This document shows, in pieces, positions 1 to 63,959 of a stretch of 63,959 nt of DNA. The translations under genes were made by a program, and so were the position numbers. Within the stretch, counting starts at the first letter, position 1, and each line of letters starts with the position of its first letter. The DNA lies in NCBI GenBank assembly GCA_028280855.1, contig JANQLA010000087.1:1-63959 (forward strand). The letters run 5' to 3'. The notes under the pieces are model-generated. The model searched no databases. It had not been told where the DNA came from and saw nothing but the letters and a program-made list of their open reading frames with translations. This stretch comes from Melioribacteraceae bacterium. GTDB taxonomy: Bacteria > Bacteroidota > Ignavibacteria > Ignavibacteriales > Melioribacteraceae.

Positions 1-207
1 ATTTATATACATTTTTTTATACTTACCGTCGCGTACAAAAGTAAACAGCTCTGCCCGCTCCAGGATTTTTAGATGCTTCATTACCCCGAAACGTGAATAC
101 TCGAAATACCCGGTAAGTTCGTTTACCGTAATTCCGGGATTGCTTTTTATGATATCCAGCATCTTTCTTCTTCCCGGGTCAGATAACGCTTTAAATACTA
201 TATCCAA
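1..207 (-). CDS. ArsR/SmtB-family winged-helix transcriptional regulator, partial (C-terminal end runs off the window)
   Basis: Not in the ORF track (no ATG, truncated). Hand translation of the minus strand from 207 gives (TTG)DIVFKALSDPGRRKMLDIIKSNPGITVNELTGYFEYSRFGVMKHLKILERAELFTFVRDGKYKKMYIN. This fits the ArsR pattern LSDPxRRxIL...HTH...HLKxLxxAxL. The start codon (TTG at 205..207) is a guess. Confidence 0.6.
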   Translation of the reverse strand, partial: MDIVFKALSDPGRRKMLDIIKSNPGITVNELTGYFEYSRFGVMKHLKILERAELFTFVRDGKYKKMYIN

Positions 208-338
208 ATTAATTCAATAAATATGTGACTAAATGGTCACTTGAAATATAATATAGATATGTTGCCTTGTCAAGTGCAGGATTTCTTCTATAAACGATGC
301 TTTGGAGAAGCATAATTCTTATAATGAAAACCCGACTA

Positions 339-1184
339 CTATGGGATTGGTTGTAATAACTCTGAAACAACTCCCTCTTTTGTAATAAATGCAAAATATT
401 TACCGAATATATTTTCATGAGGTTCTTTTTCGTGAATTTCGATTCCCGCTTCTTTGAAATAGTTAAAAGCGGATCCAATATCATCAGTCGCAAAAACTAT
501 ACTAACTTTTGTATCGGTTTTATATTTGGCATCCGATGGTTTCAGATTTTTCTTCATGTGAAGCATAAAGCCGAATGAGTTATCCCAGTTTGCCAAAGGA
601 AGTGCAGGTGGAAAATATTTTTCCGTTCGCACACCAAACTTTAATTTCTCTACAAATAATTTCCGTGCAGCAGGGATATCCGAAAAATAATAACCGTAAT
701 TGTAAATACGAGGTCCATTTATTTTTTCTACATTTCCAACCGTTTGTTGAACAATCGACAGCACATTTCCAAAAGGATCTCTGAAGTTCGCAGCCAGTCC
801 AATTCCTACGGTATCAATGGAACTTATTATTTCAACACCCTTTGTTTTCCACTTTTCATAAGTATAATGAATATCATTTACCTGTATTGCTAAACTCGTT
901 TGAGCTTCATCCGGGTATTCGGAGAAATTAATTTTTTCCGTTTGGACAAGCCAAAGTTTTGATGATTCATTTTGAAGTTCAATAATGTTGGATTCATGGT
1001 GGTATGATTTTATTCTGAATCCAATTTTATCGACGTAAAACTCTTCAGCGGATTTTAAGTCGGAAACATAAATCTTGACGCCATAAGCACGTAGGTTCAA
1101 ATCATCTTGATTGCTTTGGGATAGTATACTTTTATGATTCAATAGAATAACTAAGCTTAAAAATGTGAATAATAATTTCTTCAT
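339..1184 (-). CDS. Secreted two-module VOC (glyoxalase/bleomycin-resistance/dioxygenase) family protein
   Basis: 281-aa ORF with a signal-like N-terminus (MKKLLFTFLSLVILLN). Two VOC-type module starts are visible: YGVKIYVSDLKSAEEFYVDKIGF and YGYYFSDIPAARKLFVEKLKF. Confidence 0.55.
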   Translation of the reverse strand: MKKLLFTFLSLVILLNHKSILSQSNQDDLNLRAYGVKIYVSDLKSAEEFYVDKIGFRIKSYHHESNIIELQNESSKLWLVQTEKINFSEYPDEAQTSLAIQVNDIHYTYEKWKTKGVEIISSIDTVGIGLAANFRDPFGNVLSIVQQTVGNVEKINGPRIYNYGYYFSDIPAARKLFVEKLKFGVRTEKYFPPALPLANWDNSFGFMLHMKKNLKPSDAKYKTDTKVSIVFATDDIGSAFNYFKEAGIEIHEKEPHENIFGKYFAFITKEGVVSELLQPIP

Positions 1185-1191
1185 ACACCCC

Positions 1192-1773
1192 TCAAATATT
1201 TGTGTTATTTAGCTTTGTAATTTCCCTTACTTCTATTTTTCCACCGTATTTAATATGCGGACAGGATTTCGCGATTATTAATGCTTCCTCATAATTATTT
1301 GCTTGAATTACAAAATAACCACTCATTGTACGCGGATTAACATATATAGAATCACCGGATGCTTTTGAGGAAATTCCTGAACTCGACAAAAGAAATCCCG
1401 TACTTCTAAGTTTCTCTCCCGAAACCACCTTTTGTTCGGCAGCTAATTTTCTCACCCAGGCTGAATAATTGGTCACTCTTTCTGATTCCGTTCCGGTTAA
1501 ATTATTATTGTTATAAAGCAACAAAACGTATTTAGAATCATAGGTTGATTGTGCAAACCCTGTAATACCGCTATTAAGTGTGTAACCAATAAGAGTTCCG
1601 ATAAAAATTAAAAGAATAGCAAAGCTTATTTTTAGTGAAACAACAGAGAAATATTTTTTATTATTAAGTAGTCCCAGGTCCCGTAGTTTTAGAATTACCT
1701 TATATTCTAACTGTAATGGGATAGGAAACGGATCATTAATCTGTTTACCTAAACCTTTCATTCTTGAGTCCAT
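1192..1773 (-). CDS. Single-pass membrane protein with C-terminal YCII-like domain (candidate anti-sigma partner of the upstream ECF sigma)
   Basis: 193-aa ORF lying 11 nt downstream of the sigma gene. It has one hydrophobic span (FSVVSLKISFAILLIFIGTLIGYTL). The C-terminus SGYFVIQANNYEEALIIAKSCPHIKYGGKIEVREI resembles YCII-family ends. Confidence 0.5.
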   Translation of the reverse strand: MDSRMKGLGKQINDPFPIPLQLEYKVILKLRDLGLLNNKKYFSVVSLKISFAILLIFIGTLIGYTLNSGITGFAQSTYDSKYVLLLYNNNNLTGTESERVTNYSAWVRKLAAEQKVVSGEKLRSTGFLLSSSGISSKASGDSIYVNPRTMSGYFVIQANNYEEALIIAKSCPHIKYGGKIEVREITKLNNTNI

Positions 1774-1784
1774 GATTGCTCCTC

Positions 1785-2309
1785 TTAATTCTTCTCTGTT
1801 AAAAATTTCCTCATTGCTGAGCGTGCGCGTGAGAGCTGGCTTTTACTTGTTCCTATCTCAATGCCAAGTATTTCGGCAATTTCACGGTGTTTAAATCCCT
1901 GAACATCATGAAGTATAAAGATATTTTTATATCCTTCGGGTAACGTAGCCATTGCTTTATCGAGATCAATACTATCAGGCTTATACCCATTATCAGGAAT
2001 TGGATTTAATTGAAAGTATTCGTTCTTAATAGAAGAATTCTCTCGTAAAAATTCTTTCTTAATATTAATAGCAATTCCGAAAAGCCATGTTTTAAAAGAA
2101 GATCTCCATTTAAATGTGGTAAGGTTTTGAATAACACGAACCCAAGTTTCCTGGATAATCTCTTCAACTATGTAGTGGTTGCTGTTTAGTGATTTTAACA
2201 AAAACTGATATAACATTGGGGTGTATTTTCTATAAAGCGGGAGAAAGTATCTCTCATCGTTATTTAAGAGGAACGCTGTAATATTAATTAAATCAACAAT
2301 TTTTTTCAT
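1785..2309 (-). CDS. ECF-type RNA polymerase sigma-70 family factor
   Basis: Region-2-like IIQETWVRVIQNLTTFKWRSSFKTWLFGIAIN and region-4 HTH HREIAEILGIEIGTSKSQLSRARSAMRKFL. Start moved from the track ATG (2366) to MKKIVD at 2309. Confidence 0.8.
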   Translation of the reverse strand: MKKIVDLINITAFLLNNDERYFLPLYRKYTPMLYQFLLKSLNSNHYIVEEIIQETWVRVIQNLTTFKWRSSFKTWLFGIAINIKKEFLRENSSIKNEYFQLNPIPDNGYKPDSIDLDKAMATLPEGYKNIFILHDVQGFKHREIAEILGIEIGTSKSQLSRARSAMRKFLTEKN

Positions 2310-2499
2310 TGAGATATACGTATAAATATTATTAGTGATTTCTTTTGCGAAATGGTTGCATGTCAATTTTTTCCAGTAGTTTATTTAAATACTTGTGTGA
2401 ATATAAAGTTATTGGAGGGTTTATTACTTTAACATTACGAGTGATTTATTCAAATGAATTTTGAAGCAAATTATAAAGCCGCGCAGGTGTACGATTAAA

Positions 2500-3054
2500 T
2501 TATAGTTTTGGATAGTAAAATGCGTCTTCAAAATCGGAAGACTCGGCCTTTTGTTTTCCACTCCAGCTCTCTATTGATAGTTGATAAGTGGTAACACCCT
2601 TAACTTCTTCATCAGTAATTGGTCTATAATCTTTTCCCGGTTCCAGGTGAGGAAAGTATTTATCGTTCAATTTTTGCAGGGCTTCTTTTGCGGAATCCGT
2701 GTTATCAATGATTTTGATATTGCCGAATACTACAACGCTTTTGTACTCAACGCTGAATTCTCGGGCAACTTTAGCCGGCAGCAGCCTGCCCATTTCAGCT
2801 ACACTCAAGCATGCTTTGTTGTTTTGTTCGATATTATGTTTTAGCCTGCCGTGCGAGGACGTATGGAAATAAATGCAGTTGTTATCTTCATCATAGACGA
2901 ATGTATTTGTGTTTATGAATGGTTGATCTTTAGCAGCAGTTGAAATGAATGCAAATGGAGCTTCGTGTAAATATTGTTTTATCCATTCATCATCTTTTCC
3001 ACGGTCTTTACGCCGCATTTCATTTACCGGTTTTGAATTGTAATCTGTGCTCAT
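2500..3054 (-). CDS. Pyridoxamine 5'-phosphate oxidase-like FMN-binding split-barrel protein
   Basis: 184 aa. The N-terminal MRRKDRGKDDEWIKQYLHEAPFAFISTAAKDQPFINTNTFVYDEDNNCIYFHTS is typical of PNPOx-family (Pyridox_ox_2-type) proteins. Confidence 0.65.
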   Translation of the reverse strand: MSTDYNSKPVNEMRRKDRGKDDEWIKQYLHEAPFAFISTAAKDQPFINTNTFVYDEDNNCIYFHTSSHGRLKHNIEQNNKACLSVAEMGRLLPAKVAREFSVEYKSVVVFGNIKIIDNTDSAKEALQKLNDKYFPHLEPGKDYRPITDEEVKGVTTYQLSIESWSGKQKAESSDFEDAFYYPKL

Positions 3055-3110
3055 TAATTACTCACTGTGGTTAAATGTCTGAATTATGACTGTAATTAAC
3101 TAAAAATAAT

Positions 3111-3215
3111 TGCCACAAAGTCTCCAAGACTCTAAGAAGATTCAATAAAAAGAAACAATTACAGGTGGTAATCCCTTTTGTTAAAATACCTTTGCGCCTT
3201 CCAGCCTTCGTGGCG
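3111..3215. repeat. Intergenic inverted pair of GCCACRAAG-type 8-9-mer mini-arrays (REP-like element, copy 1)
   Basis: Left arm tgccacaaagtctccaagactctaagaag (3111..). The right arm read on the other strand is cgccacgaaggctggaaggcgcaaaggtat (..3215). An AT-rich centre separates them. The left arm is 22/30 identical to the copy-2 left arm at 5323..5352 by hand alignment. Confidence 0.6.
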
Positions 3216-3227
3216 TTTCTGCTTGTT

Positions 3228-3809
3228 CTAAAATCCCATTGCAGCTTTTACTTTATCAACATTCTCCTTGCTTGTTAACATCTCCAGGAGTTTAAATGCT
3301 GCTTCCAAGGCATTTGCAGGACCTGAACACGTAACAACATTTTTATCAACAACGAAAAGTTCTTCTGCAATATTAACGCCAAAACTTTCCATCTGTTTTA
3401 TTCGCTTACCGCCGCTTTGATGATAAGTAATGCCGTAGCGTCCTTTTAGTATACCGCTTTTACCAATTGGTAAAGAACCAACACATACCGACGATACGGG
3501 CTGCTGTTTGTCATCGAAATGTCTGATAACATCAAGGAACTCTTCACTGTAGGCGTCTTCGTAAAAATCGGCTTCTTCAAATCCGCCGGGAATTGCAAGG
3601 GCGTCGAAGTCGTTTAAGTCAATATCCTTAAGCAGCATTTCCGGTATTACGGTAAAATTCCATGTACATTTTATTTTATCGCGCAGGCCAACGGTAACAA
3701 GTTCGACTGGTTGCTCACCGATTTCGTCGTTGTTCCATCCGAATACATCCGTAAATACTGCAGCTTCGTAAGCTTCGAAACCTTGCGCGAGTAAGAGCAT
3801 TACTTTCAT
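3228..3809 (-). CDS. DJ-1/PfpI family protein
   Basis: MKVMLLLAQGFEAYEA..., ALAIPGG and SSVCVGS nucleophile-elbow-like motifs. Start moved to ATG at 3809. Confidence 0.7.
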   Translation of the reverse strand: MKVMLLLAQGFEAYEAAVFTDVFGWNNDEIGEQPVELVTVGLRDKIKCTWNFTVIPEMLLKDIDLNDFDALAIPGGFEEADFYEDAYSEEFLDVIRHFDDKQQPVSSVCVGSLPIGKSGILKGRYGITYHQSGGKRIKQMESFGVNIAEELFVVDKNVVTCSGPANALEAAFKLLEMLTSKENVDKVKAAMGF

Positions 3810-3938
3810 AACATCCTCAGAATAATGAATAGCAATTATAGGAAATTTATAATTGCCAACGCTCACGAAAATAATTTTACATAAATATGTAAATGAATAA
3901 ACTTATGAAATTAATTCAGGGAGAGTTTTACAGTTTTA

Positions 3939-5141
3939 TTATTCTTTACTCGCAGCAAGTATTTCTTCACGTGGCTCATTTTGTATCTTTTTCAATTTCC
4001 TTAAAGGTTTCAATCCGAATAATAGTCTTGTAATATTAAACCGTTTTATTAGTAGTTCATAAATGATAAAGCAGCCTGCGAAAGTGATAATAACAACCAC
4101 GATAAATTTCGAAACTATTCCTATTTGCCAGGACGCTAAATAGTGTCCCGCTGTAATTGTAATAGTTTGATGAAGTATATAAAAAGGGTAAACCGATTCA
4201 CTGGCATAGCTCAAAAGTTTGCCGGGTTTATTAAATAACCTCCGGCTGTACCCTATAATAGTCAGCAGCCATGTCGTTACAAAGGTAATTTTCAGAAACC
4301 CGTAAATAAAAAAGAATGATTCGGCTTGTTCATCAAATAACTCAAGTCCCGGGCCCCAAACAAAGAAAACCAGAACAAACAAAGGCACCAATGAAATTTT
4401 AAAGGATACTTTCCTTTGTTGCTCAATTACATCCCATAATCCCGGAACAGATACAAAAAGAAATCCAAACAAGAAGAACACAAGCGAGTAAGTGAAATTA
4501 CACCAATCGTTAATAAGTGCATGCGTCGTGGGAAATTGCCATGATAACAAATAATGTATTGCAAGCAGCGGAACACCGAGGAGATAAATAAATCCGGGGC
4601 GTGAAAAGCATCGAAGCATCTTTTCCTTTAGCTTTTTAGAACGCTCACTTCTTAAAAATAGAAACAACGGCAAACATAAAAGTGAATAAACAAAAATGTA
4701 TGGAAGGAACCATAAGTGATGCCAGCTAAAACTACCTCCGGCCGGATACGGTATAAGTTCGAAAACTGTTTTGTAGAAATCGAAATAACCGGCAAACTCA
4801 ATACCGTTCGAGATACGTTCAAAATAGATTTGCGGTGGAACAATAACCAGCATACCGAAAAGCAGCGGGATCAACAGCCTGCGATTACGTTCTTTTATAA
4901 ATGTCCAACCGCTTCTAAAGCCCAAGGCATAATAAACACCGATGCCGGAAATAATAAATAAAAGAGGCAGACGAAACTGGCTCGAAAAAGCCATCCAAGT
5001 TTCGAACCACTCGGATGTTTCGGGATTTTTTACGTGCCAGCCCCACGGTACAAACAACATTCCGGCATGATACAATATTAGTACATAAAATGCGATTACC
5101 CTCAACCAGTCAATTTCGTGCCTTCGTTCTTTTTTTATCAT
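3939..5141 (-). CDS. Integral-membrane acyltransferase family 3 protein
   Basis: 400 aa and strongly hydrophobic throughout. The N-terminal EIDWLRVIAFYVLILYHAGMLF is typical of the acyltransferase_3 family. Confidence 0.65.
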   Translation of the reverse strand: MIKKERRHEIDWLRVIAFYVLILYHAGMLFVPWGWHVKNPETSEWFETWMAFSSQFRLPLLFIISGIGVYYALGFRSGWTFIKERNRRLLIPLLFGMLVIVPPQIYFERISNGIEFAGYFDFYKTVFELIPYPAGGSFSWHHLWFLPYIFVYSLLCLPLFLFLRSERSKKLKEKMLRCFSRPGFIYLLGVPLLAIHYLLSWQFPTTHALINDWCNFTYSLVFFLFGFLFVSVPGLWDVIEQQRKVSFKISLVPLFVLVFFVWGPGLELFDEQAESFFFIYGFLKITFVTTWLLTIIGYSRRLFNKPGKLLSYASESVYPFYILHQTITITAGHYLASWQIGIVSKFIVVVIITFAGCFIIYELLIKRFNITRLLFGLKPLRKLKKIQNEPREEILAASKE

Positions 5142-5323
5142 TTTATTTCTCTGATTAATCTTATTTTCCGAATGTGACGGTCAAGATAGGATTAGCGTTT
5201 GCTTTAACTTCGCTATTTGTCGTAGGCGGGTTTTATTTGTGCACCAAATGGATTACCAGGCTGCAATAGCGATGGGATAAATCAATAAATTTAGAATGGA
5301 GTTAAATATTTATTTACTATTCA

Positions 5324-5442
5324 GCCACGAAGCCTCGAAGGCACGAAGAAGGGCAATATTTATAAAAGTAAAATTCCCGGTTTCTAAGTATAATATCCTT
5401 TGTGCCTCTGTTTGCCGATAGGTAGGTTCGTGACTTAGTGGC
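5324..5442. repeat. Intergenic inverted pair of GCCACRAAG-type mini-arrays (REP-like element, copy 2)
   Basis: gccacgaagcctcgaaggcacgaagaag at 5324... The opposite strand at ..5442 reads gccactaagtcacgaacc...ggcaaacagaggcacaaagg. Same architecture as 3111..3215. Confidence 0.55.
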
Positions 5443-5576
5443 AAATGTCTTTTTACACTTTTAACATTCAAGTCTGTAAGTAGCAAAGAAAAACAAAAGT
5501 TATGATAACAGGTAAAGATAATATTCGTAAAAACAGACACAGATCAATATGCTGAACATAAACAATATTTTCTAAT

Positions 5577-6677
5577 ATGAATGTATTTACAAATGATATT
5601 GAGTTCCGAAAATGGATCTACATATTCATCATTCTCTTTGTTATCGGGCTTTTGAATTTCAGCATCATAGTAACTGAAAAAAGTATATACGATGAAAACG
5701 TAGAGTTCATATATCCTTTCGTGAATGAAATGACGGGATCGCTTACAACTATAATTCCTTTGCCTCTTCTTCTTGGATTGTTCAATAAACACCCAATCAG
5801 GTTAACAAATATATTCTATTCTCTTCCGATTTATTTGTTTGCGTCCGTTGTATTCGGTGTAACGCATACACTTCTTATGACGGTTAGCCGGGCGGCGATA
5901 TATCCCTTACTGGATATGGGTAATTACGACCCCGGAATATTTCATTTGCGTCTCCTCATGGAATACCAAAAGCAGTTTATTGTATTCTGGTTGGTTTACG
6001 CTGTAGTATATTTTGTGAACGCATACAAGGAAAAACAGAAAGAAAAATTAAAAGCCGCCGACCTCGAAAAACAGTTAACAAAAGCGCAGTTATCTAATTT
6101 ACAAAATCAGCTTAACCCGCATTTTTTATTCAACACGTTAAATATGATTTCATCCGAGATGTATAATAATCCAAAGGCAGCTGATACACTGATTGCAAAC
6201 TTGAGCGACTTGCTGCGAAGTTCATTTACAACAATAAAAAACGAAAAACATACCTTTAATGAGGAGATCAAACTTACCAATTTGTACTTAGATATAATGA
6301 AGGCAAGGTATCGCGAAAAGTTAAACGTGAAATTTAATATTGACAGCGAGGCACATTCTGCATTGATTCCGTGGTTTACGTTTCAGCCGTTTGTTGAGAA
6401 CTCTATTAAATTCGGTATTGAAGAAAACGAAAAGGTAAATATTACGATAACCAGCCTGGTAAGTGCGAATAATTTGATCATTTCAATTGAGGACGATGGT
6501 CCCGGCATCAATAACGATGAAAGTGATTATTTTAATAAAGGTGTCGGCCTTTCAAATATGAAAGAAAGACTTGAAAAACTATATGACGGGAAAGGATCTT
6601 TAACTCTCCGGGAGAACTTGCAGGGCGGTGTTACAATAAAAATAATTATCCCGTTTGAGATTGGTGAAGAAGCATGA
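5577..6677 (+). CDS. LytS/YehU-type sensor histidine kinase
   Basis: Hydrophobic N-terminal half, followed by LNPHFLFNTLNMISS (the His_kinase/LytS signature). The C-terminus looks like an HATPase (SIEDDGPGI...GVGLSNMKERL). Confidence 0.8.
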   Translation: MNVFTNDIEFRKWIYIFIILFVIGLLNFSIIVTEKSIYDENVEFIYPFVNEMTGSLTTIIPLPLLLGLFNKHPIRLTNIFYSLPIYLFASVVFGVTHTLLMTVSRAAIYPLLDMGNYDPGIFHLRLLMEYQKQFIVFWLVYAVVYFVNAYKEKQKEKLKAADLEKQLTKAQLSNLQNQLNPHFLFNTLNMISSEMYNNPKAADTLIANLSDLLRSSFTTIKNEKHTFNEEIKLTNLYLDIMKARYREKLNVKFNIDSEAHSALIPWFTFQPFVENSIKFGIEENEKVNITITSLVSANNLIISIEDDGPGINNDESDYFNKGVGLSNMKERLEKLYDGKGSLTLRENLQGGVTIKIIIPFEIGEEA

Positions 6678-7426
6678 TTAAAAAACTCAACATTCTGGTT
6701 GCAGATGACGAACCGGCAGCCAGGGAAAAGATTGTTTCGCTTTTAAATGACAAAGAAAATGTCGGTAATATTTTACAAGCCTGTAACGGGATAGACGCCG
6801 TTAGAATTATTGATGAAGAAAAACCGGACCTGGTTTTCCTGGATATACAAATGCCTAAACTGAAAGGATTAGAAGTCGTTGAAGCTGTTGGCGTTAAAAA
6901 TATGCCCGTGGTTATTTTTGTTACGGCATTTGATCAATATGCTATTAATGCTTTTGATCTTGAAGCGGTTGATTATTTGTTAAAGCCTTTTGACCCTCCG
7001 AGATTCGAGAAAGCATTTCAACGAGCAACAAAGTTGCTGGAACCTAAGAACAGATCAAACAATGACCTGCAAAAAATTATTACGGAGCTGCGACAGGGCA
7101 ATAGATTTAAAGATAAATTTCTTGTGAGCAAAAACTCCAAATACTTTTTTGTAAAGCCTGATGACATTTACTTTATATCCGCGCAGGAAAAATATGTGGA
7201 GTTGAATACAGAGCGTGAAAAATATTTACTACGCGCAACAATGAACAGCATTGAAGAGGGGCTCAACCCGGCTAAATTTAAACGTACTCACCGGTCATAC
7301 ATAGTAAACATCGAAAAGATAAAGGAAATAGAGCCGGTGTCGCACGGTGATTATACAATTCTACTTACCAACGGAAACAAAGTAAAACTCGCCAGGAGGT
7401 TTAGGGAGAAGATTTTTCATTCCTAA
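6674..7426 (+). CDS. LytTR/AlgR-family response regulator
   Basis: Receiver domain (ILVADDEP...DLVFLDIQMP...) plus a C-terminal LytTR-type DNA-binding region (FFVKPDDIYFISAQEKYVEL...RTHRSYIVNI). 4-nt overlap with the kinase gene. Confidence 0.85.
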   Translation: MIKKLNILVADDEPAAREKIVSLLNDKENVGNILQACNGIDAVRIIDEEKPDLVFLDIQMPKLKGLEVVEAVGVKNMPVVIFVTAFDQYAINAFDLEAVDYLLKPFDPPRFEKAFQRATKLLEPKNRSNNDLQKIITELRQGNRFKDKFLVSKNSKYFFVKPDDIYFISAQEKYVELNTEREKYLLRATMNSIEEGLNPAKFKRTHRSYIVNIEKIKEIEPVSHGDYTILLTNGNKVKLARRFREKIFHS

Positions 7427-7627
7427 AGTTGAAAGCCGTCCACTGCATAAAATCTGCGACTAATTATAGCACGCTGATCCTTCATAATTATTATGATTGA
7501 TGATGATAGATACAAATATCAATCAAAATTAGGCGTCGTAATTAAAAATATCCGCACTAATTATAGTTATTAATCAGCGGCGCCTGCTAGTTCGGTTTAC
7601 AAACCTGTAGTTGGCAGATAGACGGAG

Positions 7628-7758
7628 CCGAGAGGAAAGCGGGAAAAATCAAATCACGGTTCTCGAGCGGAGTCGAGAGGACTTATGTCGCTTTCATATC
7701 AGCTTTGTTTTATGTCTCCGCTCACCTCGTCATAGTTTTTCCCGCTTGTCGGGCTCGG
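7628..7758. repeat. Nested imperfect inverted repeat (~130 nt potential stem-loop) in non-coding DNA
   Basis: ccgag (7628..7632) pairs with ctcgg (7754..7758). aagcgggaaaaa (7637..7648) pairs perfectly with tttttcccgctt (7736..7747). gagcggag (7665..7672) pairs with ctccgctc (7716..7723). Confidence 0.5.
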
Positions 7759-7804
7759 TAAGCTTGCGTTTTAGTCTTCTCAAAACCCTCATTACACGCT
7801 GCAT

Positions 7805-8005
7805 TCAGTTCTTTAACCCCCACTCGTATGGGTAGCGGCGTAAGGCTCCGGTTTGGTCTTTGTCCAGCCAGCCAATGTAGCGCCATGCTTCTTCTGAAAC
7901 AAAAGTAAAACTGTTATTTATATAATCTATAATTGCGCTTTGCGAGTTTGGTAGGTTTGCGTAAGCATATAAACATTCCCCGGTTTTTATATCCCATAGT
8001 TTTAT
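7805..8005 (-). pseudogene. Relic of the C-terminal end of a WD40-repeat protein gene
   Basis: Minus-strand frame between stops reads IKLWDIKTGECLYAYANLPNSQSAIIDYINNSFTFVSEEAWRYIGWLDKDQTGALRRYPYEWGLKN*. Just upstream, in another frame, is ...AFGSLDKT. Together these form a broken WD40 '..GSxDKTIKLWD' unit. No intact upstream ORF exists. Confidence 0.4.
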
Positions 8006-8246
8006 CTAAAGAGCCAAAAGCAGATTTTGTCATACAAATAATATCATATCCTATCCTATCATTACATCATTCTTTGCTAATTTCGAAATTTTTCTACTGT
8101 GAAAATTTCCGTATTTATGATTATCCCGCATCCGTTATTAGGATTTGTTTGGAACTCCAAAGTCAATAAACTTAAAGATTTAGCAAATAAACGACTAGAA
8201 AATTCTTTTACAAAATCCTTCTAAGTTATTATAAAAAAATAATATG

Positions 8247-8267
8247 TTCTAATGACCGTCATTAGAA
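8247..8267. repeat. Perfect 10+1+10 palindrome ttctaatgac-c-gtcattagaa
   Basis: Read directly from the sequence. A half-site-like tttctaacgacgg follows at 8272..8284. Confidence 0.6.
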
Positions 8268-8431
8268 ATTGTTTCTAACGACGGATTTGGGATTATATCA
8301 TTAGGTAGAAGATTCATGGCAGAATTTAACAGCACAGCTATTATACTGATTTAACGAATTTGTAAGGGATATACTTGGTTGTACACAATATTAGAGTATG
8401 GAAAAGTACGTCCAAGAAAATTATAATAGTG

Positions 8432-9154
8432 TTAATTAAACAATGGATTCGGTAATTTTATATTCTTATGGTTAGCAGTGCTATCAATTCTGGAATTTAT
8501 CCGTAAATAATCTTCGCGTGAGTTCATCTTCGCCCAATCAGCTTTAAATCTTAAATACTCAGCTTCTGTGATATCTGGTCGTAGTACAGTCAGTCTTTGA
8601 GTGAAGGATGTATTTAGTTGTAAGTCTATAAAGCCAGTAATAAGGAAACGAGTCAAAATTAAAATTAAAATAATTGCTGAAATATAATAGGGAATTTTTA
8701 ATATTCTCAGTTTCTTTAGATTTTTTTCTATTTTCAATTCACTTGATTTAATTTCTGCTCTGATTGATTTCTCTTTCTCATTTAATTCTTTTATTCTTTT
8801 TTTTATAGAATGTGAATCTCCGGAATCGATTGTAGAATCATTGAAATCTTCCGAGGAGTTAGATTTTCTTTTTTTTAAGATGAAATTTATATACGTGAAC
8901 AATACCACCATTCCGGCTATTATTAAAAATATTAGAATAAAAAATTGCATAAAATCCAATTCATTTCTATGACCGAGAGAGGCTGATTGATAGAAATTAT
9001 CAATTATTCCGGAAATAAAATTATCTGCTATTGCGGTTAAAATACTATAAATCAGTTTAACTATAGGTTCAATTAAAATAATAAAAATAATACCACCAAA
9101 AATGCTAACGAAAAGGCTTTTTTTAAGAGATTCATCCCAAAATAAATTCTTCAT
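8432..9154 (-). CDS. Hypothetical membrane protein with central charged coiled-coil segment
   Basis: 240-aa ORF in a very AT-rich stretch. It has hydrophobic spans near both ends of a KKRIKELNEKEKSIRAEIKSSELKIEKNLKKL segment. I recognise no family. Confidence 0.45.
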   Translation of the reverse strand: MKNLFWDESLKKSLFVSIFGGIIFIILIEPIVKLIYSILTAIADNFISGIIDNFYQSASLGHRNELDFMQFFILIFLIIAGMVVLFTYINFILKKRKSNSSEDFNDSTIDSGDSHSIKKRIKELNEKEKSIRAEIKSSELKIEKNLKKLRILKIPYYISAIILILILTRFLITGFIDLQLNTSFTQRLTVLRPDITEAEYLRFKADWAKMNSREDYLRINSRIDSTANHKNIKLPNPLFN

Positions 9155-9425
9155 ATCTTCCTCATATATTCTTAATTGGCTCGAACTTCTAGGTTCATTT
9201 CAATATGAAAACACGTTTAATGATTGTATTAAATACTCATCATAACGAATTTAACTTAATGCAAATTAAGGGGAGGAATACTAAAAAGCTAATCTGCTTA
9301 TATCTTAAAAAACAACTATGACTGAAGGAAATATCCTGCTTGCCACAAAAATTAGGATACCGATTGTTGAGAAAGCATCCTAGAGTTTCGAATTTACTGA
9401 CCATGTCGCATTTACGATATTTAAT

Positions 9426-9713
9426 TCAATTATGTGTAATTCTTATTTCTAAGCGGCAGTCTAAAGCTTCTAAATATTTTTTTATTGTTGCAAGAGACGG
9501 TGAGTGTTTACCGCTGCTAAGCGAGGACTCCAGCCTTGTAATTGCCTGCGATTTTGTTCCCATTTTATCTGCTATTTGCGCTTGACTAAGCCCGGTTTTT
9601 TTTCTTGCCCGAAGCATTTCTTTTAAAAGAGTAAATTCCGGCTCAAGCTTTTCATATTCTTTGCGCACAGACGTATTTTTTAGCGCTTTGCTTTTAAGCT
9701 CTTTATGTGTCAT
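9426..9713 (-). CDS. higA: XRE-family HTH antitoxin (HigA-like)
   Basis: 95 aa with the HTH GLSQAQIADKMGTKSQAITRLES. It overlaps the upstream toxin-like gene by 4 nt. Confidence 0.7.
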   Translation of the reverse strand: MTHKELKSKALKNTSVRKEYEKLEPEFTLLKEMLRARKKTGLSQAQIADKMGTKSQAITRLESSLSSGKHSPSLATIKKYLEALDCRLEIRITHN

Positions 9714-10036
9714 TTCGTTAATACCTCTTTAATCCTGTTTCTTGCAATTTCTATTTCTTTTTGGGGAATCTTTTGTGATTTCTTAATAAACAAATGAAGC
9801 ATTATAATTTTATTACCTAACATAGTACAATAAAACACTCGTGCTGTGCCCTCTTTACTTTTAATCCTTAGTTCAAGTAAACCACCACCAAGAGATTTCG
9901 TATGCGGCAATCCCAAGTTAGAACCAAATTCGAGCATTAAATCAGTCAGCCTTAAATAACGCGCTAAAAGACCGCTGGGTAGAGATAGAATTTTCTTTTC
10001 AAGCTCAGTACTGTAATATCCTATACTCCATTTCAT
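9710..10036 (-). CDS. higB: RelE/ParE-superfamily toxin of the Gp49/HigB type
   Basis: 108 aa. LELRIKSKEGTARVFYCTMLGNKIIMLHLFIKKSQKIPQKEIEIARNRIKEV resembles Gp49/HigB toxins. The toxin-first gene order matches HigBA modules. Confidence 0.65.
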   Translation of the reverse strand: MKWSIGYYSTELEKKILSLPSGLLARYLRLTDLMLEFGSNLGLPHTKSLGGGLLELRIKSKEGTARVFYCTMLGNKIIMLHLFIKKSQKIPQKEIEIARNRIKEVLTK

Positions 10037-10174
10037 AAATCAAATGTAACAAATATGTTACTTTGCTGCAAGCCAATATGTCGTGGCGGTATAATTGCAG
10101 ATAAACGTCCAGCACATTGATCATTTTCAAATTGCGTGGATTTTTATAGATGTTTATAAAAATATTTTTTCCCC

Positions 10175-10211
10175 ATCAGCGAAAATCCGCCGAATCTGCG
10201 TCATCAGCGCC
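10175..10211. repeat. Short 9-mer-periodic intergenic repeat (ATCAGCG-AAATCCGCC-GAATCTGCG-TCATCAGCG), copy 1
   Basis: atcagcgaaaatccgccgaatctgcgtcatcagcgcc is 28/37 identical by hand alignment to 48463..48499. Related single units followed by actaattatag occur at about 7450..7470 and 7547..7568. Confidence 0.55.
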
Positions 10212-10264
10212 TGCCCGGTAAAGTCACGCTACTTGTGATGACGACGGGTGCCATTAGTTTTTCC

Positions 10265-10340
10265 TTGTCTTACCTAACTTTTCTAGGTATGTTTCGTCAT
10301 AACTACATAGAAAATCTAGGTATAAAGGAGAATTAGGTAT
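10265..10340 (+). promoter_or_regulatory. Candidate padR-array promoter with embedded TACCTA-N7-TAGGTA palindrome and three TAGGTAT repeats
   Basis: TTGTCT (10265..10270), a 17-nt spacer, then TATGTT (10288..10293). The spacer contains taccta (10271..10276) and taggta (10284..10289). TAGGTAT recurs at 10284, 10317 and 10334. The RBS aaggag lies at 10325..10330. Confidence 0.35.
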
Positions 10341-10685
10341 ATGCTATCGAAAAACTTAATGGCGGCGTCATCCAAACCGCTGATTCTTGCAATTCTTCGC
10401 GGAGGAGAGAATTACGGTTACCAGATAATCCAGCGGGTAAAAGAGTTATCCGGCGGAGAGCTTGAATGGGCTGAAGGAATGTTGTACCCGGTGTTACACA
10501 AAATGCAGAAAGACGGGTTAGTGCAAACCAAGTGGAAGTTATCGGATAACGGAAGGATGCGTAAGTATTACCGTTTAACAACCAAAGGCAGGGAAGCGCT
10601 TAATAATGAAAAACAGCAATGGTTAAAAGTGCACGGTATGCTTGAGAAAGTATGGCAGCCGGACGCTTCCCTGGGAACTACTTAA
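10341..10685 (+). CDS. PadR-family transcriptional regulator
   Basis: 114 aa. PLILAILRGGENYGYQIIQRVKELSGGELEWAEGMLYPVLHKMQKDGLVQTKWKLSDNGRMRKYYRLTTKGREAL is a textbook PadR winged-helix pattern. Confidence 0.9.
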   Translation: MLSKNLMAASSKPLILAILRGGENYGYQIIQRVKELSGGELEWAEGMLYPVLHKMQKDGLVQTKWKLSDNGRMRKYYRLTTKGREALNNEKQQWLKVHGMLEKVWQPDASLGTT

Positions 10686-10702
10686 TAACATTTGGGGGAA
10701 AT

Positions 10703-13345
10703 GTGTTTAACCTTGAACAAGCAATTAGCATGTGGAAAAAATCGCTTCGTAAAAATCCATCGCTCGAAGACGGTTACATTGAAGAGTTGGAACAGCACCT
10801 TCGCGATTTTATTGACGAATGTTTGAATAAAGGAATGGACGTTGAAGATTCGTTTAATGAAGCTGTAAAAAGTATTGGAGATGCTAAACGGCTTGAAAAG
10901 GAATACTTTAAATCTCGCACCGTAGTTCCCTTAAGCAACTCTCTTACCGGCCGTTTGTGGATGCCCGCTTTATTTGCTAATTATTTTAAGATAGCAGTGA
11001 GGCGATTGGTAAGAAATAAAAGCTACGCATTTATAAATATAATCGGCTTATCCGTAGCAATGGCCGCAAGCTTGCTAATTGTATTGTTTATTGCATACGA
11101 ATTAAGTTTCGATTCTTTCCACGCAAAAGGCGATAACATTTATCGACTAAACGAGATTCAAAAGTTAAAAGGCCAAAGCACTCAGCACGTCGCTTTGTCT
11201 ATGTATCCAATGGGACCAACTTTAAAGCAGGATTTCCCTGAGGTTAAGGATTTTACAAGAGTGCTGAGAGGCCCAAGCGTAGTAAATAAAAAAGATAAAT
11301 ATTTTGTGCTTGATATGTCATTTCATGTTGATCCGGCGTTCTTACAAATTTTCGATTTCGAAGTCGTTCACGGCGATCCTGCTACATCGCTTGGTCAGCC
11401 GGGAAACGTAATTTTAACGAGAGCAACGGCATTAAAAATTTTCGGTACTGAAAACGCGGTTGGAAAACAATTTGAAGCCGACTCAGCCGTGCATACCGTA
11501 ACCGGTATTTTAGAAAACGTTCCGAAGAATTCTCATTTACAATTTGATGCTTTGTTCTCAGTGATGAGCGCCGAAAATGACTGGATGCGCGATAACTGGG
11601 ATTCAAATTTTCTTGTAACTTATCTTTTGCTTGAAGAAGGCATTGATATAAAAAAGCTCGAAAGCAAATTTCCCGACTTTTTAACCAAGTACATCGGCGA
11701 AGATGCTACCGAAACATATACGCTTTACTTGCAAAAGTTAAGCAACATACATCTTGGTTCGATGGACATAACGCACGACTACAGGAATTTTCAGAAGTTC
11801 AATATAAATTCAATTTACACTTTCGGCACGCTGGCTCTCTTAATAATACTTATCGCCGGAATAAACTTCATGAATATTTCCGTTGCGCAATCATCCGTCA
11901 GGTCCAAGGAAGTCGGCATAAGGAAAACATTGGGAGCTTTCCGCGAACAAATTAAACGACAATTCATAAGTGAATCCCTTATTTCAACTATTGCTTCGTT
12001 TCTGATTTCGATCGGGATAGCATTCCTCGTGCTTCCTTATTTGAATGATGTAATAGGCAGGGAGTTAAATTTAAGTTTGCTTACCAAACCTTTATTTGTA
12101 TTCACATTAATAGGCGTTTCGCTTTTTGTTGGGTTATTGGTCGGGTTGTATCCTGCATTTGTTCTTTCAGCTTTCAGTCCTGCAAAAGCATTGGTAAAAA
12201 AGATTCACTCTAAGGGAAAATATTTTTCATTTAGAAGTTTTTTGGTTGTTACGCAGTTCGCTATTTCCATAGCTCTTATTGTTGCAACGGGCATCACCAT
12301 AAAACAGTTGGATTTTATAAGGAATAAAAACCTGGGCTTTGAAACCGATCAGGTGATCCTGGTAAAGATGAACAACACCGCCAATGAAAAATACGACCTG
12401 CTTAAGAATGAAATGAAGCTTAATCCGGACGTTATTGATGTTACACATTCGTCTCAGAAACTTGTAAACAACATACACCAGATGGGAGTGCGTTACGAAG
12501 GGGCGGATGATGTGGTTAAGTTGTCTATTTCAAATGTAAGCGTCGACTACAATTTTATACCGTTTTACGAAATGGAGATAATAGAAGGAAGAAATTTCTC
12601 CGAAGAAATTAAGACGGATTTTACGAATGCGTATATAATAAACGAAACTCTTCAAAATCAAATCGGCTGGGAAAATCCGGTGGGCAAACGGATAAAACTT
12701 GCCTGGTTAGAAGAAATGGGTAAAGTGATTGGCGTTGTTGAAGATTTCAATTTTAATTCGCTCCACAACAAAGTAGAGCCGTTATTGATGAGCGTGCAAG
12801 GATGGGGAGCTTCGGATTTAGCTGTAAAGATAAACGCATCAGCCGCCGGTAGGGCAATCAGCCAGATAAAGGATACGTGGAATAAGCATGTGCCTGATCG
12901 TCCTTTCGAGTATGAGTTTATGGATGAGCATTTTAAAAGCTTGTACGAGTCAGATGAAAAAACGAGCAATGTAATATCATTAATTGCGGGGTTATCAATA
13001 TTTATTGCCTGCCTCGGTTTGTTCGGGTTATCGTCAATAATTGTATCACAGCGAACTAAAGAAATCGGGATAAGGAAAGTTCTCGGCGCTTCATTAATTC
13101 AGTTATTCTCCAATCTTTCAAGCGATTTTCTAAAACTGGTATTGGTTGCATTTATAATATCGGTACCGGTCACCATGTATTTTATGAATAGCTGGCTTGA
13201 CGGATTCGTTTATAGAATTGAGCCGGGAGTATGGCTGTTTGTTTTATCCGGCTTACTGGCAATTTTTATTGCGCTTATTACAATCTCTTTCCACACAGTA
13301 AAAGCGTCGTTAACAAATCCAATTAAATCATTGAGATACGAATAG
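10703..13345 (+). CDS. Headed duplicated FtsX/MacB-type permease, array unit 1
   Basis: GTG start at 10703 chosen because VFNLEQAISMWKKSLRKNPSLEDGYIEELEQHLRD aligns with the paralog heads. The track ATG at 10652 would overlap padR. Two FtsX blocks are marked by SKEVGIRKTLGA and TKEIGIRKVLGA. The tail is NPIKSLRYE*. Confidence 0.85.
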   Translation: MFNLEQAISMWKKSLRKNPSLEDGYIEELEQHLRDFIDECLNKGMDVEDSFNEAVKSIGDAKRLEKEYFKSRTVVPLSNSLTGRLWMPALFANYFKIAVRRLVRNKSYAFINIIGLSVAMAASLLIVLFIAYELSFDSFHAKGDNIYRLNEIQKLKGQSTQHVALSMYPMGPTLKQDFPEVKDFTRVLRGPSVVNKKDKYFVLDMSFHVDPAFLQIFDFEVVHGDPATSLGQPGNVILTRATALKIFGTENAVGKQFEADSAVHTVTGILENVPKNSHLQFDALFSVMSAENDWMRDNWDSNFLVTYLLLEEGIDIKKLESKFPDFLTKYIGEDATETYTLYLQKLSNIHLGSMDITHDYRNFQKFNINSIYTFGTLALLIILIAGINFMNISVAQSSVRSKEVGIRKTLGAFREQIKRQFISESLISTIASFLISIGIAFLVLPYLNDVIGRELNLSLLTKPLFVFTLIGVSLFVGLLVGLYPAFVLSAFSPAKALVKKIHSKGKYFSFRSFLVVTQFAISIALIVATGITIKQLDFIRNKNLGFETDQVILVKMNNTANEKYDLLKNEMKLNPDVIDVTHSSQKLVNNIHQMGVRYEGADDVVKLSISNVSVDYNFIPFYEMEIIEGRNFSEEIKTDFTNAYIINETLQNQIGWENPVGKRIKLAWLEEMGKVIGVVEDFNFNSLHNKVEPLLMSVQGWGASDLAVKINASAAGRAISQIKDTWNKHVPDRPFEYEFMDEHFKSLYESDEKTSNVISLIAGLSIFIACLGLFGLSSIIVSQRTKEIGIRKVLGASLIQLFSNLSSDFLKLVLVAFIISVPVTMYFMNSWLDGFVYRIEPGVWLFVLSGLLAIFIALITISFHTVKASLTNPIKSLRYE

Positions 13346-13354
13346 GGATAAATA

Positions 13355-16009
13355 ATGTTCAATCTTAATAATGAAATAGATAAATGGAAAAAAACGTTTC
13401 GTAAAAATCCGTCGCTCGAAGACGGCTATATTGAAGAGTTGGAGCAGCACTTACGAGATGTTATTGAAGAATGCATGGAAAAAGGATCGGATGTTGAAAC
13501 AGCATTTAATGAAGCTGTAAAAAAGATAGGCAGCGGCGCTAGTATCAGCGATGAGTATTATAAGTCCGCTACAAGAAACAAGTTTAGCGCAAGACCTTCC
13601 TGGCGTGTACCGAGGTGGATGCCTGTAATGATTTGGAATTATTATAAAGTAGCTCTGCGAAATCTGAAGCGGAACAAGGGATTTGCGTTAATAAATATCC
13701 TTGGGTTGAGTATCGGTATCGCTGTTTTTGTTTTAATCACCTTTTATACTCAAAATGAATTAAACTACGACGGCTTTCACAAGGATGGAGAAAGAATATA
13801 CAGGCTGCTGCGGGAAGCGCCTAAATCTAAAGGAGCATATAAAATAGCAGTGACATCCGGCCCGTTCGCACCTGCAATTAAAACAGATTTTTCCGGCGTG
13901 GTAGATGAAGTGTTGAGAGTTTGCCCGGCAGACGGATTGGTCAGCTATCTCGATCAAAATATATGGGAAGACCGCTTTTATTTAGCCGACAATCATTTTT
14001 TTAATTTCTTCTCGTATGAATTATTGACCGGCAATAAAGATGAAGTGCTAAACGGTCCAAACAAACTGGTTATCTCTGACGAAACGGCTGTTAAATATTT
14101 TGGGGATGAAAACCCGGTCGGAAAGCTGATAAAGCTGGATAACCAATATTCCTTCGAGGTTACCGGGGTCTTTCGCTCGAAGCATCCGAACTCTCATTTG
14201 AACTTCGACTTTGTTGCCTCCCTTCAAACGTTTGAAGGAACATGGTTATTGGATGAATGGTGGAGCAATAGTGTTTTCACATATCTCAAACTTAATCCTA
14301 CTACGGATGTAAACTTATTGGATTACCAGCTTGACGCGTTTATGCTTAAATACTTTGGAGATGATTTCGCCCAAACTAAGCTTCCGATGACCCTTACTCT
14401 TGAGCGGCTTGAAAATATTTATATGAACGCAGACTCAAGATATGATCATATTGCTCACGGGAATAAAACGGTTGTAATAATTTTTTCTTTTGTCGCGGTC
14501 TTTGTGCTTCTTATTGCGTGTATCAATTTTATGAACCTATCGTCCGCTAAGTCAGTTAAACGTGCCAAGGAAATAGGTGTTAGAAAAGTAATCGGCGCGC
14601 AAAGGAAAAGTCTTGTAATGCAGTTCATTTCAGAGGCAACAATCTACAGCTTGGCATCCGGCGCTGTTGCCGCTTTACTAATTATATTTATCACTCCTCA
14701 TTTCGAAAATCTGACTGCTTCAGATATTGCCTTCCCTATTGATAATCCTTTGTTCTATTTAGTTTCCTTATTATTCCTGGTTTTCCTTGGCTTCCTTGCT
14801 GGAAGCTACCCTGCATTTGTTCTTTCCGGGTTCAAGCCTGTTAAAGCGCTTTCAAATGAGAAGCTTGCTGACGGTGGATCTGGAATCAGGAGAATATTAG
14901 TTGTTACGCAGTTTGTAATATCTATCGTATTAATATCCGGTGTTATTGTTGTATTCAGCCAAACCAGCTTTTTGATCAATAAAGACAGTGGTTTTGATAA
15001 GGAGCAGGTTGTTCTGATACGTGCAAACTCACCCGAAATAAGGAGCAAACGATTCGAGTTAAAAGAAGCATTAATTAAAGAGAGTGCAATTAAGAGTGTT
15101 TCGTTTATGTCCGGCGAGCCCGGCGGCTTTCACGATAGCTTTGCATTTAAGATTGAAGATAAAGGCGGTGAGTTTTTTCAAATGCGATCTTTGGTAACCG
15201 ACTTCGAATACTTGTCTTTGTATAATGTTGAACTCCTGCACGGAAGAAATTTCTCGGAACAATACTCGCTGGATTCAACACAAGCAGTAATTATAAATGA
15301 AACTGCAGCGAGGTACCTGGACTGGCAGCCAGCCGAAGCAATTGGCAAAAGAATGGCGATTCGTTTCTATAATGAAGAACAGTACCGTTCAGTTATCGGC
15401 GTTGTAAAAGATTATCATTTTACTTCGCTTCACACCAACATAGACCCGTTAGTAATTTTTCCCGCTAATGATCATCGTGTAATAGCAATTAAAATAAAAT
15501 CAGATGATATATCTTCCGTATTGAATACAATCGAAGCAAAGTTCGGCGAACTTATTCCCGGCTTCCCGTTTCAATACGAGTTTTTAGATGAAACATTTGA
15601 AGCGAATTACTCTGCTGAAAAAAAGCAGCTTTCAGTGCTTAGTATCCTTACCGTGCTTGCTATAACAATCGCCGTACTTGGATTGTTCGGCTTGTCGACA
15701 CATTCTGCCGAGTCTCGTAAAAAAGAAATCGGGATTAGAAAAGTGCTGGGCGCTTCAGCACAACGACTGATTGTCCTGCTCATCGGTAATTTTTTAAAAT
15801 TGGTTCTTGTATCAAATATTATTGCTATACCGGTAAGCTGGTATATATCGAAACATTGGCTTTCTAACTTTGCATATCGCACCGAGCTGACGATTGTACC
15901 TTTTGCACTGACTTTAATTGCAACCGTATTGATTGCCTTAATAGCTACCGGGCATCAAACCTTAAAAGCAGTATTTATGAACCCCGTGGAAAGTATAAAA
16001 AATGATTAA
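13355..16009 (+). CDS. Headed duplicated FtsX/MacB-type permease, array unit 2
   Basis: Head MFNLNNEIDKWKKTFRKNPSLEDGYIEELEQHLRD. Motifs AKEIGVRKVIGA and KKEIGIRKVLGA. 9-nt junction to unit 1. Confidence 0.9.
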   Translation: MFNLNNEIDKWKKTFRKNPSLEDGYIEELEQHLRDVIEECMEKGSDVETAFNEAVKKIGSGASISDEYYKSATRNKFSARPSWRVPRWMPVMIWNYYKVALRNLKRNKGFALINILGLSIGIAVFVLITFYTQNELNYDGFHKDGERIYRLLREAPKSKGAYKIAVTSGPFAPAIKTDFSGVVDEVLRVCPADGLVSYLDQNIWEDRFYLADNHFFNFFSYELLTGNKDEVLNGPNKLVISDETAVKYFGDENPVGKLIKLDNQYSFEVTGVFRSKHPNSHLNFDFVASLQTFEGTWLLDEWWSNSVFTYLKLNPTTDVNLLDYQLDAFMLKYFGDDFAQTKLPMTLTLERLENIYMNADSRYDHIAHGNKTVVIIFSFVAVFVLLIACINFMNLSSAKSVKRAKEIGVRKVIGAQRKSLVMQFISEATIYSLASGAVAALLIIFITPHFENLTASDIAFPIDNPLFYLVSLLFLVFLGFLAGSYPAFVLSGFKPVKALSNEKLADGGSGIRRILVVTQFVISIVLISGVIVVFSQTSFLINKDSGFDKEQVVLIRANSPEIRSKRFELKEALIKESAIKSVSFMSGEPGGFHDSFAFKIEDKGGEFFQMRSLVTDFEYLSLYNVELLHGRNFSEQYSLDSTQAVIINETAARYLDWQPAEAIGKRMAIRFYNEEQYRSVIGVVKDYHFTSLHTNIDPLVIFPANDHRVIAIKIKSDDISSVLNTIEAKFGELIPGFPFQYEFLDETFEANYSAEKKQLSVLSILTVLAITIAVLGLFGLSTHSAESRKKEIGIRKVLGASAQRLIVLLIGNFLKLVLVSNIIAIPVSWYISKHWLSNFAYRTELTIVPFALTLIATVLIALIATGHQTLKAVFMNPVESIKND

Positions 16010-16025
16010 ACGTAAAGGCTCAAAT

Positions 16026-18653
16026 ATGATCAATCTTGAAAAAGAAATAAACAAATGGAAAAAATCGCTTCGCAAACATACATCATTGGAAGAAGGAAAC
16101 ATTAAAGAACTCGAAGCTCATTTAAGAGATGCTTATGAAATTGAAATTAGAAAAGGTAAATCAAGCGTTGAAGCATTCCGGGACGCGAAAGATGCTTTAG
16201 GTGAATGCGGGAGTATTAATAATGAATATAGGAAATCGCATGCTCATCGAACGGAAGGCTCAAAAGCAGGGCAGATGTTTGCCGCAGCCCTTTGGTTAAG
16301 TTACTTAAAAGTGGGCGTAAGAAACTTAACAAAGAACAAGAGTTATTCTTTGATAAACATTGGCGGATTAGCAATTGGAATTCTGGTGTGCGCTTTTATT
16401 GCTTTGTTCATTAACAATGAACTTAGTTACGATAATTTTCATAAAGACGGAAATCGAATATACAGAGTGGTAAAAGATTTCGGGGGAACACTACCGGATG
16501 CTACAACGCCGCCGGCTTTAGCTCCTGCATTGTATTCCGAAATTCCTGAGGTTGAGGAGTCTATAAGAATAATGCCCGAATGGGACGCTAAAATTTTGTT
16601 GAGATATGGTGACGCAAGTTTTTACGAAAGCAATTTTTTACTGGCGGACTCAAATTTCTTTTCAATGTTTACTGTAAATCCTGTTGCAGGCGATTTGGAA
16701 TCAGCCTTGATCGATAAAAACTCTATTGTAATTACAGAGTCACTTGCTAAAAAGTATTTTGGAGACTACAATCCTATCGGAAGTGTTATAAATGCTGAAC
16801 GATCAGGAAGGAAAAAGGACTTAACAGTTACTGCTGTTGTAGAGGACTACCCGGAAAACGCGCACTTTGATTTCGATTTTATTATTCACTCATATGATAA
16901 TATTGATGAACATTGGGGATGGTACAATTTTTATACTTATATAAAGCTTAAGCCCAATATTAATATTGCAAATGTTGATCCAAAAATTCAGGAGTTATAT
17001 GAAAAAAATTGGGAGGGCGGCACCAACGTTTTTTATTCGCAGCCTATTTCCGATATCCATCTTCATTCAAACCTTAAATGGGAACTCGGAACAAACGGAA
17101 GCATCAACCAGGTAAACACATTTGCAATTATCGCCATCTTTGTTCTCATCATAGCAGCTATTAATTATATAAATTTGGCAACTGCAAGGTCTGCACTTCG
17201 TGCAAAAGAAGTGGGCATTCGTAAAGTTAGCGGCGCGTTTCGATTTTCACTTATAAAACAATTTTTGATTGAATCGGTTATCACTTCTGTTTTAGCGTTT
17301 ATTATAGCTGTAGGCGTGTTGTATTTTTTGTTGCCGACTTTAAATGAACTATTCAATTCCAACCTTATTTTATTTAATTCAAGTACAACATCGTTATTGA
17401 TAGCTCTTGCAATTGCTACGATTCTTGTCGGGATAATATCGGGCATCTACCCGGCCTTATATCTTTCAAAATTTCAGCCCGTAGTAGTGTTAAAAGATTT
17501 AAAAAATCTTAAAGGCGGTTTGCTTTGGCTGCGAAAGGGATTGATTGTAACACAATTCACGGTTTCAGCAATTTTAATTATCGGAACACTTGCAATACGG
17601 GATCAATTAAACTTCATCCGGGAATTCGATTGGGGAATAGAAAAAAATCACACGCTTGTTTTGCGTAACACCGATAGCTTCGAAAACCGGGACGCACTTA
17701 GAAACGAATTACTGAAATTTTCTTCTATAACGGAGGTGGGAAATGCATCTACAGTTATTGGCGAGTTGAACTGGACAAGAGGTATAAGAGAAAAAGGAAA
17801 GCCAGGTGAAGAAGATGTGTTAACTAACTTTTTAATTGTAGATGAAAACCTGCTAAATGTGCTTAACTTAAAAATGATTGAGGGCAGGAAGTTCTCCGAA
17901 AAATATCCTTCAGATCTGGAGGATGGAATAATCCTTTCGCGCAAGGCAATTAAAGAATTAGAAATAACTGAACCTGCTGTTGGAAAGCAAGTCGTTTGGG
18001 CGACACGCAACGATACGTTGATTTACCGAACAATAGTGGGAGTAACCAGCGACTTTTATTTCAGCTCTTTGCGAGAAGAAATTAAACCTTTTGCATTCGT
18101 ACCAAGCAAGTACAATTTAGCAACAACATACGTAAAACTAGCCGAAGACAATTACAGCGAAACCATTGAATACATAAGTGAAGTATGGAAGAAAATTTTA
18201 CCAAACAGACCAATGGAGTATTCTTTCCTGGATGACACCTTCGCGCAAATGCATAAACAAGATGCAAAGTTCAGTAAAATAATCGGAGTAATGACTTCAC
18301 TCGCTATCGTTATTGCACTGATGGGATTATTCGCTTTGACCGCTTATACGGTTGAGCGTAAAACTAAAGAAATAGGAATAAGGAAAGTGCTGGGAGCGTC
18401 GGTAAAATCAGTCGTTGTAATGATATCTGCCGATTTATTAAAATTGGTGGTTATCTCAATCATAGTCGCAATTCCAACAACCTGGCTGTTGATTGACAGA
18501 TGGTTGGAGGAATTTGCTTATAAAACTGAGTTAACAATTTGGACGTTTATTTTGGGGTCGATATTAACAATAACGATTTCAATAATAACTATAAGTTACA
18601 AATCAATAAAAGCCGCAACGGCAAACCCGACTAACTCATTGAAATATGAATAG
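16026..18653 (+). CDS. Headed duplicated FtsX/MacB-type permease, array unit 3
   Basis: Start set at MINLEKEINKWKKSLRKHTSLEEGNIKELEAHLRD (ATG 16026) by alignment with the paralogs. Motifs AKEVGIRKVSGA and TKEIGIRKVLGA. Confidence 0.88.
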   Translation: MINLEKEINKWKKSLRKHTSLEEGNIKELEAHLRDAYEIEIRKGKSSVEAFRDAKDALGECGSINNEYRKSHAHRTEGSKAGQMFAAALWLSYLKVGVRNLTKNKSYSLINIGGLAIGILVCAFIALFINNELSYDNFHKDGNRIYRVVKDFGGTLPDATTPPALAPALYSEIPEVEESIRIMPEWDAKILLRYGDASFYESNFLLADSNFFSMFTVNPVAGDLESALIDKNSIVITESLAKKYFGDYNPIGSVINAERSGRKKDLTVTAVVEDYPENAHFDFDFIIHSYDNIDEHWGWYNFYTYIKLKPNINIANVDPKIQELYEKNWEGGTNVFYSQPISDIHLHSNLKWELGTNGSINQVNTFAIIAIFVLIIAAINYINLATARSALRAKEVGIRKVSGAFRFSLIKQFLIESVITSVLAFIIAVGVLYFLLPTLNELFNSNLILFNSSTTSLLIALAIATILVGIISGIYPALYLSKFQPVVVLKDLKNLKGGLLWLRKGLIVTQFTVSAILIIGTLAIRDQLNFIREFDWGIEKNHTLVLRNTDSFENRDALRNELLKFSSITEVGNASTVIGELNWTRGIREKGKPGEEDVLTNFLIVDENLLNVLNLKMIEGRKFSEKYPSDLEDGIILSRKAIKELEITEPAVGKQVVWATRNDTLIYRTIVGVTSDFYFSSLREEIKPFAFVPSKYNLATTYVKLAEDNYSETIEYISEVWKKILPNRPMEYSFLDDTFAQMHKQDAKFSKIIGVMTSLAIVIALMGLFALTAYTVERKTKEIGIRKVLGASVKSVVVMISADLLKLVVISIIVAIPTTWLLIDRWLEEFAYKTELTIWTFILGSILTITISIITISYKSIKAATANPTNSLKYE

Positions 18654-18661
18654 GTAATGAT

Positions 18662-21322
18662 ATGTTTAACCTCGAAAGAGAAATCGGTAAATGGAAAAAA
18701 TCGCTTCGCAAAAATCCTTCGCTCGAAGACGGCTACATTGAAGAAATTGAACAGCATCTTCGAGATAGTATTGAAGCAAATCTTAACATGGGAATTGAAG
18801 AAAAGGCGGCATTCAAAGAAGCGGTAAAAATTGTAGGCGAGGGAACGCAGCTAAGTTCGGAGTATTACAAATCCGTTACGACTAATAAATTCAGTGCTCG
18901 ACCTTCGTGGCAAGCGCCGTGGTGGATGCCGGTTATGCTATGGAATTATCTTAAAGTCGCGCTCCGGAATTTTAACCGTTATAAAGGATATTCATTTATA
19001 AATATTGCCGGTTTGGGGATTGGCATAACATGTAGCGTACTTGTTTTAATTTATGTTTTACATTTATTGAGTTTCGATGCTTATCATACTGATGTTGATA
19101 GATTATACCGTGTTGGACTTAACATAAAAACAAATTTAGGAACGACGGGATATGCATTAAGCGTTCCGCCACTTGCTTCAAAGCTGAAATCCGATTTTCC
19201 GCAAGTTGAAGAAACTGCAAGAATATTTTACTTCAATAACAAGCGGGCAATAAAAAATAAAGACGACTTATTTTATGAGGATGGCTTTGTTTATGCTGAT
19301 AATGAGATTTTTAATGTGTTAACAATTCCTTTTATTGCCGGTGATCCCCAAAATGCTCTTGTTAATCCTTTTTCACTGGTTATACCGGAAAGGATTTCTA
19401 ATAAACTATTTGGAGAGGAGAGTGCCTTACATAAAACAATAAATCTTGACGGCTTTGATTATAAAGTAACAGGTGTAATTAAAGATCCTCCCAGTAATAC
19501 ACACTTACCTTTTGACCTCTTTATTTCAATGCATGACTTAAGAAATCCGCCATGGATGCAGGATTGGACATGGCCGGGGATGTTCACTTATGTAAAGCTG
19601 AAGCCGAATGTTAATGTTGCTGATTTTGAAAAATCAATAATTAATTTAATTGAGGCGAGCATTAATTCTAAATCAAGTATAACTGATAAAAAACACGAGT
19701 TGTTTTTGCAGCCGGTACGAGAAATTTATTTAAGCACTCCTTTGGAATATGAAGCGAATCCCGGAAATCCAGCATTAGTAGGGCTATTGATTACTGTTGG
19801 TGCTTTTATTCTTTTGATAGCATGTTTTAATTATATAAATCTTGTTACTGCAAGGATGATAAAGAGATCAAAAGAAGTCGGAATGAGAAAAGTTTTAGGA
19901 GCAAAAAGGACACAGCTTTTCTGGCAATTTTTAAATGAGTCGTTTTTTATGACGTCCTTCGCATTTTTTATCGGATTACTTATTCTATACATGTTATTTC
20001 CTTTCTTTCAAGAACTAACAGGAGTAAACATTGAACCATCCACTTTATTTGGATGGAAATATATAGCTTGGTTAATCTTACTGTTGTTAACAATTACGAT
20101 TATCTCCGGGTTTTATCCTTCATTTACTCTTTCTTCTTATTCACCAACAAAAGCGCTAAAAAATAATCCAAAGTTTGGATTCAAAGGAAATTCTCTTAGA
20201 AGGGTTTTGGTTATTAGTCAATTTGTAATGTCGATTATTTTAATCTTTTGCACTATAGTTATGTCTGATCAATTCGGTTTTATGAAGAATAAAAATCTTG
20301 GTTTTAACAATGAACGGAAGCTCATACTTAATGTTTACGAGATGAGCTCATTAACAACAAATTCAGAATCCATAAAAGGAAAGCTTTTAGAAATTCCTTC
20401 TATCAAGGAAGTCGCGGTTTTATCAAATGTTCCGGGAAAGGGAATCGGGAGTTTAACCACAAAGGGAACCGGGGAAAATGCTTCAAAAGAACATATGATG
20501 TACTATAACTTTGTCGACTATCAATTCATTGACAGCTATCGAATCGGATTAGTAGAAGGAAGGAATTTTATTGCAAATAGTATGAAAGATATACTGGAAT
20601 CGTGTTTAATAAATGAATCGGCTGCAAATACATTTGGATGGACGCCTCAAAAAGCAATCGGAAAAAAAATAATTACTGGTCTAAGAGGAACAACAAAGGA
20701 AATAATTGGTGTTGTAGACAACTTTCATTACAGAGGAGTGCAATATAAAATTGAACCACTTGTAATAGAATATGATCCAACAATGTTCACAACCATAAGT
20801 GTAACATTAACTAATGACGATATACCTAATTCAATTGAAAATATTAAAAAAACGTGGTCATCAATATTTCCGAACAAACCCTTTGAATATTTCTTTTTAG
20901 ATGAATTATGGAACGAGCTTTATGAAACGGAAGAAAACACAAAAAGGATATTAAACATTTTTACAAGTTTGTCAATAGTAATTGCGGCAATTGGATTATT
21001 TGGGCTTGTAGCATTCATTGCCGAAAACAGGAAAAAAGAAATTGGACTAAGAAAAGTAATGGGATGTTCGACAAAAGGCGTAATGATGCTGATGGTTTGG
21101 CAATTTATTAAATGGATTATTATATCAAATGTTATTGCAATTCCAACAGCTTATTATTTTATGAATAAATGGCTCCAAGACTTTCCTTCTAGAATTAATA
21201 TTGAACCCTGGATAATAGCTGCGACTTTCACTATTTCAGTACTTGTTGCTGCGATTACTGTCCTGTATCAATCTATAAGAGCAGCATTAGGAAATCCTAT
21301 TGAGGCGCTGAAATATGAATAA
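18662..21322 (+). CDS. Headed duplicated FtsX/MacB-type permease, array unit 4
   Basis: Head MFNLEREIGKWKKSLRKNPSLEDGYIEEIEQHLRD. Motifs SKEVGMRKVLGA and KKEIGLRKVMGC. 8-nt junction. Confidence 0.9.
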   Translation: MFNLEREIGKWKKSLRKNPSLEDGYIEEIEQHLRDSIEANLNMGIEEKAAFKEAVKIVGEGTQLSSEYYKSVTTNKFSARPSWQAPWWMPVMLWNYLKVALRNFNRYKGYSFINIAGLGIGITCSVLVLIYVLHLLSFDAYHTDVDRLYRVGLNIKTNLGTTGYALSVPPLASKLKSDFPQVEETARIFYFNNKRAIKNKDDLFYEDGFVYADNEIFNVLTIPFIAGDPQNALVNPFSLVIPERISNKLFGEESALHKTINLDGFDYKVTGVIKDPPSNTHLPFDLFISMHDLRNPPWMQDWTWPGMFTYVKLKPNVNVADFEKSIINLIEASINSKSSITDKKHELFLQPVREIYLSTPLEYEANPGNPALVGLLITVGAFILLIACFNYINLVTARMIKRSKEVGMRKVLGAKRTQLFWQFLNESFFMTSFAFFIGLLILYMLFPFFQELTGVNIEPSTLFGWKYIAWLILLLLTITIISGFYPSFTLSSYSPTKALKNNPKFGFKGNSLRRVLVISQFVMSIILIFCTIVMSDQFGFMKNKNLGFNNERKLILNVYEMSSLTTNSESIKGKLLEIPSIKEVAVLSNVPGKGIGSLTTKGTGENASKEHMMYYNFVDYQFIDSYRIGLVEGRNFIANSMKDILESCLINESAANTFGWTPQKAIGKKIITGLRGTTKEIIGVVDNFHYRGVQYKIEPLVIEYDPTMFTTISVTLTNDDIPNSIENIKKTWSSIFPNKPFEYFFLDELWNELYETEENTKRILNIFTSLSIVIAAIGLFGLVAFIAENRKKEIGLRKVMGCSTKGVMMLMVWQFIKWIIISNVIAIPTAYYFMNKWLQDFPSRINIEPWIIAATFTISVLVAAITVLYQSIRAALGNPIEALKYE

Positions 21323-21332
21323 AGGAGGAATA

Positions 21333-23987
21333 ATGTTCAACTTAGAAAAGGCAATTAAAAAATGGCGTAAGTGTCTAAGAAAGAATCAGACACTTGAAGA
21401 CGGCTACATTGAAGAAATTGAACAGCACCTTCGAGATAGTATTGAATCAAATCTTAACATGGGAATGGAAGAAGAAGCGGCATTCGAAAAAGCGGTAGAA
21501 ATTGTAGGCGAGGGAACGCAGCTAAGTTCGGAGTATTACAAATCCGTTACGACTAATAAATTCAGCGCTCGACCATCGTGGCAAGCGCCGTGGTGGATGC
21601 CGGTATTAATTTGGAATTATCTTAAAGTCGCGCTCCGGAATTTTAACCGTTACAAAGGATATTCATTTATAAATGTTGCCGGGTTAGCCTTGAGCGTTAC
21701 GGTCTTAGTGTATATTTTTCTCTGGATAAGTAATGAGTTGTCATATGACAAATTTCATTCGAAATCCGAAAATATTTACAGGGCTGTTTGGGAAGCTAAG
21801 TACGGAAATAATGAATGGGCGATTCCACTTGTGAGCCCACCCTTGGAACGAACACTAAAAAACAAATTCCCTGAAGTTGAATCCGCTGTCAGCTTGATGA
21901 AAGGAAGTAAAATATTTCAATTGAAAGACGAATATGTTGAAGAGAAGAAAGTCCTATACACAACAGAATCTTTTTTCGAAATATTTGATGTTAACTTTAT
22001 CCACGGGAGTCCGGGAAATTTATTGAACGACCCAAGCTCTGTAGTGATTACGGAGGAATTTGCAAAAAGATTTTTCGGTGATAAAAATGCGACGGGCAGA
22101 ACACTAAAAACTAATAGCGGGGAATTATTAAAAGTAAAAGCGGTAGTCGAAAGCTTTCCTCAACAATCTCATTTCAAGTTCAACATTTTAGCATCTTTAA
22201 ACAGTTTATCATACTATAAAAGCAGGGAAAATAGATGGGGATTTGCAACCGTATACACATATGCTCTTCTTAATGAAGGGATCGAAATAAAAAGTCTGCA
22301 GGAAAGCCTTAACAGTTATATTCTAGATGAAATCTCTGGTGCTAACCTGAAGAATTCAGATAACTATGACAGGTACTACTTTCAAGCATTGGAAGATATT
22401 CATTTGCACTCCGGGCTTAGCTACGAGTTACAGACAAACGGAAATATTTTATATGTGTACATACTTACAACCGTGGCGGTTCTGATTTTATTACTGGCAA
22501 TAATTAATTTCGCAAACCTTGCGTCGGTTCGATCAATTGAAAGGTTAAATGAAATAGGTATCCGAAAAGTTTTGGGAGCTGAAAAGAAGCAGGTAATTAA
22601 TCAATTTCTTGCGGAAGCGTTTTTTCAAACTGTTGTTGCTGTTTTTATTGGCATTACAATTTTATTTCTTGCCGTACCGGCTATAAACAGCTTTACTAAA
22701 GCATCCATTTCCAGTGCGTCATTGATAAATTCTGATGTAATATTACTTATTATATCCTTATCTGTTTTTATTGCTCTATCAGCCGGCTCGTATCCTGCTT
22801 TTTATATTTCTAAATTTAACCCGGCCCGAATAATTAAGAAACAAATCAGTGCAAAGCCGCATCACGGTAATTTCCGTAAAATACTTGTCTCGGTACAATT
22901 TATTCTCTCTACATGTATTATTGCCGGTACACTTGTAGTAATAAGCCAGCTGGATTTTATCAAAAATAAAAACCTGGGATTTGATAAAGAGCATGTTCTG
23001 ATAGTGAAGAACCTTTCTTCAGTTCGAAGCCAGCTTAATACCTTTAAAAACGAAATTACATCGCAATCCGGTGTAGTTGATGCATCTGCTGTTCAAACGT
23101 TACCTTCTTACGAGTTCGACTCTACTATATTCGGGTTGGAACAGCCGGCAAATTATAAAGAATCTTCACTAACATATAATTTTATAGACGAAAAATTTGT
23201 CGATGTACTAAAGCTAAATGTTATTGAGGGAAGAAACTTCTCGAAAGAATTTAGTACAGACTCGCTTTCTTTTCTCATAAATGAATCGGCTGCAAAGGCG
23301 TTTGGATGGGATAACCCGATAGGCAAAAAATTAGGTTTTGGAAAATCGGTAGAATTAGACGGACCGGTAATAGGCGTAATTGAAGACTTTAATTTCCGGT
23401 CGCTTCATAAAAGTATTGAGCCCATAATATTTCCTTACCTCAGGTGGTCTCCTAATTATTTCGCTGTAAGACTTCAGCCGGGAAGTATGGCAGAACACAT
23501 TAGCAGGATTGAAGAAATTTGGAAAAAATATGTTCCCAATCGACCATTTGAATACACATTTCTCGATGAACAATTTGCCGGGTTATACCAAAGTGAAACA
23601 AATATGGCTAATGTACTAAGCGCCTTTGCGCTTATCTCAATATTTATCGCCTCAATAGGATTATACGGGTTATCATCAATTATTGTTAAACAGAGATACA
23701 AAGAAATTGCAGTAAGAAAGGTGATGGGTGCTACGGTTTCCAAGATATTTGTACTGGTATCAAAAGAATTTTTCATAATCGTATTCATATCAAGTCTGAT
23801 CTCGCTGCCCGTTTCATATTCCGTAATGTCGTCCTGGTTAAACAATTTCGCTTATAAAACAGAGCTGGGTTTAATGATTTTTATAGCATCGGTGCTTATA
23901 GTTTTAACAACCGCCTTGATATCCACGGGTTTGCAAGCAATTAAAGCAGCAATAGCTAACCCAGTAAACTCAATTAAATACGAATAG
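21333..23987 (+). CDS. Headed duplicated FtsX/MacB-type permease, array unit 5
   Basis: Start set at MFNLEKAIKKWRKCLRKNQTLEDGYIEEIEQHLRD (ATG 21333). Motifs LNEIGIRKVLGA and YKEIAVRKVMGA. The RBS aggagg lies just upstream. Confidence 0.88.
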   Translation: MFNLEKAIKKWRKCLRKNQTLEDGYIEEIEQHLRDSIESNLNMGMEEEAAFEKAVEIVGEGTQLSSEYYKSVTTNKFSARPSWQAPWWMPVLIWNYLKVALRNFNRYKGYSFINVAGLALSVTVLVYIFLWISNELSYDKFHSKSENIYRAVWEAKYGNNEWAIPLVSPPLERTLKNKFPEVESAVSLMKGSKIFQLKDEYVEEKKVLYTTESFFEIFDVNFIHGSPGNLLNDPSSVVITEEFAKRFFGDKNATGRTLKTNSGELLKVKAVVESFPQQSHFKFNILASLNSLSYYKSRENRWGFATVYTYALLNEGIEIKSLQESLNSYILDEISGANLKNSDNYDRYYFQALEDIHLHSGLSYELQTNGNILYVYILTTVAVLILLLAIINFANLASVRSIERLNEIGIRKVLGAEKKQVINQFLAEAFFQTVVAVFIGITILFLAVPAINSFTKASISSASLINSDVILLIISLSVFIALSAGSYPAFYISKFNPARIIKKQISAKPHHGNFRKILVSVQFILSTCIIAGTLVVISQLDFIKNKNLGFDKEHVLIVKNLSSVRSQLNTFKNEITSQSGVVDASAVQTLPSYEFDSTIFGLEQPANYKESSLTYNFIDEKFVDVLKLNVIEGRNFSKEFSTDSLSFLINESAAKAFGWDNPIGKKLGFGKSVELDGPVIGVIEDFNFRSLHKSIEPIIFPYLRWSPNYFAVRLQPGSMAEHISRIEEIWKKYVPNRPFEYTFLDEQFAGLYQSETNMANVLSAFALISIFIASIGLYGLSSIIVKQRYKEIAVRKVMGATVSKIFVLVSKEFFIIVFISSLISLPVSYSVMSSWLNNFAYKTELGLMIFIASVLIVLTTALISTGLQAIKAAIANPVNSIKYE

Positions 23988-23995
23988 GAAAAGAG

Positions 23996-26641
23996 ATGTT
24001 CAATCTTGAACGTGAGATAAATAACTGGAAAAAATCTCTTCGAAAACATCCTTCGCTCGAAGACGGGTATATTGAAGAACTTGAACAGCACCTTCGGGAT
24101 AGTATTGAAGCAAATGTTAACATAGGAATGGGTGAAGACACGGCATTCAATGAAGCGGTAAAAATAGTTGGTGAGGAAACACAACTAAGTTCTGAATATT
24201 ACAAATCAGATACGACTAATAAATTCAACGCTCGACCATCGTGGCAAGCGCCGGGATGGATGCCGATTTTACTTTGGAATTATTTAAAAGTCGCACTCCG
24301 GAATTTTAATCACTACAAAGGTTATTCTTTAATTAACATTTCAGGATTAGCTGTTGGTTTTACGTGCTTATTAATCATTGGGATGTTGGTTCATTTCGAG
24401 CTGAGTTATGATAAGTTTCATACAAATGCTGAAAATATATATAGAGTTTACACGGAAGCTAATCGTCCTTCGGGCTTATTTACGATGGCGCCTGTCCCGT
24501 TTCCGATGGGACCGGCAATCGAGAATGAAGTGCCGGAAATTAAAAGAGCCGTTCGAATTTCAGAAAAGGATTATTTGTTTTCAAACGGTGATAATCAGTT
24601 CTATGAGAGTGTAGAGTTCGTAGACAAGAATTTTCTCGATGTGTTTTCTTTTAATTTAATTAAAGGATTCGCAAATGAACAAATACTTTCCGAGCCTAAC
24701 TCGGTAGTAATTTCGGAAAAAGTATCGGAGAAGTACTTCGGGGACGAGGATCCAATAGGGAAAACTTTCCTGGTTGATAATAAACACAATTTTAAAGTGA
24801 CGGGTGTTGTAGAAAACAAACCGGGAAATTCTTCTATTCCTTATAATATACTTGGTTCGATAAATACGCTCGAAAACCTTGGCTATAAAAGAATTAATAA
24901 TTGGAACAGCTACGGCAATGATTATTTGTTTTTGTTGCTGAATGAAAGCGCTAAAATAAAAGAAACAGAACACAAGATTAACACGGTTATGGATAAATAC
25001 CTTGGTGATTCCAAGGATCGATTTCATTATCGTTTGCAGCCGATAAAAGAAATCCACTTCTCAAATTTTAATTACGATTTAGCGCGCACCATTCCTCCGG
25101 CGATGATTTATGTTCTGGGTATAATAGGTTTTTTTATCATTTTAATTGCCTGCTTTAATTTTATTAACCTATCAACAGCGCGGGCGGCCCATAGGAGCAG
25201 GGAGATCGGTATTCGAAAAGTAGTAGGCGCTAATAGAATTCAACTTATTAAACAGTTTCTCGGGGAAGCGTTTTTAACAACTTTAATTGCTTTTCTTTTT
25301 GCAATCGCAATGGCAAGGTTTTTCATCCCTGAAATTAATTCTCTTCTCAGAACCGGCTTGTCCCTTAAAGTCTTTGGTGAGCCTGTTTTCATTGGTTTGG
25401 CAGCTTTAATATTATTATTGACTGCTTTGTTGGCTGGAGGTTATCCGGCGCTCGTGTTATCTAATTATAAACCTGCAGGCGTATTAAAAAATTTATCGGT
25501 TGGACGTAAGAAGGGTTATTCATTAAGAGCAGCATTGGTAACGGCACAGTTCGCAATAGCTGTATTTCTTATTACCGGTACATTAACAGTCTATTCCCAA
25601 ATAGATTTCGTGATTAACAAAGATTTAGGATTCATTAAGGACAGGTCGTATGTATTACGATTTTATGACAAGAAAATTACTGAAAAAGGCAGCGTGCTTA
25701 AAAATTCGATTTTGCAAATACCCGATGTTGTAAAGGCAACATTTTCGAGTGGAACACCGGCTAGTAATACTACGGATAGAAGTAACTTTAATCCTGTAGG
25801 AGGCACAAAGGCCGACGAGCAACATTTGCAAATACTGGAAGTAGATTATGATTTCTTCGACACGTATGGGTTTGAAGTTATAGAGGGGAGAAAGTTTTCA
25901 AAAGAGTATATATCGGACTCTGTGAATATTCTCCTTAATGAAACAGCAGCGAAAAAATTTGGTTGGGAAAGTGTGCTCGGGAAGTTTATTACACCCGGTG
26001 ATAGTGATACGAAACTCAAAATAATTGGAAAAGTAAATGATTTCCATTATTCATCACTTAGAGAAAATATTTGGCCGATAATGTTGCGGTTAAACAACAA
26101 CGGAAACCGGTTTTTAACAATTCAATTAAGCGGTAACAATACTGCTGAAACCGTGCAAAAAATAAAGGACGTATATTCAGCATTCTCTCCGAATTACCCG
26201 GTCGACAGTTTTTTTATTAATGAAAGTTTCGAACGCTACTATAGGGTTGAGTCGGTAATGGGTAAAATGCTTACTGCATTTACGATGATTACAATCTTTA
26301 TAAGCTGTATAGGAATATTGGGATTAGCTTCATTTACAGTTGAGAGGAAGTCTAAAGAAATAGGTATTCGCAAAGTAATTGGCGTGTCTGTTACAGGAAT
26401 TATCCTGATGATAAGCAAAGAGTTCATTAAATGGATTTTAATTGCAAATGTAATTGTATTACCGCTTGCTTATTTAGCCATGAATTCCTGGCTGAATAAT
26501 TTCGCTTATCGCGTTGAGTTCAACTATGCAATATTCGGAATGACGTTCTGCATTTCACTAATAGTTACTGTTATAACGGTTGGATATCACTCTGCAAGAG
26601 CTGCATTTGCAAACCCTGTTGAGGCATTAAAATATGAATGA
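23996..26641 (+). CDS. Headed duplicated FtsX/MacB-type permease, array unit 6
   Basis: Head MFNLEREINNWKKSLRKHPSLEDGYIEELEQHLRD. Motifs SREIGIRKVVGA and SKEIGIRKVIGV. 8-nt junction. Confidence 0.9.
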   Translation: MFNLEREINNWKKSLRKHPSLEDGYIEELEQHLRDSIEANVNIGMGEDTAFNEAVKIVGEETQLSSEYYKSDTTNKFNARPSWQAPGWMPILLWNYLKVALRNFNHYKGYSLINISGLAVGFTCLLIIGMLVHFELSYDKFHTNAENIYRVYTEANRPSGLFTMAPVPFPMGPAIENEVPEIKRAVRISEKDYLFSNGDNQFYESVEFVDKNFLDVFSFNLIKGFANEQILSEPNSVVISEKVSEKYFGDEDPIGKTFLVDNKHNFKVTGVVENKPGNSSIPYNILGSINTLENLGYKRINNWNSYGNDYLFLLLNESAKIKETEHKINTVMDKYLGDSKDRFHYRLQPIKEIHFSNFNYDLARTIPPAMIYVLGIIGFFIILIACFNFINLSTARAAHRSREIGIRKVVGANRIQLIKQFLGEAFLTTLIAFLFAIAMARFFIPEINSLLRTGLSLKVFGEPVFIGLAALILLLTALLAGGYPALVLSNYKPAGVLKNLSVGRKKGYSLRAALVTAQFAIAVFLITGTLTVYSQIDFVINKDLGFIKDRSYVLRFYDKKITEKGSVLKNSILQIPDVVKATFSSGTPASNTTDRSNFNPVGGTKADEQHLQILEVDYDFFDTYGFEVIEGRKFSKEYISDSVNILLNETAAKKFGWESVLGKFITPGDSDTKLKIIGKVNDFHYSSLRENIWPIMLRLNNNGNRFLTIQLSGNNTAETVQKIKDVYSAFSPNYPVDSFFINESFERYYRVESVMGKMLTAFTMITIFISCIGILGLASFTVERKSKEIGIRKVIGVSVTGIILMISKEFIKWILIANVIVLPLAYLAMNSWLNNFAYRVEFNYAIFGMTFCISLIVTVITVGYHSARAAFANPVEALKYE

Positions 26642-26693
26642 TATTAAGACGCGATTCCGCTTTCGAAGGGTTGATTTGTTAAAGTATGAATGA
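26642..26693 (+). pseudogene. Ghost 3' tail of a permease unit inside the unit 6/7 spacer
   Basis: The 61-nt spacer ends with ttaaagtatgaatga (26679..26693). This is identical to the genuine last 15 nt (L K Y E stop) of unit 8 at 31938..31952. It is preceded by gattccgct, which resembles the aatcctgtt (N P V) of real tails. Confidence 0.5.
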
Positions 26694-26702
26694 GGCAAAG
26701 AT

Positions 26703-29306
26703 ATGTTCAACCTCGAAAAAGAAATAAGCAAATGGAAAAAATCTCTCCGTAAAAATCCGTCACTTGAAGACGGTTATATCGAGGAACTTGAATCACACCT
26801 GAGAGAAGAAATTAATAAAAAGATAAATGAAGGACTAAGTGAGCAAAGCGCTTTTAAACAGGCTGTTGAAAAAATCGGACAGGCTAATAGTATCGGTAAT
26901 GAATATTATAAATCGAATATAAAATTTACGGGATATAACATGAAAGCCGGAATCAGATTATGGACGCCCGCATTATTATACAACTATTTTAAAATAGCGT
27001 TAAGAAATATTAAAAGACATAAAGGTTATTCAATTCTAAATGTTGCAGGGCTTGCAATTGGAATGGCCTGTACTATACTTATTATGATTTGGGTGCAGGA
27101 TGAACTGAGCTATGATAGGTTTCACGCCAACGCGGAACGTATTTACAGAGTAATTGATTACGAGCAGTTTTCAGACGGCAGTGACTTTGTGTTTTCATCA
27201 AATCCCCCTGAATTAGCGCGAGTGCTTTTAAGGGAATACCCCGAAGTTGAAGAAGCTGTTAGGTATTCTGCCAAGAACAATATGGTAGTAAAATATGAAC
27301 AGAACTATTATAGTGAGGACGGATTTGCTTTTGCCGATACTTCGTTTTTTAAATTGTTCACTTTCGAATTTGTTAGCGGAGATCCCCTAAGCGCTTTTTC
27401 AAAACCGAACTCCATAGTTGTTACTAAAAATACTGCGCAGAAATATTTTGGCGATGATAATGCTATTGGCGAGGTTCTTCAAATAAATAATCAACACGAA
27501 TTTGTTGTTACAGGCGTTATTGATAACACCACCCAAAACTCACACTTACAATTCAATTTTATTGTGCCATATATTAATGTAAAAAATTTCGGTCATGCCG
27601 TAGAAGGGTGGGGTTCTTTTTATCTGAAAACGTATGTTCAACTTCACGGCGGGGTCGATTCGAAGGTTGTTTCGGATAAGATTAAAAATATAATCAAAGA
27701 CAATGTTGAAACAGTTAATGCTGAACTTTCGCTTCAACCGGTAACGGACATTCATCTATATTCAGTCAGCAGCCTAAATGAGACCGGTGATATCAAGTAC
27801 ATTTATATCTTTTCTACAATTGCCGTATTTATTCTTTTAACCGCTTGTATCAACTTTATGAACCTGGCGACGGCCAGGGCATCAAAGCGTTCCAAGGAGA
27901 TTGGTTTAAGAAAAGTGATTGGGGCCGTGAGAAAACAAGTAATAACACAGTTTTACGGGGAATCATTAGTCCTTTCGTTTATTGCGCTTTTATTTTCAAT
28001 AATCATTGTTATCCTGTCAATTCCTTATTTCAATGACCTATCCGGTAAAAATCTCACTTTTAATCCCGGCGAAAACAATTTTATCATTATCACTCTAATA
28101 ATTACAACCATTGTAACTGGATTGGTTTCAGGCAGTTATCCTGCAATATTTCTTTCATCATTCCGTCCTGTAGATATTGTGAAAGGCTCATTGAGAAAAG
28201 GCAAGGCAGGCATATTCTTTCGCAGGTCACTGGTGTTTTTTCAATTTGTACTGACTATATCGCTCATTATCGGCACGATAGTTATCACCAGGCAACTTGA
28301 TTTAATACGAAATCAAAAACTTGGCTATGATAAAGAAAATGTAGTTTGCATTAATCTGAACAACAGCAACAATGTAGAATTACTTAAAAGCGAATTACGA
28401 AAGAATTCGCAGGTAATTAATGTATCTGCCGTTTCCAATCTCCCTTCTTCTCTTGGGCCATCGTTTGCGCCTGAGTGGGAAGGAAAGCAACCAAACCAAA
28501 TGATCCTTGTTAATATACTGAACGCTGATCAGGATTTTGCAAGCACTATGAATATAGAAATGAATGAGGGCAGATTTTTCTCGCGAGATTTTAGTTCCGA
28601 CAGTTTAGATGCCAGGGTAATCAATCAAACAACCGCCGACTTACTTGGCTGGCAATCCCCTGTGGGTAAAACATTTGCCGACGGTAAAGTTATAGGCGTA
28701 ATAAAAGATTATCACTTTGGTTCTTTGCATTCTGAAGTTAGACCATTGTGTGTATTTTTAAAAAATAAGTTTAACTACTTGCTCGTAAGAGTAAGACCCG
28801 GAGATGTATCGAACACTATTGCTTCCCTTGAAGAATCCTGGAGTAAAATACTGCCAACTACGCCTTTTGAATACGGTTTTTTGGATGACAATATAAATAG
28901 GTTATACAAAGAAGATATCAGGCTTGGTAAATTGATTAATACATTCGCCGTTCTGATTCTTTTTGTAGCATGTCTTGGATTATTCGGATTAGCTTCATTC
29001 AGCGCCGAGCAGAGAACCAAAGAGATAGGCATAAGAAAAGTATTAGGCGCCTCGGTGCATGAAATTATTTTTCTACTTTCAAGGGAATTTACAAAACTTG
29101 TAATCCTCGCGAATATTATCTCATGGCCTGTAGCGTACTTTTTGGCAAACGAATGGTTGAAAGACTTTGCCGTTAAAATTGACGTGGGAATATGGATCTT
29201 TTTACCGTCGGGATTACTGGCATTTATAGTTGCCGTGTTGACAGTAGGATATCAGGCAGTAAAAACAGCTCTTTCAAATCCGGCTAAATCACTTAGGTAT
29301 GAATAA
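26703..29306 (+). CDS. Headed duplicated FtsX/MacB-type permease, array unit 7
   Basis: Head MFNLEKEISKWKKSLRKNPSLEDGYIEELESHLRE. Motifs SKEIGLRKVIGA and TKEIGIRKVLGA. Confidence 0.9.
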   Translation: MFNLEKEISKWKKSLRKNPSLEDGYIEELESHLREEINKKINEGLSEQSAFKQAVEKIGQANSIGNEYYKSNIKFTGYNMKAGIRLWTPALLYNYFKIALRNIKRHKGYSILNVAGLAIGMACTILIMIWVQDELSYDRFHANAERIYRVIDYEQFSDGSDFVFSSNPPELARVLLREYPEVEEAVRYSAKNNMVVKYEQNYYSEDGFAFADTSFFKLFTFEFVSGDPLSAFSKPNSIVVTKNTAQKYFGDDNAIGEVLQINNQHEFVVTGVIDNTTQNSHLQFNFIVPYINVKNFGHAVEGWGSFYLKTYVQLHGGVDSKVVSDKIKNIIKDNVETVNAELSLQPVTDIHLYSVSSLNETGDIKYIYIFSTIAVFILLTACINFMNLATARASKRSKEIGLRKVIGAVRKQVITQFYGESLVLSFIALLFSIIIVILSIPYFNDLSGKNLTFNPGENNFIIITLIITTIVTGLVSGSYPAIFLSSFRPVDIVKGSLRKGKAGIFFRRSLVFFQFVLTISLIIGTIVITRQLDLIRNQKLGYDKENVVCINLNNSNNVELLKSELRKNSQVINVSAVSNLPSSLGPSFAPEWEGKQPNQMILVNILNADQDFASTMNIEMNEGRFFSRDFSSDSLDARVINQTTADLLGWQSPVGKTFADGKVIGVIKDYHFGSLHSEVRPLCVFLKNKFNYLLVRVRPGDVSNTIASLEESWSKILPTTPFEYGFLDDNINRLYKEDIRLGKLINTFAVLILFVACLGLFGLASFSAEQRTKEIGIRKVLGASVHEIIFLLSREFTKLVILANIISWPVAYFLANEWLKDFAVKIDVGIWIFLPSGLLAFIVAVLTVGYQAVKTALSNPAKSLRYE

Positions 29307-29321
29307 ATTGAGGGCATTCCA

Positions 29322-31952
29322 ATGTTCAACCTTGAACGAGAAATTGAAAAATGGAAAAAATCGCTTCGTAAGAACGCCTCACTGGAAGACGGATACATAG
29401 AGGAACTGGAATCTCACCTGAGAGATAAGATAGAATCCGAGGTTTCCGGCGGAAGTGAAGAAGCAATAGCATTTGAAAAAGCAAAAACAAGTTTGGGGCG
29501 TATTACCGATGTCGGCATTGAATTTCAAAAAACGGATGCGGCAAGTAGTTTATTAAATGATGGTGGTAAAGTATCTCCGTTTTCTCCTGTGCTGATGATT
29601 ACTTACCTGAAAGTAATTATACGGTATTTGAAAAAGTATAAAAGTTATTCAATGTTGAATATTGCCGGGCTTACAATAGGCATTGCCTGCTGCCTTTTTA
29701 TTATGCTCTATATCAACTTTGAATTAAGTTATGATACTTACCATAATAATTCCGAGAGAATTTACCGCGTTAGTAAAATTAATGAAAACACAGAAAGACT
29801 TGCCGCCAATGTTATTGAAGTAGCGCCCACCTTGTTGGCAAACTACCCCGAAGTGGAAGCAGCCGGGATAGCCGGAACAAGAGGCGAGCCGATTGTCAGC
29901 TATGAAGACAAAAAATATGTAGAAGACCGCGTAAAGCTTGCAAACAGCGGTATCTTCAATATATTAAACATCGAATTTTTGCAAGGCGATAAATCCACTG
30001 CTTTAACCCGCAAGCTAACCGCCGTTATTACCGAGCGTATCTCAAAAAAGTATTTTGGCAATGAGAATCCAATTGGTAAAAAATTATTGATTGATACTAC
30101 TTATTACGAGGTTACTCACGTTGTAGCGAACTGTCCGCCCAATACACATTTAAAATACGATACGTTTCTTCATCTTGACCCGGATAATATGGGCCCCTGG
30201 CAAAGACCCTGGGCGGGATGGCATGCAATGAATTACATAAAACTTACCGAAGGAGTAGATCCGCAAAAGTTTGAAAAGAAAATCGCCAACTTGCCCGATC
30301 AATATTTGAGCGAAGAGTTTAAAAAAAGAGGAATGGGTTTCACTTTGTTTCTTCAGCCTATAGAGAGCATCCACTTATACTCAAATCTTAAGTGGGAAGC
30401 TGAGGCTCCTGGTAATGTAATTTACCTGTATGTATTCGGGATTATTGGCTTATTAATATTGTTAAATGCCGGGTTTAATTTCATCAATCTTTCAACTGCA
30501 AGGTCGGGCATCCGGCTGTTAGAGGTTGGTATTCGCAAAGTAATGGGTGCTTCAAAACCTCAACTGATAACCCAGTTTTTAATTGAGTCATTAACTATCA
30601 CGTTTGTTTCTATAATGCTGGCGCTGCTACTGGTAATCTTTTTAATGCCGTGGTTTAATGAAATTGCCGGAGTAAACTCGCAGCTTGTTGATTTAATAAA
30701 TCCTTCTTTGCTTACCGGACTCGGTCTGGTGTTTATTATTATCGGTATTGCAGCAGGTATTTATCCTGCATTTGTATTGTCATCAGGCAGGGCTTTATTA
30801 CTTACCCAAAAACTATTTTACAAATCGGAAAATCGTTATTTGCTGCGAAGGGTATTGGTAGTCGGTCAATTCTCAATTTCAATACTGCTTATAATCGGAA
30901 CACTGGTTCTGAACGAACAACTGGATTTTATGAAAAACGAATACCCGGGATTCGATAAAGATCAGAAGCTGGTTCTTGAATTGAACCGGGAAAGAGTAAA
31001 TAGCGAAACGTTCGAATCCGTAAAGCATGAATTCGAAAGGCATCCGTCAATTATCAAATCTGCTTTTTCTTCGAGTGTACCCGGTAGATGGATGTACCTG
31101 TGGCGTATGTATCCTTACGGCGAAGAAAAAACAAATACACATGCAACAAATTGTTTCCAGGTAGATAAAGATTTTCTGAATTTATATGACATACAATTAG
31201 CTGCGGGCAACCAGTTTTTGTCAAGCGAAAATAACCGCGGTTGCTTATTGAATGAAGTTGCTGTTAAAACTTTTGGCTGGTCTGATTTTGATGAAGCGCT
31301 TACCCATCAAATCAACAGGCAGAGCAATCAAATTATTGGAATAATGAAAGATTTTCACTTCAGGGGATTGCAATCCAACATTGAACCGTTGATAATTTTT
31401 TTGATGAATGAAGACTATAGATACCTTACGCTCAAGGTAGAATTGAATAATCTTGAGGAAACAGTATCGTTTGTTAAAAACAAGTACGTGGAATTATTTC
31501 CCGAAGATATATTTAACTATTTTTTTTTAGACGAAGACTTCAATAGGCAATATGCTTCAGATGAACAGTTGGCAGAGTCATTTAATATATTCACCATTCT
31601 TGGAATTATAATAGCTTGCCTGGGTTTAACAGGGTTAGCTTCGTTTATGGCGGAAAGGAAAACAAAAGAAATCGGCATACGAAAAACTCTTGGTGCAAGC
31701 TCGTCTCAAATACTGGTTTTGTTCACCGGTCAATTCATATGGTGGGTTTTACTTTCCAATGTTATAGCATGGCCGATTGCTTATTTCGCAATTCAGGAAT
31801 GGCTGAAAGATTTCGCTTATAAAACGGAAATAGATATTTCTTTATTTATTTTCTCTGCTATTGCGGCTTTGTTAATTGCGCTTGGCACAATTTCGTTTCA
31901 GACGCTCAAAGCAGCAAGAGCCAATCCTGTTGAGGCATTAAAGTATGAATGA
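29322..31952 (+). CDS. Headed duplicated FtsX/MacB-type permease, array unit 8
   Basis: Head MFNLEREIEKWKKSLRKNASLEDGYIEELESHLRD. Motifs LLEVGIRKVMGA and TKEIGIRKTLGA. Confidence 0.9.
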   Translation: MFNLEREIEKWKKSLRKNASLEDGYIEELESHLRDKIESEVSGGSEEAIAFEKAKTSLGRITDVGIEFQKTDAASSLLNDGGKVSPFSPVLMITYLKVIIRYLKKYKSYSMLNIAGLTIGIACCLFIMLYINFELSYDTYHNNSERIYRVSKINENTERLAANVIEVAPTLLANYPEVEAAGIAGTRGEPIVSYEDKKYVEDRVKLANSGIFNILNIEFLQGDKSTALTRKLTAVITERISKKYFGNENPIGKKLLIDTTYYEVTHVVANCPPNTHLKYDTFLHLDPDNMGPWQRPWAGWHAMNYIKLTEGVDPQKFEKKIANLPDQYLSEEFKKRGMGFTLFLQPIESIHLYSNLKWEAEAPGNVIYLYVFGIIGLLILLNAGFNFINLSTARSGIRLLEVGIRKVMGASKPQLITQFLIESLTITFVSIMLALLLVIFLMPWFNEIAGVNSQLVDLINPSLLTGLGLVFIIIGIAAGIYPAFVLSSGRALLLTQKLFYKSENRYLLRRVLVVGQFSISILLIIGTLVLNEQLDFMKNEYPGFDKDQKLVLELNRERVNSETFESVKHEFERHPSIIKSAFSSSVPGRWMYLWRMYPYGEEKTNTHATNCFQVDKDFLNLYDIQLAAGNQFLSSENNRGCLLNEVAVKTFGWSDFDEALTHQINRQSNQIIGIMKDFHFRGLQSNIEPLIIFLMNEDYRYLTLKVELNNLEETVSFVKNKYVELFPEDIFNYFFLDEDFNRQYASDEQLAESFNIFTILGIIIACLGLTGLASFMAERKTKEIGIRKTLGASSSQILVLFTGQFIWWVLLSNVIAWPIAYFAIQEWLKDFAYKTEIDISLFIFSAIAALLIALGTISFQTLKAARANPVEALKYE

Positions 31953-32005
31953 TACTAAATCGAAATCCCGCTTTGGCGGCGATCGACTCTCTAAAAAATG
32001 AATAA
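31953..32005 (+). pseudogene. Ghost 3' tail of a permease unit inside the unit 8/9 spacer
   Basis: The spacer contains aatcccgct...tctctaaaaaatgaataa. In frame from 31949 this reads ..NRNPALAAIDSLKNE*. By hand count 15 of the last 18 nt match the genuine end of unit 9 (tcgcttaaaaatgaatag). Confidence 0.45.
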
Positions 32006-32023
32006 TACAGCGAAGGTTATAAA

Positions 32024-34654
32024 ATGTTCAACATCGAGAAAGAAATAAACAAGTGGAAAAAAACACTTCGGAAAAATCCATCTTTAGAAGATGGATATAT
32101 AGATGAACTAGTGTCCCATCTGCGCGATGATATTGACAAATATGTCCGGGACGGATTATTGGAAGATGAGGCGTTTAATAAGGCAACGAATAAAATTGGA
32201 GAAATACAACAGATGGGAAGCGAATACTTTAAATCGAATACAACAAACAAGATAAGCTGCAGACCTTCCTGGCAAGCGCCCAGGTGGATACCGGTATTGT
32301 TTTGGAACTATTATAGAGTTGCTATTCGAAACCTAAAGCGAAACAAGGGATTCACCGCAATAAATATTACGGGCTTAACATTAGGATTAACCTGCAGCCT
32401 GTTAATTTTACTTTGGGTAAACAATGAACTTAGCTACGATACTTTTCACGATAATGCCGAAGACATTTACAGGGTTGTTAAAGATCATAGCTATAGCGGA
32501 AAAGTTTTGCCTGTTGCCGTGACACCTGCTCCTTTGGGCCCTGCGCTAAAGGAATCGTATCCCGAGATCATTGACGCTGCAAGGATTAAATACTATACAA
32601 GAACTATTAAAAATGACGACGAACTTTATTCAGAAACACTTTTATATGCCGATCCCTCTGTTTTGAAGATGTTTACTTTTCCATTAATTAACGGGGACGA
32701 AAACACGGCATTGAAAGAATCACACTCTATTATACTATCGGAATCACTGGCGGAGAAAATATTCGGTGATGAAAATCCAACCGGCAAACACCTTTTAATT
32801 GATAATAAAATTAGCTTAGTAGTAACAGGTGTTTTGGCAGACGTTCCCGAAAACTCGCATCTTCAATTTAATGCAATAGTTCCGTTTGTATTGTATGAAG
32901 AAGACGGGATGGATCTGGAAAACTGGAGGTCCAGCGCTTTTTACACATATGTACGTTTGCACGCCGATGCTGAACAGCTAATCGTAAATGAAAAGATAAA
33001 AGAAATAATAAACAATAATAGATCCGATGCCCAGATGAGAGTTTACTTACAGGCAATGCTTGATATACATTTGTATACGGGCTCCAGGTTTGCGGCTGAT
33101 ATTCCCGGACACGGAAACATTGAGCTGGTTAATATATTTACGCTGGTATCAATATTTATAATTCTAATAGCATGTATCAACTTTATGAATCTCTCTACTG
33201 CCCGGTCGGTAAAGCGTGCTAAAGAAGTAAGCTTAAGAAAAATACTCGGGGGCGTTCGCTCACAGCTTATATGGCAATTTTTTATTGAATCAATTCTTTT
33301 AACTTCTATTTCCACGTTTCTTTCTGTTATACTGGTTTATTTGGTGATGCCGGGCTTTAATTCACTAACCGGGAAAGAAATCGACATTGCTCAAATTGAT
33401 CGGAATTTACTTCTAGCTTTAATAGCGGTCCCATTAGTTACGGGCATAATATCTGGAAGTTATCCGGCGCTCTTTCTATCATCTTTTTCACCGGCAAAGA
33501 TTTTACAAGGAAGGTTTACTTCGGGTAAATCCGGCTCATACTTTCGGAAAGTTTTAGTTGTTACCCAGTTTACAATTTCTTTAGTTCTGATGATCGGCAC
33601 CCTGGTGGTTTATAACCAGTTGAAATTTATTCAAAGTAAGGATCTTGGCTTCCAAAAAGAGAACATATTGCATACCCAGATTGATGAAACAATAAAATCG
33701 AAGATTAATGTTGTAAAACAAGAATTGCAGAAAAACGCTGAAGTTCTTTCGGTAACCTTATCCAGTGATTTACCGGTTTATTACGGCGGTTACGGAACAT
33801 CGGATGTAGAATGGGAAGGTAAAAACCCTGCGGATAAAATAGTCATGAATTTCGTTCGGGTAGATGAAGACTATTTGTCGACTTTCCAAACAGAACTGAA
33901 AGAAGGAAGGTTTTTTTCAAGAGATTTTTTTGCTGATACAAGTTCGGTTGTAATAAATGAATCTGCTGTTGCGCTAATGGATATGGGTGAAACAATAGGT
34001 AAAAAAATAACCATGTGGGGAGATGAACTTACTATTATTGGTGTGACTAAAGATATTCATTTTCAAAAGTTGGATAGCAAAAGCGGCCCGCTTGTATATA
34101 GACTCATGTCTGATTGGAGTAACACATTATTTATACATATGGCGGACGGCAACATTTCGAACACAATAAACTTCATCGAAAAAACACTTAAAGACCTGGG
34201 ATCTGAAAAGCCGTTTAATTATTCATTTCTTGAGGAAGATATTTTCGAGCTGTATGAATCCGAATATAGAATGGAAGAGTTATTCAAATACTTTTCACTC
34301 TTGGCGATTGTCGTTTCTTGCTTAGGTTTGTTCGGTCTTGCATCTTCAATGGCGGAAAGGAAAGTAAAAGAAATCGGTATACGAAAAACCTTAGGAGCAG
34401 GTGTTGCAAGTCTAACAATTTTACTATCTAAAGGATTTGCGAAGTTAGTCGTATTATCAATTATGATAGCATCACCGTTAGCCTGGTATTTAATGAACAA
34501 TTGGCTTAATAACTATGCATATAAAATAGAAATGAAGTTATGGTATTTTATCATTTGCGGAGTACTTGCTCTACTGGTAGCGCTATTTACCGTTTCGTTC
34601 CAAACTATTAAAGCTGCATTAGTAAATCCTGTAAGGTCGCTTAAAAATGAATAG
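32024..34654 (+). CDS. Headed duplicated FtsX/MacB-type permease, array unit 9
   Basis: Head MFNIEKEINKWKKTLRKNPSLEDGYIDELVSHLRD. Motifs AKEVSLRKILGG and VKEIGIRKTLGA. Its body is the closest paralog of unit 13. Confidence 0.9.
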   Translation: MFNIEKEINKWKKTLRKNPSLEDGYIDELVSHLRDDIDKYVRDGLLEDEAFNKATNKIGEIQQMGSEYFKSNTTNKISCRPSWQAPRWIPVLFWNYYRVAIRNLKRNKGFTAINITGLTLGLTCSLLILLWVNNELSYDTFHDNAEDIYRVVKDHSYSGKVLPVAVTPAPLGPALKESYPEIIDAARIKYYTRTIKNDDELYSETLLYADPSVLKMFTFPLINGDENTALKESHSIILSESLAEKIFGDENPTGKHLLIDNKISLVVTGVLADVPENSHLQFNAIVPFVLYEEDGMDLENWRSSAFYTYVRLHADAEQLIVNEKIKEIINNNRSDAQMRVYLQAMLDIHLYTGSRFAADIPGHGNIELVNIFTLVSIFIILIACINFMNLSTARSVKRAKEVSLRKILGGVRSQLIWQFFIESILLTSISTFLSVILVYLVMPGFNSLTGKEIDIAQIDRNLLLALIAVPLVTGIISGSYPALFLSSFSPAKILQGRFTSGKSGSYFRKVLVVTQFTISLVLMIGTLVVYNQLKFIQSKDLGFQKENILHTQIDETIKSKINVVKQELQKNAEVLSVTLSSDLPVYYGGYGTSDVEWEGKNPADKIVMNFVRVDEDYLSTFQTELKEGRFFSRDFFADTSSVVINESAVALMDMGETIGKKITMWGDELTIIGVTKDIHFQKLDSKSGPLVYRLMSDWSNTLFIHMADGNISNTINFIEKTLKDLGSEKPFNYSFLEEDIFELYESEYRMEELFKYFSLLAIVVSCLGLFGLASSMAERKVKEIGIRKTLGAGVASLTILLSKGFAKLVVLSIMIASPLAWYLMNNWLNNYAYKIEMKLWYFIICGVLALLVALFTVSFQTIKAALVNPVRSLKNE

Positions 34655-34662
34655 GTAAACCT

Positions 34663-37314
34663 ATGTTCAATCTCGAAAAGGAAATTATTAAGTGGAAAAA
34701 ATCACTTCGCAAAAACCCCTCACTTGAAGACGGGTACATCGAGGAGTTGGAATCCCATTTACGGGATGTTGTCGATGAACACCTTGAGATGGGAATATCA
34801 TTAGAGGGATCGTTCAACTATGCTGTTGAACAAATTGGCAAATCACATCAACTAGGTAATCAATTTTATAATGCCTACTCGAAAGGATTTAACAGCCGGC
34901 CGCCATGGCAGGCTCCGAAGTGGATTCCCTCGCTTTTGTGGAACTACATAAAGATAGCTTTAAGAAATATTAGAAGACACAAGAGTTATTCGCTTATTAA
35001 TATTTTGGGTTTCTCTATTGCAATGGTTCCCGCCGTGTTAACATTTCTTTACGTAGCGTATGAGTTAAGTTATGATAGACATAATGCAAATTATGACAGG
35101 ATTTACAGAGTTATCTCCGATGGAAGATACGGCACGATAATGCCCTTACCTCTCGGACCCGCGCTTAAGGCAGGAGCGCCGGAAGTTGAAGAAGCGATTC
35201 GTATGAGAGGAGGCGGAGAATATATTAAGTACAAAGATAAGGAAATTGCTGAAAGAAATGTAATGTGGGCGGATCCCGAAATTTTAAAAATATTTACTTT
35301 CGAGTTTGTAAAAGGAAATCCTGAATCCGCCTTCCAAAACAAATATTCCGTTGTTATTTCCGAAAGTGCCGCAAATAGACTTTTGGGAGATAAAAATCCA
35401 CTAGGCAAAATATTGATAGTTCGGGAAGTATATCATTTAAAAATAACAGGGGTCTTTAAAGACTTACCGCAAACATCGCACTTTGACGCTGATTTTATTG
35501 TTCCGGTAACTTTAACTTATGGAAATGAAATAAAGTCTGCGGGTATTACGGTGGATAACTATGCCTGGGGAATGAGCATTTATTTAACTTACGTGTTGCT
35601 TAAACATAATGCTGATCCAGCCGCATTTGAAGAAAAGATAAATTCTATAATTGAAAAGTATGACGGAGATTTTGATTACAGCGATGTTAAATACTCTTTG
35701 CAGCCTTTATCCGATATTCACCTCAAATCTCATTTAGGAGTTGAGCATAAACCGAACGCCGATATCACGCAGATAACAATTTTTTTCTCAATGGCCTTGG
35801 TGATACTCATTATAGCAGTAATTAACTATGTTAACCTATCAACTGCTAGGGCTACTAAAAGAATTAAGGAGATCGGTGTAAGAAAAGTAATCGGAGCCCG
35901 CAAAACGCAGCTTGTGCGGCAGTTAATGCTGGAAACCATAGTTATTACGTCGTCCTCTTTTATAATTACTCTAATAATGGTGAATTTTATATTACCCTAT
36001 TTCGAAAACTTTATTGGCATTCAATTACAGTTCAATATATTCGCCAACTTAGATTTGCTTAGCGGAATATTGTTGATAATTCTTTTAGTGTCTATAATTT
36101 CCGGTATATATCCAGCATTTGTTCTTTCCTCTATGCGTCCTTTATCATTTTTCAGCGGAACATTTACGTCGAATCGTAAGCCGGTTTTCAGAAGTGTTCT
36201 GGTAATCTTACAGTTTGTAATGACCATTTTACTTGTAATTTTCACGGCTGTTGTAAATAGGCAAATGGAATACATTGCGAACAAGGATTTAGGTTACTCA
36301 ACGGACAACATTATAAACATAACTCTGCGTGGTAAAACATTCCAAAGTAGTAAACAGACACTAAAAAATGAATTATTAAAAAATCCCGGAATCACGAAAG
36401 TATCCATTTCATCTGCTAATCCGGGATTTGTCTCGCAATACAGTAATTTTATTTGGGAAGGGAGACCGAAAGGACATAATACATTTATTAATTATGCTGC
36501 TATAGACAACGACTTTATTGATTTATATAATCTGAAAATCCTTCAGGGTAGACAATTCCTGGAAAATTTTAAATCCGACAAGACGGAAGGAGTTATTATA
36601 AATGAAGCCGCACTTTGGGAGACCGGCTGGAAAAATCCTATAGGAAAAACAATTAATCACAGAACCCGTTATGGAGATTTTGATAGACGGGTAATCGGTG
36701 TTGTAAAGAATTTTCAGTCCAAGTCATTGCATAGTACAATTCCACCGTTGTACCTAGTTGTTGATTCAACGATGTCAAATAGAACGGTTTCAATCAAAAT
36801 CTCTACTGAAAACCAGGAAGCAACACTAGCATTCATTAAACAGCAAATGGAGAAATTCCAACCAGAATATGAGTTTGCATATTTTTTCTTCGGTGATCTG
36901 CTTAAAATAATGTACAAAGCCGAACATAAGATACAGACTGTCTTCACCATCTTTTCAGTATTCACGATACTTATCTCGTGCCTGGGATTATTTGGATTGG
37001 TTTCATTTACTACCGAAACAAGGCAGAAAGAAATCGGCATACGAAAAGTACTCGGCGCATCTTCATTACAGATAGGCTCTAAGATGTTGCGCGAAATGAT
37101 GATACTAATTTTAATTGCAAGCATATTATCGGCTCCACTTGCTTACTACGGCGCGGGAAAATGGCTTGAGGATTTTGCGTACAAGATTGATATGGGAATC
37201 AGCGTATTTATTATCTCCTGCTTGCTGGTCTATTTTCTTTCTATTGCTGCAATGATTGTACAGGTAAGAAAAGCGGCGCTGCGAAATCCTGTTGAAACAT
37301 TGATGTATGAATAA
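34663..37314 (+). CDS. Headed duplicated FtsX/MacB-type permease, array unit 10
   Basis: Head MFNLEKEIIKWKKSLRKNPSLEDGYIEELESHLRD. Motifs IKEIGVRKVIGA and QKEIGIRKVLGA. 8-nt junction. Confidence 0.9.
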   Translation: MFNLEKEIIKWKKSLRKNPSLEDGYIEELESHLRDVVDEHLEMGISLEGSFNYAVEQIGKSHQLGNQFYNAYSKGFNSRPPWQAPKWIPSLLWNYIKIALRNIRRHKSYSLINILGFSIAMVPAVLTFLYVAYELSYDRHNANYDRIYRVISDGRYGTIMPLPLGPALKAGAPEVEEAIRMRGGGEYIKYKDKEIAERNVMWADPEILKIFTFEFVKGNPESAFQNKYSVVISESAANRLLGDKNPLGKILIVREVYHLKITGVFKDLPQTSHFDADFIVPVTLTYGNEIKSAGITVDNYAWGMSIYLTYVLLKHNADPAAFEEKINSIIEKYDGDFDYSDVKYSLQPLSDIHLKSHLGVEHKPNADITQITIFFSMALVILIIAVINYVNLSTARATKRIKEIGVRKVIGARKTQLVRQLMLETIVITSSSFIITLIMVNFILPYFENFIGIQLQFNIFANLDLLSGILLIILLVSIISGIYPAFVLSSMRPLSFFSGTFTSNRKPVFRSVLVILQFVMTILLVIFTAVVNRQMEYIANKDLGYSTDNIINITLRGKTFQSSKQTLKNELLKNPGITKVSISSANPGFVSQYSNFIWEGRPKGHNTFINYAAIDNDFIDLYNLKILQGRQFLENFKSDKTEGVIINEAALWETGWKNPIGKTINHRTRYGDFDRRVIGVVKNFQSKSLHSTIPPLYLVVDSTMSNRTVSIKISTENQEATLAFIKQQMEKFQPEYEFAYFFFGDLLKIMYKAEHKIQTVFTIFSVFTILISCLGLFGLVSFTTETRQKEIGIRKVLGASSLQIGSKMLREMMILILIASILSAPLAYYGAGKWLEDFAYKIDMGISVFIISCLLVYFLSIAAMIVQVRKAALRNPVETLMYE

Positions 37315-37328
37315 ATAAGTGTAGGCCT

Positions 37329-39953
37329 ATGTTCAACCTCGAAAAAGAAATTAGTAAGTGGAAAAAATCACTTCGTAAAAATCCCTCACTCGAAGACGGG
37401 TACATTGAGGAATTGGAATCCCATTTGTGGGATGTTATTGATGAACACGTGGAGATGGGAATATCATTAGAGGGATCGTTTAACTATGCAGTTGAGCAGA
37501 TAGGCAAATCACATCAACTAGGTAATCAATTTTATAATGCCTACTCAAAAGGATTTAACAACAGACCTCCCTGGCAAACACCAAAGTGGATGCCTTCGCT
37601 TTTGTGGAATTATATAAAAACGGCCGTTAGAATAATTAGAACTCGCAAAACCTTTTCGTTTATTAACATTGCCGGTTTATCACTTGGCATGGTATGCTTC
37701 ATTTTAATCTCGCTATTAATATGGGATGAGGTAAGTTATGATAACTATCATGTAAATATTGATCGATTGTACCGTGTTAATACAATTACCCCGAGTCAAG
37801 ATAAAATAAACCCCAATTCTTCTTTACGATTGGGCAAAGAGCTTAAAAGTAAATACCCTGGAATAGAAGCGCATACAAATCTTGTAGCATGGGGAAGATC
37901 ACTAGTTAGATACGAAAGCAAGACATTCGACGAACAAGGTATTTACCTGGTTGATTCCGACTTCTTTAAAATGTTCTCTTTTAATTTTATCGAGGGTAAT
38001 CCTTACGAAGTACTAAAAGATAAGTACTCCATAGTAATTACAGAGGAAACAGCGAAAAAATATTTCGGGGAGGAAAACGCACTGGGCAAAAAAGTATACT
38101 CTGCAGCTTATGAAAGAGATTTCTTTGTGAGCGCAGTTATACAGAATTTACCTAAGAATTCCACGCTTAAATTTAATATAGCAGCCAATGTAGAATTAAT
38201 GCCGCAACAGCGGAAAGAAAGCTGGGAGTTTACGGGTTATACCTTTGTTATGATTGACTCAAATGTGTCGAATGAAGAAGCCAACAGTAAGCTATTCAAT
38301 TTTTACCGTGAGAACGTTGATCCTGATACAGAGTTATCATTGCAACTGCAGGAATTTTCAACACTTCATCTATACCAGCATGGAAAACCCGGATTGATCA
38401 AAGTGGTTTATCTTTCTGGATCGATTGCAGTTTTTATACTGATTATTGCTTTTATAAATTTTATGAATTTGTCTACTGCAAAAGCAGCTAAAAGGGCGAA
38501 AGAAGTAATAATTAAAAAAGTAAATGGCGCTAACAATTTTCAATTGATATTCCAATTTATCAGCGAATCGATATTTATGGCCTTTCTTTCCCTTATCCTG
38601 GCATTGATTATTGTATGGTTTGCGCTACCCTATTTTAACGCATTTACAATGAAAGATATTGATTTATTTGGTCCGATGTATAAGTCCTACCTGGCTGGGG
38701 CGATATTGTTGGCAATTATTTCCGGATTAATTTCAGGAAGCTACCCGGCTTTTGTACTTTCATCATTTAAACCTGCTAGTGTTATTAAGGGCAATTACAG
38801 CAAAGGTAAAGCGGGTTTTTTGTTTAGAAAGATTCTTATCACCGGACAATTTGCAATTTCAATTGGTTTGATTATTTGCACGGTTATAATAATTCAACAG
38901 TTAACTTATATCCAAACCAAAGAAATCGGGTTAGACCGTGCGCAAATTTTAATTGTCAATAACAATCCTGAACTAAATTCAAAGTTCGATTCTTATAAAA
39001 ACGAGCTATTAAAAAACAATAGCGTAAAAAGTGTTTCTGCTTCCGCGACACTGCCATTCGATGTAGGACAAAGCATTGGAATTAATTGGGAAAGAAGCAA
39101 CATAGACGAATTACAGGAGGTGAAATACACTGTTGTTGATTACGATTATTTTTCTACAATGGGTATACAAATATTAAAGGGCAGACCTTTCTCTAAAACA
39201 TCGGCATATGATTCTTCCGAGTCATGTTTGATAAATGAAACCTTACTTAGCATGATGTCATTCGACGATCCAATCGGTAAAAAGCTTTACTTTGGGCACC
39301 CGGCGTTTCCTGAAGAGAAGAGGCACTTAAAAATAATAGGTGTTGTTAAGGATTTTCATTCCCAATCGCTTCGTAACCGTATAAAGCCTTTTGTATTCAA
39401 TATGAAAAGAGACTGGAATAATTATGTATTCGTTAAGCTGCAACCGGGAGTTTTTAAGAATACTATTGAAGGAATTAAAAAAGTTACTAAAAGCTTTGCG
39501 GGAAGCTACACGTATACTTTTGACTTTCTTGATGGTGCGTATGATGATTTGTACGTTGCGGAAATAAAGATGGGGCAAATTGTGTATGTTCTGGCAGGAG
39601 TCGCCGTTCTTATATCTTGCCTTGGCTTATTTGGGATGGCATCTTTTACAGCCGAGCAAAAAATAAAAGAGATCGGAATTCGAAAGGTACTTGGCGCTAA
39701 TGTAACTGATATGTTTAAGCTGCTTTCCATGGAATTTATTAAATGGATTATTTATGCAAATTTACTGGCGTGGCCTTTGGCATACTATGTAATGAATAAA
39801 TGGCTGCAGGATTTCGCGTTCAAAATTGAAATCGAGTATTGGGTTTTTATTTTATCTGGAATATTAGCGCTTTCTATCGCAATTATTACAATCAGCTACA
39901 CACTTTTTAAGACTACTTATACAAATCCTGTTGAAGCATTAAAATATGAATAA
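37329..39953 (+). CDS. Headed duplicated FtsX/MacB-type permease, array unit 11
   Basis: Head MFNLEKEISKWKKSLRKNPSLEDGYIEELESHLWD. Motifs AKEVIIKKVNGA (degenerate) and IKEIGIRKVLGA. Confidence 0.88.
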   Translation: MFNLEKEISKWKKSLRKNPSLEDGYIEELESHLWDVIDEHVEMGISLEGSFNYAVEQIGKSHQLGNQFYNAYSKGFNNRPPWQTPKWMPSLLWNYIKTAVRIIRTRKTFSFINIAGLSLGMVCFILISLLIWDEVSYDNYHVNIDRLYRVNTITPSQDKINPNSSLRLGKELKSKYPGIEAHTNLVAWGRSLVRYESKTFDEQGIYLVDSDFFKMFSFNFIEGNPYEVLKDKYSIVITEETAKKYFGEENALGKKVYSAAYERDFFVSAVIQNLPKNSTLKFNIAANVELMPQQRKESWEFTGYTFVMIDSNVSNEEANSKLFNFYRENVDPDTELSLQLQEFSTLHLYQHGKPGLIKVVYLSGSIAVFILIIAFINFMNLSTAKAAKRAKEVIIKKVNGANNFQLIFQFISESIFMAFLSLILALIIVWFALPYFNAFTMKDIDLFGPMYKSYLAGAILLAIISGLISGSYPAFVLSSFKPASVIKGNYSKGKAGFLFRKILITGQFAISIGLIICTVIIIQQLTYIQTKEIGLDRAQILIVNNNPELNSKFDSYKNELLKNNSVKSVSASATLPFDVGQSIGINWERSNIDELQEVKYTVVDYDYFSTMGIQILKGRPFSKTSAYDSSESCLINETLLSMMSFDDPIGKKLYFGHPAFPEEKRHLKIIGVVKDFHSQSLRNRIKPFVFNMKRDWNNYVFVKLQPGVFKNTIEGIKKVTKSFAGSYTYTFDFLDGAYDDLYVAEIKMGQIVYVLAGVAVLISCLGLFGMASFTAEQKIKEIGIRKVLGANVTDMFKLLSMEFIKWIIYANLLAWPLAYYVMNKWLQDFAFKIEIEYWVFILSGILALSIAIITISYTLFKTTYTNPVEALKYE

Positions 39954-40005
39954 CTCTCTTGCGGAGCTCTTGCCTGCGGAGTGATACATTAAAATGGAGA
40001 GAGAA

Positions 40006-42653
40006 ATGTTTGACCTAGAGGAATCAATTAAGCTATGGAGAAAGTCCTTAAGAAGAAATCAAGCCCTTGAAGACAGTTATGTTGAAGAGCTAGAATCACA
40101 CTTACGCGAAAAAATTGATGATTTTGTAAATAAAGGGTTAAACGAAGAAACATCATTTTATATGGCAGAGAAAGAAATAGGAAAAACAGAAAGTATTGGG
40201 GAGGAATATTATAAAACAGATACCAAACATAGAATTCCTCACCAGCCATGGAAAGCAAATTTATGGACTCCAATGTTGCTTTATAATTACTTAAAGATTG
40301 TTCTGCGAAATATTAGACATTCAAAAAGCGGTACTTTTATAAATGTTTCAGGCCTGGCAGTCGGTTTCGCATCTTTTATTCTTATTTTTCTCTGGGTACA
40401 GGATGAGATAAGTTACGACCGATTTCATGAAAAAGCTGATAGGATTTACAGACTTTGTTCTCATATTATTATCGGAAATACGGATTTAAACCAAACTCAG
40501 ACTCCTGCCCTGCTCCCCACCGTACTAAAAAGCGACTACCCGGAAGTTGAACAAACTGTTAGGCTTGGCTTTCCTATTACTGCAACGGCCACCTATCAAA
40601 ACAAAGCATTTGTTGAAAACAATATTCTTCCTGCAGATTCAACATTTTTTGACGTGTTTTCATTCAAATTAATTAAAGGGAATACAAAAACAGCATTAGC
40701 CAAGCCGGGCTCAATTGTTATTACAGATGAAACAGCGCAAAAATACTTTGGAAATGAAGACCCAATTGGGAAAGTAATTATTCTTAACGGACAATTTGAG
40801 CTTTCGATAACCGGTGTAGTAGAGAATATTCCTCGAAATTCACATTTTCATTTCGATATACCTCTCTCCATGATAACTATCAACGATTTTATAAATAAAT
40901 CATGGAACAGCAACGATTTCAGAACGTACATTGTACTACGCGACGGGTTTTCTTCAGACGATTTGGAAGCAAAGTTTCCCGAGTTAATTGTTAAATATGT
41001 AGGTAAAGGAAAATCGGATTGGTTAAAAGAAGGAAATAGCTATGAATATTATTTACAGCCGTTAACCGAGATACATTTAAAGTCTGATATTAGTTCCGAG
41101 TTTGAACCCAACGGAAATGAAACGTATGTATATGTGTTTAGCATTATTGCTGCTTTTGTACTGCTTATAGCATGTATTAATTATATGAATCTAACAACAG
41201 CAAGGTCGACAGCTCGAACAAAAGAAATAGGTTTACGTAAGGTTGTCGGTTCTACAAGGAGTCAAATTATAATCCGGTTCTTGTATGAGGCAGTCATATT
41301 TAGCTTAATCGCACTCTCAATAGGTATACTAATAGTCGCTTTAACTCTACCAGTATTTAATAACTTTGTTAACAAAGAGCTGCACATAAATATATTTAGC
41401 AATCTTAACACCTTAATTTATCTTCTTTTTTTAGCCGTTATTATCGGATTAATTTCAGGAAGTTATCCGTCTTTTTATCTGTCTTTATTTAAACCGATAT
41501 CCGTTATTAGAGGAAATTTAAGAGAAGGTATAAAAAGCGCAAGATTTAGAAATTTCCTAGTGGTGTTTCAGTTTTCAATATCAATTGTGCTGTTTATCGG
41601 AACGGTCATTATTATTAAACAAGTAGAGTATTTTAATGATAAAAACCTAGGATTTGATAAAGACAATGTAATAGTAATAAAAAACGTTCAGGTTATGGGA
41701 GATCAAAAAAAAGCATTTAAAGAAGCACTTTTGAAATATGCGGGTATAAATTCTGTTTCGGGATCTTACTCCTTGCCTGGAGAGCACTTTGTAAATTACG
41801 GTTTTAAGCCTGAAGACTCGGAAACAGTATTGCTTAATTTCGGAATTTGTGACCCGGTATTTATTGAAACGCTAAGCCTCAAAATGGAACAAGGACGTTT
41901 TTTTCCCGTCAGTTCTCCACGGATTCCACAGCAATTATTATAAATGAAACTGCAGCAAAGCTATTAAATTGGGACAAACCTATTGGTAAAACTTTAAATT
42001 CTTTGGGCAGGACATTTCATGTAATCGGCGTGGTGAAAGATTTCCATTATGAATCACTTCACGAAAGAATAAAACCAATGGCTCTTCTCAATCTGAATTT
42101 AACTCTTAATTGGCCCGAAAAGAATATATCTGCAAGAATAAACAACAGTAATGCACGGGAGACAATAGCTTTTATTTCCGAAACCTGGGAATTATTTTCA
42201 CAAAACTACCCTCTTGAATATACATTCTTCGATAAAGACTACGAAGCCCTTTATAATAATGAAATACAAACAGGAAAAGTCTTTAAGATATTTTCATTTC
42301 TTGCAATATTTATAGCCTCTCTTGGATTGATAGGATTAACGTCATTTACTGTAGAAAAGAAAACTAAAGAGATTGGAGTTCGTAAAGTTCTTGGAGCAAG
42401 TACTTCGCAAATCTTACGATTGCTTACTAGTCAATTTGTCCGTTGGGTGATGATATCAAATGCAATCGCCTGGCCAATTGCCTATTTAGCTGCGAAAGAA
42501 TGGCTTGCCAATTTTCCATACCGGGTTGATATCAATTTTGGGATTTTGGTTTTAGCAGGCTTTACTGCTATAATTATCGCAGTTGGTACAATTTCTTTGC
42601 AGGCTTATCGTGCGGCGGTGGCTAACCCGGTGAGAGCTCTTAAGTATGAATAA
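40006..42653 (+). pseudogene. Headed duplicated FtsX/MacB-type permease, array unit 12, interrupted by a -1 frameshift in a T7 run
   Basis: ORFs 39994..41943 and 42003..42653 are the two parts of one unit. The head is MFDLEESIKLWRKSLRRNQALEDSYVEELESHLRE. At 41898..41904 the frame reads GRFFPVSSPRIPQQLL*. With one more T it would read GRFFSRQFSTDSTAIIINETAAKLLNWDKPIGK..., which matches the paralogs. Confidence 0.8.
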
Positions 42654-42910
42654 GCAATAGAATAAAAATCTGAATTAAAAATTTCTACTCAACTCAAATG
42701 CTTTTTTAAGATTAGCTTCTTTAATGCCTTCGATTACTTCGGAGTTGTCACCAAGTATTTCCATTAAGGCATTTTTAAAATATCACATTGATCTTTTGAC
42801 ATAACCTTTTTGTGGAATAGCTAAGAATAAAATACTTATCAAGCGGACAACTATTTTTCTTTCTTCGGAGTCTAACTTGTAATATCTTAAAGTTAAACCG
42901 GAGAAAGCGC

Positions 42911-45268
42911 GTGTTTAAAAACCACATTAAGATAGCCCTTCGAAATATTTTTAATCAAAAACTATTTTCTTTTATAAATGTATTCGGTCTTGCTGCCGGC
43001 ATAGCTTGCAGTATATTAATATTGCTTTGGGTACAGGACGAAATCGGTTACGATACGTTTCACGAAAACTCGGAGAATATATACCGCGTAGTTGAAAACC
43101 AGTTTTATGCCGGCGGAGAAATTTTTCCGGTTGCCGTAACTCCGGGGCCGCTTGCTCTGGCGTTAAAGGATGAGTACCCTGAAATTATACATGCGACCAG
43201 GTATGAAACCCGCGACAGAACACTGGGATACCAGGATAATGTATTTAGAGAACGGCTTGCTTATGCAGACCCCTCTTTCCTTGAAATCTTTTCTTTTCCT
43301 CTTGTTGTGGGTAATCCAGCGACAGCATTATCTGATCCGTACTCTATTTTACTGTCCGAAAAATCGGCGGAAAAATATTTCGGTAAAGAAAATCCCGTTG
43401 GTAAGACAATGTTGGTAAACAATAAATACAGGGTTGAAGTTAGGGGAGTTTTTAAGAATGTTCCTGAAAACTCGCATTTGCAATTTGATTTCTTACTTCC
43501 CTTTGTTTTTATGAAGGAAGAAGGGCGTAATATTGAAAGATGGAGCAGCAACTCATATTATACTTACGTACAGTTACAAAAAGGAATTGAGAAAGAAACC
43601 GTTGATGAAAAGATAAAAGACATAATAAAGAGAAATAATGAAGGGTCCGTAACTGAAGTGTTTCTCCAGCCGATGCTGGACATTCATTTATATTCCGGTT
43701 CAAGATTCGCTGCGGATATTGGTGGTCATGGCGATATCGAATATGTAAACATATTTTCTATTGTTGCCTTGTTTGTACTTTTAATCGCATGTATTAATTT
43801 TATGAACCTTTCGACGGCAAGATCTGCAAAAAGAGCAAAAGAAGTTGGTTTAAGAAGGGTTGTTGGTGCGGCCCGGTATCAAATTGTAAGGCAGTTTTTT
43901 ATCGAATCAATTTTATTAACATTTATCGCGTTAGTGATCTCAATCGTGCTTGTAAGCTTTCTTTTACCCGCTTTTAATGATCTTTCGGGTAAAACAATAA
44001 ATTTAATGGAAATTGACGCCGGTATAGTCGCAGGCATCATTTTATTAGCATTGTTTACCGGTGTGTTATCGGGAAGTTATCCTGCATTTTATCTCTCCTC
44101 GTTTTTGCCTGCAAAGGTATTAAAAGAGAATTACGCTTCGGGTAAAGGAGGAGCTTTGTTTAGAAGGGCACTGGTTGTTACTCAATTCGCTCTTTCAATC
44201 ATTCTGATTATAGGTACAACCGTTGTTTACCGGCAATTGAATTTTATTCAGAATAAAAAGCTAGGCTTCCAAAGAGAGAATATACTATACCTGGAGTTTG
44301 GAGAAAAAATTTTTAATAACATTGAAACAGCTAAGAGCGAATTGCTGAAAAATCATGATATTTTATCTGTAACGGCCTCTACAGGTTTACCTACATATTA
44401 CGGTAATTCAACTTCAAGCTTTGGTTGGGAAGGAAAAAATCCCAATGAATCAATACTTATGCATTTTGTTGGAGTTGATGAGGATTATACCAAAACATTT
44501 AACATGGAAATGGCCGAAGGAAGATTTTATTCAAAAGAGTTTTCTGCGGATACAAATTCAATAGTCGTGAACGAAGCCGCTATAAAGGTAATGGGAATGG
44601 AGGATCCTATAGGTAAACGATTATCCATGTGGGGAAAAGAGTTCACAATCATTGGTGTTTTAAAGGATTTTCATTTTAAGAAACTTGATACCAAGATTGA
44701 GCCCTTGGTTTTTAGAATGTTCACGGATTGGAGTGATTTATTGCTTGTGCGAATAGCTCCGGACAACATACCCAATACTTTAAATTATATAAAAACGAAA
44801 CTGGCTGAAATAGCTCCGAAAGAGCCGTTTGAATACTTTTTCCTTGATGAAGAGTTTGATTATTTGTACAAGTCTGAGCAAAGAATGGGAAAACTGTTTT
44901 CTTCATTTTCAATACTGGCTTTGCTAATTTCTTGTCTAGGTTTATTTGGGCTGGCTTCTTATATGGCTGAAAGAAGAACAAAGGAAATAGGTATTAGAAA
45001 AGTTCTTGGGGGTTCGCTTACAAACTTGACGTACCTATTAACTTCTGAATTTACAAAATTGGTAATATTTTCAAACATAATTTCGTGGCCTATTGCTTAT
45101 TACTTAATGAATAATTGGCTGCAAAACTTTGCATATAGAATAAATATAGAGCTTTGGTTTTTCATCGGTTCGGGATTGTTTGCTTTACTTATTGCGCTTT
45201 TAACGGTGTTTTTCCAAACCATCAAAGCTGCAATGGTAAACCCTGTGGAGTCTCTAAAGCATGAGTAG
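42911..45268 (+). CDS. Headless duplicated FtsX/MacB-type permease, array unit 13
   Basis: 785 aa with a GTG start, preceded by ggaga 6 nt upstream. It begins directly at MFKNHIKIALRNIFNQKLFSFINVFGL, the segment that follows the head in the other units. Motifs AKEVGLRRVVGA and TKEIGIRKVLGG. Confidence 0.85.
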   Translation: MFKNHIKIALRNIFNQKLFSFINVFGLAAGIACSILILLWVQDEIGYDTFHENSENIYRVVENQFYAGGEIFPVAVTPGPLALALKDEYPEIIHATRYETRDRTLGYQDNVFRERLAYADPSFLEIFSFPLVVGNPATALSDPYSILLSEKSAEKYFGKENPVGKTMLVNNKYRVEVRGVFKNVPENSHLQFDFLLPFVFMKEEGRNIERWSSNSYYTYVQLQKGIEKETVDEKIKDIIKRNNEGSVTEVFLQPMLDIHLYSGSRFAADIGGHGDIEYVNIFSIVALFVLLIACINFMNLSTARSAKRAKEVGLRRVVGAARYQIVRQFFIESILLTFIALVISIVLVSFLLPAFNDLSGKTINLMEIDAGIVAGIILLALFTGVLSGSYPAFYLSSFLPAKVLKENYASGKGGALFRRALVVTQFALSIILIIGTTVVYRQLNFIQNKKLGFQRENILYLEFGEKIFNNIETAKSELLKNHDILSVTASTGLPTYYGNSTSSFGWEGKNPNESILMHFVGVDEDYTKTFNMEMAEGRFYSKEFSADTNSIVVNEAAIKVMGMEDPIGKRLSMWGKEFTIIGVLKDFHFKKLDTKIEPLVFRMFTDWSDLLLVRIAPDNIPNTLNYIKTKLAEIAPKEPFEYFFLDEEFDYLYKSEQRMGKLFSSFSILALLISCLGLFGLASYMAERRTKEIGIRKVLGGSLTNLTYLLTSEFTKLVIFSNIISWPIAYYLMNNWLQNFAYRINIELWFFIGSGLFALLIALLTVFFQTIKAAMVNPVESLKHE

Positions 45269-45276
45269 TTGGTAAC

Positions 45277-45324
45277 ATGTTCAATCTCGAAAGAGAAATT
45301 ATTAAATGGGAAAGATCAAAATGA
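45277..45324 (+). pseudogene. Orphan head: first 15 codons of a further array unit, then a stop
   Basis: atgttcaatctcgaaagagaaattattaaatgggaaagatcaaaatga encodes MFNLEREIIKWERSK*. It lies 8 nt after the unit 13 stop, the standard junction spacing. It is near-identical at the nucleotide level to the start of unit 10. Confidence 0.7.
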
Positions 45325-45432
45325 GGATTCAGAATTTTTTAATATCACATTAATTCTATCAAGACTGATCTTTTTTTCTATTAGCTTCCTGTTTAAACCT
45401 TTTGTCTCTACCTTCGTCTAAAAATCAGATAC

Positions 45433-45461
45433 TTGACTAGTATTTAAAATAGCAGTATTAT
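45433..45461 (+). promoter_or_regulatory. Candidate sigma-70-type promoter TTGACT-N17-TATTAT upstream of the DUF2752/TM2 pair
   Basis: ttgact at 45433..45438, an exact 17-nt spacer, then tattat at 45456..45461. The first ATG of the downstream ORF is at 45476. Confidence 0.3.
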
Positions 45462-45475
45462 TTTTGCTTAATTAT

Positions 45476-45817
45476 ATGATGTTGTTGAAACCGCGATCAA
45501 AAAATATCACACGATTCCTTTCAAAAAATCTCGAAGCATTTATTTGGATTGCCGCTTTATTATACTTGGCATTTATTAATCCTTATTCTACCGGGCATTT
45601 GAACTTGTGCGCCTTTAATTTAGCCGGTATCGAAAGCTGTCCCGGTTGCGGGATAGGACGATCAATTTCATCTTTGTTTCACGGAGATATATTATACTCC
45701 TTTGAATCGCATCCGCTTGGAATATTTGCTTTGGTGATGATATGTTTTAGAATAGCATCGATTTTTTATAGAAACTATAGAATAAATAAAACTTTGCTGG
45801 AGGTATACAATGGCTAA
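45476..45817 (+). CDS. DUF2752-like small membrane protein
   Basis: LCAFNLAGIESCPGCGIGRSISSLFHGD (CPxCG motif) lies between hydrophobic segments. The start is uncertain (track 45464 is TTG; ATGs at 45476 and 45479). Confidence 0.6.
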   Translation: MMLLKPRSKNITRFLSKNLEAFIWIAALLYLAFINPYSTGHLNLCAFNLAGIESCPGCGIGRSISSLFHGDILYSFESHPLGIFALVMICFRIASIFYRNYRINKTLLEVYNG

Positions 45818-46160
45818 TGTATTGCAATTAATGCCGGAACTAATTGGAGAAGAACAAGCTTTTATTTCTGCGCTAATTAAAGATATGAGTGACGAAGAAG
45901 CACAGCAGTTTGCAAATGTTTACCGCGTTAGAAGAAAAGACCCGCAAACTATTTTATTATTAACCCTCGTTGGTTTCCTGGGTATTGCCGGAATACAAAG
46001 ATTTATTGTTGATCAGATTGGGCTTGGAATTCTGTACTTGCTAACCGGCGGCATTTGTTTAATTGGTACAATTATCGATTTAGTCAACTATAAAAACATC
46101 GCATTTGAATACAACCAAAAGCAAGCCCAGCAGATTGCTTCGATAGTTAGATCTTCGTAA
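45810..46160 (+). CDS. TM2 domain-containing membrane protein
   Basis: LLLTLVGFLGIAGIQRFIVDQIGLGILYLLTGGICLIGTIIDLV matches the TM2 pattern (GxxGxxRFYxGxxxxGxxxLxTxG...D). 8-nt overlap with the preceding gene. Confidence 0.7.
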   Translation: MANVLQLMPELIGEEQAFISALIKDMSDEEAQQFANVYRVRRKDPQTILLLTLVGFLGIAGIQRFIVDQIGLGILYLLTGGICLIGTIIDLVNYKNIAFEYNQKQAQQIASIVRSS

Positions 46161-46176
46161 ACCTTTGCACATGCTA

Positions 46177-46201
46177 AGCCCTCAGGCCTGGGGGCTTTTT
46201 T
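46177..46201 (+). terminator. Rho-independent terminator
   Basis: An 8-bp GC-rich stem, agccctca (46177..46184) pairing with tgggggct (46189..46196, one G-U pair), with a GGCC tetraloop. The T run 46196..46201 follows. Confidence 0.75.
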
Positions 46202-46257
46202 CATGTCATATCTTTTAATTATTTTTATTTTTACTAATTCAGTTATTCGGTTATTCA

Positions 46258-47424
46258 ATGAAATTCAGTCGTCTTGCGCTATTTCTATTACTACTTTGTG
46301 CAGCAAGTTATGCACAGGAAAAAGTAAAGGTTATTATTAATGTACATACTTCAAATGTAGAAGACACATCACAAGTTTTTATAGCAGGTAACCAAATTGA
46401 ATTCGGCGCCTGGCAGCCCGGGGATGTTGCATTAGAAAAAGCTAAAGACAGCTTATGGACATCCGAATTTACATTCGAAAAAGGCACAATGCTTCAGTTT
46501 AAATTTACCCAGGGCAGTTGGGCAAACGAAGCGCTTAACTCCGAAGGGCATGTTCCGCCTAACCATTCTTTCATAGTAAACAACGATACAACAGCAGACT
46601 ATCGAATAATCAACTGGCGTGATGAATCTGCCGGACAGGTTACCTACGATGGTCAAATTACCGGTGAAGTCAGATACCATGAATCAATGAGCTACCCAGG
46701 AATTCTTGACCGCGATGTTATTTTATGGCTGCCTCCCGGTTATAATGAGAGTCCCGGCAAACGTTACCAGGTTCTTTACATGAATGATGGTCAGAGTATA
46801 ATTGATCCTGCTACCAGCGGCGTAACGCATGTCGACTGGCAAGTTGATGAAGCGCTCGACAGTCTCATTCGTAAAGGGGAAGTGGAACCTACAATCGTTG
46901 TTGGAATTTATAATACTCCGCATCGAACTCCCGAATACTCTCCAACGGACACGGGCTATACATACATGAAATTTGTTGTTGAAGAGTTGAAGCCGTTCAT
47001 AGATAAAACTTACAGAACTAAACCTGGCAGGGAGCATACTGCTGTTGCCGGCTCTTCAATGGGCGGTATCATTTCATTCATGTTCTTGTGGCATTACAAT
47101 GATGTCTTTTCAAAAGCAGTTTGCATGTCGCCTGCATTTAAAGTAGTTCTACCTGCTAGATCAATTAATGTTGATTATGTTGACGATGTTTTGGAATACA
47201 CTGGGGAAAGGAAAGATATTAAAGTTTATATCGATAACGGTGGACAAGGGATCGAACAGATTATTCAACCCGGCGTTGACGATATGCTTGCAGCTCTCAA
47301 AAAGCAGGGTTATCGGGAAGGTATCGATTACATTTTCGTTTTAGATGAAAAAGCTGAACATACGGAATCTGCATGGGCGCAAAGGTTACCAAATGCGTTA
47401 AAATTCATATTTGAAAGGAACTAA
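46258..47424 (+). CDS. Secreted esterase (esterase-D/putative-esterase fold) with N-terminal CBM20-like beta-sandwich
   Basis: Signal peptide MKFSRLALFLLLLCAASYA. N-terminal VFIAGNQIEFGAWQPGDVALEKAKDSLWTSEFTFEKGTMLQFKFTQGSW is starch-binding-module-like. YQVLYMNDGQ and AGSSMGG are serine-hydrolase motifs. Confidence 0.6.
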   Translation: MKFSRLALFLLLLCAASYAQEKVKVIINVHTSNVEDTSQVFIAGNQIEFGAWQPGDVALEKAKDSLWTSEFTFEKGTMLQFKFTQGSWANEALNSEGHVPPNHSFIVNNDTTADYRIINWRDESAGQVTYDGQITGEVRYHESMSYPGILDRDVILWLPPGYNESPGKRYQVLYMNDGQSIIDPATSGVTHVDWQVDEALDSLIRKGEVEPTIVVGIYNTPHRTPEYSPTDTGYTYMKFVVEELKPFIDKTYRTKPGREHTAVAGSSMGGIISFMFLWHYNDVFSKAVCMSPAFKVVLPARSINVDYVDDVLEYTGERKDIKVYIDNGGQGIEQIIQPGVDDMLAALKKQGYREGIDYIFVLDEKAEHTESAWAQRLPNALKFIFERN

Positions 47425-47967
47425 ATGAAAATTCTAGTTGGCTCGGAAAATCCAATAAAACATGACGCTGTTAAAGAAGCATTTCTTAATTATTATAGCG
47501 ATGTAGAAATTATAGGCATTAAGGTTCCCTCGGGTGTTCCCGATCAGCCTATAAATGAAGAGACATTGCGCGGTGCGGAAAATCGTGCGGAGATTCTAAA
47601 AGAGTTAAACGGAACAGAGGGTTACAACGCCGATTTCTTTGTTGGAGTTGAAGGCGGTATTATCAAAAAATACGGAAGATGGTTTGCCTTCGGCGGAATG
47701 TGTGTTGTGGATAAAACAGGCAGACGCGGTTTTGGAACATCTGCACATTTTGAAATACCTGCAATGGTTTCAAGCAGGCTTTTGGAGAGGGAAGAACTTG
47801 GCGACGTAATGGATGAAATAATCAAAATGAAAAACACTAAACAAAATATGGGTGCAATCGGATTTTTCACAAACGGCGTAATGAATAGAAAAGAGCTGTA
47901 CATTTCGGGGCTTGTTGCGGCACTGGTTCCTTTTAATCATAAAGATATGTACTTCGAAGTTACATAA
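47425..47967 (+). CDS. Inosine/xanthosine triphosphatase-like NTPase (YjjX/DUF84 family)
   Basis: MKILVGSENPIKHDAVKEAF...VPSGVPDQPINEETLRGAENRA is the characteristic N-terminus of this family. Confidence 0.65.
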   Translation: MKILVGSENPIKHDAVKEAFLNYYSDVEIIGIKVPSGVPDQPINEETLRGAENRAEILKELNGTEGYNADFFVGVEGGIIKKYGRWFAFGGMCVVDKTGRRGFGTSAHFEIPAMVSSRLLEREELGDVMDEIIKMKNTKQNMGAIGFFTNGVMNRKELYISGLVAALVPFNHKDMYFEVT

Positions 47968-47968
47968 A

Positions 47969-48445
47969 ATGAAAATAGAGACTGAATTACTGGTACTAAA
48001 GTCAACTGGTAACAAAGACAATGAGTTGAAGGAGATGTTCCAAAACATCTCTATACTTTCAAACATGTCCGAGAAAAACATTCGCCCGGTTGAGGTTCCA
48101 TCGGAAATCACTTTCCGCATTGAAAAAGAAGATGAATTAATTGGCGAAATAAGAATAAAGAACATCAAATGGTATAACCGCAAAGCCGAATTAAGTTTAA
48201 TGATTGCTCCAAGATACCAGGGTAAAGGCTATGGTACCGGCGCATTAAAAAAAATAATAGAGTACGCATTTAATACAATGAACTTTTACCGCCTGGAAGC
48301 GGAAGTTATCGATTTTAATGAAGCATCGAAACGACTTGTTGAAAAGTGCGGCTTCCTTTTTGAAGGTCGCTTGCGCGAAGCAAAATATGTTAACGGAAAA
48401 TATTACGATATATTGCGCTACGGCTTACTTAAGAAAGAATGGTAA
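47969..48445 (+). CDS. GNAT-family N-acetyltransferase (RimJ/RimL-like)
   Basis: YQGKGYGTGALKKIIEYAF...YRLEAEVIDFNEASKRLVEKCGFLFEGRLRE. Start set at ATG 47969, one nt after the stop of the previous gene. Confidence 0.75.
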   Translation: MKIETELLVLKSTGNKDNELKEMFQNISILSNMSEKNIRPVEVPSEITFRIEKEDELIGEIRIKNIKWYNRKAELSLMIAPRYQGKGYGTGALKKIIEYAFNTMNFYRLEAEVIDFNEASKRLVEKCGFLFEGRLREAKYVNGKYYDILRYGLLKKEW

Positions 48446-48462
48446 TAAATAATAATTCGTTT

Positions 48463-48499
48463 ATCAGCGAAAATCTGTTAAATCCGTGTCATCCGCGTT
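48463..48499. repeat. Short 9-mer-periodic intergenic repeat, copy 2
   Basis: atcagcgaaaatctgttaaatccgtgtcatccgcgtt is homologous to 10175..10211. It accounts for the spurious N-terminal extension (MSSAFYKNEDS) of the track ORF at 48486. Confidence 0.55.
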
Positions 48500-48518
48500 C
48501 TATAAAAATGAGGACTCA

Positions 48519-49304
48519 ATGAAATTACCAATTTACCAAGTAGATGCTTTTACATCCGAATTATTCAAAGGAAACCCGGCAGCGGTTGTGCCGTTGCACG
48601 AATGGCTACCTGAAGCCGTAATGCAGAATATAGCGTTAGAAAACAATCTATCCGAAACAGCTTTTTTTGTTTGGGAAGATGATCATTATAAAATCAGGTG
48701 GTTTACACCAACTATCGAAGTACCGTTATGCGGACATGCAACCGTTGCTTCGTCTTTTGTAATTTATAATTTCTTAAAGCCCGGGTTAAAGGAGATTCAA
48801 TTTCAGAGCAAAAGCGGTAAATTAACTGTAACCAAAACAGATAATTTAATAGAATTAAACTTTCCTGCAAATAAACCTGAACCAGTTAACCCGCCACAAA
48901 ACCTGCTCGATGCTGTCCCGATTCGACCGAAAGAAGTTCTTTACAACAAATCTTATTTGGCTATTTTTGATAACGAGCAGACGGTGCGAAATATGGAGCC
49001 GGATATTCCAGCTCTTAAAGACTTGCATGACGACGGGCTTATCATTTCGGCGCAGGGTGAAAAATACGATTTTGTGTCACGATATTTTGTGCCGGGCGCC
49101 GGTATAGACGAAGATCCAGTAACCGGATTTGCGCATACAGTGCTTACTCCGTATTGGTCGGAAAAACTTGGAAAGAGACAGATGAAAGCTTACCAAGCAT
49201 CTCAACGCGGAGGCGAAGTGTTTGTTGAAAATTTGGAGAATGACAGAGTGAAGTTGGCTGGAAAAGCCGTATTATACTTGAAAGGCGAAATTGATGTCAA
49301 GTAA
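48519..49304 (+). CDS. PhzF-family (phenazine biosynthesis-like) isomerase
   Basis: MKLPIYQVDAFTSELFKGNPAAVV...LSETAF...RWFTP..EVPLCGHAT is a typical PhzF-family pattern. Start moved to ATG 48519. Confidence 0.8.
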   Translation: MKLPIYQVDAFTSELFKGNPAAVVPLHEWLPEAVMQNIALENNLSETAFFVWEDDHYKIRWFTPTIEVPLCGHATVASSFVIYNFLKPGLKEIQFQSKSGKLTVTKTDNLIELNFPANKPEPVNPPQNLLDAVPIRPKEVLYNKSYLAIFDNEQTVRNMEPDIPALKDLHDDGLIISAQGEKYDFVSRYFVPGAGIDEDPVTGFAHTVLTPYWSEKLGKRQMKAYQASQRGGEVFVENLENDRVKLAGKAVLYLKGEIDVK

Positions 49305-49308
49305 TTCA

Positions 49309-49337
49309 TTGACTTTACGTACTTTATTGCGTACGTT
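49309..49337 (+). promoter_or_regulatory. Candidate yefM-yoeB promoter/operator: TTGACT plus ACGTAC-N8-GTACGT palindrome
   Basis: ttgact at 49309..49314. acgtac (49317..49322) and gtacgt (49331..49336) form an inverted repeat with GTAC cores. A weak -10 tacgtt lies at 49332..49337. Confidence 0.3.
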
Positions 49338-49357
49338 GAGCTAAAAATTTTCAGATT

Positions 49358-49600
49358 ATGAGAATAATTTCTTCTACAAAAGCCAGAGCAAACCTGTACA
49401 AACTGTTGGATGAAGCTTCCGTTAACAATGAGCCTATTCAGATTACAGGTAAACGCTCTAATGCAATCTTGATCTCCGAGGATGATTGGAATTCAATTCA
49501 GGAGACCCTTTACTTACTTTCAATTCCTGGAATGAGAGAATCAATAATAGATGGAATGAATAAAAACTTGGAAGATTGCTCAGAGAAGCTTGAATGGTAA
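49358..49600 (+). CDS. yefM: Phd/YefM-family antitoxin
   Basis: 80 aa. MRIISSTKARANLYKLLDEASVNNEPIQITGKRSNAILISEDDWNSIQETLYLLS is the canonical YefM pattern. Confidence 0.85.
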   Translation: MRIISSTKARANLYKLLDEASVNNEPIQITGKRSNAILISEDDWNSIQETLYLLSIPGMRESIIDGMNKNLEDCSEKLEW

Positions 49601-49860
49601 AATGGAAAGTTGTTTTTACCAAACAAGCACAAAAAGATTCTAATAAGATTGCTAAAATTGGATTAAAAAGAAAAGTTATAGAGCTGCTAAAAATTCTTGA
49701 ACACAACCCTTACCAAAATCCACCAAATTTTGAAAAGCTCGTTGGTGACCTTGCGGGTGTATATTCGCGAAGGATAAATATTCAACACAGACTTGTTTAT
49801 CAGATATTGGATGATAAAAAAATAATCAAAGTTATAAGAATGTGGTCTCATTACGAGTAG
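49594..49860 (+). CDS. yoeB: Txe/YoeB-family toxin
   Basis: 88 aa. NPYQNPPNFEKLVGDLAGVYSRRINIQHRLVYQILDDKKIIKVIRMWSHYE is the YoeB signature. 7-nt overlap with yefM. Confidence 0.85.
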   Translation: MVKWKVVFTKQAQKDSNKIAKIGLKRKVIELLKILEHNPYQNPPNFEKLVGDLAGVYSRRINIQHRLVYQILDDKKIIKVIRMWSHYE

Positions 49861-49869
49861 GAAGTTATT

Positions 49870-51886
49870 CTATTTCATCATCTTCTTTAGCTTTTCAATT
49901 TCATCACGCAATTGTGCGGCCTTTTCAAACTCAAGGTCTTTAGCAGCCTGTAGCATTTCTTCAGTCATTTCTTCGATAAGATCGTGTTTCTGCTCGTTTG
50001 TCATATATCTTATAACCGGTTCGGCAACTTTTGAGAAAGACGCCATTTCTTTCTCGTCTTCTTTGTATCTTACATCGGCTACAGATGTTGAAGCCATAAT
50101 TTCTTCGCGGCTTTTATAAATTGTTTGAGGTGTGATTCCATGCTTCTCGTTGTATTCGGATTGCAATATACGTCTTCTTGTTGTTTCCTCAATCGTTTTT
50201 TTCATTGAGTCTGTAATTTTATCGGCATACATAATTACCTTGCCGTCAACATTCCGAGCCGTTCTACCGGCAGTTTGCATTAACGATCGCTCGCTTCTCA
50301 AGAAACCTTCCTTATCAGCATCAATAATTGCCACAAGCGAAACCTCCGGTAAATCCAAACCTTCGCGGAGCAGGTTAACGCCAACTAAAACATCAAAATC
50401 GCCGATTCTAAGGTCGCGGATAATCTCAACCCTTTCCAATGAATCAATATCACTATGAATATAACGAACTTTTATTTCCAGGCGGTCTAGGTAATCGGTT
50501 AAATCCTCAGCCATTTTTTTTTGTTAAAGTTGTAACTAACACTCGTTCTTTTTTTGCAATTCGTTTTCTAATTTCTCCGATTAGATCATCAATCTGATTT
50601 TTTACAGGGCGAATCTCAATTTCCGGATCCAGCAGCCCGGTTGGCCGTATAACCTGCTCTACATAAACGCCTTTGCTTTTTTCTAACTCCAAATCACCCG
50701 GGGTAGCGCTCACATAAATAACCTTGTTAAGCAATTTATCGAACTCTTCAAATTTCAGCGGACGATTATCAAGAGCGGACGGAAGCCGGAAACCGTGTTC
50801 CACAAGCGTTTCTTTCCTGGAGCGGTCGCCGTTGTACATGCCGCGAATTTGAGGCAGTGTTACATGAGATTCATCAATAATCAACAGGTAGTCCTTTGGA
50901 AAATAATCGAACAAACAGGCCGGACGAGATCCGGGTGGACGTCCGTCCATATGACGCGAGTAATTCTCAACACCGGCACAATATCCTATCTCGCGCATCA
51001 TTTCGATATCGTACTTTGTTCGTTGCTCAAGTCGCTGAGCTTCAAGATATTTTTCATCCTTCCAGAAATATTGTAAACGTTCCTTTAACTCTTCTTCGAT
51101 TGTTACTATTGCCCGATTCACTTGATCTTTTGTAGTAACAAAATATTTAGCAGGATATATAGCGGTTGATTCAACTTCTTCAATATACTCACCGCTGATC
51201 GAATCAATAATTGAGATGCGTTCGATCTCGTCATCCCAAAACTCAATTCGTATAGCTTCTTCGTATTGATACGCAGGAATAACTTCAATCACATCGCCTC
51301 TAACACGAAAAGTTCCGCGGCTAAACTCAATATCATTACGCACGTAATAAATGTCAATCAACTGACGCATAAGCTTTTTGCGTTCAATCACCTGGCCTTT
51401 TTTAACGAAAGTTATCTGGTTTGCATATTCGTCCGGAGCACCGATTCCATATATACAGCTAACGCTTGCAACAATGATAACGTCGTTGCGCCCTTCAATA
51501 AGTGATGTTGTTGCCTTTAACCTAAGGCGGTCAATCTCTTCGTTTACGGAAAAGTCTTTTTCAATATACAGATCCCTTTTAACTACGTATGCTTCGGGTT
51601 GGTAGTAATCGTAGTAGCTTATAAAAAATTCAACGGCGTTGTTAGGAAAGAATGATTTAAATTCGCCGTATAGTTGCGCTGCTAATGTTTTGTTGTGAGA
51701 AATAATAAGCGTTGGTTTATTATAGTTCGTAATAACATTAGACATAGTATATGTTTTACCGCTGCCCGTAACCCCGAGGAGCACTTGATGATCTATTCCT
51801 TTATTTAAACCATTGGTCAATTCATCAATAGCTCCAGGCTGATCACCCGAAGGCTTGTAGTTTGAAACGAGTTCAAAATTATTCAT
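49870..51886 (-). pseudogene. uvrB: uvrB (excinuclease ABC subunit B) split by a +1 frameshift in an A9 homopolymer
   Basis: ORF 50507..51886 (459 aa, GVTGSGKT Walker A, ends ...[11 protein letters not shown]) and ORF 49870..50514 (214 aa, starts MAEDLTDYL...) together make one ~670-aa UvrB. The junction is the T9 run on the plus strand at 50514..50522. With eight As it would read [15 protein letters not shown], as in intact UvrB. Confidence 0.9.
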
Positions 51887-51892
51887 AACTGC

Positions 51893-52273
51893 TTATCGCG
51901 TTATTACTTCGACGGCATGAAAATAATCGGTATGCAGGTGTCCGCGCAGAACTATTGTTTTTACATCGTTCATGCCCGGAGGTAAGTTTGCAGGGCCTAT
52001 TACTTTCATTTCTTTGTTGTGTTTATCGACCACGTAAAAAGTAGTTGACCCGTTTGCTACGTCGCGGTCAAATCCTCTTTCGGGAACAAGTTTCACGATT
52101 ATATCCCTGTTGGCATTGTTATTCGGATCGAAACTTGCAAATGTTCCAAGCTCATCGGTCGGTGAAAAATAGCTAAAGTAAATTATTCCAACAACACCAA
52201 GAACAAGTATTGGCAAAATGTATTTCTGCATTTTCGGATTGTCCTTCATTTTATGTACAAGTTTATGAATCAT
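51893..52273 (-). CDS. Membrane-anchored small protein, possibly CcmE-like OB fold
   Basis: 126 aa with an N-terminal anchor (YILPILVLGVVGIIYFSYF) and then a soluble domain ending IVLRGHLHTDYFHAVEVITR. The architecture resembles CcmE, but I see no heme-binding motif and no neighbouring ccm genes. Confidence 0.35.
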   Translation of the reverse strand: MIHKLVHKMKDNPKMQKYILPILVLGVVGIIYFSYFSPTDELGTFASFDPNNNANRDIIVKLVPERGFDRDVANGSTTFYVVDKHNKEMKVIGPANLPPGMNDVKTIVLRGHLHTDYFHAVEVITR

Positions 52274-52389
52274 AAATATAATAATTGCCCGCGTAATATT
52301 TTTAATTACACGGAAATCATTATTTTAGTTTCTTCAAATTATCTCCGTCCAAAGTAAATTAGCACTAAACAAAAATAATGAGGAAAGAA

Positions 52390-53250
52390 ATGAAAAGACT
52401 CTTTACAATTATATTGCTGATCTCAATGTTCCCGTTATTAGCGCAAGAAGAAAAAAAAGATTCTACTTTATACAAATGGGTTCCTTCATTGGTTTCGGGA
52501 TTGAATATTAGTCAAATCGCTTTCGAAAATTGGTCGCAGGGAGGTGAAAACTCATTAGCTTTTACATTGTCAGCCGACTTTAAACTGGGTTATAAATCAG
52601 ATCGCTGGCATTTCAGAAACCAGGTAAAAGGCGCTTTTGGAAAAACAAAATTGGGCGATGATGAAATTCGACAGACCGATAACGAGTTCTTTGTTGAATC
52701 TGTTTTATCATATCATATATTAGGCTGGGCTGTTAATCCGTACTTCAGTAACCTGGTTCGGTCTTCGTTTACCGACGGATTCGATTATAAGAAAGAGCCG
52801 GCCGAGAGAATTGCCGACTTTTTTGATCCTGGTTATATAACTCAATCTGTTGGATTTACTTATGATAAATTTGCGAATTTTCAAACGCGCCTTGGCGTGG
52901 CCTTCCAGGAAACTATTACGCGTACAGATGAATTGGCGTTTAAATATTCAGATGATGCCGATACACCGGATGAAATTGAAAAGTTCAAGTTCGAAACCGG
53001 TATAGAAAGTGTTACCGACGCAAATTTTACTTTAGACGACAACCTACTCTACTCAAGTAAGCTAAGATTATTCACACGTTTCGAAGACTTAGCTGTTTGG
53101 GATGTTCGATGGGACAATACCGTTACTGCAAAAGTTAACAACTGGTTAAACGTGAATCTTGGTGTGATTGTTATCCATGAAGTATCTCAAACCAGGAAAA
53201 CCCAGCTAAAGCAAGCTCTGCAGATTGGTATTACTTATACAATATTTTAA
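52390..53250 (+). CDS. DUF3078-like outer-membrane beta-barrel protein
   Basis: Signal peptide MKRLFTIILLISMFPLLAQ. GLNISQIAFENWSQGGENSLAF fits the motif I recall for DUF3078. Alternating beta-strand-like pattern ends in ...LQIGITYTIF. Confidence 0.5.
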   Translation: MKRLFTIILLISMFPLLAQEEKKDSTLYKWVPSLVSGLNISQIAFENWSQGGENSLAFTLSADFKLGYKSDRWHFRNQVKGAFGKTKLGDDEIRQTDNEFFVESVLSYHILGWAVNPYFSNLVRSSFTDGFDYKKEPAERIADFFDPGYITQSVGFTYDKFANFQTRLGVAFQETITRTDELAFKYSDDADTPDEIEKFKFETGIESVTDANFTLDDNLLYSSKLRLFTRFEDLAVWDVRWDNTVTAKVNNWLNVNLGVIVIHEVSQTRKTQLKQALQIGITYTIF

Positions 53251-53257
53251 TTTTTTC

Positions 53258-53298
53258 AGTCGGCAATGAGTATTTCATATTGTTGCCGACTATTATTA
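53258..53298 (+). terminator. Probable terminator hairpin
   Basis: agtcggcaa (53258..53266) pairs perfectly with ttgccgact (53283..53291) around a 16-nt loop. An A/T-rich tail follows. Confidence 0.45.
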
Positions 53299-53456
53299 AC
53301 TTTCCCTTGAATAAAGCTTATTCACCTAAATTTACCTTTCTTTTTTATAATAAAATCGCTTGTTTATATTTATATAATTTTTAATTTGTTTGTAGCAAAT
53401 GAAAGTATTTTAAGACACTGTGTCCTAAATGCACAATACTTATGGGGAATTTGCGT

Positions 53457-56303
53457 ATGAATTTTGCAAGAATATTTTTAATCCATGTTTTTATAGTATT
53501 TCCGGTGCTGATTAAAGGTCAGGATCCCGATTCCCTCCATGATATTCGGAAAGAATTAATAATGTCATCCAACAATATTACTTCAATAATGTATAGTTAC
53601 GGCTCAATCGGTAAGCCGAATACGCTTGGCAACATTGGAGATTTTATGTGGAACGGTTTGGGTTACATGTATGAGTTTGGGCCAATAATAGCCGCTGAGG
53701 TTGAAAGTAAAAATGGTGATACTCTTCAAATATGCAGCGATTCATTTGTTTTACCTGGTCAGGGAGATTATTCGCCGGAAGGCGAACAAAAATGGGGGTG
53801 GCTACCTTCAAAAGGATACTCGAATCCGAATTCTAACTCTATTGCAAACTTTTTGGATCCTTCAAGCTGGCCGGTTAATTGGGAAAACTGGTTCGGAAAA
53901 AATGGCACCGATACAAGTTTGGCTAATAATGAAGCATTTTTCGTTATGGATGATTTTTCAAACGCTGAGTTCAATTATTTTCCTTTTGGAAGTGAAGATA
54001 ATAGAAGGGGGCTTGGAATTAAATCAGAGGTGCGAATTTATCAATTTGGGTCACAGTTTGAAGACGCAATATTATATGAGTATACATTCACGAATGAGAG
54101 CCATAAAAATTTGAACGAAGTATATTTTGGTTTTTGGGGTGACCCTCATATCGGGGGTCCGTCAAACTGGAGTGATGATCGAGTTGGTGCTTTTACAAAT
54201 GAATATAACCAGTACCTAAATGAAACTATTTACTTATGGGACGAAGACATGACGGGCGATGGCGGGCGGCGATCCGGTTTCCTGGGATTTAAGCTTCTGG
54301 AAACACCTGATGATATGGGCTTAACGGCTTTACATGCAGATCAATTTACAAGTTCGGATCCAAATGTTCCGCGGAATGACCCATTAGTCTGGCAATGGTT
54401 TACTGAAGGTATAAATACTGAGAACAGTCCGTTTCGTGAGGCTGGTGATAATATTGTGTTTTTCGGCACGGGTCCTTTTAACTTAGAAGTTGGAAAGAGT
54501 AAAGCTGTAAAGCTCGTAATATTTTGCTCGCATGATTTTGAAGATCTGAAAAAGGATGCTGTTTACTTCTCAGCGCATCATTATTGGCCTAACATGTTGT
54601 CCAAACTGAGTACTTCACAAGGGAATGATGATTATAAAATTAGCCTGGAAGGTGAATACGATAATGTGAATGGCGATAAATCAATTACCTGGGAGTACTT
54701 AGGAGGTGATAATTCTGCAAAAGTTTATCTTGAATGTTCGCCAAATCTTGGAAGAGACTGGTACTACGTTGGGGAAACGGCTGCAATTGATGAACAGATT
54801 ATGTGGAACACAGAAGATTATAATGATGGTGTTAATTACATATTAAGATTAATTTCATATGATCCTGATCAACCGGAGAACCACTATTACACCATTTCCA
54901 ATAGTAGGTTTACAATTGATAACCCAAATGTAAATGCAAAACCGGAACTTCAGATGATAACCAATTTAGAAGGTGAAGTTATTATGGAATCCCCATTAAA
55001 AATTGAATGGAATTCCGAAGACGCCGACAATTCGTCGCTAAACGTTAAGCTGGAGTATTCGCGAAACTTTGATTCAGGATTTAAACTCATTGATGATCGT
55101 GAATATGCAAATGGAGATAACTATTTCGATTGGGATTTGACTGAATTACCAAATTGGACGAATTATTATTTGAGAATAACAGCAACTGACGGCAACAGTG
55201 ATACAAGTTTGGTTTTCGGCTCTGTAGAAATCAATGTTTATGATTCGTTATTAAGTAGCAGCAGCCTCGAACATAGATCTGGTAATAGTACAGCGTATGT
55301 AGGTGTTCAAATAGCCGATCAAAGTGCTTTGAAGCCAGACCATTATAAAATTTCATTTGATGTTGATGGAATAAAAAAACACATAAACGTAGATAACATT
55401 ACAAAACAAACCCGTGTATTAACGGACTTCCCAATAATTGAAAATTTATCAACATCAATGTTCGATGGTATTAAACTGTTGATAAAAGATTCAGAGCCAA
55501 ATATAAATAGCGAATTAACCAAATTTAATAGGGAAGAACTTGCAAGTAGTTTTCATGTATATTTTAGCGAGTTTTCTGCTGATTATATTGGAAATCCGCA
55601 TATTGCTATCGATAATGACTGGCTGGTTATTTTTAATGATCTTGATACAAATGCTGATGGTAGCTGGATGTATCCTGCGGATAGCATCTTATCTCCACTT
55701 ACATCTACCGAGGCTATTTGCCCATTTAAGATTTTTGATGTATCCAATCCAAGTAAACCCAGACCGGCAAACTATATATTGGAAGAATTTCCTCCCGGTA
55801 ATAAAAAATGGGATTTTAGTGAACAGATTTTGTTAAGAAGACTTACTCCTGATTCAGAGACGGAAGTAAGCTACGCACTAAAATTTAGCTTTACAGAAAA
55901 TGCTCTAGCAGGTTTAGGCGATACCTTGTTCATAAAGACTTACAACCCAATTGATGAAGAGGATCAATACTATTTTACAATAGACAGTAGTTTAATTTCT
56001 TCTGTCGATAATTTTTCTTCAACGCCAGATGAGTTTCTACTAGCGCAAAATTATCCCAATCCATTTAACCCTACAACTACAATAGATTACCAGGTTCCTA
56101 AAACGGCTAAAGAGAATAGTAAAGTTAAATTGGTTATTTACGATATACTCGGACGAGAGGTAAAAACATTAGTAAATAAGAGCCAAAGAAATGGTAGATA
56201 TAGCGTCAAGTTTAATGCCGGCAATGTTTCATCGGGCGTGTATCTGTATCGCCTATCGGTCAATAATAAAGTTTTAAGCAAAAAAATGATTTTGCTAAGG
56301 TGA
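53457..56303 (+). CDS. Large secreted protein with T9SS C-terminal sorting domain
   Basis: Signal-like N-terminus. The last ~85 aa, LAQNYPNPFNPTTTIDYQVP...VKLVIYDILGREVKTLVN...GVYLYRLSVNNKVLSKKMILLR, form a typical Por/T9SS type A sorting tail. Start is 53442 or 53457. Confidence 0.8.
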   Translation: MNFARIFLIHVFIVFPVLIKGQDPDSLHDIRKELIMSSNNITSIMYSYGSIGKPNTLGNIGDFMWNGLGYMYEFGPIIAAEVESKNGDTLQICSDSFVLPGQGDYSPEGEQKWGWLPSKGYSNPNSNSIANFLDPSSWPVNWENWFGKNGTDTSLANNEAFFVMDDFSNAEFNYFPFGSEDNRRGLGIKSEVRIYQFGSQFEDAILYEYTFTNESHKNLNEVYFGFWGDPHIGGPSNWSDDRVGAFTNEYNQYLNETIYLWDEDMTGDGGRRSGFLGFKLLETPDDMGLTALHADQFTSSDPNVPRNDPLVWQWFTEGINTENSPFREAGDNIVFFGTGPFNLEVGKSKAVKLVIFCSHDFEDLKKDAVYFSAHHYWPNMLSKLSTSQGNDDYKISLEGEYDNVNGDKSITWEYLGGDNSAKVYLECSPNLGRDWYYVGETAAIDEQIMWNTEDYNDGVNYILRLISYDPDQPENHYYTISNSRFTIDNPNVNAKPELQMITNLEGEVIMESPLKIEWNSEDADNSSLNVKLEYSRNFDSGFKLIDDREYANGDNYFDWDLTELPNWTNYYLRITATDGNSDTSLVFGSVEINVYDSLLSSSSLEHRSGNSTAYVGVQIADQSALKPDHYKISFDVDGIKKHINVDNITKQTRVLTDFPIIENLSTSMFDGIKLLIKDSEPNINSELTKFNREELASSFHVYFSEFSADYIGNPHIAIDNDWLVIFNDLDTNADGSWMYPADSILSPLTSTEAICPFKIFDVSNPSKPRPANYILEEFPPGNKKWDFSEQILLRRLTPDSETEVSYALKFSFTENALAGLGDTLFIKTYNPIDEEDQYYFTIDSSLISSVDNFSSTPDEFLLAQNYPNPFNPTTTIDYQVPKTAKENSKVKLVIYDILGREVKTLVNKSQRNGRYSVKFNAGNVSSGVYLYRLSVNNKVLSKKMILLR

Positions 56304-56343
56304 AATATCTTTGGGGCTAGTTAGTTCTAGCCCCAAAGATATT
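56304..56343. terminator. Bidirectional terminator, perfect 17-bp stem
   Basis: aatatctttggggctag (56304..56320) and ctagccccaaagatatt (56327..56343) with the loop ttagtt. It sits exactly between the stops of two convergent genes. Confidence 0.8.
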
Positions 56344-56601
56344 CTATTCTACTTCCAACTCAACCAATTTTGACGAAACGCCCGGCAGCACCGTCACTTT
56401 ACGGGTAAGTTCCTGCTTTTGTTCATCCGTACCATGTAATTCAAGAATGAGTAAGCCTTCGTCGGTACAGTTTTCAAGTACGCCGTCGTGTATACCCAAG
56501 CGGGTTTTTATAATGCATCCCCAGCCGGTAAGTATTTGCTGAACTTTAACAGCTTCTTCTTTTCGTTTTCCTATTAATATTAATAAAACTGATTTTTTCA
56601 T
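56344..56601 (-). CDS. Small ACT/NikR-C-like protein (resembles TM1266-type putative regulators)
   Basis: 85 aa. VLLILIGKRKEEAVKVQQILTGWGCIIKTRLGIHDG...GLLILELHGTDEQKQELTRKVTVLPGVSSKLVEL has the beta-alpha-beta-beta-alpha-beta pattern I recall for that family. Confidence 0.4.
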   Translation of the reverse strand: MKKSVLLILIGKRKEEAVKVQQILTGWGCIIKTRLGIHDGVLENCTDEGLLILELHGTDEQKQELTRKVTVLPGVSSKLVELEVE

Positions 56602-56734
56602 TTGGCGGTCTCCAGTTGATATAGTTTACATTTACAAAATTAGATAATCGGGACTGCGTTATCAATGATATTGTTATTATATTGAATAAAATTAATTACC
56701 CAGTGTAATTACACCAGCACAAAATGGAGAAAAC

Positions 56735-56914
56735 ATGCTACAAGTAGTAGAAACAGAAAGCGACCAACCTATTTGCCCTCACTGCGAGGAACCTTTAGTA
56801 AAAATTTTAGCCAGAAAATTGCAAACAACTTTTGGAGTGCGATTCATTTATTTCTGCAGCTCGTGTAAAAAATCGCTTGGAATTTCACAGCGTAAAGGCT
56901 TTTGGATGGGGTAA
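56735..56914 (+). CDS. Unlisted 59-aa zinc-ribbon-like protein (CxxC...CxxC)
   Basis: Below the ORF-track length cut-off. The sequence is MLQVVETESDQPICPHCEEPLVKILARKLQTTFGVRFIYFCSSCKKSLGISQRKGFWMG*. The RBS ggaga lies at 56725..56729. Confidence 0.45.
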   Translation: MLQVVETESDQPICPHCEEPLVKILARKLQTTFGVRFIYFCSSCKKSLGISQRKGFWMG

Positions 56915-56953
56915 ATGCAATTGAGAATTTAGAATTCGGAAATTAGGATAATT

Positions 56954-57760
56954 CTAGTTCTTCTTTTCGTTCATATGATGAAAGTATTCTATTAGGTTAT
57001 TTAACTGGTACTCCGATAAATCTTTATGATCGGGCATGTTGGTGTGTCTGTAATTGGATGGATGTTTAATCATTTCTTTAATCATAAATTCTGTGCGGTA
57101 TGATAAAATACTCTTGGGCGCATTTAAGTCTGGTCCGATTTTACCACCTTGCTTATTCATTGCATGGCATCGAAAACAACGCTCTTTAAACAAATTAAAA
57201 CCTGCATAAACGTTTGAATTCTCATTGGCTCCTTGCGGATATACTTTAGGATACTGATCTTCAAATGTTACCAGCCTTATTGCTGCTAACTGCCAGGGCC
57301 AGGGATATGCATTCTCGGTTGTTTGATGACTTTTCTTCCATACAACATAAAACGGCGCCGGACTTGCCTCTTGTCGTTCAACAGGTTCCCAGTTTGGAAA
57401 TTCCACATCTTCGAATACAACATAGCCGCCGCTTTCTTTTATTTTGTCAATGCTGCAAACGGCTTCGTAGCCATCCACTGCTTCGAACACAACATTTGTG
57501 TAATTATCCGGGCTAATATCTTTCCCGAAACCAAATTCAAAAAGTTGCGAAAGGAGAAAGCCTTTGAATTCTTTATTTTTATTATAGTGTGGATCGAACA
57601 ACTGGACGCGTAATACGTGCAACGAATCTTTTAACTCCGATAATGTCCTGATGCTAATGGTTTGATCGGAAGCCTGGAATTTAAGAGTAGGGTTATCATC
57701 AAGATTCAAAAAGTAAAACGATGTTAGAAAACCAATTATGTAAACAATTGATTTAAGCAT
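56954..57760 (-). CDS. Secreted c-type cytochrome domain protein
   Basis: N-terminal signal/anchor. One heme-binding CxxCH motif (ERCFRCHAMNKQGGKIGPDLN) lies in the C-terminal third. Confidence 0.7.
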   Translation of the reverse strand: MLKSIVYIIGFLTSFYFLNLDDNPTLKFQASDQTISIRTLSELKDSLHVLRVQLFDPHYNKNKEFKGFLLSQLFEFGFGKDISPDNYTNVVFEAVDGYEAVCSIDKIKESGGYVVFEDVEFPNWEPVERQEASPAPFYVVWKKSHQTTENAYPWPWQLAAIRLVTFEDQYPKVYPQGANENSNVYAGFNLFKERCFRCHAMNKQGGKIGPDLNAPKSILSYRTEFMIKEMIKHPSNYRHTNMPDHKDLSEYQLNNLIEYFHHMNEKKN

Positions 57761-57763
57761 GCT

Positions 57764-58222
57764 TTAATTTACTATTTTCAACCACTTTGTTAAAGTAAAT
57801 CTTGGTTGATTTTTATAGCCAACTTCTTCATACAATTTTTTTGCTTTTTCATTGTGATGTTCAACTTGCAGATGCAGCGCCTTTACACCTCTTTTTATCG
57901 CTTCTTCTTCAGTGCGTTGCAATAGTTTCTTGCCGATTCCTTTGTTGCGAAATTTTTCATGTACAAAGATCTCATCGAGAAATGCATCCTTACCTTTAAA
58001 TTCTATACTGTATCCGAAACATACTGTAGAGTATCCTACAATTTCATTTTCAACAAAAGCGAAAATGGAAAATCCATAGTCCTTGTTTTTCAATAATGGT
58101 ATTAATGCTGCTTTCAGTTCTTCTCTTTTGAACTCCAGCCCGTCATACTCATAATATTTTTGCATCAAATTCAGTAGAACGTCTGCATCATATGGTTTTG
58201 CAATTGTAAACTTTACATTCAA
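57764..58222 (-). CDS. GNAT-family N-acetyltransferase
   Basis: 152 aa. LDEIFVHEKFRNKGIGKKLLQRTEEEAIKRGVKALHLQV carries the acetyl-CoA binding motif. Confidence 0.8.
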   Translation of the reverse strand: MNVKFTIAKPYDADVLLNLMQKYYEYDGLEFKREELKAALIPLLKNKDYGFSIFAFVENEIVGYSTVCFGYSIEFKGKDAFLDEIFVHEKFRNKGIGKKLLQRTEEEAIKRGVKALHLQVEHHNEKAKKLYEEVGYKNQPRFTLTKWLKIVN

Positions 58223-58225
58223 TTA

Positions 58226-58843
58226 TCATTCACCAAAAGTAGTCTGATAATCTTCGAATGAGGCATTGATAACTTCTATCGCCCTATCCCTGTCGTAAAC
58301 TTGTTCGATAAAAGCGTGCATATCTTCACCTATCATATACTTATATGTCGAAAAGTAATGCGTTAATCGTTCGACGAACATTGGCGGAATATCAGACAGC
58401 TCTTTTGCTTTACCCCATACGTTATCTTTTTCGAGCACAGCAATAATTTTATCATCGGCTTTTTTGTCGTCAATCATTTGAATGCCGCCTACAACTCTTG
58501 CGCTTAGGAGTATTTCACTCCTATTAATTGGACGTTCGCTTATTACGCAAATGTCCAAAGGATCACCGTCTCCAGCATCAGCCTTCGGAGAAAGATTTGC
58601 GACTTTTTGCCCGCAATATGTTCGCGGTACGAATCCGTAAAGCGCAGGTGGATATGAAGAAGTTCGTTGAGGCCGATCAACACGTAAGTAACCAGTTGTT
58701 TTGTCAACTTCGTATTTTACCGAATCGAACGGCGTAATTTCTATAAATACATTAACAAATTCAGGCGCACGGTCTCCCGGCTCTAAGCCGTGCCACGGGT
58801 GCGGGCGCCATTTATAAAAAGGTTTGGGAAAGTTTGCCATCAA
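58226..58843 (-). CDS. ppa: Inorganic pyrophosphatase (family I)
   Basis: VNVFIEITPFDSVKYEVDKTTGYLRVDRP...YGFVPRTYCG...DGDPLDICVIS...DDKIIAV are the conserved family I PPase motifs. Confidence 0.85.
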   Translation of the reverse strand: MMANFPKPFYKWRPHPWHGLEPGDRAPEFVNVFIEITPFDSVKYEVDKTTGYLRVDRPQRTSSYPPALYGFVPRTYCGQKVANLSPKADAGDGDPLDICVISERPINRSEILLSARVVGGIQMIDDKKADDKIIAVLEKDNVWGKAKELSDIPPMFVERLTHYFSTYKYMIGEDMHAFIEQVYDRDRAIEVINASFEDYQTTFGE

Positions 58844-58912
58844 TTTATTCCGTTAAATTTGTTGTTCAAAATTAGAGACAAACTTTTATTATCCAAAGAA
58901 AGAAAAAACATT

Positions 58913-59473
58913 TTATGCCTGTTCGTAAGCTTCCCTTAGCCATCCTAATAATTCTTTATCAACATCTTTTTTATCATTGAGTTTGACCCTGTGGCTAACC
59001 ATTATGCTGAAACTTCCAGATTTTTCCAACCGCCGCTTAGAATCTTTCCCTTTGATATTTATACCAACATCAACCCGTGTTTTTGTGCTTGGTTGAACGA
59101 TGGCAAATTGTTTCTTTCTGCGAACGCTTACATAAGTTTTCTTAGGCGCCAGCTCAACATCCTTCCCGAACTCTTGAATGTTTCTAATAAGTTTATCGTA
59201 AATTGGTTTTAAATTGGCTTTGTCACCGGCGTATTGAGCCTTAATCAAATCATCGCTATCTGAAGATCTTGCGTCTGACTGTTTCGATTTGTGCGCTACG
59301 GTTGTAGCATACCCATGCGTAAAGCCATGTTCGGATTTTAGAAACCTTACAATTTCGCTATGCTTTTGTAAACCGGACTTATTTACAATCTTGATCCATT
59401 CCGATAATGGTTTGCCGAATTTTTCTTCAATATTCTTAATCATAGTAAGTTCGGCTGAGCCCGGCGATGACAT
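58913..59473 (-). CDS. DUF4287/DUF5655-like protein
   Basis: MSSPGSAELTMIKNIEEKFGKPLSEWIKIVNKSGLQKHSEIVRFLKSEHGFTHGYATTVAH resembles DUF4287. The C-terminal VELAPKKTYVSVRRKKQFAIVQPSTKTRVDVGINIKG resembles DUF5655. Start set at the ATG preceded by ggagg. Confidence 0.5.
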   Translation of the reverse strand: MSSPGSAELTMIKNIEEKFGKPLSEWIKIVNKSGLQKHSEIVRFLKSEHGFTHGYATTVAHKSKQSDARSSDSDDLIKAQYAGDKANLKPIYDKLIRNIQEFGKDVELAPKKTYVSVRRKKQFAIVQPSTKTRVDVGINIKGKDSKRRLEKSGSFSIMVSHRVKLNDKKDVDKELLGWLREAYEQA

Positions 59474-59640
59474 TATTTCCTCCATTTTCAAATTAGTTTG
59501 AACTAATATATCAGTTTTGACGCAATAAAATGAGTTTCGAAACGTCATAAACTATTAGACAATTTTACTTGTTGATAAATTGGAACAAACAATAACCGGA
59601 AATGTTCGATTCAAAAAGAATTTAGGTGGGTAAAAGATAA

Positions 59641-60906
59641 ATGAGAAATAACCCGGTTTTGGGCTTGCTGATTTTCAGTTTTGTAATACTACTGATCGAT
59701 TTATACTCTTTCAAAGGTTTCGCAAGGCTATTTAAAGACAAGACTAGAAATTTTTACAAAGCTTTTCGAATCGCACATTGGACTGTTCCCGCAATAACAA
59801 TTATTGGGATAAGTTACATCACGTTTTTCCGGTATAGCGTTCCACCTGAAGTACAGATGCCTATTTTTCATTTTTTCAGCGGTTTTTTACTTCTCTTCTA
59901 TATTCCGAAAGTTGTGTTCATAATCTTCAAACTTGTTGAAGATGTAATAAGAATAACTGCCAAAGCAACAGCAAAAAAAATTGTTAAGAATGGGCCTGTT
60001 AATGAAAAACTTAACACAATCAGCCGGGCTCAATTTTTGAGTCGGGTTGGCTTGATTACAGCCGGTATTCCTTTTGCGTCAATGATCTATGGTATAGGTA
60101 TAGGACGTTTTGACTTCACTGTACGAAAACACATTTTATCGTTTACCAACTTACCCAAAGCCTTTGAGGGGTTTAAAATATTGCAACTATCGGATTTTCA
60201 CATAGGCAGTTTTATTCCGCATATAGAACGGGTAGAGCAAGCAGTTGAGTTGGTAAATCAACAAGAAGCTGATATAATAGTGTTTACCGGTGATTTCGTT
60301 AATAACGTTTCTTCTGAAGTTGACAAATTCGTTTCTATTCTTTCTCGTATGTATGCAAGAATCGGTAAATACAGCATACTCGGCAATCATGACTATGGCG
60401 ATTATGTTCGATGGGATAACCCGCAAAAGAAAGTTGACAATCTAATACGTCTTATTGATCAGCAAAACAATTCAGGGTTCGACGTAGTAATGAACGAAGC
60501 AAGACAAATAAGAATAGGTGATGAACACATTTCTTTGCTCGGCGTTGAAAACTGGGGGATGCCGCCTTTTCCGCAATATGGCGATTTAGGGAAAGCACTA
60601 TCATCAGCGAATGAAAGCGACTTTAAAGTATTACTCTCACACGATCCCACTCATTGGGACGCACAAGTGGTTGGTAAGACAAATATTGATCTGACTTTAT
60701 CGGGACATACTCACGGAGCGCAATTTGGTATTGAAATTCCCGGCTGGCGGTGGAGTCCTGTTAATATTCGTTACACACAATGGGGCGGCTTGTATAACAA
60801 CGAACAACAACACTTGTATGTTAATACGGGTATTGGATTTATAGGCTTTCCGGGACGTGTAGGTATGCCGCCTGAAATTACAGTGCTTACCCTTACTAGG
60901 GCTTGA
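59641..60906 (+). CDS. Membrane-anchored metallophosphoesterase
   Basis: Hydrophobic N-terminal third, followed by the calcineurin-like motifs SDFHIG, TGDFV, GNHD and SGHTHG. Confidence 0.8.
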   Translation: MRNNPVLGLLIFSFVILLIDLYSFKGFARLFKDKTRNFYKAFRIAHWTVPAITIIGISYITFFRYSVPPEVQMPIFHFFSGFLLLFYIPKVVFIIFKLVEDVIRITAKATAKKIVKNGPVNEKLNTISRAQFLSRVGLITAGIPFASMIYGIGIGRFDFTVRKHILSFTNLPKAFEGFKILQLSDFHIGSFIPHIERVEQAVELVNQQEADIIVFTGDFVNNVSSEVDKFVSILSRMYARIGKYSILGNHDYGDYVRWDNPQKKVDNLIRLIDQQNNSGFDVVMNEARQIRIGDEHISLLGVENWGMPPFPQYGDLGKALSSANESDFKVLLSHDPTHWDAQVVGKTNIDLTLSGHTHGAQFGIEIPGWRWSPVNIRYTQWGGLYNNEQQHLYVNTGIGFIGFPGRVGMPPEITVLTLTRA

Positions 60907-60991
60907 AGCAATGTTTGGGCAACTCAAAACCTCGCTTAGTGCTCGTTAAATAAATGTAGCTGTCGAGGATTAACTACGGTTGTCTCAATGC

Positions 60992-61453
60992 TTAAATAAG
61001 AATTTGATTTATGTGATGCTTGCAATGCCCAATGTAATCATTCATAAAGTAGTCTAAACTTGTTGATTCATCTTCCGGCACTAGTTTCCAAGCTACCTGG
61101 TGCAAATTATGTTTGGTAACTTTACGCAACTTGATTTCGGAAGCGATTGAGTCAATGATGTGAGCAATATGCAGATTATATAACTTCCATAACTCTACCA
61201 ATTGCAACCAATCACACTCGTTATATTTTTGAACCCCGACCCATTCATCCTGAGCGTAACCATCAAAAACCAAATCGTCTTTCATTGTAGCTTCGACGAA
61301 TCTTTTATGATTATTTGACGCTGAATCGATTAAATGACCGATAATTTCTTTTGCAGACCATTTACCCTGTGTAGGAAATACTGCTGCATCCTTCTCGGAA
61401 ATTTGTTTTAGCCTTGCGGTAGTTTCTAAGATATATTTTCTAAAATCTGTCAT
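60992..61453 (-). CDS. DinB-superfamily protein
   Basis: KWSAKEIIGHLIDSASNNHKRFV...GHCKHHINQIL shows the His-triad spacing typical of DinB_2-type four-helix bundles. Start is 61453 or 61480. Confidence 0.65.
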   Translation of the reverse strand: MTDFRKYILETTARLKQISEKDAAVFPTQGKWSAKEIIGHLIDSASNNHKRFVEATMKDDLVFDGYAQDEWVGVQKYNECDWLQLVELWKLYNLHIAHIIDSIASEIKLRKVTKHNLHQVAWKLVPEDESTSLDYFMNDYIGHCKHHINQILI

Positions 61454-61483
61454 GTTCTGTTCCCCTTGCTCAGCGACCATTGG

Positions 61484-62566
61484 TCACAAAAAGACTGAGG
61501 CGCTAAAGGTTTTATCGATTTTGGGTATACCGGTGTACTTTTCAATGCGCCCAATTGCTGATAACAAATCGAACTCTTCTTGCTTGTAAAAAGGAGCCCA
61601 ACCTATTTTCTGATAGTACCTTGCCAAATATTCCTGCTCAGACTGCCCGGGTGTAGGAACGAAAACAGCTTTCTTTCCAAACATAGCCAGATCCATTATT
61701 GTCGAATATCCGGGACGACAAATAACTAATTTCGTGTTATTAATAATTTTACTTAGCTCGTTCGCCGAAAGGTGATTTTCAATTGTTATATTTTTCGGAA
61801 GGTTAATTTGAAATTCAGTTTCCCCGGGCTTTCCGCGAACGATAATAATTTTCCTTTCAGTTTCATTGTGCAATTGATCAAAAATCATTTCTTCAAATTC
61901 AGTTCGTGTTGGTTCCGGCCCTGACAATACTATTAGCATATCCCCAATGAGTTCTCCGCCGTCTTTGTTGATGCAGTTGAGCCTGCTTAGCGGACCAACA
62001 AATTTATAACGACTGCTTAGTCGATGTTTGCCTGATAACTTACCGGCAAGATTGGGTTTACCATTTATGTCCGGAACCCACACTTCGTCAAACATTGCCA
62101 TTGCTGCCCTGTTAAACAAATAAAGAGGGTATTCGAATACTGAGAAAATACCCGGCAACTTTATGTTTATTTGGTGATTGATAAAAATCGATTTGATTCG
62201 TCTGTACCATAAACCGTAGCGTCCATCCGAAACGACACAGTCAATTTTGTAATCTTCTACTATCTGTTTTAACATTATATGCTCTTTGAAAAATGCCCAT
62301 GCTATTCCCGGGAAGGTTAATGTCGCTTTTAACATAATAGAATAATTTGACGGATACTCAATTTGCAATCCCGGGAGCTCAATTATTTCCAATTCAGGAA
62401 ATTCCAAACGAAAGTATTTTAATGGTGTACCGTAAGCAGCTATTACAGGTGTTATTCCCTTATCAAGTAGTTTATTAATGATTGGAACGCAGCGGGTCGC
62501 ATGACCAAGTCCCCAGTCGAGCGGAGCTATTAGTACGCGACTATATTTTTGTTTAATCATCATCAA
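61484..62566 (-). CDS. GT-B fold glycosyltransferase (MurG/UDP-glycosyltransferase-like)
   Basis: N-terminal LIAPLDWGLGHATRCVPIINKL and C-terminal ICRPGYSTIMDL...VPTPGQSEQEYLA motifs. Confidence 0.6.
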   Translation of the reverse strand: MMMIKQKYSRVLIAPLDWGLGHATRCVPIINKLLDKGITPVIAAYGTPLKYFRLEFPELEIIELPGLQIEYPSNYSIMLKATLTFPGIAWAFFKEHIMLKQIVEDYKIDCVVSDGRYGLWYRRIKSIFINHQINIKLPGIFSVFEYPLYLFNRAAMAMFDEVWVPDINGKPNLAGKLSGKHRLSSRYKFVGPLSRLNCINKDGGELIGDMLIVLSGPEPTRTEFEEMIFDQLHNETERKIIIVRGKPGETEFQINLPKNITIENHLSANELSKIINNTKLVICRPGYSTIMDLAMFGKKAVFVPTPGQSEQEYLARYYQKIGWAPFYKQEEFDLLSAIGRIEKYTGIPKIDKTFSASVFL

Positions 62567-62649
62567 AAAACGAAAATGCCACGCCTTATCGCATATTTCT
62601 GTATTTTTGATTTTGGCGTGACACTTTATTTAGAATAGATAATACCGTT

Positions 62650-63057
62650 TTACCAAAGAACCAAAACAATACCAAAAACTACGCAGTTAACAAGTTGGTA
62701 TCCGGAGTCAATAATGAAGAGTCTTATAGACTTATCGTTGAACAAACCATTAATAAAGAAAGGAGCTGCAATTAAACCAACCCATCCTGCCAGAGCAATA
62801 CGGATTCCGTTGACAATTGAAGCGGCGCCAGTTAGTGAAATGAAGTATGCAATTACAAGCGCCATAATAATATGTCCCAAAACTGCTAGCCCGTAAGTTT
62901 TTCCAGGGTTAAAATCTTTTCGTAGCTCTTCTTCGGTTTTACCTACTTCCTGCATCCAGGCTTTACCGAAAATAGGTCCGTACCATAAAAATCCGGTAAC
63001 CATTGATAAAACTCCGCAGACTAATACTGCTAAATAGTTTATATCGACGCTTTGCAT
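62650..63057 (-). CDS. DUF1761-like membrane protein
   Basis: 135 aa with four hydrophobic segments. INYLAVLVCGVLSMVTGFLWYGPIFGKAWM is the N-terminus I recall for DUF1761. Confidence 0.55.
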   Translation of the reverse strand: MQSVDINYLAVLVCGVLSMVTGFLWYGPIFGKAWMQEVGKTEEELRKDFNPGKTYGLAVLGHIIMALVIAYFISLTGAASIVNGIRIALAGWVGLIAAPFFINGLFNDKSIRLFIIDSGYQLVNCVVFGIVLVLW

Positions 63058-63070
63058 ACTGCCTCCTTAA

Positions 63071-63959
63071 TTAGTTTTGGTTAAGTTTATTTTCAGAGTA
63101 CATCGCTACAGTAGGTTCTTTTTTATCTGTTATGTAACCGCGAAACATTCCTTCAGAATTAAAAGTCATTATAATGTTGCCGTTTTTATCTATTCCAATA
63201 ACTCCCCCTTGGCCTTTTTGCTCAATAAGCCTTTTCATTATTACTTCATCAGCGGCTTGTTGTAAAGATTGACCGGCATATTCCATCCTTGCTGAAATAT
63301 CATGTGTTACAACATTTCGAATAAAATACTCGCCATGCCCTGTGGCTGAAAGAGCGCAAGTTTTATTGTTCGCATAAGTGCCTGCGCCAATTATCGGAAC
63401 ATCGCCCACTCGTCCCCACCTTTTATTTGCCATTCCACCGGTTGATGTACCTGCAGCTAAGTTTCCGTATTTATCTAATGCTGCGCATCCAACGGTTCCG
63501 AATTTCAAATCATCTCTTTCAGTGAAAGATAAATCAAACTTGTTGCGTTCTTTAGCTTTTATTTCTCGTATCTCATTTACCCTTCTGGGGGTGAAAAAAT
63601 ATTTGTTCTCAACTTTCTCCAGTCCTTGCTCTTCGGCGAATTTTTCCGCCCCTTCCCCGATCATCATTACGTGTTTCGAATTTTCCAAGACAGCTCGTGC
63701 AAGTGAAATAGGACTTTTAACATGCTTTATTCCTGCAACGGTTCCGGCATTAATATCAGAGCCATTCATAATTGACGCATCGAGCTCGACTGTCTCAGCG
63801 TTTGTCATCACCGCCCCAACACCTGCATTAAATAACGGCGACTCTTCCATAACATGAATTGTTTTTTCAACAGCGTCTAATGCTGTTCCGCCGTTATTTA
63901 AAATATTGTACCCGGTTTCCAAGGCTTCCATCAATTTATCAATATAAGCTTTTTCCTGT
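63071..63959 (-). CDS. Isoaspartyl peptidase/L-asparaginase (Ntn-hydrolase, asparaginase_2 family), N-terminus beyond the window
   Basis: GTVGCAALDKYGNLAAGTSTGGMANKRWGRVGDVPIIGAGTYA contains the autoproteolytic GT site. The frame stays open upstream of the track start to the window edge (..QEKAYIDKLMEALETG). Confidence 0.85.
   Translation of the reverse strand, partial: QEKAYIDKLMEALETGYNILNNGGTALDAVEKTIHVMEESPLFNAGVGAVMTNAETVELDASIMNGSDINAGTVAGIKHVKSPISLARAVLENSKHVMMIGEGAEKFAEEQGLEKVENKYFFTPRRVNEIREIKAKERNKFDLSFTERDDLKFGTVGCAALDKYGNLAAGTSTGGMANKRWGRVGDVPIIGAGTYANNKTCALSATGHGEYFIRNVVTHDISARMEYAGQSLQQAADEVIMKRLIEQKGQGGVIGIDKNGNIIMTFNSEGMFRGYITDKKEPTVAMYSENKLNQN

Follow-up and report, generated by a model that had tools for sequence, protein, structure and literature searches.

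A single padR gene heads 13 paralogous fused permease genes in the window (the whole 63,959-nt stretch of Melioribacteraceae DNA analysed here). Twelve of the encoded proteins carry the same kind of N-terminal head, and a predicted pair of operators lies at the padR promoter. With moderate confidence, we read the locus as a PadR-repressed operon, or small set of operons, of headed type VII ABC permeases that signal to PadR via their heads. Within this proposal, we infer PadR–operator binding, head–PadR contact, ATPase use, the substrates and co-transcription. Loci of this kind are known. This one is large, and its only unusual feature is how many copies follow a single regulator. It comprises the following features:

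10265..10299, forward strand: candidate sigma-70-like padR promoter (TTGTCT, 17-nt spacer, TATGTT), with O1 within the spacer; read from the sequence and scoring under the 9-of-12 threshold of our sigma-70 scan
10271..10289, no strand: predicted operator O1, perfect palindrome TACCTA-N7-TAGGTA (motif scan)
10304..10322, no strand: predicted operator O2, TACATA-N7-TAGGTA, one mismatch, ~20–40 nt before the padR start
10341..10685, forward strand: padR, 114-aa PadR-family winged-helix regulator (Pfam PadR, PF03551, E = 5.8e-25)
10703..13345, forward strand: U1, headed fused permease, 880 aa, GTG start (ORF, Pfam, NCBIfam)
13355..16009, forward strand: U2, headed fused permease, 884 aa (ORF, Pfam, NCBIfam)
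16026..18653, forward strand: U3, headed fused permease, 875 aa, most divergent head (ORF, Pfam)
18662..21322, forward strand: U4, headed fused permease, 886 aa (ORF, Pfam)
21333..23987, forward strand: U5, headed fused permease, 884 aa (ORF, Pfam)
23996..26641, forward strand: U6, headed fused permease, 881 aa (ORF, Pfam)
26703..29306, forward strand: U7, headed fused permease, 867 aa, modelled by AlphaFold2
29322..31952, forward strand: U8, headed fused permease, 876 aa (ORF, Pfam)
32024..34654, forward strand: U9, headed fused permease, 876 aa (ORF, Pfam)
34663..37314, forward strand: U10, headed fused permease, 883 aa (ORF, Pfam)
37329..39953, forward strand: U11, headed fused permease, 874 aa (ORF, Pfam)
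40006..42653, forward strand: U12, headed fused permease with a 1-nt frameshift, 882 aa once one T is added
42911..45268, forward strand: U13, headless fused permease, 785 aa, starting with GTG and separated from U12 by 257 nt
45277..45324, forward strand: relic of a 14th head, 15 codons, MFNLEREIIKWERSK then stop (read from the sequence)

The ORF listing agrees with the original prediction of padR (10341–10685) followed by 13 same-strand paralogs (10703–45268). The gap between padR and U1 is 17 nt, and those from U1 to U13 are, in order, 9, 16, 8, 10, 8, 61, 15, 71, 8, 14, 52 and 257 nt. Eight of the 12 unit junctions therefore measure 8–16 nt, as had been noted, which leaves no room for signals.

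U12 is split into two ORFs (39994–41943 and 42003–42653) that break at a T7 run (about 41899–41905). Because uvrB in the same window is broken in the same way (an A9 run), whereas its product is an intact 671-aa protein in all relatives, a homopolymer assembly error with a missing T appears the likelier cause. We consider it very improbable that the array as a whole is mis-assembled or degenerating and has little current function. Twelve of the units run unbroken for about 785–886 aa and the thirteenth is mended by one base, invariant residues are kept in every unit, and an independent assembly (L001) reproduces the order padR-U1-U2-U3; moreover, the paralogs are merely 33–55% identical, making assembly collapse unlikely. 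Such decay would draw on the two frameshifts, the head relic after U13 and the metagenomic source. UvrB is 85–92% identical to its counterparts in Ignavibacteriae and Melioribacteraceae MAGs. The DNA comes from a metagenome assembly with homopolymer errors, and the host is uncultured and marine.

Using Pfam, we recovered the anticipated double MacB_PCD and FtsX architecture in all 13 units, with two stretches of each domain listed for U1, the sole unit shown in detail. Both copies of the (K/R/E)E... motif described earlier are present in 13/13 units, 375–389 aa apart; the full pattern fits 11/13, and the exceptions, U5 and U8, each depart from it at a single position, the first of copy 1. The conserved C-terminal ending, of the NPxxSLKYE type, was likewise found in 13/13. 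An NCBIfam search supported the suggested link to ADOP (TIGR03434) and the permease-prefix models: all 13 units match TIGR03434 over their full length (best E = 1.8e-93), U1 scoring 265.8 bits, below the cutoff of 622.3. By these scores, the array units are a clade related to ADOP and lie outside the curated TIGR03434 subfamily.

The duplicated permease architecture within one chain is present in the Pfam and NCBIfam results and in an AlphaFold2 model of U7 (pLDDT 83.9, pTM 0.76), which has eight TM helices and two periplasmic domains. In this model, the KEIGIRK motifs form short helices at residues 397–406 (TM2/TM3) and 772–780 (TM6/TM7); they align with MacB RTQEIGVRMAVGA, to which there is also a sequence match (E = 3e-13). 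The best match in a fold search with U7 was E. coli YbbAP (9GE7/9GE6, E = 2e-18), followed by MacB, LolCDE and BceAB (7TCG, 8G3A). Coupling helices at equivalent positions in YbbP touch each YbbA monomer (PMC12646458). Sequence and predicted structure together identify the units as ADOP-like fused type VII ABC permeases (MacB/YbbP/LolCE-like), a known kind. On this reading, the single chain mimics a MacB dimer, the KEIGIRK motifs are cytoplasmic coupling helices and the C-terminal NPVxSLKYE is a conserved cytoplasmic helix.

The near-invariant head predicted for 12 units is confirmed, U13 being headless. Previously left as a curiosity, it can now be assigned to the perm_prefix_1 domain (NF038403), which 11/13 units match at E ≤ 0.001 (best E 2.1e-10; U1 30.7 bits, cutoff 30), and it travels with padR: a padR gene lies directly upstream of 47/50 headed units that come first in a run, compared with 3/99 headless ones (Fisher p = 2e-31). 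Because of this identity and linkage, the head is the likely link between permease and PadR regulator. Heads of the perm_prefix_1 kind have been termed HAAS domains and paired with PadR regulators in a purely computational proposal that explicitly lists FtsX/MacB_PCD permease fusions (PMC11237479). The array resembles that system in that a membrane protein bears a helical domain at its N terminus and a separate PadR gene invariably accompanies it. Members of the HAAS superfamily have three helices in a row, with a kink in the third at a conserved GxP (PMC11237479); the head helices in the U7 model span residues 4–16, 23–42 and 47–58/61–73, with the break at the invariant G59. The array heads differ in having IGxxxxL with the invariant G and lacking the P of GxP. 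We apply the HAAS label on the basis of the perm_prefix_1 match and the literature; the Pfam HAAS-related families DUF1700, DUF1129 and DUF1048 were unmatched at E ≤ 10, no PDB sequence match fell below E 0.4 and a fold search yielded nothing under E 1, with 2O3L also unmatched.

PadR itself scores highest against the NCBIfam model TIGR03433 (padR_acidobact, 93.9 bits, under the cutoff of 101.8). The layout TTGACA-[TACCTA-N7-TAGGTA]-TATNAT precedes padR at five related loci, and the family-wide motif ATAC[AC]TA-N7-TA[GT]GTAT has 22 exact matches in 2.2 Mb, 21 of them 27–106 nt upstream of a padR start. Allowing ≤2 mismatches, there are 89 sites in 11.9 kb of padR-upstream DNA versus 31 in 2.2 Mb elsewhere. 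A site lies upstream of 72/80 related padR genes, most commonly 41 nt before the padR ATG. The operator pair is new here, and the operator motif, conserved across relatives, could be used to predict the PadR regulons of the family in other genomes. In Listeria, the PadR repressors LstR and LltR act mainly on the operons that contain their own genes, and these operons code for membrane proteins (PMC6624303).

The common control proposed for the array is plausible, as O1 and O2 at the padR promoter are the sole operator-like matches (≤2 mismatches) in the 64-kb window. Within the array, scans for sigma-70 promoters and terminators gave counts not above those of shuffled sequence, hairpins in the 52–71-nt gaps were weak (z no better than -1.9), and TAnnTTTG, a Bacteroidetes-type promoter motif in what is an Ignavibacteriota-like host, had no matches near gene starts. 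Internal promoters invisible to such scans could nevertheless sit in the gaps of 52, 61, 71 and 257 nt. These four longer gaps are the starting point for regarding the array as a loose collection, in which PadR governs only itself and the first block, later blocks are driven by separate promoters under unrelated regulation, and paralogs have piled up in a variable region. The headless U13 follows the longest gap and belongs to a subfamily usual in ATPase-linked headless arrays; in addition, a close relative with 92% identical UvrB lacks the array at the same site, homology beginning at about 45395, with the 14th-head relic on the array side of that boundary. We nonetheless judge such a collection unlikely, given that the gaps show no operator, promoter excess or terminator, that all genes share one strand and that heads are kept even far from padR. 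U13 was also considered as an inserted cassette and rejected, its flanking repeats being short AT-rich matches only.

We compared the paralogs domain by domain. Array identity is 30% in the periplasmic domains, 41–43% in the FtsX blocks, 48% in TM1 and 71% in head residues 1–40; the periplasmic domains are thus the most divergent parts, in line with the earlier by-eye estimate of 25–35%. The further ideas that diversification is focused on these domains and that they are under positive or diversifying selection found no support, as synonymous sites are saturated everywhere (pS about 0.75–0.8). Periplasmic domains are 41–62% identical between orthologs in other genomes versus 30% between array paralogs, which argues for old, stable subfamilies rather than a fast-diversifying battery. 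Over whole proteins, ortholog identity is 48–59% versus 33–40% for most in-array pairs (closest pair U9/U13, 55%). Orthologs were found for U3 (L124, 58%), U4 (L098, 54%), U6 (L083, L094, L098 and L160, 48–50%), U7 (L160, 58%) and U13 (L083, headless, 59%), and the orders U6->U7 and U4->U6 are kept in other genomes. These comparisons mark the array units as old, distinct and stable subfamilies with orthologs elsewhere.

The head behaves differently: its 71% identity among paralogs compares with 65–75% among orthologs, and no other domain is so alike. Similar conservation in paralogs and orthologs, with synonymous sites saturated, fits one shared binding partner. Gene conversion as a general cause was rejected, as head codons 1–40 are saturated (median pS 0.78). 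Nucleotide comparison indicates that conversion of heads is real only locally, in U10/U11, where the first ~100 codons are ~90% identical and the remainder ~45%, and in U4, U5 and U6, where the first ~300 nt of the genes are homogenised.

No ABC ATPase gene was found among the ORFs of the 64-kb window. MacB/LolD/FtsE/DarD-type ATPase genes adjoin such units in relatives, lying directly upstream of padR at two loci (L108, L109) and, at a third (L087), next to a mixture of headed and headless units, and headless Bacteroidota arrays often have a single MacB/DarD-type ATPase at one end (eight loci). Because relatives have one nearby, the cognate ATPase may be encoded elsewhere in the genome. Most padR and headed-unit pairs in relatives have no adjacent ATPase. 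This pattern, together with the empty window, would also suit headed permeases that are pure sensors, that is, ATPase-independent receptors that bind periplasmic ligands and control PadR through the head with no transport. The family name fits as well, 'orphan' in ADOP denoting the lack of an accompanying ATPase gene. We find this rather improbable: the coupling-helix motifs and C-terminal helix are conserved in 13/13 units, a finding difficult to account for if there were no ATPase partner; at the three loci named above, padR and headed units adjoin ATPase genes of the matching clade; and a regulon of sensors alone would have no output. The literature searched yielded no experimentally defined function for ADOP-like permeases.

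In the PadR-repressed operon that we favour, PadR would bind the two palindromic operators, one in the promoter spacer and one just downstream, and, once bound, would shut off padR and the genes behind it. Each permease would most likely pair with a dimeric ATPase of the MacB/LolD/FtsE type whose gene lies beyond the window and work by mechanotransmission on a periplasmic-side or outer-leaflet substrate, for example extracting or expelling amphiphilic or hydrophobic compounds. Since the units are old, distinct subfamilies with differing periplasmic domains, each probably has its own substrate or partner. The cytoplasmic three-helix head would probably report the state of its permease to PadR through direct contact, and any loaded permease could lift repression of the whole set, resembling BceAB-to-BceS signalling without the kinase. 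Being headless, U13 would fall outside head-based signalling. As a tentative extension, possible rather than probable, the 12 interchangeable heads on one PadR may constitute a sensor with many inputs and one output, in which any one of a dozen envelope insults switches on the whole battery and selection, together with gene conversion among adjacent units, keeps the heads compatible. To our knowledge, kinase-free, transporter-coupled signalling logic of this many-head, one-PadR kind has no experimental description.

ADOP-like permeases rank with the largest paralog families of Acidobacteriota, Bacteroidota and related phyla; one array unit alone has >8000 relatives at E < 1e-20, and the head occurs on 4216 cluster representatives. 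Thirteen old subfamilies with one regulator and a clear operator offer a handle on head–PadR signalling, on a shared trans-encoded ATPase and on periplasmic recognition. The head–padR linkage, the age of the paralogs and the local homogenisation of neighbouring heads are also new here, as are the lack of an ATPase gene in the window and the lack of the array at the same site in a close relative.

The locus resembles the ADOP (TIGR03434)/PadR (TIGR03433) pairs of Acidobacteria. In these, too, fused double MacB_PCD/FtsX proteins of about 800–900 aa carry a permease-prefix domain at the N terminus; a short padR gene immediately precedes the permease gene, each genome has many paralogs, and an ATPase gene is usually lacking alongside. 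The array differs in its Ignavibacteriota-like host, in having 12 headed units per padR instead of one and in missing both curated cutoffs. In E. coli YbbAP-TesA (9GE6/9GE7/9GE8), the type VII ABC permease is likewise a pseudo-dimer made of one chain, has a pair of periplasmic domains and a pair of coupling helices, and acts by mechanotransmission on membrane-embedded hydrophobic substrates (PMC12646458). In contrast to the array units, YbbP has ten TM helices (4+2+4) rather than eight (4+4), no head or PadR, an adjacent ybbA ATPase gene, a single copy and TesA as partner. The flux-sensing BceAB-BceRS modules of Firmicutes resemble the array in fold and in that a type VII permease reports its own activity to the regulator of its expression, but they do so through a histidine kinase and response regulator, whereas we propose a fused head acting on a PadR repressor.

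The size of the battery, originally singled out as striking, needs qualification. Tandem batteries are not rare, as Bacteroidota commonly have headless arrays with 9–10 units in 22 kb (three loci); these have the same permease body in tandem on the same strand, with no head and no padR, and U13 is of their type. Twelve headed units behind one padR are unusual, relatives usually having one, with four to five the most observed (the L160 Ignavibacteria array being seen within 10 kb of flank). Finally, genomic island 43 of Psychroflexus torquis contains a 42-kb cluster with ten ADOP paralogs (PMC3914696). Unlike the array, it also contains ATP-binding genes and transporters of other kinds, and a leading PadR and headed units are not described there; it lies next to an addiction module, and its proteins are abundant in the proteome.

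The array is a large, well-preserved locus of a kind already known, in which PadR is combined with permease-prefix (HAAS) ADOP-like type VII ABC permeases. What is new here is its conserved operator/promoter design together with a statistical link between head (the N-terminal perm_prefix_1/HAAS domain) and padR, the recognition of its paralogs as old subfamilies whose periplasmic domains are conserved, the local homogenisation of heads and the island-like setting. We infer the function of the array, its co-transcription, its ATPase partner and contact between head and PadR. The ORF list and translations give padR followed by 13 paralogous genes, U1 to U13, all on the same strand, within the following features:

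9426-10036, minus strand: Gp49-like toxin gene (9710-10036) followed closely by an HTH_3 antitoxin-like gene, the pair lying immediately upstream of padR
10271-10289: O1, candidate operator upstream of padR, TACCTAacttttcTAGGTA, a perfect palindrome
10304-10322: O2, candidate operator upstream of padR, TACATAgaaaatcTAGGTA
10341-10685, plus strand: padR
up to 45268, plus strand: U1 to U13
45277-45324, plus strand: head relic, MFNLEREIIKWERSK followed by a stop, 15 codons
49870-51886, minus strand: uvrB, in two ORFs

With homology-guided starts, padR lies 17 nt from U1 and the spacings from U1 to U13 are, in order, 9, 16, 8, 10, 8, 61, 15, 71, 8, 14, 52 and 257 nt, reproducing the original prediction's count of 8-16 nt at 8 of 12 junctions. 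U12 is split by a frameshift at a run of seven T near 41899, where adding a single T gives back a full 882-aa unit. The break in uvrB likewise falls at a run of nine A (near 50507-50514), while a 671-aa UvrB is intact in every relative. Homopolymer indel errors in the assembly are therefore probable, and the organism itself probably has an intact U12. U13 is headless, and the minus strand of the gap 5' of it carries a 29-codon ORF (42700-42790, MEILGDNSEVIEGIKEANLKKAFELSRNF) that may be a gene fragment. The relic after the last unit is that of a 14th head, so the array formerly had at least one further headed unit.

Large paralog sets have precedents. A genomic island of Psychroflexus torquis holds a 42-kb cluster of ten ADOP paralogs whose proteins are abundant (PMC3914696), Dyadobacter genomes have 28-33 copies (PMC11573002), and headless arrays with 9-10 units filling 22 kb are common in Bacteroidota. 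As for headed units directly after padR, the complete cases among about 78 padR loci comprised 34 with one, 4 with two, 1 with three and 1-2 with four; one Ignavibacteria MAG has at least five headed units and another locus three. Twelve headed units behind one padR thus lies outside the range seen in loci that span 10 kb per side, where longer arrays may be undercounted.

HMM searches bore out the double-permease reading made from sequence. MacB_PCD and FtsX (Pfam) are present in all 13 units, with two stretches of each listed for U1, the unit detailed. The NCBIfam model ADOP (TIGR03434) matches the whole body of all 13, far under its cutoff (265.8 versus 622.3 bits for U1), and perm_prefix_1 (NF038403) matches 11 of the 13. 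The two KEIGIRKxxG copies are 375-389 aa apart; the predicted motif pattern fits both copies in 11 units, while U5 and U8 deviate from it by a single residue in the first copy. Every unit has the NPxxSLKYE-type ending, and 12 of the 13 have the head. Among solved proteins, MacB is the nearest in sequence, and its RTQEIGVRMAVGA aligns with the KEIGIRK motif.

We modelled U7 with AlphaFold2 from a 75-sequence alignment (mean pLDDT 83.9, pTM 0.76). In the model, the head forms three helices (4-16, 23-42 and 47-73, the last of them broken at the invariant G59), followed by a disordered linker (68-88), TM1, periplasmic domain 1, TM2-4, TM5, periplasmic domain 2, TM6-8 and a short C-terminal helix. 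The KEIGIRK motifs are short helices at 397-406, between TM2 and TM3, and at 772-780, between TM6 and TM7. The top fold matches are to Escherichia coli YbbAP (9GE7/9GE6, E = 2e-18), followed by MacB, LolCDE, BceAB and HrtBA. Positions equivalent to the KEIGIRK helices are occupied in YbbP by the coupling helices that bind two YbbA ATPases, and YbbAP acts through mechanotransmission on the periplasmic side (PMC12646458). The TM helices number 10 in YbbP and 8 in the array units.

No ABC ATPase ORF was found in the 64-kb window. Relatives encode ATPases of about 230 aa, with top scores against DarD, MacB, FtsE and LolD models. Some of these genes sit at an end of a headless array, others immediately 5' of padR (loci L108 and L109) or next to a mixture of headed and headless units (L087). 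Together with the conserved coupling helices, these neighbouring ATPases favour a shared ATPase that would be encoded outside the window. Headless arrays of Bacteroidota (L003, L004, L005, L011, L033, L061 and others) contain up to 9-10 same-strand genes per 22 kb, and a lone DarD/MacB-type ATPase gene often borders them on one side, implying that one ATPase serves many permeases.

In the fetched loci, padR lies directly upstream of 47 of 50 first-in-run headed units versus 3 of the 99 headless units (Fisher p = 2e-31). The top match of padR is TIGR03433 (padR_acidobact, a PadR model named for Acidobacteria), which we take to be the PadR subfamily found beside ADOP genes. A head profile search returned 4216 cluster representatives; among the best 150 of these matches, full-length proteins are about 870-930 aa with the head N-terminal. 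Ravi et al. assign such heads to the HAAS domains, which they pair with PadR, and list FtsX/MacB_PCD permease fusions (PMC11237479). Comparisons of the head with Pfam HAAS-related models, PDB sequences and solved folds tied it to none. We therefore treat 'HAAS' as a literature label without independent confirmation, one consistent with the modelled three-helix head.

O1 and O2 are the sole matches to the operator motif in the window at ≤2 mismatches. O1 sits within the 17-nt spacer of TTGTCT...TATGTT, and several relatives have the same layout with canonical TTGACA and TATNAT. In the fetched loci, 2.2 Mb in total, ATAC[AC]TA-N7-TA[GT]GTAT has 22 exact matches, 21 of them 27-106 nt before a padR start. 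At ≤2 mismatches, there are 89 sites in 11.9 kb of padR-upstream DNA versus 31 elsewhere, and a site precedes 72 of the 80 padR genes. This arrangement supports autorepression, which would act at one promoter. Promoter-like and terminator-like sites within the array show no excess over shuffled controls, the longer intergenic gaps hold weak hairpins, and a separate promoter region, conserved in a relative, serves the DUF2752 gene 3' of the array; judged from sequence, the array is compatible with one long transcript. The promoter in the window is sigma-70-like, whereas 34 of 80 related padR genes (L084-L159) are closely preceded by a sigma-54-type element, TGGCAY-N5-TYGCW, whose -12 part overlaps the operator's left half (for example, L111 at about 1920-1980 and L123 at about 8060-8120). 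Locus L167 has a sigma-54 activator two-component pair beside a pair made up of padR and a permease.

The units share 33-55% full-length identity with one another, unevenly distributed along their length.

Mean pairwise identity among units, by region
Head, residues 1-40: 71%
Rest of head: 39%
TM1: 48%
Periplasmic domains 1 and 2: 30% each
FtsX blocks: 41-43%

Differences at synonymous sites reach a proportion of about 0.75-0.8 in all regions, head included, indicating that the paralogs are old and that the head is kept by protein-level selection. Two sets of neighbours depart from this in their first ~100 codons, with about 90% nucleotide identity in U10/U11 (34663-34970, 37329-37640) and 80-98% in U4/U5/U6 (18662-18980, 21333-21650, 23996-24310), and about 45% thereafter in both. 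We read this as a sign of recent gene conversion or head-module exchange between neighbouring units; apparent conversion is visible locally only, in these two sets.

Comparing copy number and order with related genomes, as the original prediction had proposed, recovered orthologs of U3 (58% identity), U4 (54%), U6 (48-50%), U7 (58%) and U13 (59%), closer than most in-array paralogs, with U6 still preceding U7 and U4 still preceding U6. Between orthologs, the periplasmic domains are 41-62% identical, near the TM-block values, and thus define stable subfamilies. The head, at 65-75%, equals the paralog level and is thus under a single constraint common to all units.

The padR protein also occurs on a TARA marine scaffold and in an independent Logan assembly (L001), which reproduces padR-U1-U2-U3. 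UvrB is 85-92% identical to that of Ignavibacteriae and Melioribacteraceae MAGs, which points to an uncultured marine Ignavibacteriota-like host. A relative with 92% identical UvrB preserves the right-hand order uvrB, PhzF, GNAT, NTPase, esterase, TM2 and DUF2752, with DNA homology starting near 45395, and has nadA, nadC and nadB at the place of the array (L163 15650-16040; L165). The 35-kb array therefore lies at a synteny break, in a variable region. Base composition shows no anomaly. Like the toxin-antitoxin-flanked array, the P. torquis ADOP island has an addiction module (PMC3914696). At 5577-7426 on the plus strand, 3 kb before padR, is a LytTR-type two-component pair that consists of a His_kinase/HATPase_c sensor and a Response_reg-LytTR regulator.

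Follow-up and report, generated by a model that had tools for sequence, protein, structure and literature searches.

A padR-led operon of twelve tandem FtsX/MacB-type permeases with conserved N-terminal heads: a probable HAAS-PadR dyad on a large scale

The HAAS-PadR dyad was defined in a 2024 mSystems paper, in which fusions of HAAS to FtsX-like transmembrane (TM) segments with MacB/PCD are listed, with ACO32024.1 as an example (PMC11237479). A free-standing gene for a PadR-like wHTH protein is always present in the neighbourhood, and the HAAS domain consists of three helices, the third of which is kinked at a conserved GxP motif (PMC11237479). In Listeria, the main targets of the PadR repressors LstR and LltR are their own operons, where membrane proteins of this kind are encoded (PMC6624303), and relay of a signal from the partner to PadR has not been demonstrated in the Listeria PadR operons (PMC6624303, PMC4517056). 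The locus described here lies in a window of 63,959 nt, the whole stretch of DNA that was analyzed, from contig JANQLA010000087.1 of a Melioribacteraceae bacterium, and joins a single padR gene to twelve permeases that share an N-terminal head. We read this region as a padR-led operon and as a HAAS-PadR dyad of large size, with heads relaying the state of the permeases to PadR, and we assign this reading a probability of about 0.6. HAAS-PadR has been put forward as an alternative to two-component signalling and, to our knowledge, still awaits biochemical tests; that the head passes a signal to PadR is something that we infer here, as it is inferred in the literature.

The padR gene (10341-10685, + strand) encodes a short, single-domain PadR wHTH regulator of 114 aa (Pfam PadR, 5.8e-25), and Pfam PadR matches across the whole window identified it as the only PadR gene present. 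Its best NCBIfam match was TIGR03433 padR_acidobact at 93.9 bits, below the cut-off of 101.8, and by this score the protein is a relative of that Acidobacterial subfamily and not a member. Two candidate PadR operators are located upstream on the + strand: a perfect palindrome, TACCTA-N7-TAGGTA, at 10271-10289, and TACATA-N7-TAGGTA at 10304-10322, which is 33 nt from the first and lies 19 nt ahead of the padR ATG. With up to one mismatch allowed, 11 of 11 related loci carried the pattern TACMTA-N7-TAKGTA within 90 nt 5' of padR, compared to ~0.3% of random 90-nt windows. The proximal copy is the one kept in most of the related loci, at -34 to -41, and only two perfect copies exist in the window, both upstream of padR. 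Scans for sigma-70 promoters and terminators were uninformative for the lineage of the window. A His_kinase/LytTR two-component pair at 5577-7426, the only such pair, forms a separate unit, with - strand genes residing between it and the operon.

Downstream of padR, the listing and translation of open reading frames (ORFs) yielded 12 tandem duplicated FtsX/MacB_PCD permease genes on the + strand, each of ~870-897 aa, spaced -8 to 71 nt apart. Unit 1 (10652-13345; 897 aa as called; two Pfam MacB_PCD and two FtsX matches) has a start that overlaps the end of padR. It is followed by unit 2 (13355-16009), unit 3 (16002-18653), unit 4 (18662-21322), unit 5 (21315-23987), unit 6 (23996-26641), unit 7 (26703-29306), unit 8 (29322-31952), unit 9 (32024-34654), unit 10 (34663-37314), unit 11 (37329-39953) and unit 12 (39994-42653). 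The last of these was called as two ORFs, 39994-41943 and 42003-42653, and the split comes from a frameshift of 1 nt within a run of T at ~41897-41903, where one extra T restores ...GRFFSRQFSTDSTAIIINETAAKLLNWDKPIGK. A thirteenth permease on the + strand (42911-45268; 785 aa), 257 nt past the array, is headless, with no match to the head HMM, and among the paralogs it is most similar to unit 9 (56% identity).

The permeases are of the duplicated MacB/FtsX type, with 8 TM helices, two extracytoplasmic MacB_PCD domains and the head as a cytoplasmic N-terminus, the position that is occupied in MacB by the N-terminal ATPase. A scan of 29 window ORFs yielded no ABC_tran match, and no window ORF contained both a Walker A motif and an ABC signature motif. 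As the window contains no ABC ATPase gene, transport by these permeases is questionable. The bodies, in which Pfam reports two stretches each of MacB_PCD and FtsX, align end to end with the ADOP model TIGR03434 at 260-314 bits (266 for unit 1) compared to a cut-off of 622.3. These scores rule out strict ADOP membership, and the bodies are ADOP-like relatives.

A conserved N-terminal head on twelve FtsX-type bodies, placed at 10703-10990 in unit 1, was the starting point of the original prediction, and the head domain and linker delimited here in that unit (10706-10978, + strand) agree with that placement. The head is a conserved helical domain of ~90 aa, N-terminal in all 12 units, and the motif quoted in the prediction was recovered from every one of them (FNLEKEIxKWKKSLRKNPSLEDGYIEELExHLRD...G...AF..A...IG). 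The 12-head alignment has 13 invariant columns and a mean column identity of 63%, and the shared head is far beyond chance. Behind each head come a variable linker, a basic amphipathic segment (NYxKVALRNxxRxKG) and TM1. Identity among paralogs was 80% for head residues 1-30, 34% for the bodies and 30% for the extracytoplasmic domains. Head identity was 0.78 within loci compared to 0.67 between loci, and homogenization of heads within a locus appears only mild. An AlphaFold2 head model (pLDDT 81.3) contains helices at residues 3-15, 22-41, 46-58 and 63-73, the last two separated by a break at invariant G58, a predicted arrangement that may correspond to the published fold of three helices with a kink in the third. 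The G of the HAAS GxP motif is present without the P in 12 of 12 window heads, and many relatives have the P (IGEPE, IGRPE, LGDPG).

Searches with curated families showed a match to NCBIfam NF038403, "permease prefix domain 1", in every head, nine of which were at or above the 30-bit cut-off (30.7-45.2 bits). On the + strand, those nine are the heads of unit 1 (30.7 bits), unit 2 (13358-13636; 34.0 bits for the head alone), unit 4 (18665-18943; 32.0), unit 5 (21336-21614; 33.6), unit 6 (23999-24277; 35.9), unit 7 (26706-26981; 43.8), unit 8 (29325-29600; 38.6), unit 9 (32027-32305; 34.7) and unit 12 (40009-40284; 45.2). The heads of unit 3 (16029-16298; 29.2, just under the cut-off), unit 10 (34666-34941; 24.9) and unit 11 (37332-37607; 22.0) scored below it. 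At the NCBIfam level, these sequence matches identify the heads as this domain. Searching 1.84 billion proteins with the head profile returned 4290 cluster representatives at E<=1e-3, and a word-indexed homolog search returned only 3 matches because the 109-aa head query was too short. The head domain also occurs on non-FtsX multi-TM proteins, FtsW/RodA-like proteins among them. Above its cut-off, NF038403 also matched N-terminal segments of non-FtsX membrane proteins that are encoded next to padR on Firmicutes plasmids, such as L017 (34.1 bits) and L021 (FtsW/RodA-like, from a Subdoligranulum plasmid; 47.4 bits), both of which match Pfam HAAS at E 0.02-0.04.

Matches to Pfam HAAS itself were sub-threshold throughout. 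Among 74 diverse head relatives, 25 matched PF22564 (best E 4.7e-4; gathering score 27 bits), compared to 4 matches for the second most frequent Pfam family, and head residues 23-66 align colinearly with HAAS positions 20-55. Two window heads scanned singly against Pfam gave no HAAS or DUF1700 match at any E-value listed, and the consensus of the head family reached only E = 2.1. PadR-adjacent DUF1129/HAAS_TM plasmid proteins likewise scored just 14-18 bits on PF22564. The profile-profile comparison suggested in the original prediction did not bear out the relationship: set against 11 N-termini of the DUF1129/HAAS_TM type, the head profile reached a probability of only 8.5% in hhalign, and the two sides differed by one turn in the length of helix 2. 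Foldseek searches of the PDB with two AlphaFold2 head models (pLDDT 66 and 81) yielded no match at E <= 0.001, the DUF1048 structure 2O3L cited by PMC11237479 included; the top matches were unrelated helical fragments. Profile searches of solved-structure sequences with two head alignments yielded nothing below E 0.06. The sub-threshold Pfam matches and the lack of support for HAAS from hhalign and Foldseek are what would be expected if the head were a lineage-specific helical prefix, superficially HAAS-like, and its link to padR reflected shared ancestry of one mobile padR-permease cassette. Against this stand the curated NF038403 model, which matches, above cut-off, heads of the window as well as PadR-adjacent Firmicutes proteins with other bodies, and the 4290 representatives of a family that extends to non-FtsX multi-TM proteins, and we consider this explanation very improbable.

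A padR gene was found directly 5' of headed units in 15 of 15 testable loci (12 GTDB loci with usable upstream DNA and 3 type-1 heads from a metagenome sample seeded with the permease body), compared to 2 of 117 headless relatives from that same metagenome sample. This bears out the predicted association of headed permeases with adjacent padR genes across genomes. When both head types in the metagenome sample were pooled, 20 of 24 were PadR-linked compared to the 2 of 117 headless units (Fisher p = 2e-18). The closest relatives of the permease bodies are mostly headless; the head tracks PadR and the permease body does not. Of the 21 units of the same permease family that carry a non-type-1 extension of at least 60 aa, 18 were also PadR-linked, and most of these extensions resemble NF038404, an unrelated prefix type. 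As a second, unrelated prefix type is also PadR-linked, a single inherited cassette fails as an explanation. In a mirror-tree comparison, PadR similarity correlated with the heads (rho 0.56) no better than with the bodies (rho 0.54), so phylogeny explains the correlation. The proposal that the head belongs to the HAAS type of helical PadR-partner domains is therefore supported by the NF038403 matches in 12 of 12 heads and in PadR-adjacent non-FtsX proteins, the colinear HAAS matches, the head-padR linkage, the conservation of the head and the palindrome, and it falls short at the curated Pfam threshold.

This linkage also bears on whether PadR might be an ordinary ligand-binding repressor of the permease operon, like LmrR or LadR, while the head does not communicate with PadR and instead docks a shared ATPase encoded elsewhere, regulates the permease or serves in oligomerization. 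The head does occupy the position of the MacB ATPase with no ATPase gene nearby, and we know of no demonstration anywhere of a physical interaction between head and PadR. PadR regulators that control efflux genes in response to compounds are known, LadR and LftR among them (PMC6624303, PMC4517056), and LftR represses independently of LftS, a DUF1048 partner (PMC4517056), which weakens LftR/LftS as the example of a relay that had been offered in the prediction. However, adjacency to padR is predicted by the head and not by the body, and the same domain is again padR-adjacent on unrelated membrane bodies. Docking of an ATPase would explain neither of these observations, and we judge the ligand-binding explanation as a whole unlikely.

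Under the preferred reading, that of a HAAS-PadR dyad with signal-relaying heads, a PadR dimer would bind the two TACMTA-N7-TAKGTA sites and repress its own operon, and the heads would bind PadR at the membrane. Engagement of substrate or envelope stress by the extracytoplasmic domains would cause a conformational change in any of the permeases that alters head-PadR binding, upon which PadR would be captured or released and the operon induced. As the first ~30 residues of the heads are near-identical while the extracytoplasmic domains share only ~30% identity, many differently tuned permeases may report to one repressor. A more specific version, which we put forward tentatively as a possibility, is that diversified receptors of the FtsX/MacB type, 12 or more in number, all feed into one PadR dimer by way of a common, near-invariant HAAS helix 1, forming an ATPase- and kinase-free many-to-one array in which the operator pair confers autoregulated induction.

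The same near-identity of the twelve helix-1 surfaces would also provide strong capacity for titration, and the heads are predicted from the gaps of -8 to 71 nt to be co-transcribed with padR. The heads could then anchor PadR constitutively at the membrane and titrate it, serving to buffer copy number or to brake by feedback, with no extracytoplasmic signal, and the 12 paralogs could be substrate-diversified exporters or extractors. MacB-type proteins are mechanotransmission exporters, which is in line with this explanation, but the window lacks a gene for an ATPase partner, and the published fusions of HAAS to many sensor-like domains (PspC, LiaF-TM, Toastrack) favour signalling (PMC11237479). 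We consider titration quite unlikely, and nothing in the analysis separates it from the signal-relay model.

At present, the main outcome is agreement with annotation that already exists and with a computational model in the literature. HAAS-PadR could be tested cleanly in this locus and its relatives, with one repressor, a defined candidate operator and headless paralogs as natural controls, and the head surface (residues 1-35), which is short and highly conserved, suits such testing. If the relay is true, large "orphan" families of duplicated FtsX permeases in Acidobacteria, Bacteroidota and Ignavibacteriota would gain a role as sensors or flux reporters.

Finally, the locus can be compared with the systems that it most resembles. 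Its likeness to BceAB-BceRS is one of analogy, in that a permease of the FtsX family would do the sensing on behalf of a transcription regulator; in that system the permease is paired with its own ATPase and with a BceS-type histidine kinase and response regulator at one locus, and unlike it, the window operon has no adjacent ABC ATPase or histidine kinase, its output is a PadR repressor and not a kinase, and its permease body is a duplicated 4+4 TM MacB-type protein with two MacB_PCD domains. With neither ATPase nor kinase in the operon, a Bce-type module is ruled out. As in proteins annotated with NF038403 and ADOP (TIGR03434), the bodies are duplicated FtsX/MacB_PCD permeases without an adjacent ATPase. 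The Listeria operons sigC-lstR-lmo0421, lltR-lmo0600-lmo0601 and lftRS are similar in that PadR mainly represses its own operon, which includes a partner membrane protein (PMC6624303, PMC4517056), and their FtsW/RodA-like partner type is also that of L021, which shares the NF038403 domain with the window heads. Unlike the window, each Listeria operon has one partner, with FtsW/RodA-like, DUF1700 or DUF1048 bodies. The closest likeness is to the HAAS-PadR dyad (PF22564 HAAS, PF08006 HAAS_TM), with which the window shares an N-terminal helical domain on a multi-TM protein and an adjacent stand-alone padR, and the mechanism proposed for the dyad, a conformational signal to PadR (PMC11237479), is the relay proposed for the window. 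Unlike the dyad as described, the window heads fall short of the threshold for Pfam HAAS and have no P in GxP, and the host is of the Ignavibacteriota/Bacteroidota type and not from Acidobacteria or Firmicutes. A HAAS-type head on an FtsX/MacB_PCD protein beside PadR has already been published (PMC11237479); what is notable here is twelve heads for a single PadR, compared to 1-4 headed permeases per PadR in related loci, which makes the array an unusually large example of a known signalling system that is itself a proposal.

A single padR gene, the only one in the window (10341-10685, + strand; Pfam PadR, 5.8e-25), is followed on the same strand by 12 large permease genes separated by intergenic gaps of -8 to 71 nt. 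All 12 units contain two MacB_PCD and two FtsX regions by Pfam and are duplicated permeases, with which the ADOP model TIGR03434 aligns end to end at 262-314 bits, under its 622-bit cut-off. Walker A and ABC signature motifs do not occur together in any ORF of the window, and a scan of 29 window ORFs detected no ABC_tran domain. A 13th permease, lacking the N-terminal head, lies 257 nt past the array (42911-45268); its closest paralogs are units 9 and 7, at 56% and 47% identity, against 35-41% for the others, and it may have arisen by recent duplication, with the head either lost or never acquired. In unit 12, a T run (~41897-41903) contains a 1-nt frameshift that breaks the gene, and one extra T restores the frame; an A run (~50511-50519) likewise carries a frameshift, which splits uvrB into 49870-50514 and 50507-51886. 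As both breaks fall in homopolymer runs, they are probably sequencing errors rather than pseudogenes. The window encodes a T9SS sorting domain and its nearest related loci come from Melioribacteraceae and Ignavibacteria MAGs, which places it in the Ignavibacteriota/Bacteroidota group.

The shared head described in the original prediction was confirmed at the start of all 12 units, with 13 invariant alignment columns and a mean column identity of 63%. Because it is followed by a basic amphipathic stretch and then by the first transmembrane helix, the positive-inside rule places it in the cytoplasm; the N-terminal ATPase of MacB has the same position. Among the 11 intact paralogs, identity is 80% over head residues 1-30, 34% over the bodies and 30% over the two extracytoplasmic domains. 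That the first helix is nearly invariant in all 12 paralogs, despite their divergence, is consistent with a shared binding partner. Homogenisation of heads inside loci was mild (0.78 vs 0.67), and a mirror-tree comparison of PadR with the head gave no informative signal.

The head had been proposed to be a PadR-partner domain of the DUF1700/HAAS type. NCBIfam NF038403 (permease prefix domain 1) matches each of the 12 heads, with nine scores at or above the 30-bit cut-off; Pfam detected no HAAS in the window heads scanned. A head profile built from 14 sequences and searched against 1.84 billion proteins (E<=1e-3) returned 4290 cluster representatives, mostly FtsX fusions of ~880 aa along with some other multi-TM proteins. 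HAAS (PF22564) was matched by 25 of 74 diverse head relatives (best E 4.7e-4), any other family by four at most, and these matches are colinear, with HAAS positions 20-55 covering head residues 23-66. We calibrated such weak scores on PadR-adjacent partner proteins from Firmicutes plasmids. One from Priestia is DUF1129/HAAS_TM by Pfam, with several homologs named "HAAS domain-containing protein" by NCBI, yet it scores just 14.6 bits on PF22564, showing that this model is narrow. Two further PadR neighbours, whose bodies are unrelated, exceed the NF038403 cut-off, a multi-TM protein from Clostridium at 34.1 bits and an FtsW/RodA-like one from Subdoligranulum at 47.4 bits, and both match Pfam HAAS at E 0.02-0.04. 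An FtsW/RodA fusion is among the architectures given in the HAAS paper (PMC11237479). We conclude from sequence comparison that HAAS and permease prefix 1 name a single PadR-partner domain, to which the window heads also belong. A structure predicted with a 74-sequence alignment (pLDDT 81.3) places helices at residues 3-15, 22-41 and 46-58, with an interruption at the invariant G58 before a further helix at 63-73, a modeled fold that agrees with the published three helices, the third of which is kinked. On the other side, the proline of the GxP motif, kept in many relatives, is absent from all 12 window heads, hhalign of the head against a DUF1129-type set gave 8.5% probability, and Foldseek found no solved relative. 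Four proteins found by the head profile (P0152, P0174, P0232 and P0265; 450-540 aa) carry two head copies each, every copy followed by its own hydrophobic multi-TM-like block, and lack FtsX and all other Pfam domains; either gene calling has joined tandem genes or the duplication is genuinely internal.

A GTDB genome scan seeded with the head yielded 14 loci, 12 of which have usable upstream sequence; in every one of these, padR immediately precedes the first headed permease. These loci hold 1-4 headed units per array, making the 12 in the window the largest array among them. As an unbiased control, a metagenome scan was seeded with permease bodies only, and 158 near-complete units were classified by their N-terminus. 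A padR gene was upstream of two headless units and absent from 115, upstream of all three units with the type-1 (NF038403) head, one of which was scored after hand correction of a start codon called too far upstream, and upstream of 18 units with another extension of at least 60 aa, with three lacking it. The association of headed permeases with padR proposed in the original prediction therefore held across genomes (metagenome units, both head types pooled vs headless, Fisher p = 2e-18), and padR travels with the cytoplasmic prefix rather than with the body of the permease. Most of the other extensions resemble permease prefix 2 (NF038404), which was matched by both examples scanned; this prefix occurs in the same permease family and is unrelated to type 1 (PPRxAxxLL...GDLEExY...G...A...YW; P0032 and metagenome loci L026, L028, L034, L044, L049, L056, L071, L076, L101 and L103, among others). 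Because non-type-1 extensions are nearly as padR-linked (18/21), two different heads appear to have been recruited to PadR.

In two related loci, L004 (8551-14111) and L013 (13341-16270, - strand), the type-1 array adjoins another padR, a divergent one (E ~1e-6 against the window PadR), and after it come FtsX permeases whose length leaves room for a prefix but which lack the type-1 head. This arrangement suggests distinct cognate PadR-head pairs adjoining each other. A Spirosoma oryzicola plasmid locus (L018, NZ_CP089544.1; 5989-9321, 4471-5396) contains padR followed by a separate gene for a protein of 159 aa, whose N-terminus is head-like and whose tail is hydrophobic, and then by a headless 803-aa permease; the last two may be a split form of the fusion. 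Its opposite strand carries a second padR, then a 184-aa protein with a weak perm_prefix_1 match (16.8 bits).

Upstream of padR lie two palindromes 33 nt apart, TACCTA-N7-TAGGTA (10271-10289) and TACATA-N7-TAGGTA (10304-10322), with no further perfect copies elsewhere in the window. With at most one mismatch, the pattern TACMTA-N7-TAKGTA is present in the 90 nt preceding padR in 11/11 related loci vs ~0.3% of random 90-nt windows. We infer that the pair is a candidate PadR operator, implying autoregulation. Between the palindromes, TATGTTTC (10288-10295) resembles the Bacteroidota -7 promoter element, TAnnTTTG; if it is a real -7 element, the promoter would be flanked by the operators. A sigma-70 scan found nothing at this site. 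Immediately upstream, and divergent from this region, is a probable toxin-antitoxin pair on the - strand, a Gp49/HigB-like toxin gene (9710-10036; Pfam Gp49, 1.4e-25) overlapping an HTH_3 antitoxin-like gene (9426-9713). Farther upstream, ~3 kb from padR and beyond this pair and a - strand membrane protein gene, are a His_kinase/HATPase_c sensor and a Response_reg-LytTR regulator (5577-7426, + strand), for which no evidence of a link to the permease operon was found.

The evidence best supports the HAAS-PadR dyad model already published (PMC11237479), in which PadR would act as repressor of the operon that encodes it, and the membrane protein is proposed to modulate PadR through its HAAS head, depending on the state of the sensor or transporter domain fused to that head. 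Experiments in Listeria support only the first half, repression: LstR and LltR chiefly repress the operons that contain their own genes together with those of such membrane proteins (PMC6624303), and repression by LftR is independent of LftS (PMC4517056). PadR may instead sense a ligand directly, leaving the head another job, or the heads may be passive titrators. With respect to the dyad model, the original prediction matches an already published class, as fusions of HAAS to FtsX-like TM and MacB/PCD regions adjoining PadR are explicitly listed (PMC11237479), and NCBI annotation already covers the prefix as well as the ADOP permeases with their PadR family. What may extend beyond published work is the array size, with 12 heads to one PadR, the occurrence in Ignavibacteriota-type genomes, the candidate operator and the quantitative association of headed vs headless permeases with padR.

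Follow-up and report, generated by a model that had tools for sequence, protein, structure and literature searches.

The permease array and its heads

The window, that is, the whole stretch of 63,959 nucleotides analysed from contig JANQLA010000087.1 (Melioribacteraceae bacterium, assembly GCA_028280855.1), contained a single PadR regulator gene standing ahead of a whole array of permease genes. Twelve of the permeases carried an additional N-terminal segment (the head) before the body of the protein, and one (U14) was headless. The features considered here were as follows:

10341–10685, + strand: gene for a winged-helix regulator of the PadR family, placed ahead of the permease units (PF03551, E = 5.8e-25)
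10700–45268, + strand: whole tandem array, 12 headed units (U1–U12) and one headless unit (U14)
18662–21322, + strand: U4 gene, 886 aa, duplicated FtsX/MacB_PCD permease with a borderline N-terminal permease prefix domain 1
21333–23987, + strand: U5 gene, starting at the ATG at 21333 (884 aa), which an AGGAGG motif precedes
23996–26641, + strand: U6 gene, its body orthologous to L088_3 (65% aa identity) and L002_4
18725–19011, + strand: U4 copy of the shared head tract, U4 codons 22–117
21396–21682, + strand: U5 copy of the shared head tract, paired with the U4 copy
24049–24345, + strand: U6 copy of the head tract, homogenised with those of U4 and U5 at an earlier time (about 84–86% identity)
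34672–34943, + strand: U10 copy of another head tract, homogenised independently with that of U11
37338–37609, + strand: U11 copy of this other tract, the partner of the U10 copy

Each protein displayed a duplicated architecture of two FtsX and two MacB_PCD stretches (Pfam), and no ABC_tran match indicative of an ABC ATPase was found among window ORFs of at least 150 aa. The U12 reading frame was interrupted by a frameshift. A T9SS sorting domain was also encoded within the window. When loci from other assemblies (prefixed L) were compared, a PadR gene was found ahead of every run of headed permeases, in the window as well as in L002, L084, L085, L086, L087 and L088; the headed units of L001 were situated at the start of their contig, so that their upstream side rests outside the available sequence. 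In L087, one further unit was seen beyond a small toxin-antitoxin insert.

Profile scores gave a borderline assignment of the head to permease prefix domain 1 (NF038403, cut-off 30 bits). Heads taken alone exceeded the cut-off (U4, 31.3; U12, 40.8; an L087 head, 34.9), while scores within full proteins were borderline (26.9–30.7 for U4, U5 and U1), those of U4 (26.9) and U5 (28.8) falling below it; the profile spans about 59 residues (U4 13–68), which is less than the tract described below. An AF2 model (pLDDT 78) predicted consecutive helices at residues 23–42, 47–59 and 61–72, interrupted at G59, a conserved position. A profile search of the head against the PDB returned no DUF1048 structure and no convincing homologue, and a Foldseek search against the PDB was uninformative, returning no structural match.

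The tract shared by U4 and U5

According to the original prediction, the heads of U4 and U5 aligned without gaps over 287 nt with approximately 18 mismatches (~94% identity). Comparison of 18725–19011 with 21396–21682 confirmed a gapless match with 17 mismatches (270/287 identical, 94.1%). The uninterrupted identical run of 67 nt was present with its sequence exactly as quoted and was the longest in the tract, although a run of at least this length is unsurprising given 17 mismatches in 287 nt (P about 0.16). The tract comprised about 11% of the gene, and both copies maintained an open frame despite their 17 differences. U6 proved to be related but less similar, as predicted, with 24059–24345 showing identities of 83.6% with U4 and 84.3% with U5. 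The bodies of U4 and U5, for which about 30% identity had been proposed, were 32.3% identical at the amino acid level and 45.9% identical at the nucleotide level.

Both edges of the tract were sharp. Identity had been said to collapse exactly at the start of TM1, which was approximately right; in fact, the 3' edge fell just past an invariant INxxGL motif, 5–9 residues inside the predicted TM1 helix, and about 25 codons inside the core that headless family members also possess, since these relatives begin at a position matching U4 residue ~93. At the 5' edge, the first 21 codons of U4 and U5 were not homogenised (pS about 1.0), and neither the 80 nt before each unit nor the tail of the preceding gene rose above background identity. 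Each end of the tract sat in one of the region's two most conserved nucleotide blocks, which encode LEDGYIEE and KGYSFINxxGL. Judged by the helix positions in the AF2 model, the tract would encode head helices 2–4, a linker, a juxtamembrane helix and the first residues of TM1.

All 55 unit pairs were put through a segment test that allows for the conservation of each column, using a maximal-segment score and 300 null simulations. Only four pairs were significant (U4-U5, U10-U11, U5-U6 and U4-U6); all four segments were located in the head and all four pairs were adjacent or next-but-one units. The U4-U5 segment (18730–19009 / 21401–21680) scored 122.5, no null simulation exceeding 14.6, and the U10-U11 segment, with 89% identity over 272 nt, scored 66.5 against a null maximum of 11.7. 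For U6, the significant segments were 24049–24309 against U4 and 24073–24309 against U5.

Synonymous sites followed the same boundaries. By the Nei-Gojobori method, pS between U4 and U5 was 0.14 within the tract (dS about 0.16), and divergence was saturated both in the 21 codons preceding it and in the ~770 codons following it, where body pS was 0.76; synonymous differences in tract and flanks were highly significantly different (Fisher test, p = 7.5e-21). Where U4 and U5 had the same amino acid, the codons were identical in 75 of 81 cases in the tract, 4 of 11 before it and 101 of 242 in the body. Hence the excess of head identity over body identity, on which the prediction had been made to depend, was significant and extended to silent positions. 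The U6 tract showed a dS of 0.74 with U4 and 0.56 with U5.

These values bear on the proposal that purifying selection, acting on the head protein or on an embedded 5' RNA or regulatory element, produced the match without recombination. Among non-converted pairs, the heads were more conserved (41–67% aa identity) than the bodies (30–42%) across all units, and they contained invariant motifs, as this proposal would expect. However, synonymous homogenisation was confined to the tract and to specific pairs, the heads of other pairs being saturated (pS 0.75–0.89). Moreover, the most conserved 21 codons, just upstream of the tract, differed synonymously, the 80 nt upstream of each unit were at background, the other nine units were without a shared nucleotide element, and orthologous heads diverged as fast as their bodies (see below). 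Purifying selection alone is therefore a very unlikely explanation.

The match might also be an artefact, had the reads of one paralogue been used to build or polish the other, and there was some indication of an error-prone long-read assembly, in that U12 and uvrB were both broken at long homopolymers. Such apparent frameshifts mean that base-level accuracy in the window is imperfect, but a 287-nt in-frame match could not be created in this way. The two copies differed at 17 positions with both frames open, the edges fell in conserved coding motifs, an older and graded version was shared with U6, a separate pair existed in U10 and U11, and the same pattern was seen in independent assemblies from other projects (L002/L003, L087, L088). 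An assembly or polishing origin was accordingly considered extremely improbable.

Sites within the tract that were informative in three-way comparison did not discriminate the donor, as U4 matched U6 at eight and U5 matched U6 at nine. Before the tract, U5 was the outlier, but U4-U6 identity there was itself at background. Head comparisons with orthologues were too diverged to point to a donor. Positive selection after the event was considered for the K/E changes in helix 3, where seven non-synonymous and no synonymous differences occurred in 18 codons, but this pattern was not significant (rough p about 0.17).

Histories of heads and bodies

Neighbour-joining distance trees with 200 bootstraps were estimated separately for heads and bodies, using the array units and the outside loci. 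That heads and bodies have different histories, as originally predicted, was upheld, since the two trees were not congruent but conflicted with 91–100% bootstrap support, and identity was far higher in the head tract. Bodies clustered with their orthologues in other genomes, namely U4 with L001_1 and L002_3 (100), U6 with L088_3 (100) and U2 with L088_1 (100), while heads clustered by genome. In the window, the head clades were U4 with U5 (91–99), U4 with U5 and U6 (98–100) and U10 with U11 (100), the bodies of the last pair being only 33% identical (aa); elsewhere, they were L002_2 with L002_3 (98–99) and L088_2 with L088_3 (94). The case of U6 and L088_3 is instructive, because these are orthologous by body (100), and yet each head joined the paralogues of its own genome (98 and 94 respectively). 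Between body orthologues, head and body identities were similar (0.62/0.62, 0.67/0.65, 0.53/0.53 and 0.58/0.58), which shows that the head is not simply a slowly evolving domain.

Independent, head-only homogenisation was also observed in three other assemblies (L002, L087 and L088). In L002, positions 7298–7593 and 10001–10296 were 89.9% identical, with a pS of 0.27 in the head against 0.74 in the body; the tract recurred in L003, a separate ENA assembly. The three L087 heads gave pS values of 0.38–0.49, against 0.70–0.74 in the body.

Since U4 and U5 are adjacent in a tandem array, it could be supposed that a recent duplication of the whole unit was followed by extremely fast divergence of the body around a constant head. 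This supposition has practically negligible probability, given that synonymous sites in the body were saturated (pS 0.76) and that both bodies were closer to outside sequences than to each other (32%). The body of U4 was 51–55% identical to its relatives in other genomes, its orthologues L001_1 and L002_3 being grouped with 100% bootstrap; that of U5 was 43–45% identical to a different, headless group, to which all ten of its best outside matches (about 783–801 aa) belonged.

The affinities of U5 raise another explanation, in which U5 came from a headless lineage and acquired its head cassette from a neighbour through illegitimate or micro-homology-mediated recombination, so that the shared 287 nt would represent the grafted piece and not a conversion between two heads already in place. 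Besides these ten headless matches, the patchy presence of heads over the body tree and the existence of stand-alone head proteins are in keeping with this. Nevertheless, U5 retained 21 pre-tract codons that clearly belonged to a head but were not U4-like (pS about 1.0), which indicates that a head was already present before the recent event, and the 3' edge lay inside the universal core, away from the junction of head and core. A graft was thus thought unlikely as the source of the identity, although an older graft followed by recent conversion is possible and compatible with the explanation preferred below. The original prediction had allowed for either conversion or the recent swapping of a module; of these, conversion is the better fit, because a tract that leaves out the first 21 head codons and stops ~25 codons into the core does not respect domain borders and is not a clean module swap.

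Several searches were made for close relatives. No record was returned by an exact-protein look-up of U4, and a scan of genome contigs yielded 80 loci, all with 38% identity or less and mostly headless, that were of little use for dating; self-BLAST of these loci produced only weak similarities at the 5' end. No metagenome contig matched the cassette peptide VGE[GE]TQLSSEYYK when it was searched as a degenerate DNA pattern. As no near-identical relative with a pre-conversion allele was found in protein, genome-contig or metagenome-contig searches, the event is deduced from one genome and its distant relatives.

Probable interlocus gene conversion and comparison with known systems

Taken together, the tract and its edges, the low synonymous divergence, the incongruence of the trees and the recurrence of the pattern make it very probable, from comparison of sequences, that the 287-nt match is the footprint of recent interlocus (i.e., ectopic, non-allelic) gene conversion between adjacent tandem paralogues. 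U4 and U5 are anciently diverged permease genes, each body having its own outside orthologues or nearest relatives, and between them a patch covering codons 22–117, and with these the greater part of the cytoplasmic head, would have been copied by homologous recombination without exchange of the flanks. Gene order and flanks were intact, which is compatible with non-reciprocal transfer. The edges were probably set by where homology was available, rather than by domain borders. The divergent body (~47% nt identity) would be unable to support heteroduplex formation. Before the event, the heads of U4 and U5 may have been only 60–85% identical. Among non-converted heads, the longest stretches of exact identity were 13–24 nt, which is low for classical RecA-dependent exchange, and so RecA conversion and template switching are both candidate routes. 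Exact-match anchors were not clearly longer in heads, the median being 13 nt there and the same in bodies, which offered six times more sequence.

Under gene conversion, the U4-U5 event would be the latest of a series that includes the older homogenisation of U4, U5 and U6 (~84%), the separate event in U10 and U11, and those in three other assemblies. Earlier events may leave neighbouring heads similar enough to convert again, and the outcome would be concerted evolution of heads atop divergent bodies. The array offers a clean natural example of how gene conversion can let a small domain evolve apart from the remainder of its protein; in these tandem envelope-permease arrays, the cytoplasmic heads of one genome undergo concerted evolution, and each body retains an ancient history of its own. 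There is a practical consequence, in that FtsX/MacB-type permeases are very abundant, and phylogenies or orthology calls that include the first ~120 codons will be wrong.

The process itself is well known, and the result extends existing knowledge without overturning any of it. Bacterial examples of conversion between paralogues include tufA/tufB and the rRNA operons, while babA/babB and other Hop-family genes of Helicobacter pylori have homogenised ends and divergent middles. The present case resembles interlocus conversion in general through its segment-limited excess of paralogue over orthologue similarity, homogenised synonymous sites, incongruence between segment and flank trees, tracts of a few hundred nucleotides and preference for neighbouring copies. 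It differs from known cases in affecting only about 11% of the gene, upon bodies that are saturated (32% aa identity). A survey of concerted evolution in prokaryotes (PMC6053082) used the same synonymous-site argument and noted that genes under concerted evolution frequently code for components of stable complexes, but it dealt with whole-gene, long-lasting cases (26 genes), and the word 'permease' is absent from its main text. No report of conversion in PadR-led arrays of FtsX/MacB-type permeases was found in full-text searches of a literature collection; this is, then, a known process in a family where no earlier report was found.

The permeases are similar to the acidobacterial duplicated orphan permeases (ADOP, TIGR03434) in their duplicated FtsX and MacB_PCD domains, length (about 800–900 aa), large paralogous families, immediately upstream PadR gene and lack of an ABC ATPase among window ORFs of at least 150 aa. 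However, TIGR03434 scores (U4, 290.6 bits; U5, 297.0; U1, 265.7) were far from the cut-off of 622.3, and the array PadR scored 93.9 bits against TIGR03433, the ADOP-linked PadR subfamily, just below its cut-off of 101.8. The host also differs, its closest homologues and the T9SS sorting domain suggesting membership of the Bacteroidota/Ignavibacteria group. On these profile scores, the array permeases are relatives of ADOP, rather than members by NCBI thresholds.

A further parallel is the dyad of a HAAS domain and a PadR-like wHTH described by Ravi et al. (2024; PMC11237479), who list HAAS fusions to FtsX-like TM segments with MacB/PCD domains. The head is possibly a HAAS-like domain that docks PadR, in which case selection for a shared interface is conceivable. 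In HAAS, the third helix of a three-helix core is kinked at a GxP motif; the heads had the conserved G59 but not the proline, and thus no GxP motif. PF22564 matched only 2 of 24 heads (best E-value 0.061) and neither of two window heads scanned singly, while a search with a head-only profile retrieved for the most part short proteins lacking annotation and gave no link to HAAS or DUF1700. It is a tentative and somewhat doubtful suggestion, then, that all twelve heads are docking domains for the single PadR and that selection maintains their homogenisation, conversion spreading or keeping one compatible interface. If so, the pattern would point to the interface residues and suggest that the whole array reports to one regulator; bodies may diversify freely in their periplasmic MacB_PCD domains, heads may have been grafted onto normally headless permeases (e.g., the U5 lineage), thereby bringing these into the regulon, and the array may operate as a signalling device with many inputs and one regulator, its shared plug evolving in concert. 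The arrangement is like the HAAS-PadR dyad in combining a small, helical, cytoplasmic domain at the N-terminus of a multi-TM protein with an adjoining, stand-alone PadR gene, but differs from it in having 12 headed permeases behind one PadR gene, where the dyad has a single partner.

The tract shared by U4 and U5

The near-identity of the heads of permease units U4 and U5, on otherwise divergent bodies, was real, and the interpretation placed on it by the original prediction was supported. The ~94% ungapped match claimed between 18725-19011 (U4) and 21396-21682 (U5) comprised 270 identical positions of 287, without gaps, and contained the 67-nt exact run in the sequence quoted. The corresponding region of U6 (24059-24345) was related but less similar, as expected, at 83.6% identity to U4 and 84.3% to U5. 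Downstream, where ~30% had been predicted, U4 and U5 shared 32% of protein and 46% of DNA positions.

Codon alignment showed sharp edges on both sides of the tract. Identity dropped upstream also: in the first 21 codons (pre-tract), differences reached even the synonymous positions where the amino acid is shared. The tract spanned residues 22-117; because it omitted the first 21 head residues and extended ~25 residues into the universal core, gene conversion was favoured over a clean swap of a module, the other explanation originally offered. Identity had been thought to collapse exactly at the start of TM1; it fell near TM1, but the tract extended through the invariant INxxGL motif and stopped directly behind it. 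The AF2 model places this motif 5-9 residues into the predicted TM1 helix (residues 108-132). Background nucleotide identity at the edges was ~76% at LEDGYIEE and ~58-63% at KGYSFINxxGL, both locally conserved blocks, and we infer that the edges were set by where homology lets exchange start and resolve.

U4/U5 synonymous divergence (Nei-Gojobori)
Pre-tract: pS about 1.0
Tract: pS 0.14 (dS 0.16, dN 0.043)
Body: pS 0.76 (saturated)

Ordinary pairs (U2/U4, U2/U9, U7/U10, U4/U9 and others) were saturated across the same head columns (pS 0.75-0.89). Codons for the same amino acid were identical between U4 and U5 in 75 of 81 cases within the tract, against 4/11 before and 101/242 after it (Fisher test on synonymous differences, p = 7.5e-21). 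The sequences thus compared point to shared ancestry, not constraint, as the source of the likeness.

A best-segment score (log-odds conditioned on column conservation among the remaining pairs) was calculated for all 55 unit pairs, with simulated null maxima of 11.7-16.2. Four pairs exceeded the null, all within the head and all between adjacent or next-but-one units; no significant body segment was found by this test in any of the 55.

Unit pairs above the null
U4-U5: score 122.5, 18730-19009 / 21401-21680
U10-U11: score 66.5, 34672-34943 / 37338-37609
U5-U6: score 56.0, 21410-21646 / 24073-24309
U4-U6: score 52.9, 18715-18975 / 24049-24309

Head and body phylogenies

The U4 body had its nearest outside relatives at 51-55% identity, nearer than any paralogue in the window. 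A closer relative, contig L088 (PadR 66% identical to that of the window), held body orthologues of U2 (62%) and U6 (65%). The separate trees that had been proposed as a check (NJ, 200 bootstraps) bore out different histories for heads and bodies, since their clades conflict. Body clades, which include units of related contigs (L-) and an outside protein (P-), were U4+L001_1+L002_3, U6+L088_3, U2+L088_1, U7+P0096 and U8+L084_1 (all 100), while head clades were U4+U5 (91-99), U4+U5+U6 (98-100), U10+U11 (100), L002_2+L002_3 (98-99) and L088_2+L088_3 (94). Judged by body, U6 is the orthologue of L088_3, yet the head of each clusters with paralogues from its own genome. Body orthologues with heads grouping by genome are the classical signature of concerted evolution, which, judging from these trees, is limited to the head. 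Head and body identities were equal between body orthologues (0.62/0.62, 0.67/0.65, 0.53/0.53, 0.58/0.58), and therefore the head is not intrinsically slow-evolving.

Homogenised heads recurred elsewhere. In L002, identity between 7298-7593 and 10001-10296 was 89.9%, beginning at the start codon (pS 0.27 in the head, 0.74 in the body), likewise in the independent assembly L003. All three L087 heads were 82-88% identical (pS 0.38-0.49), against 48-53% for their bodies (pS 0.70-0.74).

In three-way comparison of the tract, U4 and U5 agreed against U6 at 35 sites, U4 and U6 at 8, and U5 and U6 at 9; the U4/U5 event was therefore the most recent. It overlies an older homogenisation of U4, U5 and U6 (dS 0.56-0.74). 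All three heads are equidistant from L088_3 (64-67%), which places these homogenisations after the split from the L088 lineage. The 17 remaining U4/U5 tract differences comprised 5 synonymous and 12 non-synonymous nucleotide changes, the latter in 9 codons. One cluster (18796-18827 and matching U5 positions) comprised I45M together with K/E charge flips at four codons (48, 52, 53, 56), all within or next to the predicted helix 3 and lacking any synonymous change nearby; another contained five substitutions within 7 nt (18934-18940, codons 91-93, VML vs VLI). Neither cluster was statistically significant; they may reflect post-conversion change (divergence of a surface helix), patchy repair or an unconverted patch.

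The array and the distribution of heads

10341-10685: PadR-family regulator gene (PF03551, E = 5.8e-25; TIGR03433 93.9 bits, slightly below cut-off)
42911-45268: U14, final array unit, headless, 785 aa, N-terminus VFKNHIKIALRN

The array consisted of ~880-aa genes, head to tail on the + strand downstream of the PadR gene, each encoding a duplicated FtsX + MacB_PCD permease. These are ADOP relatives, yet scored far short of the ADOP cut-off. Their N-terminal extension was ~92 residues long, and the U4 head scanned alone passed for NCBIfam 'permease prefix domain 1' (31.3 bits, cut-off 30). Twelve units were headed and only U14 headless. No ABC ATPase was found among window ORFs of at least 150 aa. 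A frameshift at a T7 run (41898-41904) divided U12 (39994-42653) into two ORFs, and the flanking frames, ...MEQGRFF and FSRQFSTDSTAIIINE..., agree with the family consensus; the gene is probably intact in reality. uvrB (49870-51886, - strand) was also broken, at a nine-T/A run (~50508-50516), and both breaks look like homopolymer indel errors of long-read assembly, not true pseudogenes.

The U14 body was 64% identical to U9 over 2.3 kb of nucleotide sequence, the closest of any unit-to-unit body match, and U14 shared 58% amino acid identity with a headless outside protein, P0166. Directly upstream of the PadR gene were two small overlapping ORFs (108 and 95 aa; 9426-10036, - strand), which by eye resemble a toxin-antitoxin pair (RelE/HigB-like toxin, HTH antitoxin). 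At 5577-7426, a LytS-type histidine kinase gene (His_kinase + HATPase_c) was followed by an ORF that, by eye, resembles a LytTR-type response regulator; the pair lay ~3 kb upstream of the PadR-led array.

In headless family members, including U14 and the ten best outside matches to U5 (21333-23987; matches P0121-P0130, all headless, 42-45% amino acid identity, about 783-801 aa), the protein begins where residue ~93 of U4 would lie (e.g., MWKNYFKIA...), and for the U5 matches this corresponds to U5 residue ~93. That the body lineage of U5 is headless elsewhere suggests that its head was gained at some earlier time; its first 21 codons, however, are not U4-like, which shows that U5 carried a head before the recent event took place. 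The patchy presence of heads over the body phylogeny implies repeated gain or loss. Among the nearest relatives of U4 were headed as well as headless proteins, the latter including P0005 (55%). Stand-alone proteins of ~140 aa, essentially head only, occurred on long contigs (P0335, P0328, P0342, P0321), and one from Pedosphaera parvula is named 'permease prefix domain 1-containing protein' by NCBI; the head is therefore found as a gene product in its own right too.

Comparison with known systems

The process, interlocus gene conversion and concerted evolution, is already well known. Full-text literature searches found no earlier report of conversion in the PadR-led FtsX/MacB_PCD permease family.

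Every run of headed permeases had a PadR gene upstream of it in the window, and so did those of six of seven related contigs; in the seventh, L001, the headed units lie at the contig start. In L087 a ParE-type toxin pair was inserted within the array, one further unit following this small toxin-antitoxin insert. In L001 (7492-13668) and L002 (20643-22655), permeases were preceded by another PadR gene, shorter at 105 aa and scoring only 27.8 bits to TIGR03433; these permeases had a very different N-terminal extension, MKKEKTRFPFLLRVLLFFILPY...DFEELY..., with no match to permease prefix domain 1. The type of head seems to vary with the type of PadR.

This arrangement resembles the HAAS (HTH-associated alpha-helical signalling) domain, which is always paired with a PadR-like regulator, is listed in fusions to FtsX/MacB_PCD permeases, and is proposed to relay signals to PadR (PMC11237479). 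The head is helical in the AF2 model; however, Pfam HAAS matched only 2 of 24 heads (best E-value 0.061), the heads lack the GxP motif, and no structural homologue of the head was matched in PDB or by Foldseek. Homogenisation might keep a shared PadR interface compatible, a hypothesis that echoes the 'paralogue interference' argument (PMC6053082).
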